Source: a virus (lineage: Duplodnaviria; Caudoviricetes). Taken from it: 52,270 bases of DNA. The position numbers and the translations under genes are program-made. The notes under the pieces are model-generated. The model saw nothing but the letters and a program-made list of their open reading frames with translations. It was not told the origin of the DNA and ran no database searches. The first letter of the stretch is position 1. The number at the start of each line of letters is the position of its first letter. Shown one piece after another: positions 1-52,270 of the stretch. Location of the stretch: positions 1 to 52,270 of IMG/VR virus record IMGVR_UViG_3300027246_000005. One strand, given 5' to 3'.

Positions 1-2157
1 TCCGTTTGACACAAAGTAATTTATTTTAAATGATGATGTTAAGTCGGTTCCGATTCTAGTCGAATCCCATGTAATTCCATATCCATCATCCCATACTTGC
101 GTTTTAAGATTTTTCCAAACAAAAGGTCCAGTAGTTTCAGCAAATCCAGTAGATGTAGTTAGATCTAAATATCTTGAAACGGTAGAGAAATTTAATCCAT
201 CTAAAGTATCATGTGGGTAATTGGCGCGGTCAAAAGTAAGGTACCAAGATCCGATTAGTTCTTGTATGTCGTTGTAACTATCTTGAGGCTCATCATAATA
301 TCCACCAGATTTATTCCATGCTAAATCATGTAGATTCCATTGGTCTGTTTCTGGTTTAAATGAATAGAATCCGTAAAGTTCAACTGCTTTATTATGTACT
401 ACAATATCAGTTTTTCTTCTGTAAGAACGTGTATTGTATAAATCATATAAATTTAAAACAATATCATATGTTCCGGTATTTGGAAGAACTAGCAACATTT
501 TTTTATAATCATCTACAAGACCTCTGCTAATATATGAATATCCTCTAGGACCATTAATTACCCATTCAGCTTCATATACGTCTTTTTTCCAAAGAGTATT
601 CCAAGTGTATAGAGATGAAGCTATTCCAGTATAATCATTTGCCGCAAAATCAACATCGTTCCATGTAAATGCGCAATCATTCCAATCATCTGTCAATGTA
701 TTACATTCTAACACAACTGGACATCCGATCGGAACGTTAGACAAGGTTGTAAATGTATTTAATTCTTGATCGTGATATGTCTCATAAAAGTCCTCAACTT
801 CAGTAATTACAGCAGCTTGCCCACTTATTGGAAATCCAGCAGTATTGTCTGCTAAATCTTGACTTACTAAACGTAAATCTTCAATGTATAACCTTCTTTC
901 TGGAAATACTGTAAAATCTACTTTGGTTCCAGAATTTTGAACTTGAATAAGGTGTTGGTCGTTCCAGACGTTTTGACTAAATTGAGTAAAGAAGTCTCCT
1001 TCTCCAGTAATATCGACAATTTTTGACTGTAAAGGTAAATAGTCTTTTTGTAATCTTCTTTTAAGTCCGTATAATTTTACTAAGATTTCTTCTGGTGTAA
1101 AGTCAAAAGACTCTTTAACGGTAGGAATATCCCACTCATCAACACCGCCATCTGGTTCGTTTAATTTATAAACTAACGAGAATCTTGAAGTTTTCTTTAA
1201 ATTAGAATTAGGTAATTCAATCGCATCGTTTTTCTTTACTAAATATCCAGATGCATTAGGATCTGCTACCGCAACTGCCCTTAGTTTACCAAAACCAGCA
1301 GATTGTTCATCAATATTTAACCAATATTCTTTAAGTTTAATATTATTATACCCGAAGAATTTGATCGCATTGATAATAGCCTTATAAGTACCGATAAACG
1401 GTTTGATATTGTGACCTTCTAATAAAAGTTCTTTTCTCTTTTCATTTAATAAGAGGTGATCGACTTTAAGTTCGTTAACATCGCTAGATTTAAAAATTAG
1501 GAAATCTTCTTCATGGAAGGACATTCCTAAGTTATTTAAAAGTATTGTTAATCTCTCGTCTTCTCCTTCAGTCTCTCCGTATATTTTAATAGTTGCTATT
1601 CGATGAGAGTTTTTTCCATCTGCTCCAACTTCGTAAATATTTAAAAGTTTGATATGGATTTTCTCCTCTTCTGACATCAGGGCAATTCTACAATGTAGTG
1701 CTTCTGGTGAAACATTACTAGGAATTACCTTATAAATATTACCAGTATTCGGATTGGCTTCAGTCGTATTATAGTTTACGTATGTAAAGGTTCCAGTGCT
1801 AGTAGAATAGGCTTGCATTTCCTCTGTTTGAGAAGTTGCTTGATTTATAATAAAGTTACCATTCGAATCTAAAGCAGTGTTGTATAAAAATATATCGCCT
1901 TTGTAACTTTCGTTATCTTCAAATTCAAATTTTATCTTTCTTGAAGTTGCATTTTCTGAAATAGGTAAAACATATTCAGATCCTCCTAATTGTTTATAAA
2001 CTTCTTCAAGAATAAAAAGATTAACAGTCTCATACAAACCAACAGAAACTTTTGGAGCATATATGATTCCGTCCCACGACTCGGATACTGAATCATAATT
2101 AAAATTTAATTCATGTGATGCACCATTAAAAAATCTGAGATTTGAATATTTTCCCAT
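1..2157 (-). CDS. Large virion structural protein, probable baseplate wedge subunit (partial; runs off the window start)
   Basis: Not in the ORF track because it has no stop inside the window. ATG at 2157 (MGKYSNLRFFNG...) reads open to base 1. Contains GTYKAIINAIKFFGY, resembling baseplate wedge (gp7/P2-I-like) motifs, and lies downstream of the gp6-like gene. Confidence 0.6.
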   Translation of the reverse strand, partial: MGKYSNLRFFNGASHELNFNYDSVSESWDGIIYAPKVSVGLYETVNLFILEEVYKQLGGSEYVLPISENATSRKIKFEFEDNESYKGDIFLYNTALDSNGNFIINQATSQTEEMQAYSTSTGTFTYVNYNTTEANPNTGNIYKVIPSNVSPEALHCRIALMSEEEKIHIKLLNIYEVGADGKNSHRIATIKIYGETEGEDERLTILLNNLGMSFHEEDFLIFKSSDVNELKVDHLLLNEKRKELLLEGHNIKPFIGTYKAIINAIKFFGYNNIKLKEYWLNIDEQSAGFGKLRAVAVADPNASGYLVKKNDAIELPNSNLKKTSRFSLVYKLNEPDGGVDEWDIPTVKESFDFTPEEILVKLYGLKRRLQKDYLPLQSKIVDITGEGDFFTQFSQNVWNDQHLIQVQNSGTKVDFTVFPERRLYIEDLRLVSQDLADNTAGFPISGQAAVITEVEDFYETYHDQELNTFTTLSNVPIGCPVVLECNTLTDDWNDCAFTWNDVDFAANDYTGIASSLYTWNTLWKKDVYEAEWVINGPRGYSYISRGLVDDYKKMLLVLPNTGTYDIVLNLYDLYNTRSYRRKTDIVVHNKAVELYGFYSFKPETDQWNLHDLAWNKSGGYYDEPQDSYNDIQELIGSWYLTFDRANYPHDTLDGLNFSTVSRYLDLTTSTGFAETTGPFVWKNLKTQVWDDGYGITWDSTRIGTDLTSSFKINYFVSNG

Positions 2158-2160
2158 TTG

Positions 2161-2445
2161 TTATCTTATTTTAGTATAATTTTTACTAACAGTGTAGTTC
2201 TTATATATTTTTAGATGCGTTACAGCATCTACATATTTAACGATAACGTCTTGTAGTAATATAATAAAATCGCCAATATACTCATTTCTTAATAGAGCAT
2301 TTGATAGCGATTTTGTAAGTATGCTTGTTCTAAAGTCATGGCCTAGGTTTTTTCTATTATCAGCGGTTTGAACTTGAAAGTCATAAATACTTTCATAACC
2401 TGCTGAAAATAAACCGTCAAATAAATTTATTTGTTCTTTAGCCAT
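2161..2445 (-). CDS. Hypothetical protein in baseplate operon
   Basis: 94 aa ORF tightly coupled to both neighbours (1-nt overlap with 2445..4265). Confidence 0.6.
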   Translation of the reverse strand: MAKEQINLFDGLFSAGYESIYDFQVQTADNRKNLGHDFRTSILTKSLSNALLRNEYIGDFIILLQDVIVKYVDAVTHLKIYKNYTVSKNYTKIR

Positions 2446-4265
2446 TACATTGATTTTCTATTTTGAGTTTGTATCGTAGAGTATATTGTGTTCTGAACCG
2501 GTGGTTCATCAAAATAAACTGATAGTGCCGCCATTTCTCCAGTTCTTGCATCATCCGGTACCACGATTCCAGTTTGATCTTTCCAACCACCTCTAAACAT
2601 TGCAACTTCTTGTTTGCCAAGAATAATATCTCCAAAAGAATCTAATCCTATTACTGATTCAGGAAGCGGAGCTCCTGGAGCAAAATTAACATTTGCAGTC
2701 GTTGTAGTTCTTTTAAAGAATACAAATTTCTGTTTTCCATTTCCAATAGTTTCTAAAGTCGGAGTAGAAGGAGTTACTGTTGTAGTTGTTGATGTGTAAT
2801 ATCCATTTTTTCTAGCGGTTTCTTCAGTTTCCGAAACGAATCTAATATTTACTGAATCGACTCCATCAACGCCTTCAATAATCGCAATCAAATCTGATTT
2901 TGGTAAACGATCTCTTCTTGTAATATTCATTAGATAATCAGAAACTTTTGCTCTAATCTCGGTAAAAATATTTGTTTTTGAATATCCTTCGAAATATCTG
3001 ATCTTAATATCCATTCTATAATACTTAGCAATTGGCTCCACGATTTGAACTTCCGTTGTAACCATCTGCTGGCCAGAATTTTCTAGCAAACCAAGTATTC
3101 CATTCTTCTCATCTGAAGAAAAGAAGAACTCATTAATATCTAGACTAAAATAATCTTTATTTTTTGTTAATTTCTTTTTAGTATTTGGCAGCATAAATAA
3201 GTAAATAATATTGTCATCATCTAAATAACCATCATCAGTTGTATTATAGGCATCAAGGTATGAAAATAAACCGTATCTTGATAGGAAATATTCATAATTG
3301 TCAGGGTGAGCCAACACAAAAGATTTACTAGCGAGTGGTGCAATTAATTTAGTTGTCTTGATAGTTTCTGGGTAAGCTCCCATTTTAGGCGCTAAACTGC
3401 ATTCAAGCTCTAATATTTTATTTAGGTCATATGTCTGACCAGTTGAATCTGTTCCTTCTGATTGAAATTTAAAAGTAAGGTCTTTTGCGTCAATGAGATT
3501 TCCTGCTTCTCCACCATGCACGATATATTCTATTATTATTGAAGCTCCTGAAGATGGCATCATTCCAAAACTACCATTTCCAAAATACAAATCTAAACCT
3601 CCACTAATACCTGTTTTTATAAGGTAACCTTTGGTGGTTGGCATCATATCATATAAAGTTTCGTGTCTTGTCCATAATTCACCATTAACCGATACTCTTG
3701 TAGCGTAATGGTCTGTGTAACCCTTAGTATTAATATTAAAAGATTGTAGAGCCCCTCCGGTAGCTGTTAATGTTTGAGATTCGTGTGAACCTTGTATAAT
3801 TGGAATCCTAATATAATTAAAATTAGATTTCTCAATTCTAAATTGATCGTTATTTGTTCTTAAAATATATTCTAATCCGTTTCCGTTTGCTTTAATAACC
3901 GAATTTGCTGAAATATTAATGGCATCTCCTGCAATTTCAGAATTTGCTGAAGTATTTAATCTAATGCGAATTTCTCCAATTGCTGAAGAACCTCTAAATG
4001 CATCATGTCCCGTTAATCTAGCAAGACCATAAATAGATTCTGGCTGTTGCGCGGTTATGATATTTTGTTCAACCGTAGAGTCTTCAATGTAGAAGAATAT
4101 CAATTCTGATAATTCCGTCAATACGGTTATGATTTGAAAAAACGGAGAAGCCGGCGTAAATACTTCACCTAATCTTGAGTAGAGTCTACCCATATAGGTT
4201 TTAGTATCGACTAGTAATTCGCTAGCTTGGATTCTGGTTTTTTGTAAAAAGGTTAAATTTGTCAT
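2445..4265 (-). CDS. Baseplate wedge protein (T4 gp6 / baseplate J-like)
   Basis: 606 aa; N-terminal TAQQPESIYGLARLTGH, central LYFGNGSFGMMPSSGASIIIEY and C-terminal DLIAIIEGVDGVDSV are typical of gp6/J-like proteins; follows a gp25-like gene. Confidence 0.75.
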   Translation of the reverse strand: MTNLTFLQKTRIQASELLVDTKTYMGRLYSRLGEVFTPASPFFQIITVLTELSELIFFYIEDSTVEQNIITAQQPESIYGLARLTGHDAFRGSSAIGEIRIRLNTSANSEIAGDAINISANSVIKANGNGLEYILRTNNDQFRIEKSNFNYIRIPIIQGSHESQTLTATGGALQSFNINTKGYTDHYATRVSVNGELWTRHETLYDMMPTTKGYLIKTGISGGLDLYFGNGSFGMMPSSGASIIIEYIVHGGEAGNLIDAKDLTFKFQSEGTDSTGQTYDLNKILELECSLAPKMGAYPETIKTTKLIAPLASKSFVLAHPDNYEYFLSRYGLFSYLDAYNTTDDGYLDDDNIIYLFMLPNTKKKLTKNKDYFSLDINEFFFSSDEKNGILGLLENSGQQMVTTEVQIVEPIAKYYRMDIKIRYFEGYSKTNIFTEIRAKVSDYLMNITRRDRLPKSDLIAIIEGVDGVDSVNIRFVSETEETARKNGYYTSTTTTVTPSTPTLETIGNGKQKFVFFKRTTTTANVNFAPGAPLPESVIGLDSFGDIILGKQEVAMFRGGWKDQTGIVVPDDARTGEMAALSVYFDEPPVQNTIYSTIQTQNRKSM

Positions 4266-4277
4266 CTTATACTATGT

Positions 4278-4637
4278 TTATATTGCAACTTGAACTGTTT
4301 CTCTGCCACCATCAATATTAATATTAATGAATATCGCATCTCTATCGTTCGAGGATGTATCAAATTCAACATCAACTGTTACATTCATTATCCTCGCTAG
4401 TGGCACATAACGTCCTAGTTGTTCTTCGATTTCGTTTTTTATTTGAATGTCATTATAACTAAGACCGTAAACTAAATCTTCAAGATTACATCCAAGTCCA
4501 GGTTCTCCTAATACTTCTCCTCTTCTTGTAAAAAGAATAACGTCAATTTGAGCCAACAGAGTCGCAATTCTGCTATCAGACTGCAATTTTGTTGGGTCAT
4601 AGTTTGGGTCTCCGTTAGTCTTAATATACAATTCCAT
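4278..4637 (-). CDS. Baseplate gp25/GPW-like protein
   Basis: 119 aa with ILFTRRGEVLGEPGLGCNLEDLVY, the gp25/TssE-family signature. Confidence 0.8.
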   Translation of the reverse strand: MELYIKTNGDPNYDPTKLQSDSRIATLLAQIDVILFTRRGEVLGEPGLGCNLEDLVYGLSYNDIQIKNEIEEQLGRYVPLARIMNVTVDVEFDTSSNDRDAIFININIDGGRETVQVAI

Positions 4638-4655
4638 TTAGTATTTATCGTGTTT

Positions 4656-5489
4656 TTATGAGTGCATCATCCAGTCAACTCCTTCGTCGCCTTTGATTTC
4701 TTCAATTACTGCTTCTAATTCTGATTCTCCTAAAGATTGAATTGCGTCTGCGTTTATTTGAATATTTCCTGGAAGATTAAAATTAAAGATTCCCATTTTG
4801 CTTCCTAATGAGATTTTAATCTTAGCTGCACAGTATCTAAAGAATGCCTCATCGTCAAACAATGCACATTGTGGCACTGTTTCGTAGCATTCGATAATAG
4901 TATCTTTTATAGGAACTTCGCCAGTGAATCTAAGTTCGTGTGTTAATTGACTATAATGAAATCCAGTTGGATTGTCTAGAATGCTTCTAGTTAAATCGAA
5001 GTAACTTTCATTAATTACATAATATTGTAGGTTCTCAGCACCAGAAACCGTTCCACTACCTCCATATAAACCACCATATAACATTTTTTCCATAGCAAAA
5101 TCTCCAGTTGTAAATGTTACTGAAGTACCAGCTCCGAATCTAGATCCAGTAGGATATACTCCATAAACTGAAAATATCTCTCCACCACCAGATGTTATAT
5201 CTTCTTTTGGAAGGGTAATACTTCTTGTTCTTTTAAAGTATGGGGTTTGAAATACAGAAACTGGAATTCCTATGAAAGTCGTTCTCACAGAATATTCGTA
5301 ATTCTTATAAAACCATTTCTTGGCTCTTTCCACTATATTTTGAACTTCTTTTCTCGGTAAGTTCATTGGAATCATACAAGACCCACTAATATCGTCTGCT
5401 AACAGATTGATAAAATTAGTATAACATGTACTTGACCATGAAGGTGGTGTAGTAAGTCCTGAATCGGTACCTTGATAAATATCACTCAT
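4656..5489 (-). CDS. Neck/head-completion protein (T4 gp13-like)
   Basis: 277 aa; C-terminal FNLPGNIQINADAIQSLGESELE resembles the gp13 LPGG-x-ING motif; structural gene context. Confidence 0.6.
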   Translation of the reverse strand: MSDIYQGTDSGLTTPPSWSSTCYTNFINLLADDISGSCMIPMNLPRKEVQNIVERAKKWFYKNYEYSVRTTFIGIPVSVFQTPYFKRTRSITLPKEDITSGGGEIFSVYGVYPTGSRFGAGTSVTFTTGDFAMEKMLYGGLYGGSGTVSGAENLQYYVINESYFDLTRSILDNPTGFHYSQLTHELRFTGEVPIKDTIIECYETVPQCALFDDEAFFRYCAAKIKISLGSKMGIFNFNLPGNIQINADAIQSLGESELEAVIEEIKGDEGVDWMMHS

Positions 5490-5497
5490 CTTTTAAA

Positions 5498-6790
5498 TTA
5501 TATTTTTGTTGAATCAATAATTTCAGTATCTTTAAAAATAGCTTCTTTAGTATACTTTCCTTCTCTAAAGATTCCATTATTCATTCTACCACTGTATACT
5601 CCATCGATTCCATGAACGTAACAGTTTGTTGAAACACAGCTTTTGTTAACATAGCATGAACCTATTTTAGAACCGTTTACTTGAGTTCCTTGATATAAAT
5701 TACATGATAATAAATTTGCTGATTTTACATCTGACTGGAATATGTCGCATTGTGTAAGTTCTCCCATTATATTACATTTTATAAACTCGTAGTTCATAAT
5801 ATCGAAACAATAGGGTAGGTTACCGCCTTCAACCTGGATTCTTCCAGTATCGGAATCATAGTTAATATGTCCCTTATCTAATTGGCCATTGGTGAACAAG
5901 TGGACAACACGGTCTTTAATTTGAGGCCAGTAGATGTCAATAATATTCGGATCGTCATTTAAATCGATCTGTAAAGTAATATCTTTCCAGCCTTTATTGA
6001 TGTTTCTCCAATCAAGTCTAGAGTTGATAATTTTTTTATTGTTCGTTAAGATTCTTTTTAGTTCAAGTTTATTATTACTAGAGAATCCTTCGCTTGTCGA
6101 AGTGTTCCATAATTGTAATAGGAATGAATCTAATAAATTTAAGATTTTTGATTGTTTTTTATGCCAATCTTCTCCTCCTAAATATCTAAACTCTAAATAA
6201 TTCTTTGGTAATTTTTCAAAGTTTACACCGTAATACTTTGATTGAGGGAATATAAAATTAGTTTGATTAATATGGTTTCCGTCGTAGATATATGTTTCAG
6301 TTCTAGGCAAAATAAATTTAATTGACTTTGCGTACGCTGAATCTTTTCTCATTGGAAAAGCTTTCCAAACCTGCTCCTCCTTAAAATCTAAAATAAATTT
6401 AAGAGGACTCATTCTGGAAATTTGGTATTTGTTTCCAGTTAATTTAGGATCAAAACTTAAGTTAAGATGGATCGATGAACGGTCAGAAGTATAACCATTT
6501 TTATTAATCCAATCACATACTTTAATTATAATCATTCTAGCCTCTGAATAAGGCAAGGCGCCAGTAACTAATTCCATTAGTCCGGCGCCTCCACTCATAT
6601 CAGGTTCTATCTTAAACTCCTTTTGATTTGGAGCAAATTCACTATGATGTTTCTTCTCGATTCTAATCTTCTTGCCTAGAACCTCAGCTAATTGCTTAGT
6701 TGTTTCTTCTAGACTTACATTTGCATAGAATTCGAATTCTACTCCTACGAGACCTTTTTGAAGAATCTCTGAATCACTTAGGTTAATCAT
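5498..6790 (-). CDS. Putative amidoligase (Amidoligase_2-like COOH-NH2 ligase) with a repetitive beta-rich C-terminal tail
   Basis: Motifs GVEFEF, EPDMS...ELVT, SSIHLNLS and KYYGVN...YLEFR match the glutamine-synthetase-fold amidoligases common in phages. Confidence 0.7.
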   Translation of the reverse strand: MINLSDSEILQKGLVGVEFEFYANVSLEETTKQLAEVLGKKIRIEKKHHSEFAPNQKEFKIEPDMSGGAGLMELVTGALPYSEARMIIIKVCDWINKNGYTSDRSSIHLNLSFDPKLTGNKYQISRMSPLKFILDFKEEQVWKAFPMRKDSAYAKSIKFILPRTETYIYDGNHINQTNFIFPQSKYYGVNFEKLPKNYLEFRYLGGEDWHKKQSKILNLLDSFLLQLWNTSTSEGFSSNNKLELKRILTNNKKIINSRLDWRNINKGWKDITLQIDLNDDPNIIDIYWPQIKDRVVHLFTNGQLDKGHINYDSDTGRIQVEGGNLPYCFDIMNYEFIKCNIMGELTQCDIFQSDVKSANLLSCNLYQGTQVNGSKIGSCYVNKSCVSTNCYVHGIDGVYSGRMNNGIFREGKYTKEAIFKDTEIIDSTKI

Positions 6791-6837
6791 TTACTGGATT
6801 TATATAGTTATGTTCACTATATATATCCTGTTAAGAT

Positions 6838-8055
6838 TTAAACTAACTTTAGAAATACCTTCCTCGTTTCTTCTTCGATTCTAGTAATCACTACAGTTAT
6901 TGGATCTCCCTTTTTAATATCTTGAATATTAATTCCTTCTAATTCGCTAGAATGTAAAAGTCCAGTAATTCCTTCCTCGATTTCAATAAATAAACCGTAA
7001 TCTTTAATAGATCTAACAGTTCCTTGAACTTCTTGAGGTACAGTATATCTACTAGATGCTCCACTCCACGGATTAACATTAGAATCAGTTTTCTGAGTCA
7101 ATGTTATTTTTGTAGTTGATATAATATCTTTAACAAAGAATGTAACTGGAGTTCCTGGATTTAAATTACCCTTAGCATAAAGTTCTGCTGTTTCGGTAGA
7201 TAAATCATTGATGTGAATCATACCAGTTAAGCAACCATTAAATTCAACAAATACTCCGTATTTAGTCGAACCAGTTACATAACCTTCTTGTTCCTTCTCC
7301 ATATTTGCTCTAAGTTCTTCAATATGTTGAGGAATCATTGCTTGTAAATATGCGCGATGTGAAACTACAATTGTACCTTTTTCTGGCGAGAATGAAACTG
7401 GAACAACATACATGTCCGTTCCGATTATAGATTCAAAGTTAGCTAGTTTATTAATACCTGCTAAAGATCCTGGCATGAAACATTCGATACCCTGTACTGT
7501 TACCATGTAACCTCCACCTGGAATCATTTTATCGATCCTTCCAGCGTATGCTGTGCTTTTGGTTTCAGCAGCTGCCATTAAATCATTAATGATTGCTTGT
7601 TTAGTTCCTTCAGTTACAGAACCAAGGCAGAATCCTTTGCTTGAACTATCATCGATAATTTTAACAGTAAATTCTTTATCTTTTTGAATCAACTCTTTAA
7701 AAGCAGGAGATTCTCGATCTAGATCGATGTAGATTAATTCTCTGTGACCAACATCAATAGTTGCCCATCTTGAATCCATTGAATATATTTTACCAACTAA
7801 GTGGTCGCCATTCGCAACTTTAGATATAAATTTCTCTAATGAGCCTTCATACATGTGATACATTTGCTGAGCATCTTTTGCTAAAGAATAAACTTTAACA
7901 CCATGTGGTACTTTAACGTGTGGATTTCCTTTTCTCATTCGGCTAGGACAGCCTTCGGTGTGTGCATCCCAATCGAAATCTTCTAATCCTTGGGTCGGCA
8001 ACTCTTTTGTTGTTTTTTGGATTAGGTCTTGTTTTTGTACTAATTCTTGTAGCAT
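6838..8055 (-). CDS. rpsA: Ribosomal protein S1-like protein (about four S1/OB domains)
   Basis: Repeated S1 motifs: GGYMVTVQGIECFMPGS, KYGVFVEFNGCLTGMIHINDL, DYGLFIEIEEGITGLLHSSEL. At 405 aa it is shorter than the usual six-domain S1. Confidence 0.8.
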   Translation of the reverse strand: MLQELVQKQDLIQKTTKELPTQGLEDFDWDAHTEGCPSRMRKGNPHVKVPHGVKVYSLAKDAQQMYHMYEGSLEKFISKVANGDHLVGKIYSMDSRWATIDVGHRELIYIDLDRESPAFKELIQKDKEFTVKIIDDSSSKGFCLGSVTEGTKQAIINDLMAAAETKSTAYAGRIDKMIPGGGYMVTVQGIECFMPGSLAGINKLANFESIIGTDMYVVPVSFSPEKGTIVVSHRAYLQAMIPQHIEELRANMEKEQEGYVTGSTKYGVFVEFNGCLTGMIHINDLSTETAELYAKGNLNPGTPVTFFVKDIISTTKITLTQKTDSNVNPWSGASSRYTVPQEVQGTVRSIKDYGLFIEIEEGITGLLHSSELEGINIQDIKKGDPITVVITRIEEETRKVFLKLV

Positions 8056-8099
8056 TTGTTTGTTTAAATTAAAAGTGAATTATGAGTTATATATCGAAT

Positions 8100-9902
8100 T
8101 TAAAAAGCAGTTGGCACGAAACCAATCATCGGAACAGGACCACCTGGCGTCGGTATCTGTCCCATGTATATGAATTTTAATTGTAAGATGTGTTTTGCAC
8201 AAGCTGCTGCAACTGCTGCTGCAACTGCTTTGGTTGCTGGTTGTAATAGTGGCTCAACTTTTGCTAATTTACCAGTATTCCATGCTCTTCTAAGATCCTT
8301 TGCTAAAGCCTTTTTACTTCCATAATATAGAGGTATATAAGTACCTGGTGTAGGAATCAAGCATGGTGGAACCGGAGGAGCAGATTTAAATGGTGCAACG
8401 GCGCAACTCATCCAATAATTAATTATTGCGCTTGCCATAGTATCGTAAGGATCATCCTTTCCATCTTCTGGATCGGCATCCTTCTTTTCGGAAACTGCAA
8501 GTTCATCAATCCATTGTTTTTGCAGAGCATGATACTTATCTCGATCTACCTTATAGAGTTTCCTTTTTGCTTCAATTCTATCATTCTCATTAGGTGTCGT
8601 TGCTTTATCATGCGTATTTTGGGTAACATCATCGATACCTTTTACATAACATAGTTTACAAATAAGAAAATCCGTCAACCAAGTTGGCCATACTTCTTTG
8701 TCATCTAAATGTTCTAATTGAATAATTTTTTTATTTAGAGGATTCTTTAAAGTAGTTTTAAGATTTGAATTCACGCGAAGATATTCAGCGTCTGATTCTG
8801 ATTGTATGATAGCGTCTTTTTTTGATAAAAAAGAAACTAATGAAGTTTCAAGAGCATATCTTTCATTAGCAATTAATAATTCGTATTCTTTATTAATAGA
8901 GTATGCTGTCTGTAGAGTAGGCACCTTAGACTTGGTATTATAAATATTAGTATATTTTGTAGTGATCTGACTTACTATAGTTTTTCTATCAGTAACACCA
9001 AGTATTCTAGCACATTCGTCTCCTACCTTTTTACCGTATTCTTTTTCGTATCCTAATGAAAATCTAGTCAAAAATCTTACAAATTTAATATTGCCGTCAT
9101 TTTGGTATAAAACTCTTTTAACAATCAATTCAAGTTTCTCATCTTCTGTTAAAACTAATTTTGGCTTTACAGCTCCATTAATAACTTCAGGTGGTTTAGT
9201 TGCATCTGTTGGAATATTAATTTCAACAGTTTGATTTAATTTATGTTGAGTATCTGGAAATGCAGAATCAACTACATTTATTAAAGTATATTTTAATTTT
9301 CCGGGAACGTCAGAAGGAACATACATTTTTACAAATCCAAATTCGTCAGAAGTAAGTTGAACCGGTTCTCCATCGTTTAAAGTATATGTAAATATGTAAG
9401 GCGCTACACCGCTTTTACCGGTGAAAGTTAAGATTGGTTGATCTTTTTCTATTGCTGCTCCGAAAATGTCAGCACTTGTTAATTCAGGTGGTGTTCCAAT
9501 TGGTTTTGCTGGTTCTGGTTTAGGGGGAAAGAATTCATAGAAGTTAGTGTCTGGTAATTTATCACCCTTACTAACAACCCATTTTCTAAATTCAGCTGCT
9601 GCATCGTATTTCTTTGGAATTGGTAGTCCTTCTAATAAGTCAGCATAATTCCCATCTTTAATCTTATCTTCTAATGTAGGAGCTAAGGATTTAAATAAAT
9701 CATTGAATGCTTTTTTGAATCCAATTTCTAATATCGTCTTTTGTCCAGAACTATGAAGATTTCCAAATGGGGTTTGTGCGGTTTTGACTGCATTAAAATA
9801 TTCGTTTGCCACAAACGTACCAAAGTCATCTGCTCCTTTAGAAGATCGACTTGCTAGTTTTGATGATACGTTATTTATAAATAGTGGCCACTGTGCAGGC
9901 AT
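8100..9902 (-). CDS. Hypothetical virion-associated protein
   Basis: 600 aa ORF immediately downstream of the gp5-like spike; Pro-rich C-terminus; internal Ig-like-looking segment (SGVAPYIFTYTLN). Confidence 0.55.
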   Translation of the reverse strand: MPAQWPLFINNVSSKLASRSSKGADDFGTFVANEYFNAVKTAQTPFGNLHSSGQKTILEIGFKKAFNDLFKSLAPTLEDKIKDGNYADLLEGLPIPKKYDAAAEFRKWVVSKGDKLPDTNFYEFFPPKPEPAKPIGTPPELTSADIFGAAIEKDQPILTFTGKSGVAPYIFTYTLNDGEPVQLTSDEFGFVKMYVPSDVPGKLKYTLINVVDSAFPDTQHKLNQTVEINIPTDATKPPEVINGAVKPKLVLTEDEKLELIVKRVLYQNDGNIKFVRFLTRFSLGYEKEYGKKVGDECARILGVTDRKTIVSQITTKYTNIYNTKSKVPTLQTAYSINKEYELLIANERYALETSLVSFLSKKDAIIQSESDAEYLRVNSNLKTTLKNPLNKKIIQLEHLDDKEVWPTWLTDFLICKLCYVKGIDDVTQNTHDKATTPNENDRIEAKRKLYKVDRDKYHALQKQWIDELAVSEKKDADPEDGKDDPYDTMASAIINYWMSCAVAPFKSAPPVPPCLIPTPGTYIPLYYGSKKALAKDLRRAWNTGKLAKVEPLLQPATKAVAAAVAAACAKHILQLKFIYMGQIPTPGGPVPMIGFVPTAF

Positions 9903-9933
9903 AATGTTATATTTTATAAGATATTTATCCTAA

Positions 9934-10638
9934 TTATTTACCTTCTTGCTGATATGGCTTATGTACTGGAGCCCATGGTTTAACAGGAGGTCCACTTGGA
10001 CCGGTAGGAGTAGGATGTGTATGCGAATTATATTCAGACTTAAATGATTCTAAGAATTTTTCTAATGATTTACCCCTAACTGCAGGTTCTTTAGTATCTT
10101 CTGATGCCTCTCCAGTATTTGACAAATAAACATTACCAGCATCTAAAAAGATTTTAGTATCTGTGCTGATTTTGATATTGTTCTTCTCATCGATTTGTAT
10201 TAGGGGTCTCTCCTTGGCACCCTTACCTTTTGTGATAATTATACCATCTTTAGGAGAATGATAGATTCTGATGCCACGTACTTCATCGTAGACTAATGAG
10301 ATAGTTTGTTGTGCTTCATCTTCTGACAAGGCATCTAAAACCTCTGATTTTAAAATTTTACGTTGATTGACCTGATAGAAATATTCAGGATGGTATAAGT
10401 TACCATTATCAAAACGAACAGAAACAACGTCATCAACATTTGGAATTGCATGAGCACCTACAGTGCCTCTGTTTCCGCAAGCAGCCCAAGGAATATCAGC
10501 AGGTGGTACATTATCGAATTTACCAAAGACAAGAACTTTACATCTTCCATTTTTTAATGGGTCTTTGTTATCAACAACTTTACCGAGCCAATGGGTATCC
10601 CTAATGTTATCATTTCCTATTTCGTCGATTGTTGCCAT
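9934..10638 (-). CDS. Baseplate central spike (gp5/VgrG/gpV-like OB-fold)
   Basis: GKVVDNKDPLKNGRCKVLVFG...DIPWA OB-fold motif and C-terminal HTHPTPTGPSGPP metal-binding tip motif; no lysozyme domain. Confidence 0.85.
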   Translation of the reverse strand: MATIDEIGNDNIRDTHWLGKVVDNKDPLKNGRCKVLVFGKFDNVPPADIPWAACGNRGTVGAHAIPNVDDVVSVRFDNGNLYHPEYFYQVNQRKILKSEVLDALSEDEAQQTISLVYDEVRGIRIYHSPKDGIIITKGKGAKERPLIQIDEKNNIKISTDTKIFLDAGNVYLSNTGEASEDTKEPAVRGKSLEKFLESFKSEYNSHTHPTPTGPSGPPVKPWAPVHKPYQQEGK

Positions 10639-10641
10639 GTA

Positions 10642-11946
10642 TTATCTTTTATATACGTTTCCTATATTAATCAAAGCGTCTCGATTTGCTTTATTTAAGA
10701 CGTCAACTAAAGGAGTTCCATTTAGAAAATGAACGTTCCTACCAACAGTACTTTCTATTGCAGCAGATATTTTTTTAATATCAGTTGCGGCATCTAATGC
10801 TCTTATAGCCTTTCCGTAAATATTTTCTAATGTTGGAATTCTACGATTAACTAGTCTACGTGCTTCAATTTCAGCCTCTTCGGCTTTAAACTTAGCCATT
10901 CTAGTTAAATCTTCAGTTGCTCTTTTACCAGTTTCTTTTAGTTTATCTTTAGCTTTATTCTTAAGGTTTTTCATTCCCTTAGCTAAATTCTGCTTCATCG
11001 ATAATTTTTGAGCCTGCGCTGGATCAGCTGCGCTCATACCAGCTTCTAGTTCTGCTATTTCCTTAGCAGTATCTGGATCTAAACCAGCTTCTGGATCCAT
11101 TTGCCTTCTATCAAGATCGTTGTACTTATTTTCTAGTTCAAGGACTGGAACAATAGTTTCTTTTTCAGCAACTATATTTTGTGTTGCATCTTTCTTTGAA
11201 ATATCTTTAGATTGAAATATTGCACCGTTAAGGGCTCTTGCATCAACTCGATATACTCTATTGTAGTTAATTATAATCTCATTTGTTGCTGCTTCTGGAG
11301 CTGCTGCTGATAAATCAGCTAGTGCCTTATTACCGCTAATCATATCGAATTCGCAAAATCTAAGTTCAAACATAAAGAAAGGTCTTAAGTTTTCTCCGGT
11401 TAATACACCGGCAGCTGAATTATCATATAAACCTCTAACATCTGAAATAAACAAATACATTGTAAATTTTCTTAAATTAGGAGGTAGAATATAACGCCAA
11501 TTAGATTCATCCCATACGGCTTTACGATATAATTGCATTAGACCTGAGATATTTAAATTAATAGTCTCTAAACAACCGATAGTTAACTTAGCATCGTCAC
11601 CTCCAAAGAAAGGATTTTCAGGAGTAAATTGAACCATTCTTTCAACTCCAGCAAGAGATTGCCAATGCCACGGCATTTCAGAATTAATTTTATATAAAGC
11701 CTCTTTAAAGGCTAATAAAGAATCTAATTTATGTTGATACTTTGCAGGATTTTGATTAACTAAATGTTTTTTCATAAAACCAGCAGCCTCTCCATTAAAT
11801 AGTGGAGAAGTTAGTTGCATATCAAATAATAGTGTAAATGAAAGATATGTAGGATCTTGATATGCAGACATGTCAGTACCCGTAATGTCTCCTTTTTTAA
11901 AGAGACCTGATTTTCTAAACGATGGTAAATCTATGAATGCTGACAT
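10642..11946 (-). CDS. Hypothetical baseplate/tail-tube-associated protein
   Basis: 434 aa ORF between the hub and spike genes; function inferred from position only. Confidence 0.5.
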   Translation of the reverse strand: MSAFIDLPSFRKSGLFKKGDITGTDMSAYQDPTYLSFTLLFDMQLTSPLFNGEAAGFMKKHLVNQNPAKYQHKLDSLLAFKEALYKINSEMPWHWQSLAGVERMVQFTPENPFFGGDDAKLTIGCLETINLNISGLMQLYRKAVWDESNWRYILPPNLRKFTMYLFISDVRGLYDNSAAGVLTGENLRPFFMFELRFCEFDMISGNKALADLSAAAPEAATNEIIINYNRVYRVDARALNGAIFQSKDISKKDATQNIVAEKETIVPVLELENKYNDLDRRQMDPEAGLDPDTAKEIAELEAGMSAADPAQAQKLSMKQNLAKGMKNLKNKAKDKLKETGKRATEDLTRMAKFKAEEAEIEARRLVNRRIPTLENIYGKAIRALDAATDIKKISAAIESTVGRNVHFLNGTPLVDVLNKANRDALINIGNVYKR

Positions 11947-11969
11947 GTGTTATATATTGTTTTTAAAAA

Positions 11970-13502
11970 TTAGTTTATTGTGTTAAGCTTACTAGGCCAT
12001 TCTCTTCTTAAAAGAGTTATTTTCTGTTGGATTCCTGCGCCGGTATCAGAATCATACATATATTTAATATCTTCTACAACATAATATCCAGTGTGAAATT
12101 CATCCATTGCTATCTTACCTTCACTTTCAGCTTCAAAATCTTCTCCATATTCTTCACCAACTGTTGCAAACCCTTTTTCTTTTTTCTTTTCTTTCAATGA
12201 TTTTAATCTAGCAACTTCAGTATCATTATAGGCTACAACAAAAACAGGAATCTTCATATACATGTAGATACTTGGATTAATCTGATCTAGAGTTACTTCC
12301 ATTTTAATTTTGGTAGACTCATTATAATTCATTTTATTTTGAATCGCTGCATAATAATGGTGAATACTCATATTGCCATGAGTTTTATCAGCATCAATCC
12401 TACCTACATATTTCTGTTTAACTTCGTCTTCAAATCTAGTATCGTCTTCTTTTCCTCCACCATCTTTTCTACGACCTCTTAGAGGTTCTTCAATGTCAGA
12501 CATTTTTTTACTAGCCATCGATTCAATATCAAAAGAAACTAGACCCTCATCACTATCGTTTTCAAAATATTGCATTTTGATTTTATAACCCATCCGTGCT
12601 GTTTTTTCACCAGACTCGTTAATTACTTTAAATGATTCAAAGAATTTCGGACTAGCTTGATATTCAGGATGATTTGTAATTAACAAAGGACCTTTAATTA
12701 CGTTAGCGCTATCGTCATCACCCGGATTCTTATTAAAATCCTCTTGTAACTTTGAAAAGTAGCTTAATTCTAAATCATTTTTAGAATTAAAAACTTTATT
12801 TAGATCAACGTAATTCAAATGGTAATATGGATCAACTCTACATACAACAAAGCTCTCATCATCGATATAACCATGCTTTACAATATCTTCTATAAATTTT
12901 GCCTTTGAAATGTATGGGCAAAATCTTGACATTTCATCATCTGTCTTGTCAATGTTAGTAGCAAATCCTAATTTTAATTCAGTTGCAATTTCTTCTAAAT
13001 GATCTAATGAAGTTTTCTTACCATAACCTTTAGATTCTTCAGCATAAAGTTTTGGTATTTTTAATCTTCCAGATATTCTGTATTCTCCTCCTGGTAATGA
13101 TTGCGGATTTTGACCACCCTCGGGTGCAGCATTTGCACTACAATTAATAATATCAAAATCCATTCTAATATCTTTAAAGACATCAGTTTGTCTAGAAGCT
13201 AGCCTAACACTTACAACATCACCATCTCTTGGAATAGAATCTCCTTTAAAATAGTTATTAGTGTCCATAAATGTAAGATATACTTCAGGAATAAATCCTG
13301 ACATATCTATTGAAAGAGTGTTAATGTCAAATTGTTGTAAATCAATTTCATTAATTCTAATAGCAGGTGTAATTCCACCATTTTCCTTAGATATTTTAAT
13401 TCCACCTGGTTCTTCTTCTTTTCCAGAATCATAAACCATCGGATCCAATTTTAAAGTTGGTTCAGTAATTACGAGTATATGTCTATCTAAATCACTTGCC
13501 AT
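11970..13502 (-). CDS. Probable baseplate hub protein (gp27-like)
   Basis: 510 aa; C-terminal TGYYVVEDIKYMY...QKITLLRREW resembles hub proteins; lies between gp53-like and gp5-like genes. Confidence 0.55.
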   Translation of the reverse strand: MASDLDRHILVITEPTLKLDPMVYDSGKEEEPGGIKISKENGGITPAIRINEIDLQQFDINTLSIDMSGFIPEVYLTFMDTNNYFKGDSIPRDGDVVSVRLASRQTDVFKDIRMDFDIINCSANAAPEGGQNPQSLPGGEYRISGRLKIPKLYAEESKGYGKKTSLDHLEEIATELKLGFATNIDKTDDEMSRFCPYISKAKFIEDIVKHGYIDDESFVVCRVDPYYHLNYVDLNKVFNSKNDLELSYFSKLQEDFNKNPGDDDSANVIKGPLLITNHPEYQASPKFFESFKVINESGEKTARMGYKIKMQYFENDSDEGLVSFDIESMASKKMSDIEEPLRGRRKDGGGKEDDTRFEDEVKQKYVGRIDADKTHGNMSIHHYYAAIQNKMNYNESTKIKMEVTLDQINPSIYMYMKIPVFVVAYNDTEVARLKSLKEKKKEKGFATVGEEYGEDFEAESEGKIAMDEFHTGYYVVEDIKYMYDSDTGAGIQQKITLLRREWPSKLNTIN

Positions 13503-14104
13503 TAAGCGTCTTTATTTGTATTGTTAATTGTATTAATCTTTTGTATTTCTCCTGGAAAAGCCTTGTTAGAAGTCAACAGAGCAGTGGTTCTATCCGCCGA
13601 AGAAGGTAAGGCAGCACCAACTATTAATTTTCCGTTTTCAATAATGACGTTTTTTTGATCTGTTTGTAAAACATTAGGAGGTAGGATTTCTTTAGCACCG
13701 TTAGGTTTTAACGCAGCTTTTCTCTTAAGATAATCTAATCTATTCTGATCTTGTATAGGAAGTCTTTTAGTTTCAACAAACCTGTCTCTGACAACATTTG
13801 ATTCTGACATTCCGATCCCTGGTTTTTTAAATGTTTTTTGTAAAACATCCATCGGTGGAATATAGAGAATATCTCCTTCAGCTATTGAAAATGGATTTGA
13901 AATACCATTAAATTTTAAAAGCTGATCGACATAATCAGCAGAATTATAAACATTTAATGAAATAAGATCGATTCTTCCGGCATAATATTCTTCCACGTTA
14001 AAAACGCGCGATATTTGTATATAATCTGGGAATAATAATGTTGGTTCAGTCATGATGATTTTATCATCAATCTCTGAAATTTTCTTGTTTTTTAATGTTT
14101 TCAT
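13502..14104 (-). CDS. Baseplate wedge gp53-like / LysM-like protein
   Basis: GRIDLISLNVYNSADYVDQLLKFNGISNPFSIAEGDILYIP is the LysM-like gp53/tail-X motif. Confidence 0.75.
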   Translation of the reverse strand: MKTLKNKKISEIDDKIIMTEPTLLFPDYIQISRVFNVEEYYAGRIDLISLNVYNSADYVDQLLKFNGISNPFSIAEGDILYIPPMDVLQKTFKKPGIGMSESNVVRDRFVETKRLPIQDQNRLDYLKRKAALKPNGAKEILPPNVLQTDQKNVIIENGKLIVGAALPSSADRTTALLTSNKAFPGEIQKINTINNTNKDA

Positions 14105-16026
14105 TAGTCAGCTGCAAATTTTCTGAACGCGTTATCGATTTCTCCAGCAGGATTTCCTTCACCATTAAGGTTAACTGCAGATGAAGTTTTTTCGCCATAT
14201 CCCGATACGTCTCTTGTTTTATTAATATTAACACCATCGTGTGGTTTAAGATAGAATCTACCTCTTCCGGCATTAAACATACTTTCAATGTCGGTTTTAT
14301 CTCTTGGTCTTCCAGGTTTTAGGGTGATTTCTACTTCCATTTCTTCTGGAAAATCTTGAACACTATTACCACCTTTAAAAGATACTTTAGTTCCAGTGCA
14401 ACATAAGTTACCCATAACCATCATAGGATTTAAAGGATTTCCAACCGTTATGTGCCATTGTCCAGTGGCGTCTCCTGTTAATAGCGCGTTTGCTACCATA
14501 GGAGCTTGGGGCGAATTAAATAAATCTTGTAACGCACCACCTATTAAGTTTTTTGCTAGGTTAGATCCGCCTAACCCGTTTTTCTTAATGTCATCAACTA
14601 TATTCGTTGCCATTCCTTGCAAGTCTGTCATTACCGATTTTAAAAATCCTCCGTAATTTCCTGCTTGTAATAATGCTGCATTACCAAACGGTTTACCAAC
14701 TGAACCACTACCTAAATATCTAACTTCTCCTCCCCAGAACGGAGCAGTAGAATAAGTTAGAGCTAAAATGTTTGCTAATTGATCCATAAACAAGACTTTT
14801 GGGTTTGCACCAAATAGTCCTTTCATTTCATAATGAAATTTAATAGTAAACTCTTTTTCAAATTTTAATCCGTCCGGACCTCTAGTTAACATAGTAGTAA
14901 TCTTATTATAAGGTCCAAATATATGATTTGGATATGTACCTTTTAATGGATCAAAGCCTGAACCGGCTGCTTCTACTCCTCTTGAATTACCAATACCTTG
15001 ACCTGCAGAGGTAAATGCTTTACCTACCGCAGTACTTAATAATCCTCTACCAAAAGATCCACCAGAATCATTACTATTATTTGAAGTAACCTCTTGAACA
15101 TCTGCCTTTTGTTCAGCCCAATCATAACTATAATTTAGTGAAAGTATTTCATTTAAAGAGTTTCCGGTAGCTTCTGACATCCAAGTTACCGCTCTTGCTA
15201 TATCTGGACTTTTCGTTTCGTTAAGTTTTCCATCTGATCCAATTGTAGCTGGTGTAATAATATCATCCTCTACTGGAAATGGAAATCTTCTAAGAGTAAT
15301 CAAATAATTGTTTGGTATTTTACCTAGATATTTACACATTGCAAAATCAGCATAATCATACTGATAACCTAAATTACCTTTTACTTCCTTCGAACGTTCA
15401 ATAATATTAGTAATAGTAGGTTCAATTATAGTAGTTATATCGATTAGATTATATTCTCCTTCATTTAACGCGGCTTTTGCCCGGATTCCAGTCAATGGAG
15501 TACCTCGATATTTCATTAAAGTGTATCTGTTAAATGAAGAGTATGGTAGTTTACCTTCTGATATTTCTGGTCCATCTGGACCTTTTTCAGACTTTACAAG
15601 TACTTTCTTTCCAGTTTTTTTATCCTTTTCAAAAGTCTCTTTAGAGTCTCCAGGTGGTTTAAACTTATATGACTCTACTGAATTATTAGTATACATCTTA
15701 TTATCCCCAGGAATTCCAAAACCGTCTTCTACTAATTTTTTATCAAAATTAAATGGATTGTTTTCGGTATTTGCAAAGTTCGAACTCTTACCAAAGTTTG
15801 TAATTGGCTCAATAGGACTAGTTGTATTCTCTGATTTTAAAACATCAGCTGGCAAATCGTTAGATCCATAGGTTGTTTTTGTCGCATCTTTACTGTCAAC
15901 AATTGTATGTTTTCTTTTTACCGCACCCGCTGGCTTCGAAGCCTTTTTAGGATCTTTTCCAATATTATATGCTCTCTCATACGTATCCTGCGCGGTTTTA
16001 ATAAGTGAATCTACTATTTTAGGCAT
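14104..16026 (-). CDS. Hypothetical structural protein (possible tail tube-baseplate junction protein)
   Basis: 640 aa ORF heading the baseplate operon; Gly-rich middle region; function inferred from context. Confidence 0.5.
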   Translation of the reverse strand: MPKIVDSLIKTAQDTYERAYNIGKDPKKASKPAGAVKRKHTIVDSKDATKTTYGSNDLPADVLKSENTTSPIEPITNFGKSSNFANTENNPFNFDKKLVEDGFGIPGDNKMYTNNSVESYKFKPPGDSKETFEKDKKTGKKVLVKSEKGPDGPEISEGKLPYSSFNRYTLMKYRGTPLTGIRAKAALNEGEYNLIDITTIIEPTITNIIERSKEVKGNLGYQYDYADFAMCKYLGKIPNNYLITLRRFPFPVEDDIITPATIGSDGKLNETKSPDIARAVTWMSEATGNSLNEILSLNYSYDWAEQKADVQEVTSNNSNDSGGSFGRGLLSTAVGKAFTSAGQGIGNSRGVEAAGSGFDPLKGTYPNHIFGPYNKITTMLTRGPDGLKFEKEFTIKFHYEMKGLFGANPKVLFMDQLANILALTYSTAPFWGGEVRYLGSGSVGKPFGNAALLQAGNYGGFLKSVMTDLQGMATNIVDDIKKNGLGGSNLAKNLIGGALQDLFNSPQAPMVANALLTGDATGQWHITVGNPLNPMMVMGNLCCTGTKVSFKGGNSVQDFPEEMEVEITLKPGRPRDKTDIESMFNAGRGRFYLKPHDGVNINKTRDVSGYGEKTSSAVNLNGEGNPAGEIDNAFRKFAAD

Positions 16027-16099
16027 TAAATTCCATCTTTTTTTAATAGGCAGTATCTACCTATCTTATATATTCATAATACACGAACATACTCTTTCT

Positions 16100-16837
16100 C
16101 TAATAATCCCAGAGCTCGGAATAATGGCATCTAATATATGATGGTATATTTATCTGGATTCCAACTTTGTACTTTTTTCTGAATCGCGTATTAAAATCAA
16201 TATCTTCGCTGGTTTCTGTGGTATCTCTCCATTTAATATCATCGACATTTTTATGGATAAAAAGCCATGGAGCCATAGTCAGCATTCCAGGTTTCATCGC
16301 ACTAATAACCCATTCGCTATCAAGACCTTTGATTTTATATAATTCATGGTGGTTTGTCGCATACATTGAAGGGGTTTCAGGCCAAGTAGCAATTACATTA
16401 TCATACCATGATGCATTTGTATAAAAATCTAGATTTGGCGTTTTATTAAATTCCTGTACTATTAATTGACAATGATTCGAGAGTAGGAAATCATCAGAGT
16501 CCATGTAAGTTATTAAGTCTCCGCCGGCTAGGGTAATTCCAACTTGTCTAGGAACTCCGCGGTAATATTTTTTACCATCAACAAGTTCATACATATTTGG
16601 AATTCCTTTTTTATCGACGAATGCGTATTTGATTTTAGGGTCAGATTGAAATAGTTCCATATAGGTTTTATGAACTATCTCACATCCGTCGCTGACAATA
16701 ATCAATTCTATATTTTCATAGGTTTGATTCTTGAAACTAGAAACTGCCCTTATGAATTTATCAACTGAATTTATTCGTGATCCAGGATAGTCTCCTAGAT
16801 ATGCCTGCATAATAATAGAAATCTTTGGTTGTAACAT
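16100..16837 (-). CDS. Glycosyltransferase family 2
   Basis: ISIIM...ELIIVSDG...ITYMDSDD (DxD)...SEDIDF, a GT-A fold pattern. Confidence 0.85.
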   Translation of the reverse strand: MLQPKISIIMQAYLGDYPGSRINSVDKFIRAVSSFKNQTYENIELIIVSDGCEIVHKTYMELFQSDPKIKYAFVDKKGIPNMYELVDGKKYYRGVPRQVGITLAGGDLITYMDSDDFLLSNHCQLIVQEFNKTPNLDFYTNASWYDNVIATWPETPSMYATNHHELYKIKGLDSEWVISAMKPGMLTMAPWLFIHKNVDDIKWRDTTETSEDIDFNTRFRKKYKVGIQINIPSYIRCHYSELWDY

Positions 16838-17430
16838 TATCCCTTGTCTATTTTATCTAATTCTACCGAATCAGGTCTATATAATAATTTATCAAAATAA
16901 TTCTTTTGATCGGGAAGACGTTCGCCTAAGAACTTGCCAAGTGCTATCGTGAACTCATCCTTGACATGATAGTAATATTGTCCCTTTGAATATGATGATC
17001 TGTTGGTCATCTCGTATAACTCCTTTAAATGTTTTTCAACAAAGAAGTCATGTAAGTTTATAAATAGCTCGTTTAGTTCGATCTTGGTTCTGACACAAAA
17101 GATAGAGTCGACCATAAACATGTAACTCTCCCATTTTTCAGAAAATACTCTCTCCAGATCTTCAATCTTGGAGTATTCTTTTCTACTTAAATTAATTTTA
17201 GTTTGTTTTCCGTCAAAGCCTCCATCGAATGTTAGGCCAAAGAAATATCGTTTAAGAAAATCGATATCATCGAACATTTTGTCGATCTTGAGCATGTACT
17301 TTGGCATGTTCTCATCGAACTTGACATCGTAGATTACTGCTCTTACTGGAAATAGAATATTTGGAAATCTTTTATTAGAAAGCAGAGCATGGATTTTATC
17401 ACCTTTGGTAAATAATTTATGCTTTATCAT
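16837..17430 (-). CDS. Hypothetical protein
   Basis: 197 aa ORF, coupled to neighbours. Confidence 0.65.
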   Translation of the reverse strand: MIKHKLFTKGDKIHALLSNKRFPNILFPVRAVIYDVKFDENMPKYMLKIDKMFDDIDFLKRYFFGLTFDGGFDGKQTKINLSRKEYSKIEDLERVFSEKWESYMFMVDSIFCVRTKIELNELFINLHDFFVEKHLKELYEMTNRSSYSKGQYYYHVKDEFTIALGKFLGERLPDQKNYFDKLLYRPDSVELDKIDKG

Positions 17431-17821
17431 TTATTAAGTATTCAATGTTATCGAATTGAGTTAATATGTCGTCTTCGATTTCTTTAGTTTCTGATAGGAC
17501 TATTAAATTAAATTCAAAGTCTCTATAATAGAAATCAGTAACGATCTCCTTGAGATTTGAGACTGTTACTGGTTCTAAGTTTTTAAATAGGTATAATATT
17601 CTTTGATCTGTGTGAAAGATTAGTGCTGCTTCTAAAGTTTTAAAAATATGAAGGCCAACGACCGACGGGTTCGGTTCCTCTCCATAAGGACAAGATTTTG
17701 CTAATTTGCTTGAAATAGCATAGTGGTCAATTATTGTATTATATTCAATTTCTATTCCCTTTGTGAAACGAACATAATCTCTTCGTTGATCTGACCAAAC
17801 GCAGTCGATTATTAAACTCAT
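17417..17821 (-). CDS. Hypothetical protein
   Basis: 134 aa ORF, ATGA overlap with the upstream gene. Confidence 0.65.
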   Translation of the reverse strand: MSLIIDCVWSDQRRDYVRFTKGIEIEYNTIIDHYAISSKLAKSCPYGEEPNPSVVGLHIFKTLEAALIFHTDQRILYLFKNLEPVTVSNLKEIVTDFYYRDFEFNLIVLSETKEIEDDILTQFDNIEYLINDKA

Positions 17822-18144
17822 GATTTTTTAAGAAGGGATTCGAGCGTTTTAATTCTTTTCTGAAAAGAATTAATTTTGGCTTCGATTTCAGCCAAGGTAG
17901 GCTGATAATGGTCTCCCCAATCCTTTATTATTTTTATTTGATCCGAATCCTTGGTACTTCCAAATTCTAAACCGCAATCTTCAGAAATCTCATATAGAAA
18001 TTTAATCTTATTTTCGCTAGCATTATCGGATTCGAAATCATAAACAACAACTGAACTATATCCTTCACCAGCAGCGTTGGCATTATCCTCTTCCACGCTT
18101 TTTATAACGCCGTTATCGGCTAATTGTACGGTGATGACTTGCAT
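17818..18144 (-). CDS. Hypothetical protein with C-terminal coiled coil
   Basis: 108 aa ORF in a co-directional run. Confidence 0.65.
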   Translation of the reverse strand: MQVITVQLADNGVIKSVEEDNANAAGEGYSSVVVYDFESDNASENKIKFLYEISEDCGLEFGSTKDSDQIKIIKDWGDHYQPTLAEIEAKINSFQKRIKTLESLLKKS

Positions 18145-18153
18145 AAATAGTTG

Positions 18154-18537
18154 TTATTTGTTTCTAGCTAATCTTAATTGACTAGCTTTTGCACTAAGCT
18201 CTCTTGATTTTTTCTTATCTTCGCGATAAGTTTCTTTATTCTTTACTGCCATTAATGACCAAGATTCCTCTAATAAAAGAATTTCTTCAGCATTGTAGCC
18301 AAGTTCAGCCCATAATTCTTTTTGACGATCTAGAATAATTTGAAGTTGATTCTCCATTTGATCCATCGCGTTTTTGGTGTTTTGTTCATGGATCATTTCA
18401 CCATCTTTAGCACATTTGTCGTACCATGCTCTAGCTTGAGGTGATCCGAATCCAAACATGTTTTTTACTTTTAAATAACCGGCACGCTTGTACATGTCAC
18501 GGCGTTGTCTTCTGTTGGGTGTTTCGTTATTAGTCAT
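18154..18537 (-). CDS. Hypothetical protein
   Basis: 127 aa ORF with basic NRRQRR N-terminus. Confidence 0.65.
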   Translation of the reverse strand: MTNNETPNRRQRRDMYKRAGYLKVKNMFGFGSPQARAWYDKCAKDGEMIHEQNTKNAMDQMENQLQIILDRQKELWAELGYNAEEILLLEESWSLMAVKNKETYREDKKKSRELSAKASQLRLARNK

Positions 18538-19078
18538 TATAATAATTGTTTAAAAATTTTAGTACTTCTTGGTTAATATAGTTTTGAAGTTTATCTATCT
18601 GTATTTGAGAGGTCACTACCGTAGAAATAGTATTTAGCATCTCTTCTTTAGTCTCATCTCCGTTTTCTAATAACATTGAGAAAACTTCATGTTTTGGTAG
18701 ATTAATATTTAACTTAATATCTACCGTTTCAATATTCTTTGAAGATAGTTTGATAATTAATTTTTCTAATGGAGAAGTTTCAACCTGTTTTACAATCGGT
18801 TGAATTGATACTGGTTTAGTAGGTTCGATTATCGGTTGTGGAGAAGAACCTAACATTATTTCGTTTGCTGGTGGAAATGGAAGATTGTTAATATCGTGTA
18901 CAACTTCCATGAATTCATTTCTAAGATTTTTAAAGATCCTTGATCCGTCTTTAAAGATAAAAAAGTCATTATCTTCTGACTCAACTTCTACAACCTTACC
19001 AAAATCGTCGCCCTTTTTCCATTGAAATCTTTTAACCTCTGGAATCTTAGTTTCTTTTTCTATAACTTCTGTGCTCAT
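18530..19078 (-). CDS. Hypothetical protein (start probably MSTEV at 19078)
   Basis: ORF track gives 18530..19147; the internal ATG preceded by an A-rich leader avoids overlap with 19110..19322. Confidence 0.6.
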   Translation of the reverse strand: MSTEVIEKETKIPEVKRFQWKKGDDFGKVVEVESEDNDFFIFKDGSRIFKNLRNEFMEVVHDINNLPFPPANEIMLGSSPQPIIEPTKPVSIQPIVKQVETSPLEKLIIKLSSKNIETVDIKLNINLPKHEVFSMLLENGDETKEEMLNTISTVVTSQIQIDKLQNYINQEVLKFLNNYYND

Positions 19079-19109
19079 TTCTTTTTTAGGATTAATTTTT
19101 ATTAATTTA

Positions 19110-19322
19110 CTAATCTTCGATAGTATTGAATTCTTTATCAGATTCATTGTATTTTTTCATGAATTTTTCTATAAATCTCTCTGATTGTTTTCCTTTTTCT
19201 GACCCCATCCAGCACTCAACTCTTTTAATATACATGTTGTAAAAGTAGTGAGAACCCTCGTTCTTCAGTTTATCTTCTAATATTGTCACATCCTCTGGAT
19301 AGTGTCTTATGTTAAATCCCAT
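19110..19322 (-). CDS. Hypothetical protein
   Basis: 70 aa ORF filling the gap downstream of the deaminase. Confidence 0.55.
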   Translation of the reverse strand: MGFNIRHYPEDVTILEDKLKNEGSHYFYNMYIKRVECWMGSEKGKQSERFIEKFMKKYNESDKEFNTIED

Positions 19323-19337
19323 ATTAATATAATATAT

Positions 19338-19853
19338 TTATTCGTTATTCCAAACTACGTCCTGGTAGACAGTAATTCCAGCTTTTGTCAGTAGATCGAC
19401 CCCGCTAGTATCTCTATAATCTTCGCAATAATGTACCTCAACTATTCCAGCCTGAATGATTAATTTAGAACAATCAAAACAAGGCATCGTCGTCGTATAA
19501 AGAGTAGTTCCAACTGAACTAATTGTTGATTTTGCTAATTTACTGATCGCATTGGATTCAGCATGTAGAACTTCTCTCTTAGTAACAAATCTATGGCAAG
19601 TACAACTATTATCATGTGGCATCGTCCAACCCATATCTTCTAACATCATAGCAGCATCTGGATTATCATAATGTCTCGTTTCAACTTCTTCGCATTCATT
19701 CTCAAATCCATGGGGAGTACCATTGTACCCAACACTAATGATTTGACCGTCTTTTACAATAATGCAGCCAACTTTTCTACGCTCAGCATAGCTCAGTTTC
19801 GCGATTTGGTAAGCGATCTGCATGTATATCTTATCTATTGGGATTCTAGGCAT
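19338..19853 (-). CDS. dCMP deaminase (ComEB-like)
   Basis: KVGCIIV...GYNG...HAESNAI...PCFDC zinc-deaminase motifs; start re-assigned to MPRIP at 19853, downstream of the hairpin. Confidence 0.92.
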   Translation of the reverse strand: MPRIPIDKIYMQIAYQIAKLSYAERRKVGCIIVKDGQIISVGYNGTPHGFENECEEVETRHYDNPDAAMMLEDMGWTMPHDNSCTCHRFVTKREVLHAESNAISKLAKSTISSVGTTLYTTTMPCFDCSKLIIQAGIVEVHYCEDYRDTSGVDLLTKAGITVYQDVVWNNE

Positions 19854-19865
19854 ATTAAATAAAAA

Positions 19866-19895
19866 ATGGATCTGAATAATTATATTCAGATCCAT
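19866..19895 (-). terminator. 13-bp perfect inverted repeat followed by a U-tract on the minus strand
   Basis: ATGGATCTGAATA / TATTCAGATCCAT; the A-run at 19861-19866 gives TTTTTT on the gene strand. Confidence 0.65.
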
Positions 19896-19905
19896 GATTT
19901 AGTTT
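19879..19905 (-). promoter_or_regulatory. Putative middle-class promoter AAAC-N17-TATAAT
   Basis: Exact spacing shared with five other sites; upstream of dCMP deaminase. Confidence 0.55.
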
Positions 19906-19922
19906 ATTTTAAATAGATTTTA

Positions 19923-20423
19923 TTAGTCTGCTGACTTCTCTTCGGCATCTGCCGGAGTTTCTCCATTCATTGTTATTTTAATTTCTTCAATTTTATTAGA
20001 GAATGCTTCTTTAATCATATTAAGCGCTGCTTCGTAAGCTTCTTCGCCATATTCTTCTTTACAATCTTTACAAGCTTTAGCAGCTAAACCAGCAACTAGA
20101 GCAGCATTTTCGCACATATAAGCTTCTATAGTATGATCGTCATGTGCGTCTGTTTCCCAAGCCTTAGCTTCAACAACAACGCTTTCATAACATTTCTCTA
20201 ATATTTGAGAAACTTCTTCAGCTTTTTCTTCTTCTTTAGTTTCTTCGGCTGGAGCTTCTTCAGCTGGAGTTTCTTCGGCTTCGTTAGTTTGTACTTTGTC
20301 AGCTTCAGTTTCAGTATCTTCAACATCAGATTGCTCTGGAGTGCTTACGTCCTGAATTTCTTTTTCGATTTCTTCAGAGCGGTCCATTTCGGAAACAAAC
20401 TGATCAAATGATTTATATCTCAT
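19923..20423 (-). CDS. Acidic protein, possible prohead core/internal protein
   Basis: 166 aa, very Glu-rich; N-terminus MRYKSFDQFVSE resembles the T4 capsid-targeting sequence. Confidence 0.6.
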   Translation of the reverse strand: MRYKSFDQFVSEMDRSEEIEKEIQDVSTPEQSDVEDTETEADKVQTNEAEETPAEEAPAEETKEEEKAEEVSQILEKCYESVVVEAKAWETDAHDDHTIEAYMCENAALVAGLAAKACKDCKEEYGEEAYEAALNMIKEAFSNKIEEIKITMNGETPADAEEKSAD

Positions 20424-20456
20424 TTCTTTTAATTTTTTTTGATTATTAAGTATATA

Positions 20457-20918
20457 TTACAAATTTCCGTCCTTTTCTGGAGTTTTGCCAATAGTGTAGC
20501 CTTCAGGGCAATGGCCCCATATTAATAAAGACTTAAGCCATCTGGTCATTTCTCCATCTCTGAAGAAATAGGGTGCTTTCATATTCTTCTTCATTCCAAT
20601 CATTCGACTGTTAAATGAAACTTGTTTGCCACACCAAAACCACATCGTAGGGGTCCAATTCTTTTCGGCATCAGAATAAGATTTTCCGGTTGGGATCATC
20701 TTAATTAACATTTCAGCGGATTCTTTTCCACTGTCGATGTCATTTGCCTCAGCTTCTTTGCTTGTTAAACCAGCATCTTTACCGTCATCTTCTCTAAAGT
20801 TCTTAATCTGAGCAGGAGTCATATTAATTAACTTGTTCCACTCAGTCCAAGTTTCTTTAGAAGGTTCGGCAGAACGGTCTTCAGCTTCGAATAAGAATTG
20901 ATTGAACGATTTAATCAT
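20457..20918 (-). CDS. DUF3140-like protein with capsid-targeting-like N-terminus
   Basis: LINMTPAQI...SGKESA...RWLKSLLIWGHCP resembles DUF3140 (VNM...WRYSLMNWGHDP); start re-assigned to MIKSFNQFLFE at 20918. Confidence 0.6.
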   Translation of the reverse strand: MIKSFNQFLFEAEDRSAEPSKETWTEWNKLINMTPAQIKNFREDDGKDAGLTSKEAEANDIDSGKESAEMLIKMIPTGKSYSDAEKNWTPTMWFWCGKQVSFNSRMIGMKKNMKAPYFFRDGEMTRWLKSLLIWGHCPEGYTIGKTPEKDGNL

Positions 20919-21147
20919 TAGTCTTTGGCTTCTTTTTGTACTTTCTTTTAGGCTTAGCAACTGGAGCATCGGTTTTAATAACCTTTTCTTTTACTTCTTT
21001 AGGAGTAGAAACTTTAGCATTTTCGTGTTTTGCATTAAGTTCTTCTATAAAGATTTCAGTACTGTTCTTTCGATCAGCGAATTTGCCAGTAATTCTATAT
21101 ACGATATAGAGTAACGCTGCTAAAATAGTGATTGTAAATAAGTTCAT
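20911..21147 (-). CDS. Small membrane-anchored protein with basic C-terminus
   Basis: N-terminal hydrophobic helix; Lys-rich tail. Confidence 0.6.
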   Translation of the reverse strand: MNLFTITILAALLYIVYRITGKFADRKNSTEIFIEELNAKHENAKVSTPKEVKEKVIKTDAPVAKPKRKYKKKPKTND

Positions 21148-21189
21148 AATTTTAAATTTTAGTTCTTTTTATATATCATTAAAACAAAA

Positions 21190-21213
21190 AGAGCCCTTCC
21201 GAAGAAGGGCTCT
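21190..21213 (-). terminator. Rho-independent terminator
   Basis: Gene strand AGAGCCCTTC-TTCG-GAAGGGCTCT-TTTTGTTTT: 10-bp stem, cUUCGg loop, U-tract. Confidence 0.9.
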
Positions 21214-21234
21214 AACCAACATAAGAAGCTGTTA

Positions 21235-21477
21235 CTATGACTTGGGTGTTTGACTTTGTTCGTCAGTAGGAGTATTTTGTTTAAACAGTACTTCTAATGT
21301 CGCAATTAGGCCGTTTGCTTCGTCTACTTTTCTGACTAGTTTATCCATCTCATCAATGATTTGAGGATGCTCGCCAATACCAACTGAATTACCAAAGTAA
21401 ACTTCCATAGTAGCTAGTGCTTCTTTCTTTTGAGCTTCATATCTTGCGAATAAAGCTTCTACCTTTAATGATGACAT
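21235..21477 (-). CDS. Conserved phage hypothetical protein
   Basis: 80 aa helical protein with NSVGIGEHPQI motif, which I recognise from T4-like aquatic phages. Confidence 0.7.
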   Translation of the reverse strand: MSSLKVEALFARYEAQKKEALATMEVYFGNSVGIGEHPQIIDEMDKLVRKVDEANGLIATLEVLFKQNTPTDEQSQTPKS

Positions 21478-21502
21478 ATTCTAATTTTTATTTGTTATGA
21501 TA

Positions 21503-21529
21503 ATTATATTTGATCGACTAAAATTGTTT
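21503..21529 (-). promoter_or_regulatory. Putative middle-class promoter AAAC-N17-TATAAT
   Basis: Motif with exact spacing just upstream of the ATG at 21477. Confidence 0.5.
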
Positions 21530-22439
21530 CATATTTTTTTAGATAACTGAACAGAGCAAGGTCTTTTGCTTTAGCTTCTAGATCGACATCGATAGACAAG
21601 CCATAAGAATTTACCTTTTCGTAGATATGATCGGCATGGGCACGATTGACAACTGAAGAATCTTCGTGAAGTTTTTTACATGAACTATAATGAACTAGCT
21701 GACGAATACCTTCTGGCCAAGTAGTGGCTGCGAGGTGGAGTGCATCTTTTTCTGGCATAGGATCGTCGTAGCACCAATGGTGGTGGTAGTCAAATACGAT
21801 TGGAATACCGGTAGCAGGAGAAAGAATATTACATAAATCTTCGATTGAGTATTGATTCTTTTTATCATCATTTTCGACGGTAAGACGGGTTTTTACTGAT
21901 TCGTCTAGAGTATGGAATGCCTTGATAAAACGCTGAATCGAATCTTCTTTACCTTCTGCAGTAGTATTGATATGAATATTGATCGCAGCATAAGGAGTCC
22001 TAGGAGTGCCAATCAAATCCATGATTTCGCCATGCTGATTAAGTTCTTTGATAGAACGAGCAACAACATCTGGATTCTTACTAGCAATTACGCAAAAATG
22101 GCCAGGATGGAGTGTTAACCGCTGACCTGCATCGGCTGCAATTTTACCAGCACCTCTTAGTAAATTAGAAATCTTAGCATAATCAGGTAAGTCTTTAAGC
22201 TCGTACTCGGACATCCATGGTATCATATCAGAAGACATTCGGTACAGCTTGACGCCGTGTTGATTATTCCATTTAATGATTTCGATGAGGTCTCTGACGT
22301 TGTTGAGAGCAAGCTCGCTAGCATAACTTATACCCTTTTGTTCAAAGGTTCTTTTAATCATACCACGGCCAATTGTAATACCTTTCTGCTGCTGTAGGGT
22401 TAGATTGATACAGCAATATCCGAATCTTGTTTTTTCCAT
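21504..22439 (-). CDS. uvsE: UV damage endonuclease UvsE/UVDE
   Basis: GYCCIN, YRMSS, RLTLHPG, LTVENDD, VFDYHHH, RAHAD and LEAKAKD motifs. Confidence 0.93.
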   Translation of the reverse strand: MEKTRFGYCCINLTLQQQKGITIGRGMIKRTFEQKGISYASELALNNVRDLIEIIKWNNQHGVKLYRMSSDMIPWMSEYELKDLPDYAKISNLLRGAGKIAADAGQRLTLHPGHFCVIASKNPDVVARSIKELNQHGEIMDLIGTPRTPYAAINIHINTTAEGKEDSIQRFIKAFHTLDESVKTRLTVENDDKKNQYSIEDLCNILSPATGIPIVFDYHHHWCYDDPMPEKDALHLAATTWPEGIRQLVHYSSCKKLHEDSSVVNRAHADHIYEKVNSYGLSIDVDLEAKAKDLALFSYLKKYETILVDQI

Positions 22440-22582
22440 TAGTCTATAAATTCGCCAATAACATTATTTCGCCACCACTTTTTGAATTTAGAATCATCGG
22501 GCATTTTAGAGATTCTAGTGTCTAGTATGAACGGACCTACTACTATAATAAGTCCAATAATTATATAAAGAATTAGTCCCAT
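22439..22582 (-). CDS. Small membrane protein (47 aa, below the ORF-track cut-off)
   Basis: MGLILYIIIGLIIVVGPFILDTRISKMPDDSKFKKWWRNNVIGEFID; its TAA overlaps the uvsE ATG and it fills the gap exactly. Confidence 0.65.
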   Translation of the reverse strand: MGLILYIIIGLIIVVGPFILDTRISKMPDDSKFKKWWRNNVIGEFID

Positions 22583-22977
22583 TGTTTCTCATATTTGTAC
22601 CAATAGTCAGCTCCAGCGCAATCCATTAAAGAATCTAGGATAACAATATCCATGTCCTTACCGTTGATGTTGTTAATAAAATCGTAAATTAGTTGATGCG
22701 CTTCTTCGACATCTTCTGTTAATTGAAATGCGGCTTCGTTAAGGGCTGACATGGCGCGCATTGTAACTGAATCATTATCAGAAAATCTCATACCAGCATA
22801 GAAATCTCCGTTAGGCGCGATTGCATCGATCTCTCTAAATATGTCTTCGTTAGTATTCCTTAATCGATAGACACTGATTGCAGTTTCTATGATTGGTTTA
22901 ATTTTACTAGTATCTGGCCAAGGATGGCAGCCTGATAGTCCGTTTGCTTTTACGTTTGATGCTTCGATTTTTTTCAT
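22573..22977 (-). CDS. Hypothetical (probable early) protein
   Basis: 134 aa ORF directly behind a repeated promoter element. Confidence 0.7.
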   Translation of the reverse strand: MKKIEASNVKANGLSGCHPWPDTSKIKPIIETAISVYRLRNTNEDIFREIDAIAPNGDFYAGMRFSDNDSVTMRAMSALNEAAFQLTEDVEEAHQLIYDFINNINGKDMDIVILDSLMDCAGADYWYKYEKQWD

Positions 22978-22986
22978 TTTATTTAT

Positions 22987-23008
22987 TTGTTATATGTAAA
23001 TATAAACA
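22987..23008 (-). promoter_or_regulatory. Repeated early-type promoter, copy 1
   Basis: TGTTTATATTTACATATAACAA on the gene strand; contains TATATTTA, close to the Bacteroidota -7 element TAnnTTTG. Confidence 0.7.
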
Positions 23009-23039
23009 TTTTTCTTGACATAGAAAAACTTTTGTTCAA

Positions 23040-23261
23040 TTATTTTTTAAATTTTTTGCCACGAACAGTTGTATGGATATGGATTGCCCATGTATTAAAG
23101 TCCATTTTCTTGAAAGAGTCGGTGGTTTTCATTATTCTCGGTTGACCAGGAATTGGATAATCGACAGGTTCTCCAAGAATTTCTCTTTTAAACAGAATGT
23201 CTTTGATTAGGTTTATCATAGTTGGTTTTATTTTTTTACGAAAATCATTTCCTCTTCCCAT
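23040..23261 (-). CDS. Hypothetical protein (true start may be the internal ATG near 23219)
   Basis: Short ORF in a co-directional run. Confidence 0.5.
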   Translation of the reverse strand: MGRGNDFRKKIKPTMINLIKDILFKREILGEPVDYPIPGQPRIMKTTDSFKKMDFNTWAIHIHTTVRGKKFKK

Positions 23262-23461
23262 GAACCAGATTCTAATTCTAAATTAACACGGTTGAGAGCA
23301 TTTGTATATTTCTTTGGGTTGCATGCCATATCTACGGCAATAGTGGTAAATTCTCCAGAATCAGAAGGATCGACATTTAAGAATCCACAATATTCAGGAT
23401 GGTTTTTATCTAACTGATAGTCTCCGCTAATCATGTTTAGATATTGTTCTAATTGAGTCAT
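23228..23461 (-). CDS. Hypothetical protein (start probably MTQLEQ)
   Basis: ORF track gives 23228..23521; the internal ATG immediately follows the upstream stop. Confidence 0.55.
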   Translation of the reverse strand: MTQLEQYLNMISGDYQLDKNHPEYCGFLNVDPSDSGEFTTIAVDMACNPKKYTNALNRVNLELESGSWEEEMIFVKK

Positions 23462-23462
23462 A

Positions 23463-23750
23463 TTATTTAGTTTTATAAAGATCAGTTGCCGAGAATGAAT
23501 ATCCAACGGTGTATTTACCATTAGTACCTTTGACTAGATACCTACGACATCTGCGTCTAACTGATGGATTTGTTAAGTTTACTAAATGATGATTGAATGA
23601 ACTACTTCTAGTGTATTCAGGTTTTCCTTGGCAGATTGTCTGGTAATGAGTGTCCATTTCCTTATAAGAAACTTCACCATTAAAGTATACGTAATCTAAG
23701 ATTTCCTGAGTGATCCAACCATGTTGTCCTTTTTTTAATCGCTTATTCAT
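23463..23750 (-). CDS. Hypothetical protein, possibly winged-helix-like
   Basis: 95 aa basic ORF behind a repeated promoter; fold guess only. Confidence 0.6.
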   Translation of the reverse strand: MNKRLKKGQHGWITQEILDYVYFNGEVSYKEMDTHYQTICQGKPEYTRSSSFNHHLVNLTNPSVRRRCRRYLVKGTNGKYTVGYSFSATDLYKTK

Positions 23751-23764
23751 GTTATTGTTTTAAT

Positions 23765-23833
23765 TTGTTATATGTAAATATAAACATTATTTTTCAATCG
23801 GTAAAACTTTTATTCAAAAAGTTATTAACAATT
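23765..23833 (-). promoter_or_regulatory. Repeated early-type promoter, copy 2, with upstream TGTTAATAAC box
   Basis: 22-bp core at 23765-23786; box at 23821-23830; 62 bp nearly identical to 28437-28498. Confidence 0.7.
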
Positions 23834-24082
23834 TTAAAATAAATCTTCTATGTTCGTTACGTCTTCGATGGCAACCTTGTAGATGTCTCCGATTTTAGTC
23901 ATTACCTGACAGTTAACTACAAACTTTTTAATTACTGTACCATAAACTGCTCCTCGGTTAGACCAACCTGAGTAGTTATCATGGTATCCTCCAGGAAGAT
24001 TACCGATAAATGTTACTTTAGATCCAATTTTGATTGGAGTTTTAACTTCTGCTTCTTTTGCTGTTTTAATAAGAGTTGCCAT
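23834..24082 (-). CDS. Hypothetical small beta-barrel (SH3-like) protein
   Basis: 82 aa ORF behind a repeated promoter; IKIGSKVTF...GTVIKK pattern. Confidence 0.6.
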   Translation of the reverse strand: MATLIKTAKEAEVKTPIKIGSKVTFIGNLPGGYHDNYSGWSNRGAVYGTVIKKFVVNCQVMTKIGDIYKVAIEDVTNIEDLF

Positions 24083-24097
24083 TGTGTTATTGTTAAT

Positions 24098-24174
24098 TTG
24101 TTATATGTAAATATAAACAAAAAACTCGACATAAAAAAATGCCGAGTGAATTATTTTCAAAAAAGTTATTAACA
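24098..24174 (-). promoter_or_regulatory. Repeated early-type promoter, copy 3, with upstream TGTTAATAAC box
   Basis: 22-bp core at 24098-24119; box at 24165-24174. Confidence 0.7.
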
Positions 24175-24519
24175 TTATTTCCAAAAGATCTGGACGCAGA
24201 TTATGATAAATGAGAGTATCAAGCAGATTAGGGTCTTGGCATTTAGAGCCTCATCCATCATGAAGTAGGTTAATATTGAAAAGGAAATCATACCCATGGT
24301 AAAGCCAATAAATCTACCGGGCCATAATTGACCATCGTAATGTTCTGCAATTAATCTAGTAGCCTCTATAAAAATGTAGGATATTGTCGAACCTCCGATT
24401 ATAGCAATTAATAATGGATTCTTTTTGCACCATGTCCAAAGGAATTGACCGTTTGTCTGAAACCAAATAAGAGATTGTCCAAGTAAAAATAAGAAGATTC
24501 CATAAATTAATGCTCTCAA
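24175..24519 (-). CDS. Small multi-pass membrane protein (SMR/DMT-like topology)
   Basis: 114 aa with four hydrophobic segments. Confidence 0.65.
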   Translation of the reverse strand: MRALIYGIFLFLLGQSLIWFQTNGQFLWTWCKKNPLLIAIIGGSTISYIFIEATRLIAEHYDGQLWPGRFIGFTMGMISFSILTYFMMDEALNAKTLICLILSFIIICVQIFWK

Positions 24520-25148
24520 AATAAAGACTCGGTTTTTGTAGTCAAATGAGATATAAAACTTGGTCTATGCTCAACAGATGGGCCAACTTCTTGAATAGCA
24601 GTAATATGTTGTTTGGTTCCGTATCCTTTATTCGAACCCCATCCATATACTTTGTTCTCTTCGGTTTCGTTTAAAGATTTCATTAAATTATCTCTAGAAA
24701 CCTTAGCAAGAATCGAGGCGGCAGCAATAGAAGTATATTTGTTATCTCCACCGACAATAGTGGTGTAACTCTTATCTTTATAACCGTGGAATTGGTCACC
24801 ATCGATTAAGACAAAGTCAAAATCAACTTCAGCCTGAACATTTTCAAGAGCCTGATTCATTCCAAATAGAGTAGCCTTTAGGATATTCATAGTTTCAATA
24901 TGGTTAATATCGATATGAACGACTGAATATGCTATTGCGTTTTCTAAAATGATTTCATGCGCAGTTTTCTTTTGAGCTTCTGAAAGCAATTTAGAATCTT
25001 TAACCAAAGGATGAGAAAAGTCTGAAGGCATGATACATGCTGCAACGGTTACTGGTCCAGCTAATGCTCCTCTTCCTGCTTCGTCGACACCAACTTCAAT
25101 TAAGTTATCTTCGGTATTGTACTTTGATTTTAACTGTATTAATCCCAT
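24516..25148 (-). CDS. rnhB: Ribonuclease HII
   Basis: GVDEAGRGALAGPV, DSKLL, IDGD, SIAAASILAKVSRD, NKGYGT and HRPSF motifs. Confidence 0.95.
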   Translation of the reverse strand: MGLIQLKSKYNTEDNLIEVGVDEAGRGALAGPVTVAACIMPSDFSHPLVKDSKLLSEAQKKTAHEIILENAIAYSVVHIDINHIETMNILKATLFGMNQALENVQAEVDFDFVLIDGDQFHGYKDKSYTTIVGGDNKYTSIAAASILAKVSRDNLMKSLNETEENKVYGWGSNKGYGTKQHITAIQEVGPSVEHRPSFISHLTTKTESLF

Positions 25149-25150
25149 AA

Positions 25151-25561
25151 TTAGTTGATTGACGCTTTTAAATTTTCGTAAATATTCTTATATAGAGCAT
25201 GTTGATTTTGGAATATCTCCTTCTCCATTTCTTTTCTAATGTCTTCAATATGGCTTCTAACGTAACCGACCATTTTATCTCCATCAGAACTATTTACCGA
25301 TTTTGATGCGTAGAATTTGTGATTAGTAATTCTAACACTTTCGAGATCTAGCACGATAAAATAGTCTAGCTTCTTGTTCTCAAGATAATAAGTCTGACTT
25401 ATCGGCGCAGTTAAGAACTTCGTATCAGGGTGGTTAACCATCGCTCTAACAATGGCATAAATGAATTTAGTATCTTCGGACATTCTAGAACGACCACCGG
25501 TGATTTTAATAAATCGAATCTTTGCTCGAGTTATTGCTCTTTTAAAAGAATGAAAGCTCAT
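25151..25561 (-). CDS. Hypothetical protein
   Basis: 136 aa ORF. Confidence 0.65.
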   Translation of the reverse strand: MSFHSFKRAITRAKIRFIKITGGRSRMSEDTKFIYAIVRAMVNHPDTKFLTAPISQTYYLENKKLDYFIVLDLESVRITNHKFYASKSVNSSDGDKMVGYVRSHIEDIRKEMEKEIFQNQHALYKNIYENLKASIN

Positions 25562-25590
25562 ATAAATTTGTCTATGTTAAACATGTACAA

Positions 25591-25617
25591 ATTATATGAG
25601 CTTTTTTTAAAAAGTTT
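25591..25617 (-). promoter_or_regulatory. Putative middle-class promoter AAAC-N17-TATAAT
   Basis: AAACTT-N15-TATAAT upstream of the operon containing rnhB. Confidence 0.55.
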
Positions 25618-25627
25618 ATTAGGAATA

Positions 25628-26323
25628 TTACTTATGATTGTCGTACTTCCACTTCTCATATCGGCGTACAACCTCTTGTAAGATTTCTGCACGAACAATA
25701 TCGCTTTCACCAAATTGATGTACTCCAACCCCTTTAACGCCAGTCATCAGTTCAATAAATTGAGGTAGAGAAACTTTGCTTCTTTCGATATCATATTGAC
25801 TAACGTCTCCGGCAATTACAACCTTGCTATCTTCTCCCATACGAGTAATGAATAACATTAGTTGTTTATAATCAGCATTTTGAGCTTCGTCTAGAATCAT
25901 GATGGCATCGTCAAATGTATCTCCTCTCATATAAGCTAGAGGCTGAAATTCTACAGCTCCGCTGCTTAGTAATTTATGAGCTTCACTGAATCCGATAATT
26001 TTTTCAATATTTGATGTAAATGACTTGATATAAGGTGCAATCTTTTCATCAATTGTACCGGGTAGGAAACCTAGCTTTTCTCCAGCTTCTTGGATCGGCT
26101 TTGTCAAGATAATTCTTTTGATTTTCTTTTCTCTAAGTAATTTAATTGCAGCATAACATGCTGAAAAAGTTTTAGAAGTACCTGCAGGTCCATAGCAAAA
26201 TGTAATCTGATTTTTAAGAATAGTATCAACGTATCCTTGTTGTGATTCTTTTAAATAAATTCTGTTTAGAGAATTCTCAGTGCTAGTTGTGCTAACCCTT
26301 GTATTAGTAGCTTTTCTTGTCAT
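25628..26323 (-). CDS. phoH: PhoH-like ATPase
   Basis: GPAGTSKT Walker A variant, GEKLGFLPG, YMRGDTF, ILDEAQN, GDVSQYD. Confidence 0.93.
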   Translation of the reverse strand: MTRKATNTRVSTTSTENSLNRIYLKESQQGYVDTILKNQITFCYGPAGTSKTFSACYAAIKLLREKKIKRIILTKPIQEAGEKLGFLPGTIDEKIAPYIKSFTSNIEKIIGFSEAHKLLSSGAVEFQPLAYMRGDTFDDAIMILDEAQNADYKQLMLFITRMGEDSKVVIAGDVSQYDIERSKVSLPQFIELMTGVKGVGVHQFGESDIVRAEILQEVVRRYEKWKYDNHK

Positions 26324-26338
26324 TCGTTTTTGTTGTGT

Positions 26339-26599
26339 TTAATCTCCTGCCATTATGACAAGAGCTTTGAGTTTCATTAATGTGTCACACTTCTCATACT
26401 CTTCTAGAGTTTCAAAGTATTCAATTAGTAATTCTATAAATTTGGAGCGTTCTCCCATGCTGTGCGGTATTTCAATAAGATCCTTTCCTTCTTGGAACAC
26501 AACGAAACGATTCACTGTTTTCGTGAAATTGCGGGTGAGAGTGTAGTAGCTTGCTCTCATCACGTTGTCTTTTTCTCGGCTTGAAATATTATTACTCAT
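26339..26599 (-). CDS. Small protein with C-terminal UVR-like motif (paralog 1)
   Basis: EYFETLEEYEKCDTLMKLK. Confidence 0.7.
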   Translation of the reverse strand: MSNNISSREKDNVMRASYYTLTRNFTKTVNRFVVFQEGKDLIEIPHSMGERSKFIELLIEYFETLEEYEKCDTLMKLKALVIMAGD

Positions 26600-26671
26600 T
26601 CGCAGGTAAAAATCTTTTTATACATTATATATTTACCGGATACTCCGGAATGTTAACTATATTAACGTATT

Positions 26672-26869
26672 CTATGATTCTTTTTCTGCATTTGTCCTAA
26701 GGGATTGGACATAAGATGCTTTACGAAACTCATCTCTTTTCTCTACTGATTTCTTAGTAAATTGTTGACGATCTTGCAAGTTTTTTATTTGTTTTGTTTT
26801 AATAACTTTGCGTTTATACTGTTTTAACGCTTGTTCTATATTTCCGTTTTTAACTTCTATTATTAACAT
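26672..26869 (-). CDS. rpsU: Ribosomal protein bS21 (Bacteroidota type)
   Basis: [22 protein letters not shown]...QFTKKSVEKR...KASYVQ matches bS21, including the Bacteroidota C-terminal KAxYxQ. Confidence 0.9.
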   Translation of the reverse strand: MLIIEVKNGNIEQALKQYKRKVIKTKQIKNLQDRQQFTKKSVEKRDEFRKASYVQSLRTNAEKES

Positions 26870-27120
26870 GCTTCTAATTCTTTTATTATTTTTTTAAGTT
26901 CTAAACACTTCTCATATTCCTCCTTGGCCTCAAACCAGTTTATAATAAAAGTTATTGCTTCAATTTTTTGTTCTAGTGTCGAAGAACTTTTAAGTGCATC
27001 TTGTGTTTTATTAACGATAGCATCATATACCATGTCCATCATTTTCTCTCGTGACGCTTTTTTAATACTATTAAAAAAACTAAAACCATCGTCATCTAAA
27101 GGTAAATCATCTTCTGTCAT
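26863..27120 (-). CDS. Small protein with C-terminal UVR-like motif (paralog 2)
   Basis: [19 protein letters not shown]. Confidence 0.7.
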
Positions 27121-27923
27121 TCCAATTCTTTAATTTTTTTAACTAAGTCCAACTGTGCTTCTGTTAGACCATGAAAATTAGCATGTACTTTAACCATTAG
27201 ATTTCCATACTCATTGTTCTTACTGTTATATATTGGCATTCCTTTTCCTGGAATTCTCAATACTCTACCAGATGCTGTTTTGGCTGGAACGTCTATTTTA
27301 TATTTGCCAAATGGAATTTCTACTTCAATATTGGCTCCTAAAATTAAATCATAAAAATGAAGGTATGCATCTACCCATATATCGCTTCCTTGTAGAATTA
27401 ACGAATCATCTGGATTAATATTAATATTGATAATAAGGTCTCCCCGTTGAGCGTTACTATTAAACCTATTGTAATCTCCTCGACCGTATACTTTCAATAC
27501 CATTCCATTATGTATACCTTTTCCAAAATCTACTCTAACCGAATCATGGCCAAAATCAAAAGTTTTAGTACATCCATTATAAGCTTCTGCTATCGTAAAT
27601 GTTGCTCTAACAGTAACATCTGCTCCTTTAGATTCTTTTCTTGTTCCGAAATTTTTGTCAAAGTCTCCAGACCAATTACCATATTGGTTAAATATGTCCT
27701 GAAAATTAAACTCTTTAAAGGTAGATTTTCCGTCATATAGATCACGCTTAGCTTGATCAGATAATGTTTCGTACGCAGTTTGGATCTGTTGAAATTTATC
27801 AGTAGCTCCTGGATTATTTAAATTCCGGTCTGGATGGTGGAGTTTTGCAAGATTTCGGTAAGCCGATTTAATCTCTTCCTGTGTTGCTGTCTTTTGGACT
27901 CCTAATACTTGATAATAATTCAT
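27117..27923 (-). CDS. dnaJ: DnaJ/CbpA-type co-chaperone (J domain plus C-terminal domain, no zinc finger)
   Basis: MNYYQVLGV...HHPDRN (HPD motif)...GDL...LRIPGKGMP...GNLMV; start re-assigned to 27923. Confidence 0.92.
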
Positions 27924-28059
27924 GTTTGTCTTTATTAAGCTGTCCTTTTCGCATTTCAATTATACTCTTCTTGTGGTCGCGTTCAATAACGTCAGCGATT
28001 CGCTTCAGTTGGGCCGTGAGTGCAGCCATCGCTTCTAATAATTTTGGTTCTGTTGCCAT
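27868..28059 (-). CDS. Hypothetical protein
   Basis: 63 aa ORF with an AT-rich leader; its 3' end overlaps the dnaJ start. Confidence 0.45.
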
Positions 28060-28103
28060 AATTTTCTTATTTAAAATATATGTATCTCATAAAAAAAGGA
28101 AGC

Positions 28104-28415
28104 TTATGCCTCCTTTAGTTCTTCGAGATACGATTGTATAGTTTTACATTTCTCGTATTCTTCAGTTTTAACAAACCAGTCTAACATAAAAGATAGTGTA
28201 TCTTTTAGTTGATTAGCGTTTAAGTTAGTTAATTTCATTTGTCGAACGTCAATTCCTTGCGTTTCAATTGATTTGAAATTAGCTCTAACCAGTTGGTCGA
28301 TCACATCATAGTAAGTTGCTTTTACTTCGTTCGCTTGCATAATCTGTGTTATTTCGTCTTGTTCAGTTTCTTCGTTGAAATTATCTTCGAAGTCGTTATA
28401 ATCATTTTCGTACAT
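28104..28415 (-). CDS. Small protein with C-terminal UVR-like motif (paralog 3)
   Basis: DWFVKTEEYEKCKTIQSYL; acidic N-terminus. Confidence 0.7.
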   Translation of the reverse strand: MYENDYNDFEDNFNEETEQDEITQIMQANEVKATYYDVIDQLVRANFKSIETQGIDVRQMKLTNLNANQLKDTLSFMLDWFVKTEEYEKCKTIQSYLEELKEA

Positions 28416-28436
28416 AGTATTTATTTTGATTTTATA

Positions 28437-28498
28437 ATGTAAATATAAACAATATTTTTCAAACGGTAAAACTTTTGTTCAAAAAGTTATTAACAATT
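28437..28498 (-). promoter_or_regulatory. Repeated early-type promoter, copy 4, with upstream TGTTAATAAC box
   Basis: 59/62 identical to 23772-23833. Confidence 0.7.
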
Positions 28499-29229
28499 TA
28501 CGCAGACCTAATCGGTTGCATATTGGCAAACTTTAAAACTAAACTACCGGCAGCTTCAATATCTTCTTCGCAATAGTTTTTGATCTCTTCTATTTTACCA
28601 GCATAGAATGCAGCTCCGACTTCTCCAGCCTGCATGTCGTCTTTAGGATTCTTAATTCCCAATAATAGACATATATGAGCTAGTGCAGCACTTGACCATC
28701 CACCAGCTTTCCATACTTCGTATGTGTCTACTAGACAGTTTTCCCAAGGTTTCATTTTGTGTAAGTGTAATTGTCTTGGTAATTCAATACCATGTAGAAT
28801 AGATTTCTTAATGATATATGGTAGATCGAATCCTTTAATATTGTGCCCGACTATTTTAATACCTGGTGCTTTAAAGAATACTTGACTCATAAAGTTTGCG
28901 AAGCTGCTTAGGATGTCTCTCTCGTCTTCGCCGTAGAAAGATTTCTTTTGCATGTATGGATCTTCAGTTACCTCGTCAAATTTAACCTGACCAACTGAGA
29001 TACAAACTATTCTACCCCATTCTGGAGATAGAGCGGCTTTTTGAAAATAGATTTCCTCGTCAGAAGATTCTCTAAGTTCAACATCTTCAGCTTTAATAAA
29101 TTTAGCCTTACGCTCCCAGAAGCTCATGAGTTCGGGATGTGTTTCTTTTAATTCTCCAAATGTTTTAAAACCTGAAGTAGTTTCAATGTCAATGAAGAGC
29201 ATCGATTTAATTTCTTCTTTTGTATACAT
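28498..29229 (-). CDS. 3'-5' exonuclease (DnaQ/PolB-exo-like, stand-alone)
   Basis: FIDIETT (ExoI), VGHNIKGFDLPY (ExoII), YCEED (ExoIII). Confidence 0.9.
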   Translation of the reverse strand: MYTKEEIKSMLFIDIETTSGFKTFGELKETHPELMSFWERKAKFIKAEDVELRESSDEEIYFQKAALSPEWGRIVCISVGQVKFDEVTEDPYMQKKSFYGEDERDILSSFANFMSQVFFKAPGIKIVGHNIKGFDLPYIIKKSILHGIELPRQLHLHKMKPWENCLVDTYEVWKAGGWSSAALAHICLLLGIKNPKDDMQAGEVGAAFYAGKIEEIKNYCEEDIEAAGSLVLKFANMQPIRSA

Positions 29230-29504
29230 TATTTTACGATTTTAATTTGTGGAATTTCTTTGATAATATCAAAGATTGAGCAAGGATAAATCCAGTAAGG
29301 GCGTCCTAATTTAGCAGCATCTGCTGGAGAAGCTGGAACGGAAAATGAATACCATTTAACGCCATAAGATTTTGTTAAACCTGCGTTCTCTCCTATTAAA
29401 GTTCCATGGTACGTTGATATTTTAGCCCATACAAACTCGTACATTTTACCTACTTTAGGATTTTTAACGTTAATTACCTGAATTTCTTTTGGTTTTCTAG
29501 CCAT
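29229..29504 (-). CDS. Hypothetical protein (start MARKPKE at 29504)
   Basis: The ORF-track start at 29564 would read through the repeated promoter; the ATG at 29504 follows it. Confidence 0.6.
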   Translation of the reverse strand: MARKPKEIQVINVKNPKVGKMYEFVWAKISTYHGTLIGENAGLTKSYGVKWYSFSVPASPADAAKLGRPYWIYPCSIFDIIKEIPQIKIVK

Positions 29505-29511
29505 ATCTAAT

Positions 29512-29533
29512 TTGTTATATGTAAATATAAACA
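29512..29533 (-). promoter_or_regulatory. Repeated early-type promoter, copy 5
   Basis: Exact 22-bp core TGTTTATATTTACATATAACAA. Confidence 0.7.
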
Positions 29534-29574
29534 AAATAATCGACATAAAAAAATATTTATGCAATTACTTTCAA

Positions 29575-29601
29575 ATTATATGAAAAAAAGGAAGATTGTT
29601 T
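29575..29601 (-). promoter_or_regulatory. Putative middle-class promoter AAAC-N17-TATAAT
   Basis: Exact spacing; upstream of the exonuclease operon. Confidence 0.5.
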
Positions 29602-29839
29602 ACTCGTTGGACTCGAAAGGATCGGCCCATGTTTTAACCGAACGGACCTTAGTATATTGGTCGTAGGTTAAATGTATTCCAATATAGCCACCTGAAATAG
29701 AATAAGGGGCGTCAGATTCGGAAAACCAGTAAGGTGGTGGAGTATCAATTCTATCATTCAAGAAATCAAATAACTCATCGACTAGCATGTGATGGATATA
29801 AATTGTAAGAACCATGCATTTGTTATTCGGATAACCCAT
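29600..29839 (-). CDS. Hypothetical protein
   Basis: 79 aa ORF abutting the ATP-grasp gene. Confidence 0.55.
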   Translation of the reverse strand: MGYPNNKCMVLTIYIHHMLVDELFDFLNDRIDTPPPYWFSESDAPYSISGGYIGIHLTYDQYTKVRSVKTWADPFESNE

Positions 29840-30784
29840 TTACTTTTCTAATTTCCAGATAGGATTTTGTTTTGTATTCTGTGCAGAATCTTCTGCTTTA
29901 AATTTCTTTAATAGATCTATTGTCTCTTGACTTAATTCAGTTTCATAATAGTCTTCATAGATTCTTTTATACAATTCAGTCATAATACCGAATAAGGCGC
30001 CAGGTTCTGAATTCATTTCAAAGACATAAACTTTACCGTCTTTGGTTTCAGCCATGTCTATTGCATAAAAATCTAAATCAGAATGCATATCTGAAAAATA
30101 TCGACAGGCTTTAATATGAGAATCTTTTATGTTCTTAATATCCTTACAGATATAAGAGAAATTAGTTTCTTTTTCTGGATCTTTTTTAGCAATATCGGCT
30201 GTTTCGTCATCCATTGGAATTCTCTGTGCCCATTGAATAAGTTCTCCTCTCCATAACCAGTATCGGTGCTCTTCTTTAATTGAAATCTTTTCAGAGAAAG
30301 ATGTAAATTTACTAAGGTCTGCATTTTCAAACTCTTTAGCATCTTTAAATACTGTAATACCTAAACCACTATGCTCGTTATCGGGTTTTGCTACGACTGG
30401 GAATGTAAGTTTATCAACATCCTCTGCACTTGTTACAGTAGGAATGATGTATTCACTATCAACATGCAACTTATAGAATTCTGATTTCGATGAAACACTT
30501 TCACGAGCTTCTGGGTGGTTGTAGATTTGAGTATGCTGAATTGCTCCAGCTTCCATAAACTTTTCTAGAGTTTTTCTATCGTAGTTTAAAACAGGCATGC
30601 TTTTAGGGTAATCAATAGGATCCATGTCCATTGTGATAACTGCCCAATATTCAGAAGTATGATACTCTGGTCCGGTAATAAAAGAATCGTCGAGATCCTT
30701 TCTTCGAGTGATACACACTTTCTTGAAATCATCCACGACGATTGCTTCGTTTACAAATTGTTCAAATGTTAATAGAGATTTCAT
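29840..30784 (-). CDS. ATP-grasp (RimK-like) ligase with capsid-targeting-like N-terminus
   Basis: SKSEFY, FPVVAKPDNEHSGLGI, EHRYW, FYAIDM, VFEMNSEPG ATP-grasp motifs; N-terminus MKSLLTFEQFVNE. Confidence 0.8.
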   Translation of the reverse strand: MKSLLTFEQFVNEAIVVDDFKKVCITRRKDLDDSFITGPEYHTSEYWAVITMDMDPIDYPKSMPVLNYDRKTLEKFMEAGAIQHTQIYNHPEARESVSSKSEFYKLHVDSEYIIPTVTSAEDVDKLTFPVVAKPDNEHSGLGITVFKDAKEFENADLSKFTSFSEKISIKEEHRYWLWRGELIQWAQRIPMDDETADIAKKDPEKETNFSYICKDIKNIKDSHIKACRYFSDMHSDLDFYAIDMAETKDGKVYVFEMNSEPGALFGIMTELYKRIYEDYYETELSQETIDLLKKFKAEDSAQNTKQNPIWKLEK

Positions 30785-30801
30785 ACTCTATATATTATAT
30801 T

Positions 30802-31401
30802 TTATTTGTAGTGCTGACCACCTAACCAAAGAACGAAAGATTTTCTTGTTCCTTTAGTAACAGGCTTTACTCTATGCATCAAATAAGATGGAAATACTAC
30901 AACGTTACCTTTTCCACGAGGTGCTTGACGAATCCATTCTCCACCTCCCCATAATTCTAAGTCTCCGCCTTCGTATTCAGTATCGTCAGATAATTGAACA
31001 GTGATTGATACTTTTCTACGGGAAGCTATTCCATTTCCAATATCCTGGTGCCATGCATAATGACCGCCTTCGGCTGCATAATATTCAGTATATTGAATAG
31101 ATTCAGGAGCAGAATACAAATCAAAACCCCATAGGGCTGTATTTGCTTCTGTCGACATTGCTGTTAATTTGTCATACAGCCAACTCCATTCTTGAGATTG
31201 AGGAATCCATTTGATATTAGAGCTTCTAACTTTTTTATCAGTAGATGATGTATCTGCACCGATAGTTGTTGCTTTTTCAAAAGGAAGATTTCCAACTTCT
31301 CTAGAAATTTTATCTAATTCTTCTGCTGTAAATCCTTTATCAAACCAATAGTAGTTTTGTGGATCGTTTTCCGGTTGTACGAAAATGTTTTGAAAGTTCA
31401 T
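30802..31401 (-). CDS. 2OG-Fe(II) oxygenase (prolyl-hydroxylase/PKHD-like)
   Basis: WHQD (HxD), RKVSITVQLS, YEGGDL, FPSYLMHRVKPVTKGTRKSFVLW. Confidence 0.9.
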   Translation of the reverse strand: MNFQNIFVQPENDPQNYYWFDKGFTAEELDKISREVGNLPFEKATTIGADTSSTDKKVRSSNIKWIPQSQEWSWLYDKLTAMSTEANTALWGFDLYSAPESIQYTEYYAAEGGHYAWHQDIGNGIASRRKVSITVQLSDDTEYEGGDLELWGGGEWIRQAPRGKGNVVVFPSYLMHRVKPVTKGTRKSFVLWLGGQHYK

Positions 31402-31404
31402 ATG

Positions 31405-32067
31405 TTATTTATTTTTGTTTATTAATGCGTTAATCTCTTGATCCCAGAATGCGTGCTCTTGTTGCATATGATCTGATTCAAAACTCTTACTAGTAGCTGA
31501 TATTTCTCCGGGTGTTTTAAGTCCTTCGATCCAATATATCTTTCGATGATTCATGTCTTTATTATAAAAGTACAAATAATCATCGCCAAAAAAGACTTTA
31601 AAAATATCTGGTATTGCGACATAATTTTCTTTTTTAAGAATCATCATACAGCCAAATCCAAATGGTCTATTATCTAATTCAACTAATTGTAATTTGTCAG
31701 AATCAGAATTATAATCATCTACATTAAAATTACGCTTATACAATCCAATCATTCCAAAATTAGGATCAACTTCTACCAGTTTTTTAAAATTATTCAGTAA
31801 ACAATTTATGTTTAAAGAAATGTCGTCATTGAGAAGACATATATAATTATTCTTGGTTAGAGTAGCTCCAATATTCCATGCTGGATTTACAAAGATATTA
31901 TTTTTTACTTTAATAACCGTAATTCTAGGATCCTTATCTTTAAAATCTGAATTAGCGTTATCGATGATAATCAGCTCAATATCCTTTCTATCGGATAATT
32001 TAAACGATTCAATAGTATCTTTAATCCTGTTGGACTTCCAAAGGGTTGGAATTACAAATGTTATCAT
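31405..32067 (-). CDS. Glycosyltransferase family 2
   Basis: FVIPT...LIIIDNA...VNPAWNIG...LLNDD...FFGDD. Confidence 0.85.
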   Translation of the reverse strand: MITFVIPTLWKSNRIKDTIESFKLSDRKDIELIIIDNANSDFKDKDPRITVIKVKNNIFVNPAWNIGATLTKNNYICLLNDDISLNINCLLNNFKKLVEVDPNFGMIGLYKRNFNVDDYNSDSDKLQLVELDNRPFGFGCMMILKKENYVAIPDIFKVFFGDDYLYFYNKDMNHRKIYWIEGLKTPGEISATSKSFESDHMQQEHAFWDQEINALINKNK

Positions 32068-33908
32068 AATTGATAGATTTCGTTTACATATCCTTCGTCT
32101 TCTCCAAATTTACTAGGAGTTCCAATCGGATCATTTGGATTCTCTTCGTATGCCCAATCTTTCTGTCCTAATTCTTCGAATCTAGATTTAATTTGCTCGT
32201 TATAGTGCCACATGATTGTTTTAACTCGGCGTTGAATATCTGCTCTTGCTAAGTTATGAGAATTAGTCGTGTTACCATTATCATATATAAATTGAAGGTA
32301 GCCTAATCGAGGTATTCTCATCATCTTGGTTTTCAAGAATGTTCTAACGATTAATTCATAATCATCTGCGATTGCAAGGTCTCTACAGTGTCCGCCTATT
32401 TCGAAATAGGTTTCTCTTCTCCATGCTCGAACGTGATTTGGAACTCCAACAATATGTCTAATCGTTTTAGGATTAATGTTAGAAGATACTGCAACTTCGA
32501 AATCTTTACCCATTACATTTTCTGTAACGTAATGTCCATAACTAAATGCAAATCCTTCTCCATATTTTAGTGAATTCCAGTTTTGATCAATTTCAGCAGA
32601 GTCAGTATAAAAGAATCCTACATCTTCGTGTTTTTGAGAAGCATTAAATAAATCTTCAGTACAAGTCGGCACCAAATAATCATCATGGTCTAACTCGGCT
32701 AGAATATAACCTCTACACATGGTAGCTGCTCTCCATTTAACTTCTCCAATTATACCACCACTTTTCGGTGTAAAATCAAATAGTTTAACACGAGGATCTC
32801 TTTTTGCAATTTCTTGTGCAATCTTTATAGTTGCTCCTCCGTCAGTCGAATCGTTTACAAGAACCCATTCCCAATCGGTATATGTTTGTCTAGTAAGAGA
32901 TTCGTAAGTCATCCATAGTTTCTCTCCAGTATTGTAAATTGGAGTAAAATAAGAAATGAGTTTACTAACATCGTTTACTAACATAGCACTCATTGCGCAA
33001 TGATAACCCTTTTCGCCAGCATCTACGTCTCCTTCAATTAAATTAATCCATATTTTACGAAATTCACCAGGTGCATTCCATAAATTTTGTAGTTGAGATG
33101 GATCTTCATAGGTACTAACAATTGCAATTGGTTTTACCCTTGCGATATCAGCATAAATATTAGAATCGTCTTCGATATATTCGACTTCAAGTTCTTTAGA
33201 TTCCCAATTTACAAAGTTATTTGTTTTTAAATCTGGACGATCCTTGCCAATATAGAGTATTTTTGGGAATTTAGCCTTTGAAGGTTTTTGTAGCGCGTTG
33301 TAATAAGCTAAAATCTTGTCTATGAATAAGAATCCGTCTGGGTTCTTTTGATAAACAACTTCAATAAATTTACCATCAGCATCATAACCACCTTTAAAAT
33401 CAAAGTCATTAAAAACTGATCGATTAAGAATAAACTGGGCCAAGTCAATTGACCTAACTTTCATATTCTCAGGTTTAGCATATCTAACATCGCATCCAGT
33501 AAAATCTTTACCGTCTACTTGTTGATTAAAAACTATTCCAATCGATTTTTCTGCTTCGGCAAATCCCACAAGAGCTTCAAAATTATCGAATAACTTTTCA
33601 TGTAGAATATTGTCATCGTCTAGCGAATAGATCCAACCATCTGATATGTTATCAATGATAACTTTATTCATTTGAGGATATAGGTAATCTCCGCCTTGAG
33701 AGAATTCAAAATAAATCTTGGCTCCAAATTGTTGTAATTTACCAAGAATTTCAGCATCGATATCCTTTAATCTAGTCGAATCAAAAATTACATGCCATTC
33801 AACTTGTAATTTACCATCTTTAGCCGGAAGAGATTCTCCAACGGCAAGGATGTTATTTAATCTGCTACATCTTGTAATTACGTGTAGCTTTCGGGAATTG
33901 TCTATCAT
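32064..33908 (-). CDS. Two-domain glycosyltransferase (GT-A + GT2)
   Basis: N-terminal YSLDDDN...ADG domain; C-terminal FTPIYN...LVNDSTD...ELDHDD...ADDYEL domain. Confidence 0.85.
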   Translation of the reverse strand: MIDNSRKLHVITRCSRLNNILAVGESLPAKDGKLQVEWHVIFDSTRLKDIDAEILGKLQQFGAKIYFEFSQGGDYLYPQMNKVIIDNISDGWIYSLDDDNILHEKLFDNFEALVGFAEAEKSIGIVFNQQVDGKDFTGCDVRYAKPENMKVRSIDLAQFILNRSVFNDFDFKGGYDADGKFIEVVYQKNPDGFLFIDKILAYYNALQKPSKAKFPKILYIGKDRPDLKTNNFVNWESKELEVEYIEDDSNIYADIARVKPIAIVSTYEDPSQLQNLWNAPGEFRKIWINLIEGDVDAGEKGYHCAMSAMLVNDVSKLISYFTPIYNTGEKLWMTYESLTRQTYTDWEWVLVNDSTDGGATIKIAQEIAKRDPRVKLFDFTPKSGGIIGEVKWRAATMCRGYILAELDHDDYLVPTCTEDLFNASQKHEDVGFFYTDSAEIDQNWNSLKYGEGFAFSYGHYVTENVMGKDFEVAVSSNINPKTIRHIVGVPNHVRAWRRETYFEIGGHCRDLAIADDYELIVRTFLKTKMMRIPRLGYLQFIYDNGNTTNSHNLARADIQRRVKTIMWHYNEQIKSRFEELGQKDWAYEENPNDPIGTPSKFGEDEGYVNEIYQL

Positions 33909-33912
33909 ATTA

Positions 33913-34836
33913 TTATATTACGTCAAAGAAAAACATGTGAAAGAATCTAGCATTTTCAATTGCATCTCCAAAATATTTACTAGGAGCATGAATTTGTTTA
34001 GCATCGAATAGAACTAAACGATTGTATACGTTTCCAACTTCATCAATTTTTTCAAATTGTGTCGAGTCATAGAAATTCATTGCAGCATTCTTGCCTCTAA
34101 ATGTAGTTTCGTATGCTTCTTGGTCTTCGAAATTATCGAATCTTTTTCGACCAGTATTTTTACTAGAATAGAACGAAGTACCTGTTTCGAATGGAGCGTC
34201 TTTAGTTAAGAATACCATTCCAGCATACATTTGACTATCAACGTGAAATACTAATGGATCATTTGCTACGCAATATTGGAATACTCCGTTTGCATAACTT
34301 TCATAATTCCAGTTTGTAATTTCACGACCAATTATCTTTTCTAATTTCTCTTTAGTACCATCTAAAACGAAACGTGTTTTACTTCTTTTACCTTTATGAT
34401 AATCAGAAGGGTTGTATTCTAGATTTCTCATTGCGAAATCTCTGACAAAATCAGGATCCGCGTAGAAGTCATCAACTACGATTAATCCTTTGTCTTCATT
34501 ACAGAATCCAGAGTAATAAGCAATAAAATTGTCAATGCTTCCTGGATTATAGGTAAGTTCTCCAAAGTTAACTTGGATATTTGCACCTTTTGGAATATTA
34601 AAAGAAACTCCAACCTGATCATCTTTACCAGGATAAATTTCGGTAACATCTGGTCGACTAATAACTTCTAATGGTATTTCTATATCATTGACTATCAATG
34701 AACTAACAGGTTTAAAGAGATCACCATCCTTGACAGCTATCCAACCTGTTACATTGTAATTATTATCTGATACTTTTGTAATTGAATCAAAGTGCCAGAA
34801 AACATTCTGGTCTTTCGTGAAATGGTTGTAAATCAT
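33913..34836 (-). CDS. 2OG-Fe(II) oxygenase-like protein (DUF6445-like) with extra N-terminal domain
   Basis: IVVDDFYADPD...FHVD (HxD)...GTSFY...NRLVLFD...IHA...RFFHMFFFD. Confidence 0.75.
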   Translation of the reverse strand: MIYNHFTKDQNVFWHFDSITKVSDNNYNVTGWIAVKDGDLFKPVSSLIVNDIEIPLEVISRPDVTEIYPGKDDQVGVSFNIPKGANIQVNFGELTYNPGSIDNFIAYYSGFCNEDKGLIVVDDFYADPDFVRDFAMRNLEYNPSDYHKGKRSKTRFVLDGTKEKLEKIIGREITNWNYESYANGVFQYCVANDPLVFHVDSQMYAGMVFLTKDAPFETGTSFYSSKNTGRKRFDNFEDQEAYETTFRGKNAAMNFYDSTQFEKIDEVGNVYNRLVLFDAKQIHAPSKYFGDAIENARFFHMFFFDVI

Positions 34837-34849
34837 AAGTGTGTTTGTT

Positions 34850-34876
34850 ATTATATCGTATTAATTGATTAAGTTT
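34850..34876 (-). promoter_or_regulatory. Putative middle-class promoter AAAC-N17-TATAAT
   Basis: AAACTT-N15-TATAAT just upstream of the ATG at 34836. Confidence 0.55.
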
Positions 34877-35900
34877 ATCTTCTCTTTTTATCGAAGTTTA
34901 TATATGTATCGGGATTTACTGTGAGCCCATCGGCAATATCCATCATTCCTTTAATTATCTCTTCCTTTGATGCTCCCTTGTCGACAAGTTCAACAATTAC
35001 CTGCTCGTAATATTGATTGTGTTTCTCGAGATCGGTAAACTTCCAATTTTTAGGACAGCATCCACAGAAGTATTGTTCAAGTTTAATGTAACCATACTTA
35101 CATTCAAATTCTGAACCTTTAAATCCGCATGGTTTTAGAGTATCGTAATATGAATCCCAGTCTAGTTTAAATGGCCAATGTTCGTCATGGACAAAGGTAC
35201 CCCATTTCATAAACGCTGATTTGAGTTGAAATCCTTCAGCCTCTTTTTCAATTTCAGCTCGACCCCAATTAGGATTCCCCTTTATTTCAACAGCATCTCC
35301 ATTATCATCAAAGAATTCAGAGAGTGGAAGGATTCCAGTTTCGTAAAATCTTTTGTTTCGACGAATAACAGGATTGTTAGTATATTCCTTTTTTGATAGG
35401 ATCCAATAGTTAATTGATTTGTAGTTTTTCTCTTCTAGTAGAATATCTTCTTTAAGCCAATATGAATACCCAAATTGACGATCATCAGTATCATTTAAGT
35501 ATCTACGAAGAACCATTTGGTCTAAATCAGAATCTTCCATACATTCAACAAGTTCATCTATCCAGTTTGGTGAGAGTCCGCTGATTTTCTGAGGTAAACA
35601 AGTCCAATCTCCTTCTAAGAATAAAACGTATTCATAATTCTCGACCAGTTCATTAAGTCGATTAATTCCAGCGCCGACTCCTAAATTCTTTTCAGAAAGT
35701 TCTAGGTGCCACGTGATATTAGAGTACTGATTAAATAATCTTTCAGTCACTTCTAACAATTCATCATTATATGAATTCAAGAATATGTACCAATCTCCTT
35801 CAAAATCAGGATTAGCGTCTGTGAAAGAAGAGATTGTTCTTTCTAGATACTCTGCTCGATACTGAGCGTCATGTGAAAGGGTTGCGATACAGAATTTCAT
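34875..35900 (-). CDS. Glycosyltransferase (GT-A-like) with Cys-containing C-terminal extension
   Basis: NLGVGAGIN...YVLFLEGDW...YTNNP pattern of GT2-like enzymes. Confidence 0.7.
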   Translation of the reverse strand: MKFCIATLSHDAQYRAEYLERTISSFTDANPDFEGDWYIFLNSYNDELLEVTERLFNQYSNITWHLELSEKNLGVGAGINRLNELVENYEYVLFLEGDWTCLPQKISGLSPNWIDELVECMEDSDLDQMVLRRYLNDTDDRQFGYSYWLKEDILLEEKNYKSINYWILSKKEYTNNPVIRRNKRFYETGILPLSEFFDDNGDAVEIKGNPNWGRAEIEKEAEGFQLKSAFMKWGTFVHDEHWPFKLDWDSYYDTLKPCGFKGSEFECKYGYIKLEQYFCGCCPKNWKFTDLEKHNQYYEQVIVELVDKGASKEEIIKGMMDIADGLTVNPDTYINFDKKRR

Positions 35901-35939
35901 AATCTTATATTATTATACTACATTCTATATATTAAGAAA

Positions 35940-35957
35940 AACCGGCAAGTACCGGTT
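35940..35957 (-). terminator. Probable terminator hairpin
   Basis: Gene strand AACCGG-TACTTG-CCGGTT followed by TTTCTT. Confidence 0.5.
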
Positions 35958-36007
35958 GAAAACGACCCGAGAGCAGTTCTAATGGTATGCTACTCGGGTA
36001 CTGTTTA

Positions 36008-37123
36008 TTAAGATTCGAATCCAGGTAATTTTTCAGCAGGATTATGCGTAATTAAACCATTCGCAATATAAGTATCGGTATTTTCAACGTCCATTGAATA
36101 TACAATCTTTGCGTCTTCTCCTTGTAAAACATCAATTGAAGTTATTTCAATACTGCTTCCATCCTTGTCAACTAGGAAATCTCCAACTTGAATATTCTTT
36201 GATTGTTCAAAAAACCAATCATTTCCTCTTTTAATAAAATGAGCATGCGATTCAGAAGTTTCAATTAAACCGTTATTAAAGTTATGAATTCTTTGAGATC
36301 TAAGAGGACGGATACCAACTACTTTAACTTCAGTTTCTACCAGGTTTAAAGTATCAGTTGACCATCCAACAATTGTATCGTCTTCGGGCGCATCGCTGAT
36401 TTTCATGCCTTTTAAAAGGTCTCCAATTCTGATTTTTTCAATTAACTTAAAGGTTCCGTCGGCCATTTCAATACTAGTTCCTTTAACCGGACATCCTTGT
36501 TGACAACTTGCACCAGTTTGAGTCCCACCGTAGAACAATGACTGTAAACACCTATACTCGCCGTATGAGTAGCCGCTCACATTACCTCCTTGACAGTTAG
36601 TACCGGACCAGTACTCATATCCATCTAAATAAAAGTCGTAGCATTCCTCCGGCGGTGGCGGAGGAGGCTCGTAATTGAACACTGCTCCTAAATAGTAAGT
36701 ATCTTCCCAACCTGGAGTTGGTACATAATAACTAACATTTGCGTTGTATGCCCAAATTTCGTATGGATCAGTTCTCATCCAATACGCAAATCCATAATTC
36801 GCATTGGCGATTGCATTTAAAGTTACCCACACATCACTATTAGATGTAACCGCAAAGTTCTGTGGCGGATAAATAGAACCTGCAGTATATCCACTTGACC
36901 AAGGCGCAGTTACAGCAACCTGTCCAGCACCAGCATCAACAGCAAGCGTCCAACATCTGGTATTAATCCAACTATTTGTTGCGAATGCCATGTTTCCGGT
37001 ACCTGCGTATCCAGCAAACTTGCCTCTTATGCTAGAAGCTGTTGTAAATCCACCATTTCCGCATTCTATAATCGATCTTAGTGTAGAAAGCGCATATCCT
37101 CCAACTGAAACTAATTTACCCAT
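36008..37123 (-). CDS. Fibre-associated protein with C-terminal Hint (intein-like) autoprocessing domain
   Basis: Cys211 CPVKGTSIEMADGT...IEKIRIGD...VYSMDVENTDTYIANGLITHN (Asn361), followed by Pro and a 10-aa tail. Confidence 0.85.
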   Translation of the reverse strand: MGKLVSVGGYALSTLRSIIECGNGGFTTASSIRGKFAGYAGTGNMAFATNSWINTRCWTLAVDAGAGQVAVTAPWSSGYTAGSIYPPQNFAVTSNSDVWVTLNAIANANYGFAYWMRTDPYEIWAYNANVSYYVPTPGWEDTYYLGAVFNYEPPPPPPEECYDFYLDGYEYWSGTNCQGGNVSGYSYGEYRCLQSLFYGGTQTGASCQQGCPVKGTSIEMADGTFKLIEKIRIGDLLKGMKISDAPEDDTIVGWSTDTLNLVETEVKVVGIRPLRSQRIHNFNNGLIETSESHAHFIKRGNDWFFEQSKNIQVGDFLVDKDGSSIEITSIDVLQGEDAKIVYSMDVENTDTYIANGLITHNPAEKLPGFES

Positions 37124-37890
37124 TACGTGTTAATAGTATTTTTTATCCATGCTTGCTGATATTTAAAACCATTTAAATATTTGTCTTTATTAAATATTAT
37201 AGTTGGTGGAGCATCATAAGTTTCAGGAATTACCTGTGGATCGATATCGATTATGTCAGTCTGATATGTAAATCCATAATCTTCATATAATACACGCGCA
37301 ACTGAACATGGAACCTCATCAGCCTCATTAACAATAATATTCATTTGAACTTTAGAATTATGACAACCCCACCAAGTAAAAACTCCGTCTGTATTAAGAA
37401 ACTTACTAACGTTATTAGCAAAACCAAGAATACCATTGTAATCTTCTGGAAATGCATCATATCCGACATTATAGTATATAAAATCAAAATTAGTAGGGAA
37501 GCCTTCAACTCTGGTTGAATCTTCCCAACGATCTTCAATAACATGTGTTGTTCCTTCGGTAATAAATCCAGCAGTAGTCATTCGACCTCTCTGATCCGCA
37601 CTAGATTCAATAATCCAATGCTCGGCTGGTGCTAAATTTCTAATTAAAGAATTTAGTATACCAATACTGTGTCCAATTACTAATACCTTTTTACCAATAA
37701 TATTATCAGCAAATCTAGTTACAGTATCTTGAAGTACTGGAGTATCGAAAGGATTCATAGTCCACGTGTAATAATTCTGTGGTGTAAGCAGAATATTTAA
37801 ATTTGGATCAATGATATAACATTTTGATTGCTTGACCTTGTCTAAGGGAGCAACATTATATTGAGTTAAATAGTCAATTCTTGCTTGCAT
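37123..37890 (-). CDS. Class I SAM-dependent methyltransferase-like protein (GAMT/RMT2-like)
   Basis: KVLVIGHSIGI (degenerate motif I), HWIIES, RWED, FDFIYY, LNTDGVFTWW. Confidence 0.65.
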   Translation of the reverse strand: MQARIDYLTQYNVAPLDKVKQSKCYIIDPNLNILLTPQNYYTWTMNPFDTPVLQDTVTRFADNIIGKKVLVIGHSIGILNSLIRNLAPAEHWIIESSADQRGRMTTAGFITEGTTHVIEDRWEDSTRVEGFPTNFDFIYYNVGYDAFPEDYNGILGFANNVSKFLNTDGVFTWWGCHNSKVQMNIIVNEADEVPCSVARVLYEDYGFTYQTDIIDIDPQVIPETYDAPPTIIFNKDKYLNGFKYQQAWIKNTINT

Positions 37891-37891
37891 A

Positions 37892-41887
<3,996 letters not shown>

Positions 41888-41963
41888 GTTTTATAAATAT
41901 GATTAAGTTTATAAGATTGTTGAATCTATTCTATATATTAAGTTAAAAATAGGAATCTAAGTC

Positions 41964-43142
41964 CTATTCAGAAATATTTGTCTTCCAGTCGTATTTCCAA
42001 TCTAATTTTCTGTTCTTCTTGTATAGATTTTTAATTAGCTTATCATACGTCTCGACAAGTTTATCGTTTTCAACGGTATATCGCTTAATAATCTCTTGAT
42101 TTTTTCTATTGTATTCCTCTAAATTCTCATCATGGTGACGCAGAACCCAATTTAGTAAATTAGATCCAACTTCGATATTAAAATCAGGATAATAATATCC
42201 AGCATCTTGTATCATATCAGCATTATGGATTAACGGGAAGTTATAATAGAGAACATCTAGATACGCGTAGTTCAATGGATTTTCCCATTGATGTGATATT
42301 ACAATATCAGTTGCTTCAGCTAGGTAGTGACAGACTGGGTATCTAGGTGTGAATTTAATTTTTGGTGGTTTGGCTTCGCTTACAATATCTAATTGCTTAA
42401 TCATGGTTTTATAGTAGCCGTTCTTCAGTAGTTTCTCTCCACTCGCAATTTGTATATTGTCAAATTTTGCACCAGCTCGGTATGATTCTTCAGCGATCAT
42501 AATAGGAATCATTGAATATTTAACCGTGTTTAAATTCGGTTCAAAGACTGAAATTCTTTTTTCTTCTGCTGGGCGAGGTATATAATTTGGTAAGTTTTTA
42601 CTAAGATTTTGTCTAACTTTATAATCTAGGTCTAGGAACATTGGATCCCACACGAATGGAACAGGAATAGCATTACACCTAAAAATAGTTTTATAGTAAT
42701 AATGATTTTGATAACCTTGTTGGGGTACATACCATACTTCGTCGGCTCCTAAATCCCAAGTTGCGACCATATCTTTACCCTCTGTAAAAATAGCTCTCTC
42801 CATATCAATTACATAGTTGTTTCCACACATGTATTTGATAACCCTTTTATTCTTTCCAGATGCCTTGAACTGGTCCATGTTTTCTTTTGGAAAACTGGTT
42901 CCTAATGTGATTAAAATATCTACATCTTTCCAAACATCCCAATATCTTTTAACTGGAAATTCAATAGGATCCCAATTAACTTTGGTCAGGTCCTTTACTT
43001 TGTCGCTCGTATCAAGTATGATAACTTCATGTTTACCTATCTTTTTTAGGCACTTCGCCAAGAAGATAGCATTTAATTTAATTCCATTAACCCAAACACT
43101 TTCATGTTCAGACTGAAGTCCCAAAGTGATTCCAATAACCAT
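41964..43142 (-). CDS. DUF2827-like protein
   Basis: SVWVNGIKLNAIFL, CGNNY, VPFVWDP, FEPNLNTVK, SHQWENPLNYAYLD and LIHN...GYYYPDF motifs. Confidence 0.75.
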   Translation of the reverse strand: MVIGITLGLQSEHESVWVNGIKLNAIFLAKCLKKIGKHEVIILDTSDKVKDLTKVNWDPIEFPVKRYWDVWKDVDILITLGTSFPKENMDQFKASGKNKRVIKYMCGNNYVIDMERAIFTEGKDMVATWDLGADEVWYVPQQGYQNHYYYKTIFRCNAIPVPFVWDPMFLDLDYKVRQNLSKNLPNYIPRPAEEKRISVFEPNLNTVKYSMIPIMIAEESYRAGAKFDNIQIASGEKLLKNGYYKTMIKQLDIVSEAKPPKIKFTPRYPVCHYLAEATDIVISHQWENPLNYAYLDVLYYNFPLIHNADMIQDAGYYYPDFNIEVGSNLLNWVLRHHDENLEEYNRKNQEIIKRYTVENDKLVETYDKLIKNLYKKNRKLDWKYDWKTNISE

Positions 43143-43180
43143 TCTTATTTACTATTATTTAGTTATATTTATTCATAAAA

Positions 43181-43204
43181 AAAGAGAGCCTTTCGGCTCT
43201 CTTT
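43181..43204 (-). terminator. Rho-independent terminator
   Basis: Gene strand AAAGAGAGCC-GAAA-GGCTCTCTTT-TTTT, downstream of 43229..45049. Confidence 0.9.
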
Positions 43205-43228
43205 AGTTTAAAGTTATTATAATTCTAG

Positions 43229-45049
43229 TTACGCTTTAACGTAATTAATCACTAGTGAATCAGATGAATCAATTACATAAGGAAGTCCGGCAAATGTTAC
43301 AGTGGTTCCAGATATTCCAGTCGGTGCAGGAATCCTAACACCATTTACGAATAATTGAACACTTGCAGTATTTACTGGACTATTTACTAATACTAAACTG
43401 AATGGAGCTCCAATTGTAGTAGTAACAAATCCAGCCATTGTGTAGTTTTCAGAGATTAGATCAGCGTCAGCTACATAGTTAGTATCGATTGAAGCGATAG
43501 TTGCTTCAACTGTTGATACTCTAGTTTCTAGTGATGTATCTGCAGTTCCTCTAGTTGTAATTTCGCCAGATAGAGCAGTTTCTAATGAATCAACTGATGC
43601 GTCAGCACGTAAAACGAAAGTAGCAAAAGCAGTATCGTTAGTTGTGTCTACTGCGTTAATTAATGAAACGATCTCAACGAATGTGTCAGCACTTGCACTA
43701 GCAGCGGCTAAGATAGCATCAATTCTGTTTTTCTCAGTAGTGATAGAAGTTGCTAATGAAGTATCAGCAGATCCTCTAGTTGTAATTTCTCCAGATAGTG
43801 CAGTTTCTAATGAATCAACAGAAGAGTTAATTACTGTATCAACAGAAGCTCTAGCTACTTCTTCAGCAGAAATTCTAGTAGTTAATGAAGTATCAGCAGT
43901 ACCTCTAGCAGTTTCTTCACCAGAAATTCTAGTAGTTAACGAAGTCTCAGCAGTTCCTCTAGTTGTGATTTCTCCAGATAGGGCTGTTTCTAATGAGTCA
44001 ACTGAGTTTTGTAAAGCTGTTAAACTTGAACCAGTTGCAACACCAGCTAAAACAGTCTCGATAGAATCGATAGAAAGATTTTGAGCAGTGTTTACTGATT
44101 CAGCAGCAGTAATTGCAGTACCTTGTACGACGTTTACTGATTCAACAGTAGATACTCTCGTATCAACTGAAGAAGATGTTGCTAAAGTTCCAGCTAAAGT
44201 TTCTAATGAATCGATAGAAAGATTTTGAGCAGTGTTTACTGATTCAACAGCAGTAATTGCAGTACCTTGTAAGGTGTTTACTGATTCAATTGCAGTAGCT
44301 CTAGTATCAACAGAAGATACTCTCGTATCGATTGAAGTTACTTTAGCTTCTAATGAAGTATCAGCAGATCCTCTAGTTGTAATTTCAGCACCTAATGCAG
44401 TTTCTAATGAATCAACAGAAGAGTTAATAGAAGAATCAACAGTGTTGATTGCAGTAACTACAGCTTCTAATGAATCAACTGAAGCTCCAACAGCACTAAC
44501 AGCACTAGCTCTAGCTACTTCTTCAGCAGAAATTCTAGTAGTTAATGAAGTATCAGCAGTACCTCTAGTTGTGATTTCGCCAGATAGTGCTGTTTCTAAT
44601 GAATCAACAGAAGATCCTAGAAAAGTTACATCATTTGTTAAATTAGCAAATCTAGTATCGGTTGAAGTTCTAGGTGCGGCTGCTCCAGCTAAAGTTTCTA
44701 ATGAATCAATAGATAAATTTTGAGCGGTGTCGGTAGATTCTATTGCCGTAGCTCTAGTATCAATCGATGTTTTTGTTGCTAGCGTTCCAGCTAACGTCTC
44801 TAAAGAGTCTATTGAAGAACCTGCAGCGGATGTGGTTAATTCAAGAGAATCAACTGAATTTTGCAAGTCTGTTAAGCTAGAACCAGTTGCAACACCAGCT
44901 AGCACAGTTTCAATAGAGTCAACAGATGCTTCAGCTGCAGTAAATCGGGTGTTTACAGCAGATGCATTTGGAATCTGAGCACTAGTTACCGTACCCCAGT
45001 TTACGGTAGCTAAGAAATCAGAAATTTGTTTTGACCTTAATTGCGACAT
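43229..45049 (-). CDS. Repetitive Ser/Thr/Ala-rich coiled-coil fibre protein
   Basis: Many S(V/I)DS(L/I)E and EITTRGTADTSL repeats; small beta-rich C-terminal domain (VQLFVNGVR); internal DNA duplications such as 43851-43908 = 44511-44568. Confidence 0.75.
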   Translation of the reverse strand: MSQLRSKQISDFLATVNWGTVTSAQIPNASAVNTRFTAAEASVDSIETVLAGVATGSSLTDLQNSVDSLELTTSAAGSSIDSLETLAGTLATKTSIDTRATAIESTDTAQNLSIDSLETLAGAAAPRTSTDTRFANLTNDVTFLGSSVDSLETALSGEITTRGTADTSLTTRISAEEVARASAVSAVGASVDSLEAVVTAINTVDSSINSSVDSLETALGAEITTRGSADTSLEAKVTSIDTRVSSVDTRATAIESVNTLQGTAITAVESVNTAQNLSIDSLETLAGTLATSSSVDTRVSTVESVNVVQGTAITAAESVNTAQNLSIDSIETVLAGVATGSSLTALQNSVDSLETALSGEITTRGTAETSLTTRISGEETARGTADTSLTTRISAEEVARASVDTVINSSVDSLETALSGEITTRGSADTSLATSITTEKNRIDAILAAASASADTFVEIVSLINAVDTTNDTAFATFVLRADASVDSLETALSGEITTRGTADTSLETRVSTVEATIASIDTNYVADADLISENYTMAGFVTTTIGAPFSLVLVNSPVNTASVQLFVNGVRIPAPTGISGTTVTFAGLPYVIDSSDSLVINYVKA

Positions 45050-45169
45050 ATGTTTTTAAATTTGTTTGGTCCCAGTTCATAATTGATCTGGATGATTTAT
45101 ATATTATTAAAGCTCCTATATATTAGAAGATTCTTCAATATTATAGTAATAATTTTGCACTAAAATGTA

Positions 45170-46609
45170 TTATGATTCTACCTGATATGTCATGTCTATT
45201 CTATCATATCCGTCTAAATCATAGCCTGCTAAAATTCCATTCCAATATAGAGTATCTCCAATTGATAATTGCGCGTATGTTTTTGGTGTTAATCCGCCAT
45301 CGACTGAGAAATAACAACTTTGATTAGTTCCTGTGCCGTCTTTAACATCTATAATCGATCCATTTACATTAATTTCGATAAATGTTGCGGTTGTAGGTTG
45401 TCTAGACAAAGTTATTCCAGTAGATGCATTATTTCCAGAAGTTGTAATTGGAATTCTATTTCTTTCAGTAAATGATACTGGATGAGAAATACTTTCGATA
45501 TTATCTATGCTTGCAAATATTGCTAGCAATTGAGAAGATAGTTGAGATTCTAAAGAATCGATTGAAGAAGATAATGTAGTTCCACCAATTGTAGTTTCTA
45601 AAGAATCAATCGAAGAAAGAACATGTGATAAAGAAGAGAGTTGAGATTCTAAAGAATCAACCGAAGAAGACAATGTAGTTCCACCAATTGTAGTTTCTAA
45701 AGAATCAATCGAAAGAAGAACGTGTGATAAAGAAGTTTCGATATCGGCAACATCGGCAAATGCTTCTAATTGGTAAGATATTCTTGAACCGATCGCCCAT
45801 GTCAAAGCAGCGTATATTTGACTGCTAGCAGCTGCTTCAAATTCTAATGTAATTTGTATCGCATCACCGAATTCGCTATCAGTACTTCCGTTTAAATTAA
45901 TTCTACTCCATGATATGATTTTGTAAACAGCATATTGAGTTGGAGCTAGAGTATTTATTAATGTTATGATTCCTTCGCATTTAGCTAATCTGTTTGTTAA
46001 GAAATTTTCTAATGAAGATAATCTAATACTGTTCTCGTTAAGATTATTGAATTTTATCGTTGTTACACTTTGGGGTGCGCTGCTATTTATTGAAGCAGTA
46101 CCGGAAGCTGTTGGGTTTGCTCCAGTGATAGAACTAATATTGAATGTAGAAACTAATGAATCTCCAGCAACTGCCTCCTGTAATAAAGGAATTCCAGTGG
46201 CTGCAACTGTACCTAATGCAAATTGATCAAACGCGTATGTTTTTGTGGTCGGATAATAATTTACAGTATCGACAAAAACAACTTCGGCGTATATTGCTCC
46301 TACATCTAATCTACTAGAATAAAATTGTGAAATTGTAAATTCGATTTCTCCTCTAGTTGCAGGATTTGTTGAAACAGAAATTGGTTCTCCACCGTACGCT
46401 GTTAGGTCGTCTGGATATCTGAATGTTAATAATCTTTTTCCAGCAGCATTAAATAAAGATATTCTAAGAGAACCTGAATTTCTTACGTCTAGGTGCTGTC
46501 CTATGAAATCTTTAAAAAATGTTAATTTTACGTTAGTTGATAGTCCTTGGCCAATACCAACTGTTTGCTCTAAATATATTAGAATGTCATCTTTTGCAAA
46601 GTAAGCCAT
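45170..46609 (-). CDS. Probable virion fibre/decoration protein
   Basis: 479 aa; SIDSLE repeats and a C-terminal IEINVNG domain like the neighbouring gene. Confidence 0.65.
   Translation of the reverse strand: MAYFAKDDILIYLEQTVGIGQGLSTNVKLTFFKDFIGQHLDVRNSGSLRISLFNAAGKRLLTFRYPDDLTAYGGEPISVSTNPATRGEIEFTISQFYSSRLDVGAIYAEVVFVDTVNYYPTTKTYAFDQFALGTVAATGIPLLQEAVAGDSLVSTFNISSITGANPTASGTASINSSAPQSVTTIKFNNLNENSIRLSSLENFLTNRLAKCEGIITLINTLAPTQYAVYKIISWSRINLNGSTDSEFGDAIQITLEFEAAASSQIYAALTWAIGSRISYQLEAFADVADIETSLSHVLLSIDSLETTIGGTTLSSSVDSLESQLSSLSHVLSSIDSLETTIGGTTLSSSIDSLESQLSSQLLAIFASIDNIESISHPVSFTERNRIPITTSGNNASTGITLSRQPTTATFIEINVNGSIIDVKDGTGTNQSCYFSVDGGLTPKTYAQLSIGDTLYWNGILAGYDLDGYDRIDMTYQVES
45538..45735. 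repeat. 99-bp tandem duplication (2 x 33 aa)
   Basis: SLSHVL(L/S)SIDSLETTIGGTTLSSS(V/I)DSLESQLS occurs twice. Confidence 0.85.
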
Positions 46610-46661
46610 TTTTGTCTGTTTATTGTTTTTATCTTGTTTATATATCTGGAATACTAACTAC

Positions 46662-47357
46662 TCAAGTGTTAGTTTTAAGATAATTGAATAATTTATATCG
46701 AGTAATTGGTAAGAGGCATGTTTCTAGAGGAAAAGCTTTCTTAATATCTGCTCTGATATGTATTCTACTAGGCTCGTTTATGCCTACTATGGTTACAAAA
46801 TCAGATATTTTTTCGATAGAGTAATCATCTTCATCTTTAAATAATTCAAATTTGAAATCTTTCCAATTTGTTAAAATCGAACCCGGTTTAATAAAACTAT
46901 AGATCCTGTATTTCTTATCATTAGTGCATAGTATTAAATACCCGTTAACATAGACTCTCTTCTGCTCGGGTATTTGAGTAAAATTAATAAACTTTTCAGT
47001 ATCTCTCCATTTAGCTCGAATGTCTTTGTATATTTTTTCAAAGAAAACCGTTGCATCCTCGGAAATACTTATTATAGTATTAATTTCATCAGTGTTCGCA
47101 TTGTTGTATTCGTATTGAAGAGACATTGTATCGATATCAATGCCCTTGAGAGTTCTTAATCTAGAAGTAATTTCGTCGATTTTGTACTTGAATTTGTAGA
47201 GATAGTCTAGATGGAATTCAACTTCATCTAGAACAGGAAAGATGTCACCATCCTTTATTAACGACTGATATTTATTAGCCGCTGAAAGAAGCTTATACTT
47301 CTTAAATTCGTAATCTATTGGTTGTGAAGTAAGCCAATCATCATCCAGTATCTCCAT
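46662..47357 (-). CDS. Hypothetical protein
   Basis: 231 aa ORF with DWLTSQPIDYEFKKYKLL N-terminal motif. Confidence 0.7.
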   Translation of the reverse strand: MEILDDDWLTSQPIDYEFKKYKLLSAANKYQSLIKDGDIFPVLDEVEFHLDYLYKFKYKIDEITSRLRTLKGIDIDTMSLQYEYNNANTDEINTIISISEDATVFFEKIYKDIRAKWRDTEKFINFTQIPEQKRVYVNGYLILCTNDKKYRIYSFIKPGSILTNWKDFKFELFKDEDDYSIEKISDFVTIVGINEPSRIHIRADIKKAFPLETCLLPITRYKLFNYLKTNT

Positions 47358-47388
47358 GTTGTATGTATCACGGAGATGCTAGTAAATG

Positions 47389-47703
47389 TTAATTCTTTTT
47401 CTTAATTTTAACCGGTTCAGAATTCTTTTTAGAAGGAGAAATATATTCGGTAGATGATGTAGTTAATCCCCATTGCAGAATAAACCAGCTAGCCTCCATT
47501 TCGGCCAGTTTCTTAGTTAATCCTAATTCTTTGCTAATTCTGGTAACACAATATTCAGTGAATTTCTTTTGTTCTTCTGGTGTTGTCTGAAAATTCATAT
47601 ACCAATTTGGCATATCTACAACCTGTTCGTAAGTTTTGCCGAATGGTTCTAGTTGTTTATTGATTAATTCAATAAAAAGTTTGCGTTGTCTGTCTCTGCT
47701 CAT
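47389..47703 (-). CDS. Hypothetical protein
   Basis: 104 aa ORF, ATGA-coupled. Confidence 0.65.
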   Translation of the reverse strand: MSRDRQRKLFIELINKQLEPFGKTYEQVVDMPNWYMNFQTTPEEQKKFTEYCVTRISKELGLTKKLAEMEASWFILQWGLTTSSTEYISPSKKNSEPVKIKKKN

Positions 47704-47906
47704 AGCTCGATAATTTCATTTAATAATCCTCGGTCGGTTAAGGCGATAAATTCATTTGAAGACATAGATACTTGAACACATCCTTTAGCAGGAATATTTT
47801 GATATGTGATAGAGTCTTGCTCATCTGAATCAAGAGACCATACAATATCAAGAATTCTTTTTAAGTACTCTACTTTGTCTGATTCGATGTAAATATGTAC
47901 ATTCAT
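47700..47906 (-). CDS. Hypothetical protein
   Basis: 68 aa ORF coupled to the clpP stop; similar in layout to 29600..29839. Confidence 0.55.
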   Translation of the reverse strand: MNVHIYIESDKVEYLKRILDIVWSLDSDEQDSITYQNIPAKGCVQVSMSSNEFIALTDRGLLNEIIEL

Positions 47907-48589
47907 TATTTTTTATTATTTTTTACAATAAAATCGATAATACCATATTCTAAAGCCTGATTAGCATCTAACCATAAATCTCTTTCGGCATCTTTTTTAA
48001 CTTGTTCTGGATCTTTACCGCAATATTCTCCTAGTAAACCAAATAATACATCGTTTACTTTGATCCATTCTTTCCAGTCAATTGCAGCATCTTGAATATT
48101 TCCACTGAAACCTCCAGAAGATTGGTGTAGCATTGTTGTACTGAATCTTAAAGAAGACCTTTTACCTTTAGTACCAGCTCCTAATAAGATTGATCCCATT
48201 GAAGCGGCCATTCCAGTGTTTACGGTTTTGATATCGCTCTTAATGTAATCCATTACATCCACCATTGATAATCCGGATTTACAGCTTCCACCACCAGAAT
48301 CAATATGCATTGTAATATCGTCGTTGTTTACTGAATCCAGAAACATCAACTGAGCCTGTACGATGGTTGACATATTATCGTTAACTTCTCCAGCTACCCA
48401 TAATAATCGATCCATCATTAATCTAGAGAAAATGTCCATTTGACTAACTCTTAATTCTCTCTCTTCTAGAATATACGGTGTCAAAGATCCTTGAACCTGT
48501 TTACCGTAGTAATCTAATTTTAAAGATGAGATGTTATGCTCAGATTTGGCATATCTATTAAATTCTTTGTCTTTGCTGTAGTAATTCAT
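47906..48589 (-). CDS. clpP: ATP-dependent Clp protease proteolytic subunit
   Basis: LTPYILEERE...MDIFSRLMMDR (Bacteroidota-like N-terminus); catalytic AASMG, MLHQ and ERDLW motifs. Confidence 0.95.
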   Translation of the reverse strand: MNYYSKDKEFNRYAKSEHNISSLKLDYYGKQVQGSLTPYILEERELRVSQMDIFSRLMMDRLLWVAGEVNDNMSTIVQAQLMFLDSVNNDDITMHIDSGGGSCKSGLSMVDVMDYIKSDIKTVNTGMAASMGSILLGAGTKGKRSSLRFSTTMLHQSSGGFSGNIQDAAIDWKEWIKVNDVLFGLLGEYCGKDPEQVKKDAERDLWLDANQALEYGIIDFIVKNNKK

Positions 48590-48897
48590 AATTGTTCTAG
48601 TATTTCTTTAATAATTTTACAAGTTTCGTATTCTTCTATTTCTAAAAAATAGGCGTGTGCTTTGTTTAATGATTTTTTCCAGTTTTCTTTTTCTAAACTA
48701 ATATCGTATTTACTTCCGTTATCGTCTTCGAACTGACATAATATATTATGCTTAATTGTACCATCTAATGTGTTTAAAACATGCGAGACTATTTGTCTAT
48801 TTAGCGTGTCTTCTCCTTCTCTTTCGAGATAATTACTAAGTAACTTATTGGAATGATTCCGCCCTAGCATTATCTTTATTATTGGTACTTTTTTCAT
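48586..48897 (-). CDS. Small protein with C-terminal UVR-like motif (paralog 4), coupled to clpP
   Basis: AYFLEIEEYETCKIIKEIL; its TGA overlaps the clpP ATG. Confidence 0.7.
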   Translation of the reverse strand: MKKVPIIKIMLGRNHSNKLLSNYLEREGEDTLNRQIVSHVLNTLDGTIKHNILCQFEDDNGSKYDISLEKENWKKSLNKAHAYFLEIEEYETCKIIKEILEQL

Positions 48898-49753
48898 TAA
48901 TGGTTACGTTTAAGTATTTAGATAAAACGGCTAGATATTCTATATTTTTAGAATTTTCATTGGTAGAGATCGCATCGATTTCGTCAATGTAATCGTTACC
49001 AATTTCAGTTAGTGTAAAATTATTAAAATCATCGACGTAGAATAATGGTTTTGTAAGCTCCATGGAATATTGCTTATCTGCTTTTCCATTTTCTAAAATC
49101 TGATCAGACAATTCAAAATGTCTTTCGTAATAATGGATATTATCGGCAAAATGAACATACTCTCCAATCTCTAAAGTTGGATATGTTTCTTTTAACCAAA
49201 GAAGCATGTGTTGATGTACCACTGCAAAGAAAGGAGCGTCAAATGTAAGACCATAGAAAATATCGTTAGATCGCATTTGAACTTTCATATTCAATTTATT
49301 ATCTCTAATAAAAAAGTTAAGGTACATTGTACAAACAAAATCTTTATTACCTTCAAATTGATATTTTGGCTGATTCAAGAATGCAATTGCTTGACGAGTA
49401 TTTATGTCAGCTTTTAAACTATCTAAGCACCATTTAAGTTGAGGTCCGAATAATAAGGCTCCGTAGTTTGAATTAATTTCATTTGTACCAGGATTTGTAA
49501 TACCTTTCCAGAAATTAGAGAACTTATTAATGTAATCGATATCACAGTCTTTTTTAAGATACCATGCTACTTCTCCAGCAAAATATTTCCAGTTAAAAGC
49601 TCTGTCTTTAAATGATGCAAATGGCTGAATAGAATCTACTGAGTATTGACCATATATTAATTCACGAACTTTTAAACTTCTCGGCTGAGATTCCGAACCG
49701 TTTTTATTAATGTCTTCGATTATATCGATAAACGTGTTTGAAAAATTACTCAT
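48845..49753 (-). CDS. Thymidylate-synthase-fold enzyme, probably dCMP hydroxymethyltransferase (T4 gp42-like)
   Basis: DFVCTMYLNFFIRDNKLNMKVQMRSNDIFYGLTFD: catalytic Cys, with Asp at the position where ThyA has Asn (LGxPFN). Confidence 0.75.
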   Translation of the reverse strand: MSNFSNTFIDIIEDINKNGSESQPRSLKVRELIYGQYSVDSIQPFASFKDRAFNWKYFAGEVAWYLKKDCDIDYINKFSNFWKGITNPGTNEINSNYGALLFGPQLKWCLDSLKADINTRQAIAFLNQPKYQFEGNKDFVCTMYLNFFIRDNKLNMKVQMRSNDIFYGLTFDAPFFAVVHQHMLLWLKETYPTLEIGEYVHFADNIHYYERHFELSDQILENGKADKQYSMELTKPLFYVDDFNNFTLTEIGNDYIDEIDAISTNENSKNIEYLAVLSKYLNVTINEKSTNNKDNARAESFQ

Positions 49754-49770
49754 TGTTTTTAATTATAAAG

Positions 49771-49797
49771 GTTATACACTTATTTCAAAGAAAGTTT
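49771..49797 (-). promoter_or_regulatory. Putative middle-class promoter AAAC-N17-TATAAC
   Basis: AAACTT-N15-TATAAC just upstream of the ATG at 49753. Confidence 0.5.
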
Positions 49798-51798
49798 AAT
49801 CGCATCTTTTTCGTGATTGACGGTATAAAAGAACTCTGTTGAAGGAGTTATTGTCTTATCAATGATTGAATCTGCCAATAAGTCTTCTACAAAATGCTGG
49901 ATAGCTCGTTTAATTGGTCTTGCTCCGTATGCAATATCATAACCTTCTTTAACCAAGAATAATTTAGCTGATTTTGTAAATTTAATAGTCATTCCCTGAT
50001 CTAATAATCTTTCAGCAACTTCTGCTAATTCAAGTTCTACAATCTTAAGAATAGATTCTTCAGATAATTGCTCAAATAAAATCATATCATCTAATCTATT
50101 TAAGAATTCTGGTGGGAACTTGTTCTTTAATTCTTTCCTGATCACCGATTCCATTTTAGCCTTTTGACTAGATATTGAGCCGTCTGTAAAACCAATACCT
50201 ACTCCAAATTCAGCAAATTTACGGGCACCAATATTAGAAGTCATAATGATAATTGTATTTGTAAAATCAATTGTTCTACCTAAAGAATCAGTTAACCTAC
50301 CATCATCTAAAACCTGCAATAGGGTATTAAAAATATCTGGATGCGCTTTTTCAATCTCATCAAATAATACTACTGAATATGGTTTTCTACGAACTTGCTC
50401 GGTTAATTGACCGCCTTCTTCGTATCCAACATATCCCGGAGGAGCTCCAACTAGGCGAGAAACTGTAAATTTCTCAGAGTATTCGCTCATATCAATTCTA
50501 ATCAAATTATCTTCTGAACCAAAATAATATTCGGTAAGTGCTTTTACTGTTTCAGTTTTACCAACTCCAGTTGGACCAATAAACATAAATGAACCGATTG
50601 GTTTCTTAGCTGAAGATACTCCAGTTCTAGAACGCTTAATAACTCTACATAAAGAATCTACCGCTCCACTCTGACCAATTATAATTTTATTTAATTCTTT
50701 ATTCATTCCTACAATCATCTTACTCTCATCTCCACTTAGACGAGTTACCGGAATTCCAGTAATTTCAGCAATTGTCCCGGCAACATCTTGATCAGTAACA
50801 CGTCTACGTTTATCTCGTAAACTCTTTTCCCAATCTTTTAATTTAGCCTCGATTTCTTTTCTTTTACCAAGTTCAGCATCTCTAAAATTTGCAGCTGCTT
50901 CATAATCTTGTTTACTAACAGCTTCGTGTTTTTGTTTTCCAAATTCATCAGCTTCATCTTCCATCTTTTTAACATAAGGAGGAACGTTAATTTCTAGCAA
51001 ATGTATTTTAGAACCAACTTCGTCCATTATATCAATAGCCTTGTCTGGTAATTCTCGTTGTGTGATATATCTTTCAGATAACTTTACGCAAGCTTCAATA
51101 GCTTCAGGTGTATAAGTTACCGAATGGTGATCTTCGTATTTCTCTTTAATCTTGTTTAAGATTTCAATTGCTTCGTCTATTGAAGGTGGATCAATGAAAA
51201 CTTCTTGAAAACGACGAGTTAGAGCTCCATCCTCTTCAATATGTTCTCTGTATTCGTCGGTTGTTGTAGCGCCAATACAATGAACTTGTCCTCGTGCAAG
51301 AGCAGGTTTTAGAATATTAGAAGCATCTAAAGATCCAGAAGAACCTCCAGCGCCGATCAAAGTATGAATCTCATCAATGAATACAATAACGTCCTGATTT
51401 GACTTAAGTTCTTCAACAATCATTTTCATTCTCTCTTCAAACTCTCCACGATATTTGGTACCGGCTACAATTGTGGTTAGGTTAAGAGAGATAATTTTCT
51501 TATTTAATAGGGTACGCGCAACTTTCTTTTCGACTATGCGCTGAGCAATTGCTTCAACGATTGCAGTTTTACCAACTCCTGGATCTCCTAGGATAATTGG
51601 ATTATTTTTCTTTCGACGAGAAAGAATTTGGCAAACTCGATGAACTTCTTTTTCTCTACCAATAATTGGATCTAATTTACCTTCAGCTGCTAACTGTGTT
51701 AAATCTTCTCCAAATTGATCTAGGAATGGAGTTCTACCTTTTCCACCTTTTTTGGGACTAGTCCCTGTACTATTTATATCTTCTATATTATCCATCAT
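49780..51798 (-). CDS. clpC: ClpC-type AAA+ unfoldase lacking the N-terminal domain
   Basis: Two AAA modules ([14 protein letters not shown] and [15 protein letters not shown]), UVR-type M-domain [15 protein letters not shown], ClpP-docking GIGF loop; AAA-1 begins about 25 residues from the start. Confidence 0.93.
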
Positions 51799-51828
51799 GT
51801 CTATTGTATTATTACTATATTTATTTAA

Positions 51829-52270
51829 TTAAAAATTCGTATTCGAATCAGGACGATATTTTGCATTGTGCTCGATAATCTTCTGTACTGCCTCTTCTCC
51901 AGTGTCGACGATTCTGAATAGTTCAAAATCATCATTAGACATTTTACCATTAATAAACACGGTATCTATTAACCATTTATATAGACCGCTCCAGTAATCT
52001 TTTCCTACTAATATAATAGGAAACTTAGGAGAGTGTCCAGTTTGAGCAAGTGTAAGAGCTTCAAATAACTCATCAAGTGTTCCTAGACCTCCAGGAAAAA
52101 CGATAAATCCTTGTGAGTATTTTATAAGTGAAACTTTTCGGGTAAAGAAGTATCTACATGTTATACCCTTATTGACATAGGGATTCATGCTTGCCTCAAA
52201 TGGTAATTCAATTCCTAATCCGATCGATAAACCCTCTTTAGCTCCTTCGTTTACGGCTTCCATAACTCCT
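51829..52270 (-). CDS. LOG-family (Rossmann-like) nucleotide phosphoribohydrolase (5' end outside the window)
   Basis: MEAVNEGA, YFFTRK, PGGLGTLDELFE signature. Confidence 0.88.
   Translation of the reverse strand, partial: GVMEAVNEGAKEGLSIGLGIELPFEASMNPYVNKGITCRYFFTRKVSLIKYSQGFIVFPGGLGTLDELFEALTLAQTGHSPKFPIILVGKDYWSGLYKWLIDTVFINGKMSNDDFELFRIVDTGEEAVQKIIEHNAKYRPDSNTNF

Follow-up and report, generated by a model that had tools for sequence, protein, structure and literature searches.

The four small proteins encoded on the minus strand of the window (the whole 52,270-nucleotide stretch of viral DNA analysed here; Table 1) are perhaps best understood, with a probability of about 0.4, as paralogues of a large phage family that carries a UVR-like docking hairpin, fixed in this phage within operons for proteostasis and translation. 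On this reading the family, previously undescribed and restricted to phages, would consist of acidic proteins, each a single domain of about 80-120 aa, and would be a general phage tool rather than a component of a phage ClpCP protease. UVR hairpins are docking or pairing surfaces in UvrB/UvrC and in the M-domains of ClpC, and by analogy the family hairpin may serve for protein-protein docking or pairing, with the fast-evolving N-terminal half determining what else binds. In the jumbo-phage clade four copies would have become fixed inside two operons. Overlaps of stop and start would couple the translation of three copies to that of DnaJ, bS21 or ClpP, and because of this coupling the copies probably serve those machines as small accessory or regulatory subunits.

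Table 1. Family members, neighbouring genes and local elements in the window, numbered from its first letter.
Feature	Coordinates	Strand	Length	Remarks
PhoH-like ATPase (phoH)	25628..26323	-		PF02562 at 1.7e-64; 15 nt downstream of M26339
M26339	26339..26599	-	86 aa	family member between bS21 and phoH
Hairpin of M26339 (predicted)	about 26351-26452			
Ribosomal protein bS21, phage-encoded	26672..26869	-	65 aa	PF01165 at 4.5e-11; phrog_21469
M26863	26863..27120	-	85 aa	family member; overlaps dnaJ on one side and bS21 on the other
DnaJ-like co-chaperone (dnaJ)	27117..27959	-		J domain PF00226 at 6e-27; DnaJ C-terminal domain PF01556 at 5.5e-29
Terminator-like hairpin	28095-28116			at the M28104 stop
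M28104	28104..28415	-	103 aa	family member flanked by a 3'-5' exonuclease-like gene (exo) and dnaJ
ClpP proteolytic subunit (clpP)	47906..48589	-	227 aa	PF00574 at 1.1e-52
M48586	48586..48897	-	103 aa	family member flanked by thyA and clpP
C-terminal hairpin of M48586 (predicted)	about 48592-48690			
Thymidylate-synthase-like gene (thyA)	48845..49753	-		PF00303 at 3e-20; between clpC and M48586
ClpC-type double-ring AAA+ unfoldase (clpC)	49780..51798	-	672 aa	without N-domain
UVR motif in the ClpC M-domain	50878-50937			ClpC residues 288-307; UVR at 23.2 bits in six-frame search

Four paralogues in two operons

The first-pass annotation had reported that the motif [YW]F-x3-EEYE[KT]C ends four minus-strand ORFs, and the strings it quoted were borne out; across all six frames EEYE.C has just four matches, one close to the C-terminal end of each ORF. 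Its account of the surroundings was also accurate, with two of the ORFs flanking bS21 beside dnaJ and with bS21, DnaJ, PhoH and ThyA confirmed as neighbours by profile matches, while ClpP is matched by NCBIfam ClpP models at up to 4.7e-66. The gene order is exo / M28104 / dnaJ-M26863-bS21 / M26339-phoH in one operon and clpC-thyA-M48586-clpP in the other. The stop of M48586 overlaps the start of clpP by 4 nt, in agreement with the translational coupling proposed earlier, and M48586 overlaps thyA by 53 nt; the dnaJ stop likewise overlaps the start of M26863 by 4 nt, with M26863 overlapping bS21 by 7 nt. Judging from the sequence, translation of DnaJ probably begins at an ATG that lies 12 codons after the listed TTG start. 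M28104, which is very acidic (net charge -13, pI 4.19), looks like its own transcription unit, with an 82-nt spacer upstream and the terminator-like hairpin at its stop. The early, middle and late promoter classes assigned to the paralogues in the first-pass annotation are putative: two of the four ORFs have no upstream spacer, and a scan for sigma-70-type promoters returned 23 sites where 17.4 +/- 4.2 were expected.

As paralogues the four ORFs are old, and one jumbo-phage clade keeps them at fixed positions. Related records carry three to four copies each with their positions kept, and in a quick tree each of the four paralogue groups forms one side of a branch (support 91, 95, 100 and 74). 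An orthologue of M48586 lies between clpC and clpP in all 21 clade loci, abutting or overlapping clpP in 14 and standing ~0.87 kb from it in seven, and the position of the thyA-like gene is kept across the clade. M26339 is the best conserved of the paralogues with orthologues 68-82% identical, while M28104 orthologues are seen in related contigs and those of M26863 in four of the five large related records examined, the exception being the complete 256-kb genome G001.

A family with a C-terminal hairpin

The family comprises 925 clusters at 50% identity (E <= 1e-3), the best 150 of which are mostly of 60-125 aa with the motif C-terminal, and it has no name in Pfam, PHROG or NCBIfam. Its hairpin signature is [YFWH][FY]-x3-E-E-Y-E-[KTR]-C-x2-[IL], in which Cys is the sole invariant column among 143 aligned members (143/143), with conservation relative to the Cys of 98% for E-5, 94% for Y-3 and 99% for E-2. 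The N-terminal parts of 147 members fall into 55 BLAST clusters, the four window copies being in four different ones. The earlier description of the N-termini as unrelated holds insofar as there is no pairwise BLAST match among the four, but the modelled M48586 and M26339 follow one arrangement, a helix, then two strands, then two helices, and the family profile matches many relatives over almost the whole length of the profile.

AlphaFold models were obtained for M48586 (pLDDT 86.9, pTM 0.77), with a strand at 6-8, a helix at 26-44, strands at 52-57 and 63-67 and helices at 70-86 and 90-102, and for M26339 (pLDDT 84.6, pTM 0.68), with helices at 7-23 and 25-30, strands at 33-37 and 40-43 and helices at 50-64 and 68-83. 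Both contain a helical hairpin with a 3-residue turn, and the two models confidently predict one compact fold of helix, beta-hairpin and C-terminal helical hairpin. The predicted fold had no match in the PDB, and the only structural matches at E <= 1e-3 were four uncharacterised phage proteins from uncultured Caudovirales (BFVD A0A6J5PRW3, A0A6J5MJE5, A0A6J5MA40 and A0A6J5Q6E6), which share the predicted fold (E 1e-4 to 8e-4, with TM 0.65-0.70 across ~101 columns) and are probably members of the same family, themselves without name or known function.

A profile of 115 family hairpins, compared with one built from 15 genuine UVR domains in UvrB-, UvrC-, ClpC- and McsA-sized proteins of five bacterial genomes, aligned without gaps over 34 of 34 columns (E 1.9e-4, score 18.06, probability 47.6%), so that the invariant Cys is matched with the first of the two adjacent Ala residues of UVR and the 94%-conserved Tyr with the UVR aromatic. 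That score was reached by none of 133 natural 44-column ClpC windows and by none of 150 column-shuffled controls, a control that any amphipathic hairpin could beat too. Taken one at a time, family sequences reach about 0-4 bits with the UVR profile. Comparison with Pfam UVR, suggested in the first-pass annotation, gave no match in the four ORFs even at E <= 10; weak leads towards UVR are matches in four of 143 relatives at E <= 1 and two nearby Atlas clusters (scores 0.83 and 0.84), in which 32% and 13% of members carry UVR. The UVR idea gains support from the gapless profile match, from both sets of controls and from the modelled hairpins, but is weakened by a probability of just 48%, by the missed Pfam cut-off and by the lack of the Arg-Asp pair of those UVR domains. 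The hairpin is tentatively taken as a divergent UVR-type hairpin with a borderline profile match.

This borderline match weighs against the docking explanation, as do further points. The hairpin lies within a compact modelled domain, where its hydrophobic face may be buried and not free to pair, and the genes immediately beside family members in diverse phages share no theme: of 139 neighbour proteins, the most frequent families (PhoH, DnaJ_C and SNase) account for five each. Linkage to dnaJ recurs in the distant phage G024 (ClpC 53% identical), where the 3' end of dnaJ is overlapped by a family member and none is found at the clpC-clpP pair.

Relation to ClpC and ClpP

The phage ClpC matches Pfam AAA_2, AAA_lid_9 and ClpB_D2-small, has no Pfam match to Clp_N and aligns to phrog_4871 from profile position 166 only, which upholds the earlier statement that it lacks the N-domain. 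The family motif, said in the first-pass annotation to align with the M-domain of this ClpC, does find its best local match within ClpC there (residues 290-312), but the match is not significant (P 0.28, probability 0.9%). M48586 is the one candidate among the copies for a regulator of the N-domain-less ClpC.

The first-pass annotation proposed a dedicated phage ClpCP with plug-in adaptors, in which each paralogue would dock via its hairpin on the M-domain of phage or host ClpC and would use its variable N-terminus to bring in a substrate of its own, so that degradation would be programmable and staged. The constant place of M48586 between clpC and clpP, the UVR-like hairpin with its best match inside ClpC at the M-domain and the loss from ClpC of the usual adaptor-binding N-domain are consistent with this, and precedents are described in PMC6873191, for SPO1 Gp53 as an adaptor-like phage protein for host ClpC, and in PMC6274998, for ClpS acting on ClpC1 via the middle domain with no need of the N-domain. 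The distribution of the family argues against it. ClpC is encoded in five of 80 motif-bearing viral records, and of the five near-complete ones one has ClpC while four have neither ClpC nor ClpP. Outside the clade no motif ORF was found in the fetched flanks of 12 other N-domain-less or of 31 full-length viral ClpC loci, and the family is present anywhere in just two of 19 other ClpC-bearing records and in neither of the two complete genomes among these. A dedicated system is unsupported at the level of a family that has 925 clusters and occurs mostly in phages without Clp genes; taken as a whole, the family shows no tie to a ClpC/ClpP of the phage itself. Within the window the copies other than M48586 are neighbours of dnaJ, bS21 and phoH, ~20 kb from clpC, and the seven clade loci with ~0.87 kb before clpP, together with the G024 member at dnaJ rather than at clpC-clpP, point the same way, and the adaptor model is unlikely.

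Alternatively, M48586 and perhaps other copies might mimic the aromatic tip of the ClpC M-domain and compete with its resting-state contacts, switching on the N-domain-less ClpC with no delivery of substrate. In S. aureus, according to PMC12583610, loss of the N-domain raises the ATPase activity of ClpC, but the truncated protein is proteolytic only once F436A also breaks the M-domain contacts. The phage ClpC keeps an aromatic residue at that position, Tyr299, which aligns with the M-domain tip residue Phe436 of a Staphylococcus-type ClpC and does not vary among 15 clade sequences; the conserved family Tyr, as noted, falls on the UVR aromatic. The same distribution counts against mimicry as against adaptors, as would packing of the hairpin inside the small domain, and there is little likelihood of activation by this route.

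The invariant cysteine

A Cys that is 100% invariant exceeds what a docking surface needs and hints at metal, redox or covalent chemistry, of which the docking explanation makes no use. Together with the near-invariant Glu residues with which the last helix begins, the Cys might make up a metal site or a thiol switch, perhaps shared between the two chains of a dimer, and the resemblance to UVR would then be convergent. Retention of the Cys where Ala, Ser or Gly would fit the buried helix position agrees with this, as does the conservation of E-5 and E-2. A weak local resemblance in structure to bacterioferritin helices (rmsd 0.3 A over 31 columns) is not significant at E 2.5, however, and with one conserved Cys only, no conserved His and a UVR profile match in register over all 34 columns that convergence does not readily explain, a metal or redox protein is quite improbable. 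A decoy for host UVR contacts other than ClpC, such as the UvrB-UvrC pairing of nucleotide excision repair, which would protect modified phage DNA, is very unlikely, for although the hairpin profile fits the mixed UVR profile much better than the ClpC M-domain alone (18.06 against at most 11.7), the family is widespread among phages without Clp genes and M48586 overlaps the thymidylate-synthase-like gene, the genuine-UVR Arg-Asp pair is Lys-Lys in the family and the 139 neighbour proteins have no repair theme.

Comparison with known systems

The docking hairpin of the preferred reading is closest to UVR (PF02151, including the hairpin of the ClpC M-domain and the McsA type). Both are two-helix hairpins of ~35 residues with an aromatic then Glu at the start of helix 2, small residues three and four positions on and the same hydrophobic register across 34 columns. 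Unlike UVR, the family has the invariant Cys for the first Ala of the pair, Lys-Lys for Arg-Asp and a Phe in place of a small residue six positions before the aromatic, and its hairpin closes off a compact alpha/beta domain at the C-terminus, whereas UVR is an appendage of a large enzyme.

Bacterial Clp adaptor genes can adjoin the genes of their ATPases, as in clpS-clpA and mcsA-mcsB-clpC. M48586 resembles them as a small gene inside a clpC...clpP cluster, translationally coupled to clpP, but has no sequence relation to any named adaptor family in Pfam and NCBIfam searches, and its linkage to clpC and clpP is restricted to one phage clade. Binding to ClpC was demonstrated experimentally for the 25-kDa SPO1 Gp53 (PMC6873191), whereas for the family such binding is hypothetical; both are small phage proteins, and Gp53 provides a precedent for a phage protein that re-tunes ClpCP.

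A Widespread Family of Phage Small Proteins

Four small ORFs in the window (M48586, M28104, M26863 and M26339, each named by its first coordinate) end in the signature [YW]F-x3-EEYE[KT]C as the first-pass annotation had described, with EEYE.C occurring four times in the six frames of the window, each time near one of these C-termini. A profile of 28 sequences from the clade of jumbo phages related to the window, searched against 1.84 billion representative proteins, recovered 925 clusters at E <= 1e-3, of which 24 reach E <= 1e-10. In the best 150 of the 925 clusters most proteins are 60-125 aa long and carry the motif C-terminally, as do a few of 216-256 aa. In an alignment of 143 members the cysteine is the sole invariant column, with conserved Glu at -5 (98%), Tyr at -3 (94%) and Glu at -2 (99%) relative to it and hydrophobic positions at -16, -13/-12, -10/-9, +3, +6 and +10. 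The family is acidic, with a median pI of 4.68 and 87% of members below pI 6. A chance origin of the motif is rejected in view of its conservation across hundreds of clusters. What was first noticed is genuine and goes well past what chance would give. In the longer members (P0117, P0119, P0129, P0147 and P0149, 216-256 aa) the hairpin domain forms the C-terminus of a longer protein, and the N-terminal part of P0149 gives a weak DUF3846-like match (E 0.021).

At meaningful E-values the four ORFs match nothing in Pfam, PHROG or NCBIfam, where the wider phage family also has no name. A profile search of PDB sequences found no relative, the best match (E 0.1) being a cytidylyltransferase (6oew) aligned to the strand-plus-helix part. 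A second weak pointer to a cytidylyltransferase came from phrog_10630 against M48586 (E 0.25), neither being significant. Against 50,697 deposited phage records, tblastn with M26339 returned nothing at E <= 0.1 and blastn with window positions 26000-29000 gave no match, while a full-text literature search for the motif string found no paper. Viral hypothetical proteins make up all of the nearest ESM Atlas clusters, and the family is, as far as these searches show, confined to phages. The novelty lies in the family, whose unnamed small-protein fold is widespread in phages and has a UVR-like hairpin at its end and an invariant cysteine. It comprises at least 925 sequence clusters, nameless in Pfam, PHROGs and NCBIfam and without a relative of known structure.

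Fold of the Family and Its Likeness to UVR Domains

AlphaFold models of M48586 and M26339 were built from family alignments and were rated confident. The M48586 model (pLDDT 86.9, pTM 0.77) has a strand at residues 6-8, a helix at 26-44, strands at 52-57 and 63-67 and helices at 70-86 and 90-102, and the M26339 model (pLDDT 84.6, pTM 0.68) has helices at 7-23 and 25-30, strands at 33-37 and 40-43 and helices at 50-64 and 68-83. Common to both is the order helix, beta-hairpin, helical hairpin, with hairpin-block pLDDT values of 91-97 (M48586) and 80-92 (M26339). In both models the Glu-Glu pair lies in or at the three-residue turn of the hairpin, and the last helix begins with Tyr-Glu-x-Cys. In M48586 the conserved Glu, Tyr, Glu and Cys are Glu88, Tyr90, Glu91 and Cys93.

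The N-termini had been described as unrelated, which is only partly borne out. Stricter, composition-corrected clustering divides the N-terminal parts of 147 members into 55 sequence clusters, but at least in M48586 and M26339 the models show them as diverged versions of one small domain rather than unrelated modules. A single-linkage cluster that took in 129 of the 147 members was obtained without composition correction and is regarded as an artefact. The combination of a near-invariant Glu-Glu-Tyr-Glu-x-Cys hairpin with a fast-diverging remainder is the pattern expected when a variable specificity part carries a common docking or chemical module.

Foldseek found nothing significant in the PDB (best E 0.45 and 2.0), and neither the UvrB nor the ClpC hairpin was among the PDB matches it listed. 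Just four BFVD entries matched at E <= 1e-3, all of them uncharacterised proteins of uncultured phages. A TPR fold, raised at the outset as one outcome that would count against the proposed adaptor system, can be rejected, with no TPR model matching any of the four ORFs and the structural models giving a single hairpin after a beta-hairpin rather than repeats; two of 143 family relatives match a TPR model weakly.

In the structures of UvrB and ClpC, UVR is an antiparallel two-helix hairpin, and the family has such a hairpin in both models. The two differ in sequence, with the genuine UVR segments compared carrying Ala-Ala-x-x-Arg-Asp after the aromatic-Glu pair and the family consensus having Cys-[Ala/Ser]-x-[Ile/Leu]-Lys-Lys instead. 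Pfam UVR (PF02151, curated cut-off 21.5 bits) matched none of the four ORFs at E <= 1, and when the window was searched in six frames at E <= 10 the model found only the M-domain of the phage ClpC (23.2 bits). Four of 143 family members match at E <= 1, the best at 7.9e-4. To the individual proteins was added a profile-profile comparison, for which 19 genuine UVR domains were taken from proteins sized as UvrB, UvrC, ClpC and McsA in five bacterial genomes, 15 of them being used after an extraction filter. With hhalign, 115 family hairpins aligned to these 15 domains at a score of 18.06 (E 1.9e-4, probability 47.6%) over 34 of 34 columns without a gap, so that the family Tyr coincides with the UVR aromatic residue, the Cys with the leading Ala of the Ala-Ala pair and the Phe with the UVR small residue six positions upstream. 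None of 150 column-shuffled controls reached this score (6.2 +/- 1.6, maximum 13.4), nor did any of 133 natural 44-column ClpC windows (7.15 +/- 1.62), among which the six highest scores (11.2-11.7) belong to windows that overlap the M-domain. The positive control, the ClpC M-domain, was found by the UVR profile at E 5e-10; single family hairpins score only about 0-4 bits against that profile. The UVR reading thus stands in part, favoured by the profile match over 34 columns but below the Pfam cut-off and lacking the Arg-Asp pair, and it is plausible, though not proven, that these sequences form a divergent UVR-type hairpin.

The more specific proposal that the motif aligns with the M-domain of the phage ClpC fared less well. 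Residues 290-312 are the best local match in the whole ClpC alignment, but the match is not significant (P 0.28). Likewise, the hairpin profile gave no significant match to the M-domains of 60 viral ClpCs (probability 0.2-0.9%, with the 0.9% value over 10 columns).

A Conserved Paralogue Set in One Jumbo-Phage Clade

With 52,270 bp and a GC content of 34.8%, the window spans an entire IMG/VR viral record, which is a jumbo-phage fragment given that CheckV puts its genome coverage at about 18%. Among related records, one of 256 kb has terminal repeats and a completeness rating of 100%. All gene-assigned ORFs of the window lie on the minus strand, and scanning the window for tRNAs and Rfam families gave no hit.

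Features of the window
Feature	Position	Strand	Size	Remarks
M26339	26339-26599	-	86 aa	Motif ORF
M26863	26863-27120	-	85 aa	Motif ORF
dnaJ	27117-27959	-		Mechanical ORF start is TTG; J domain begins at ATG 12 codons further in
M28104	28104-28415	-	103 aa	Motif ORF
Region between both motif clusters	29840-37123	-		ATP-grasp R2K_3 protein, family 2 glycosyltransferase, DUF6445, DUF2827
Weak intein-splicing match in this region	36008-37123	-		Match sub-threshold
Tail fibre candidate	37892-41887	-	1331 aa	Collagen triple-helix repeats in 11 stretches (E 4e-124); Peptidase_S74 intramolecular chaperone domain at the C-terminus
clpP	47906-48589	-		
M48586	48586-48897	-	103 aa	Motif ORF
Thymidylate-synthase-like gene (thyA)	48845-49753	-		PF00303, moderate match only (3e-20)
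clpC	49780-51798	-	672 aa	UVR motif of M-domain at residues 288-307
LOG / 'possible lysine decarboxylase' gene	51829-52263	-		PF03641, 2.5e-30; directly upstream of clpC

The gene junctions agree with the first description. M48586 is coupled to clpP by a 4-nt overlap and itself overlaps thyA by 53 nt, and M26863 and M26339 flank bS21 beside dnaJ, with overlaps of 4 nt between dnaJ and M26863 and 7 nt between M26863 and bS21. Upstream of M26339 there is a spacer of 72 nt, with phoH beginning 15 nt downstream, and upstream of M28104 one of 82 nt, with a terminator-like hairpin at the M28104 stop. The internal ATG is the likelier start of dnaJ, which would widen the spacer after M28104 to about 180 nt. 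The collagen-repeat protein is probably a tail fibre. As a guess, the thymidylate-synthase-like gene could encode a pyrimidine hydroxymethylase rather than ThyA, in which case modified DNA would be implied.

A ClpC search of viral contigs returned 80 loci. In all 21 loci whose ClpC is 66-85% identical to that of the window (L005-L024 and L031) the order is LOG-clpC-thyA-motif ORF-clpP, with homologues of the downstream ORFs o47389 and o46662 matched in most, not all, of them and a gap of about 0.87 kb between the motif ORF and clpP in seven. No motif ORF was found in the fetched flanks of the 59 more distant ClpC loci. Where the flank upstream of clpC was fetched for related clade loci, most have a LOG homologue there.

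Five large related records carry three to four family copies each, positioned as in the window, in the conserved orders exo / M28104 / dnaJ-(M26863)-bS21 / M26339-phoH and clpC-thyA-M48586-clpP; the M26863-type copy is not present in the complete 256-kb related genome. In a tree of 160 family members made by a quick method, each of the four groups forms one side of a branch (support 91, 95, 100 and 74). In this one clade, family members are found inside operons for phage versions of DnaJ and a ribosomal protein and for an N-domain-less ClpC with its ClpP.

Distribution Relative to Clp Genes

A DNA pattern for F-x3-EEYEKC matched at least 120 viral stretches. Eighty of these loci (L103-L182) were analysed, a family ORF being found by HMM in 79. 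The first-pass annotation had suggested testing whether the motif co-occurs with an N-domain-less ClpC plus ClpP in phage genomes. Co-occurrence with a Clp ATPase gene is complete among the clade loci (21 of 21) but does not extend to the family, with ClpC encoded in only 5/80 motif-bearing records (4/50 and 1/30) and, in reverse, the family carried by 2/19 ClpC-bearing records outside the clade. A ClpP-like gene was present in three of 50 motif-bearing records examined. Completeness reaches 90% or more in five motif-bearing records; four of these (56-120 kb) have neither ClpC nor ClpP and a single family copy each, and the fifth, of 508 kb and flagged as a provirus, has its ClpC more than 400 kb from two family copies. 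The family was not found in either of two complete ClpC-bearing records outside the clade (299 and 369 kb).

Among 139 immediate neighbours of family genes, the Pfam families PhoH, DnaJ_C and SNase have five members each and DnaJ and bS21 four each, with no Clp family in the 25 listed of 59. The PhoH, DnaJ and bS21 proteins of the window have BLAST matches in only 5-6 of the 80 loci, so that most of these neighbour hits probably stem from clade relatives, the Pfam counts not being resolved by locus. In a distant phage (G024) with an N-domain-less ClpC 53% identical to that of the window, a family ORF (L121, 7353-7649) and the end of dnaJ overlap, and the 127-aa ORF that separates clpC from clpP (L073, 9930-10310) bears no relation to the family.

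The proposal that the family as a whole represents a phage ClpCP protease with paralogous plug-in adaptors staged by promoter class is not supported. An adaptor role may apply to the single copy beside clpP, M48586. For the family at large, a broader reading may be considered, to which we give a probability of about one in ten: its members would be phage-wide mimics of the UVR hairpin that dock on the aromatic tip of a ClpC-type M-domain, phage-encoded here and host-encoded elsewhere, and release the unfoldase from its resting state, with the variable N-terminal half re-aiming the unfoldase and the invariant cysteine serving as a redox or metal switch. If true, M-domain-docking mimics would be a general viral strategy to take over AAA+ proteolysis.

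The Truncated Phage ClpC and Known ClpC Systems

The window ClpC contains AAA, AAA_lid_9, AAA_2, ClpB_D2-small and UVR domains, such that both AAA+ modules are present. Its N-domain is missing as first proposed, with Clp_N absent and the phage ClpC profile aligning only from position 166. From its domain content it is an N-domain-less ClpC-type protein that falls short of the full class I domain set, which includes Clp_N. The closest cellular ClpCs share 54-57% identity with it, and a member of the Bacteroidota is a likely host. Judged by a first Walker A motif no more than about 110 residues into the ORF, the N-domain-less form accounts for 29 of the 60 distinct viral ClpC ORFs fetched (loci L005-L084), 12 of the 29 lying outside the clade of the window.

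Head-to-head M-domain assemblies are reportedly the concern of a published study (PMC5699869). Tyr299 of the window ClpC is invariant in the clade and aligns with Phe436 of a Staphylococcus-type ClpC (deposited record). In S. aureus, ClpC without its N-domain has raised ATPase activity and no proteolysis unless the M-domain tip mutation F436A also breaks the M-domain contacts (PMC12583610). Together with the alignment of Tyr299 to Phe436, these data make an M-domain-directed activator of the truncated window ClpC a reasonable idea, for which M48586 would be the sole positional candidate.

The four ORFs have no sequence match to a named adaptor family of the MecA, McsA/McsB, ClpS, ClpF or Gp53 type. 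Two known cases offer a comparison at the level of function. With M. tuberculosis ClpC1, ClpS works via the middle domain and the N-domain is not needed (PMC6274998), and in phage SPO1 the phage protein Gp53 modulates host ClpC in an adaptor-like way (PMC6873191). Given that the truncated S. aureus ClpC is inactive alone in proteolysis, M48586 with the phage ClpC and ClpP makes a small, directly testable system.
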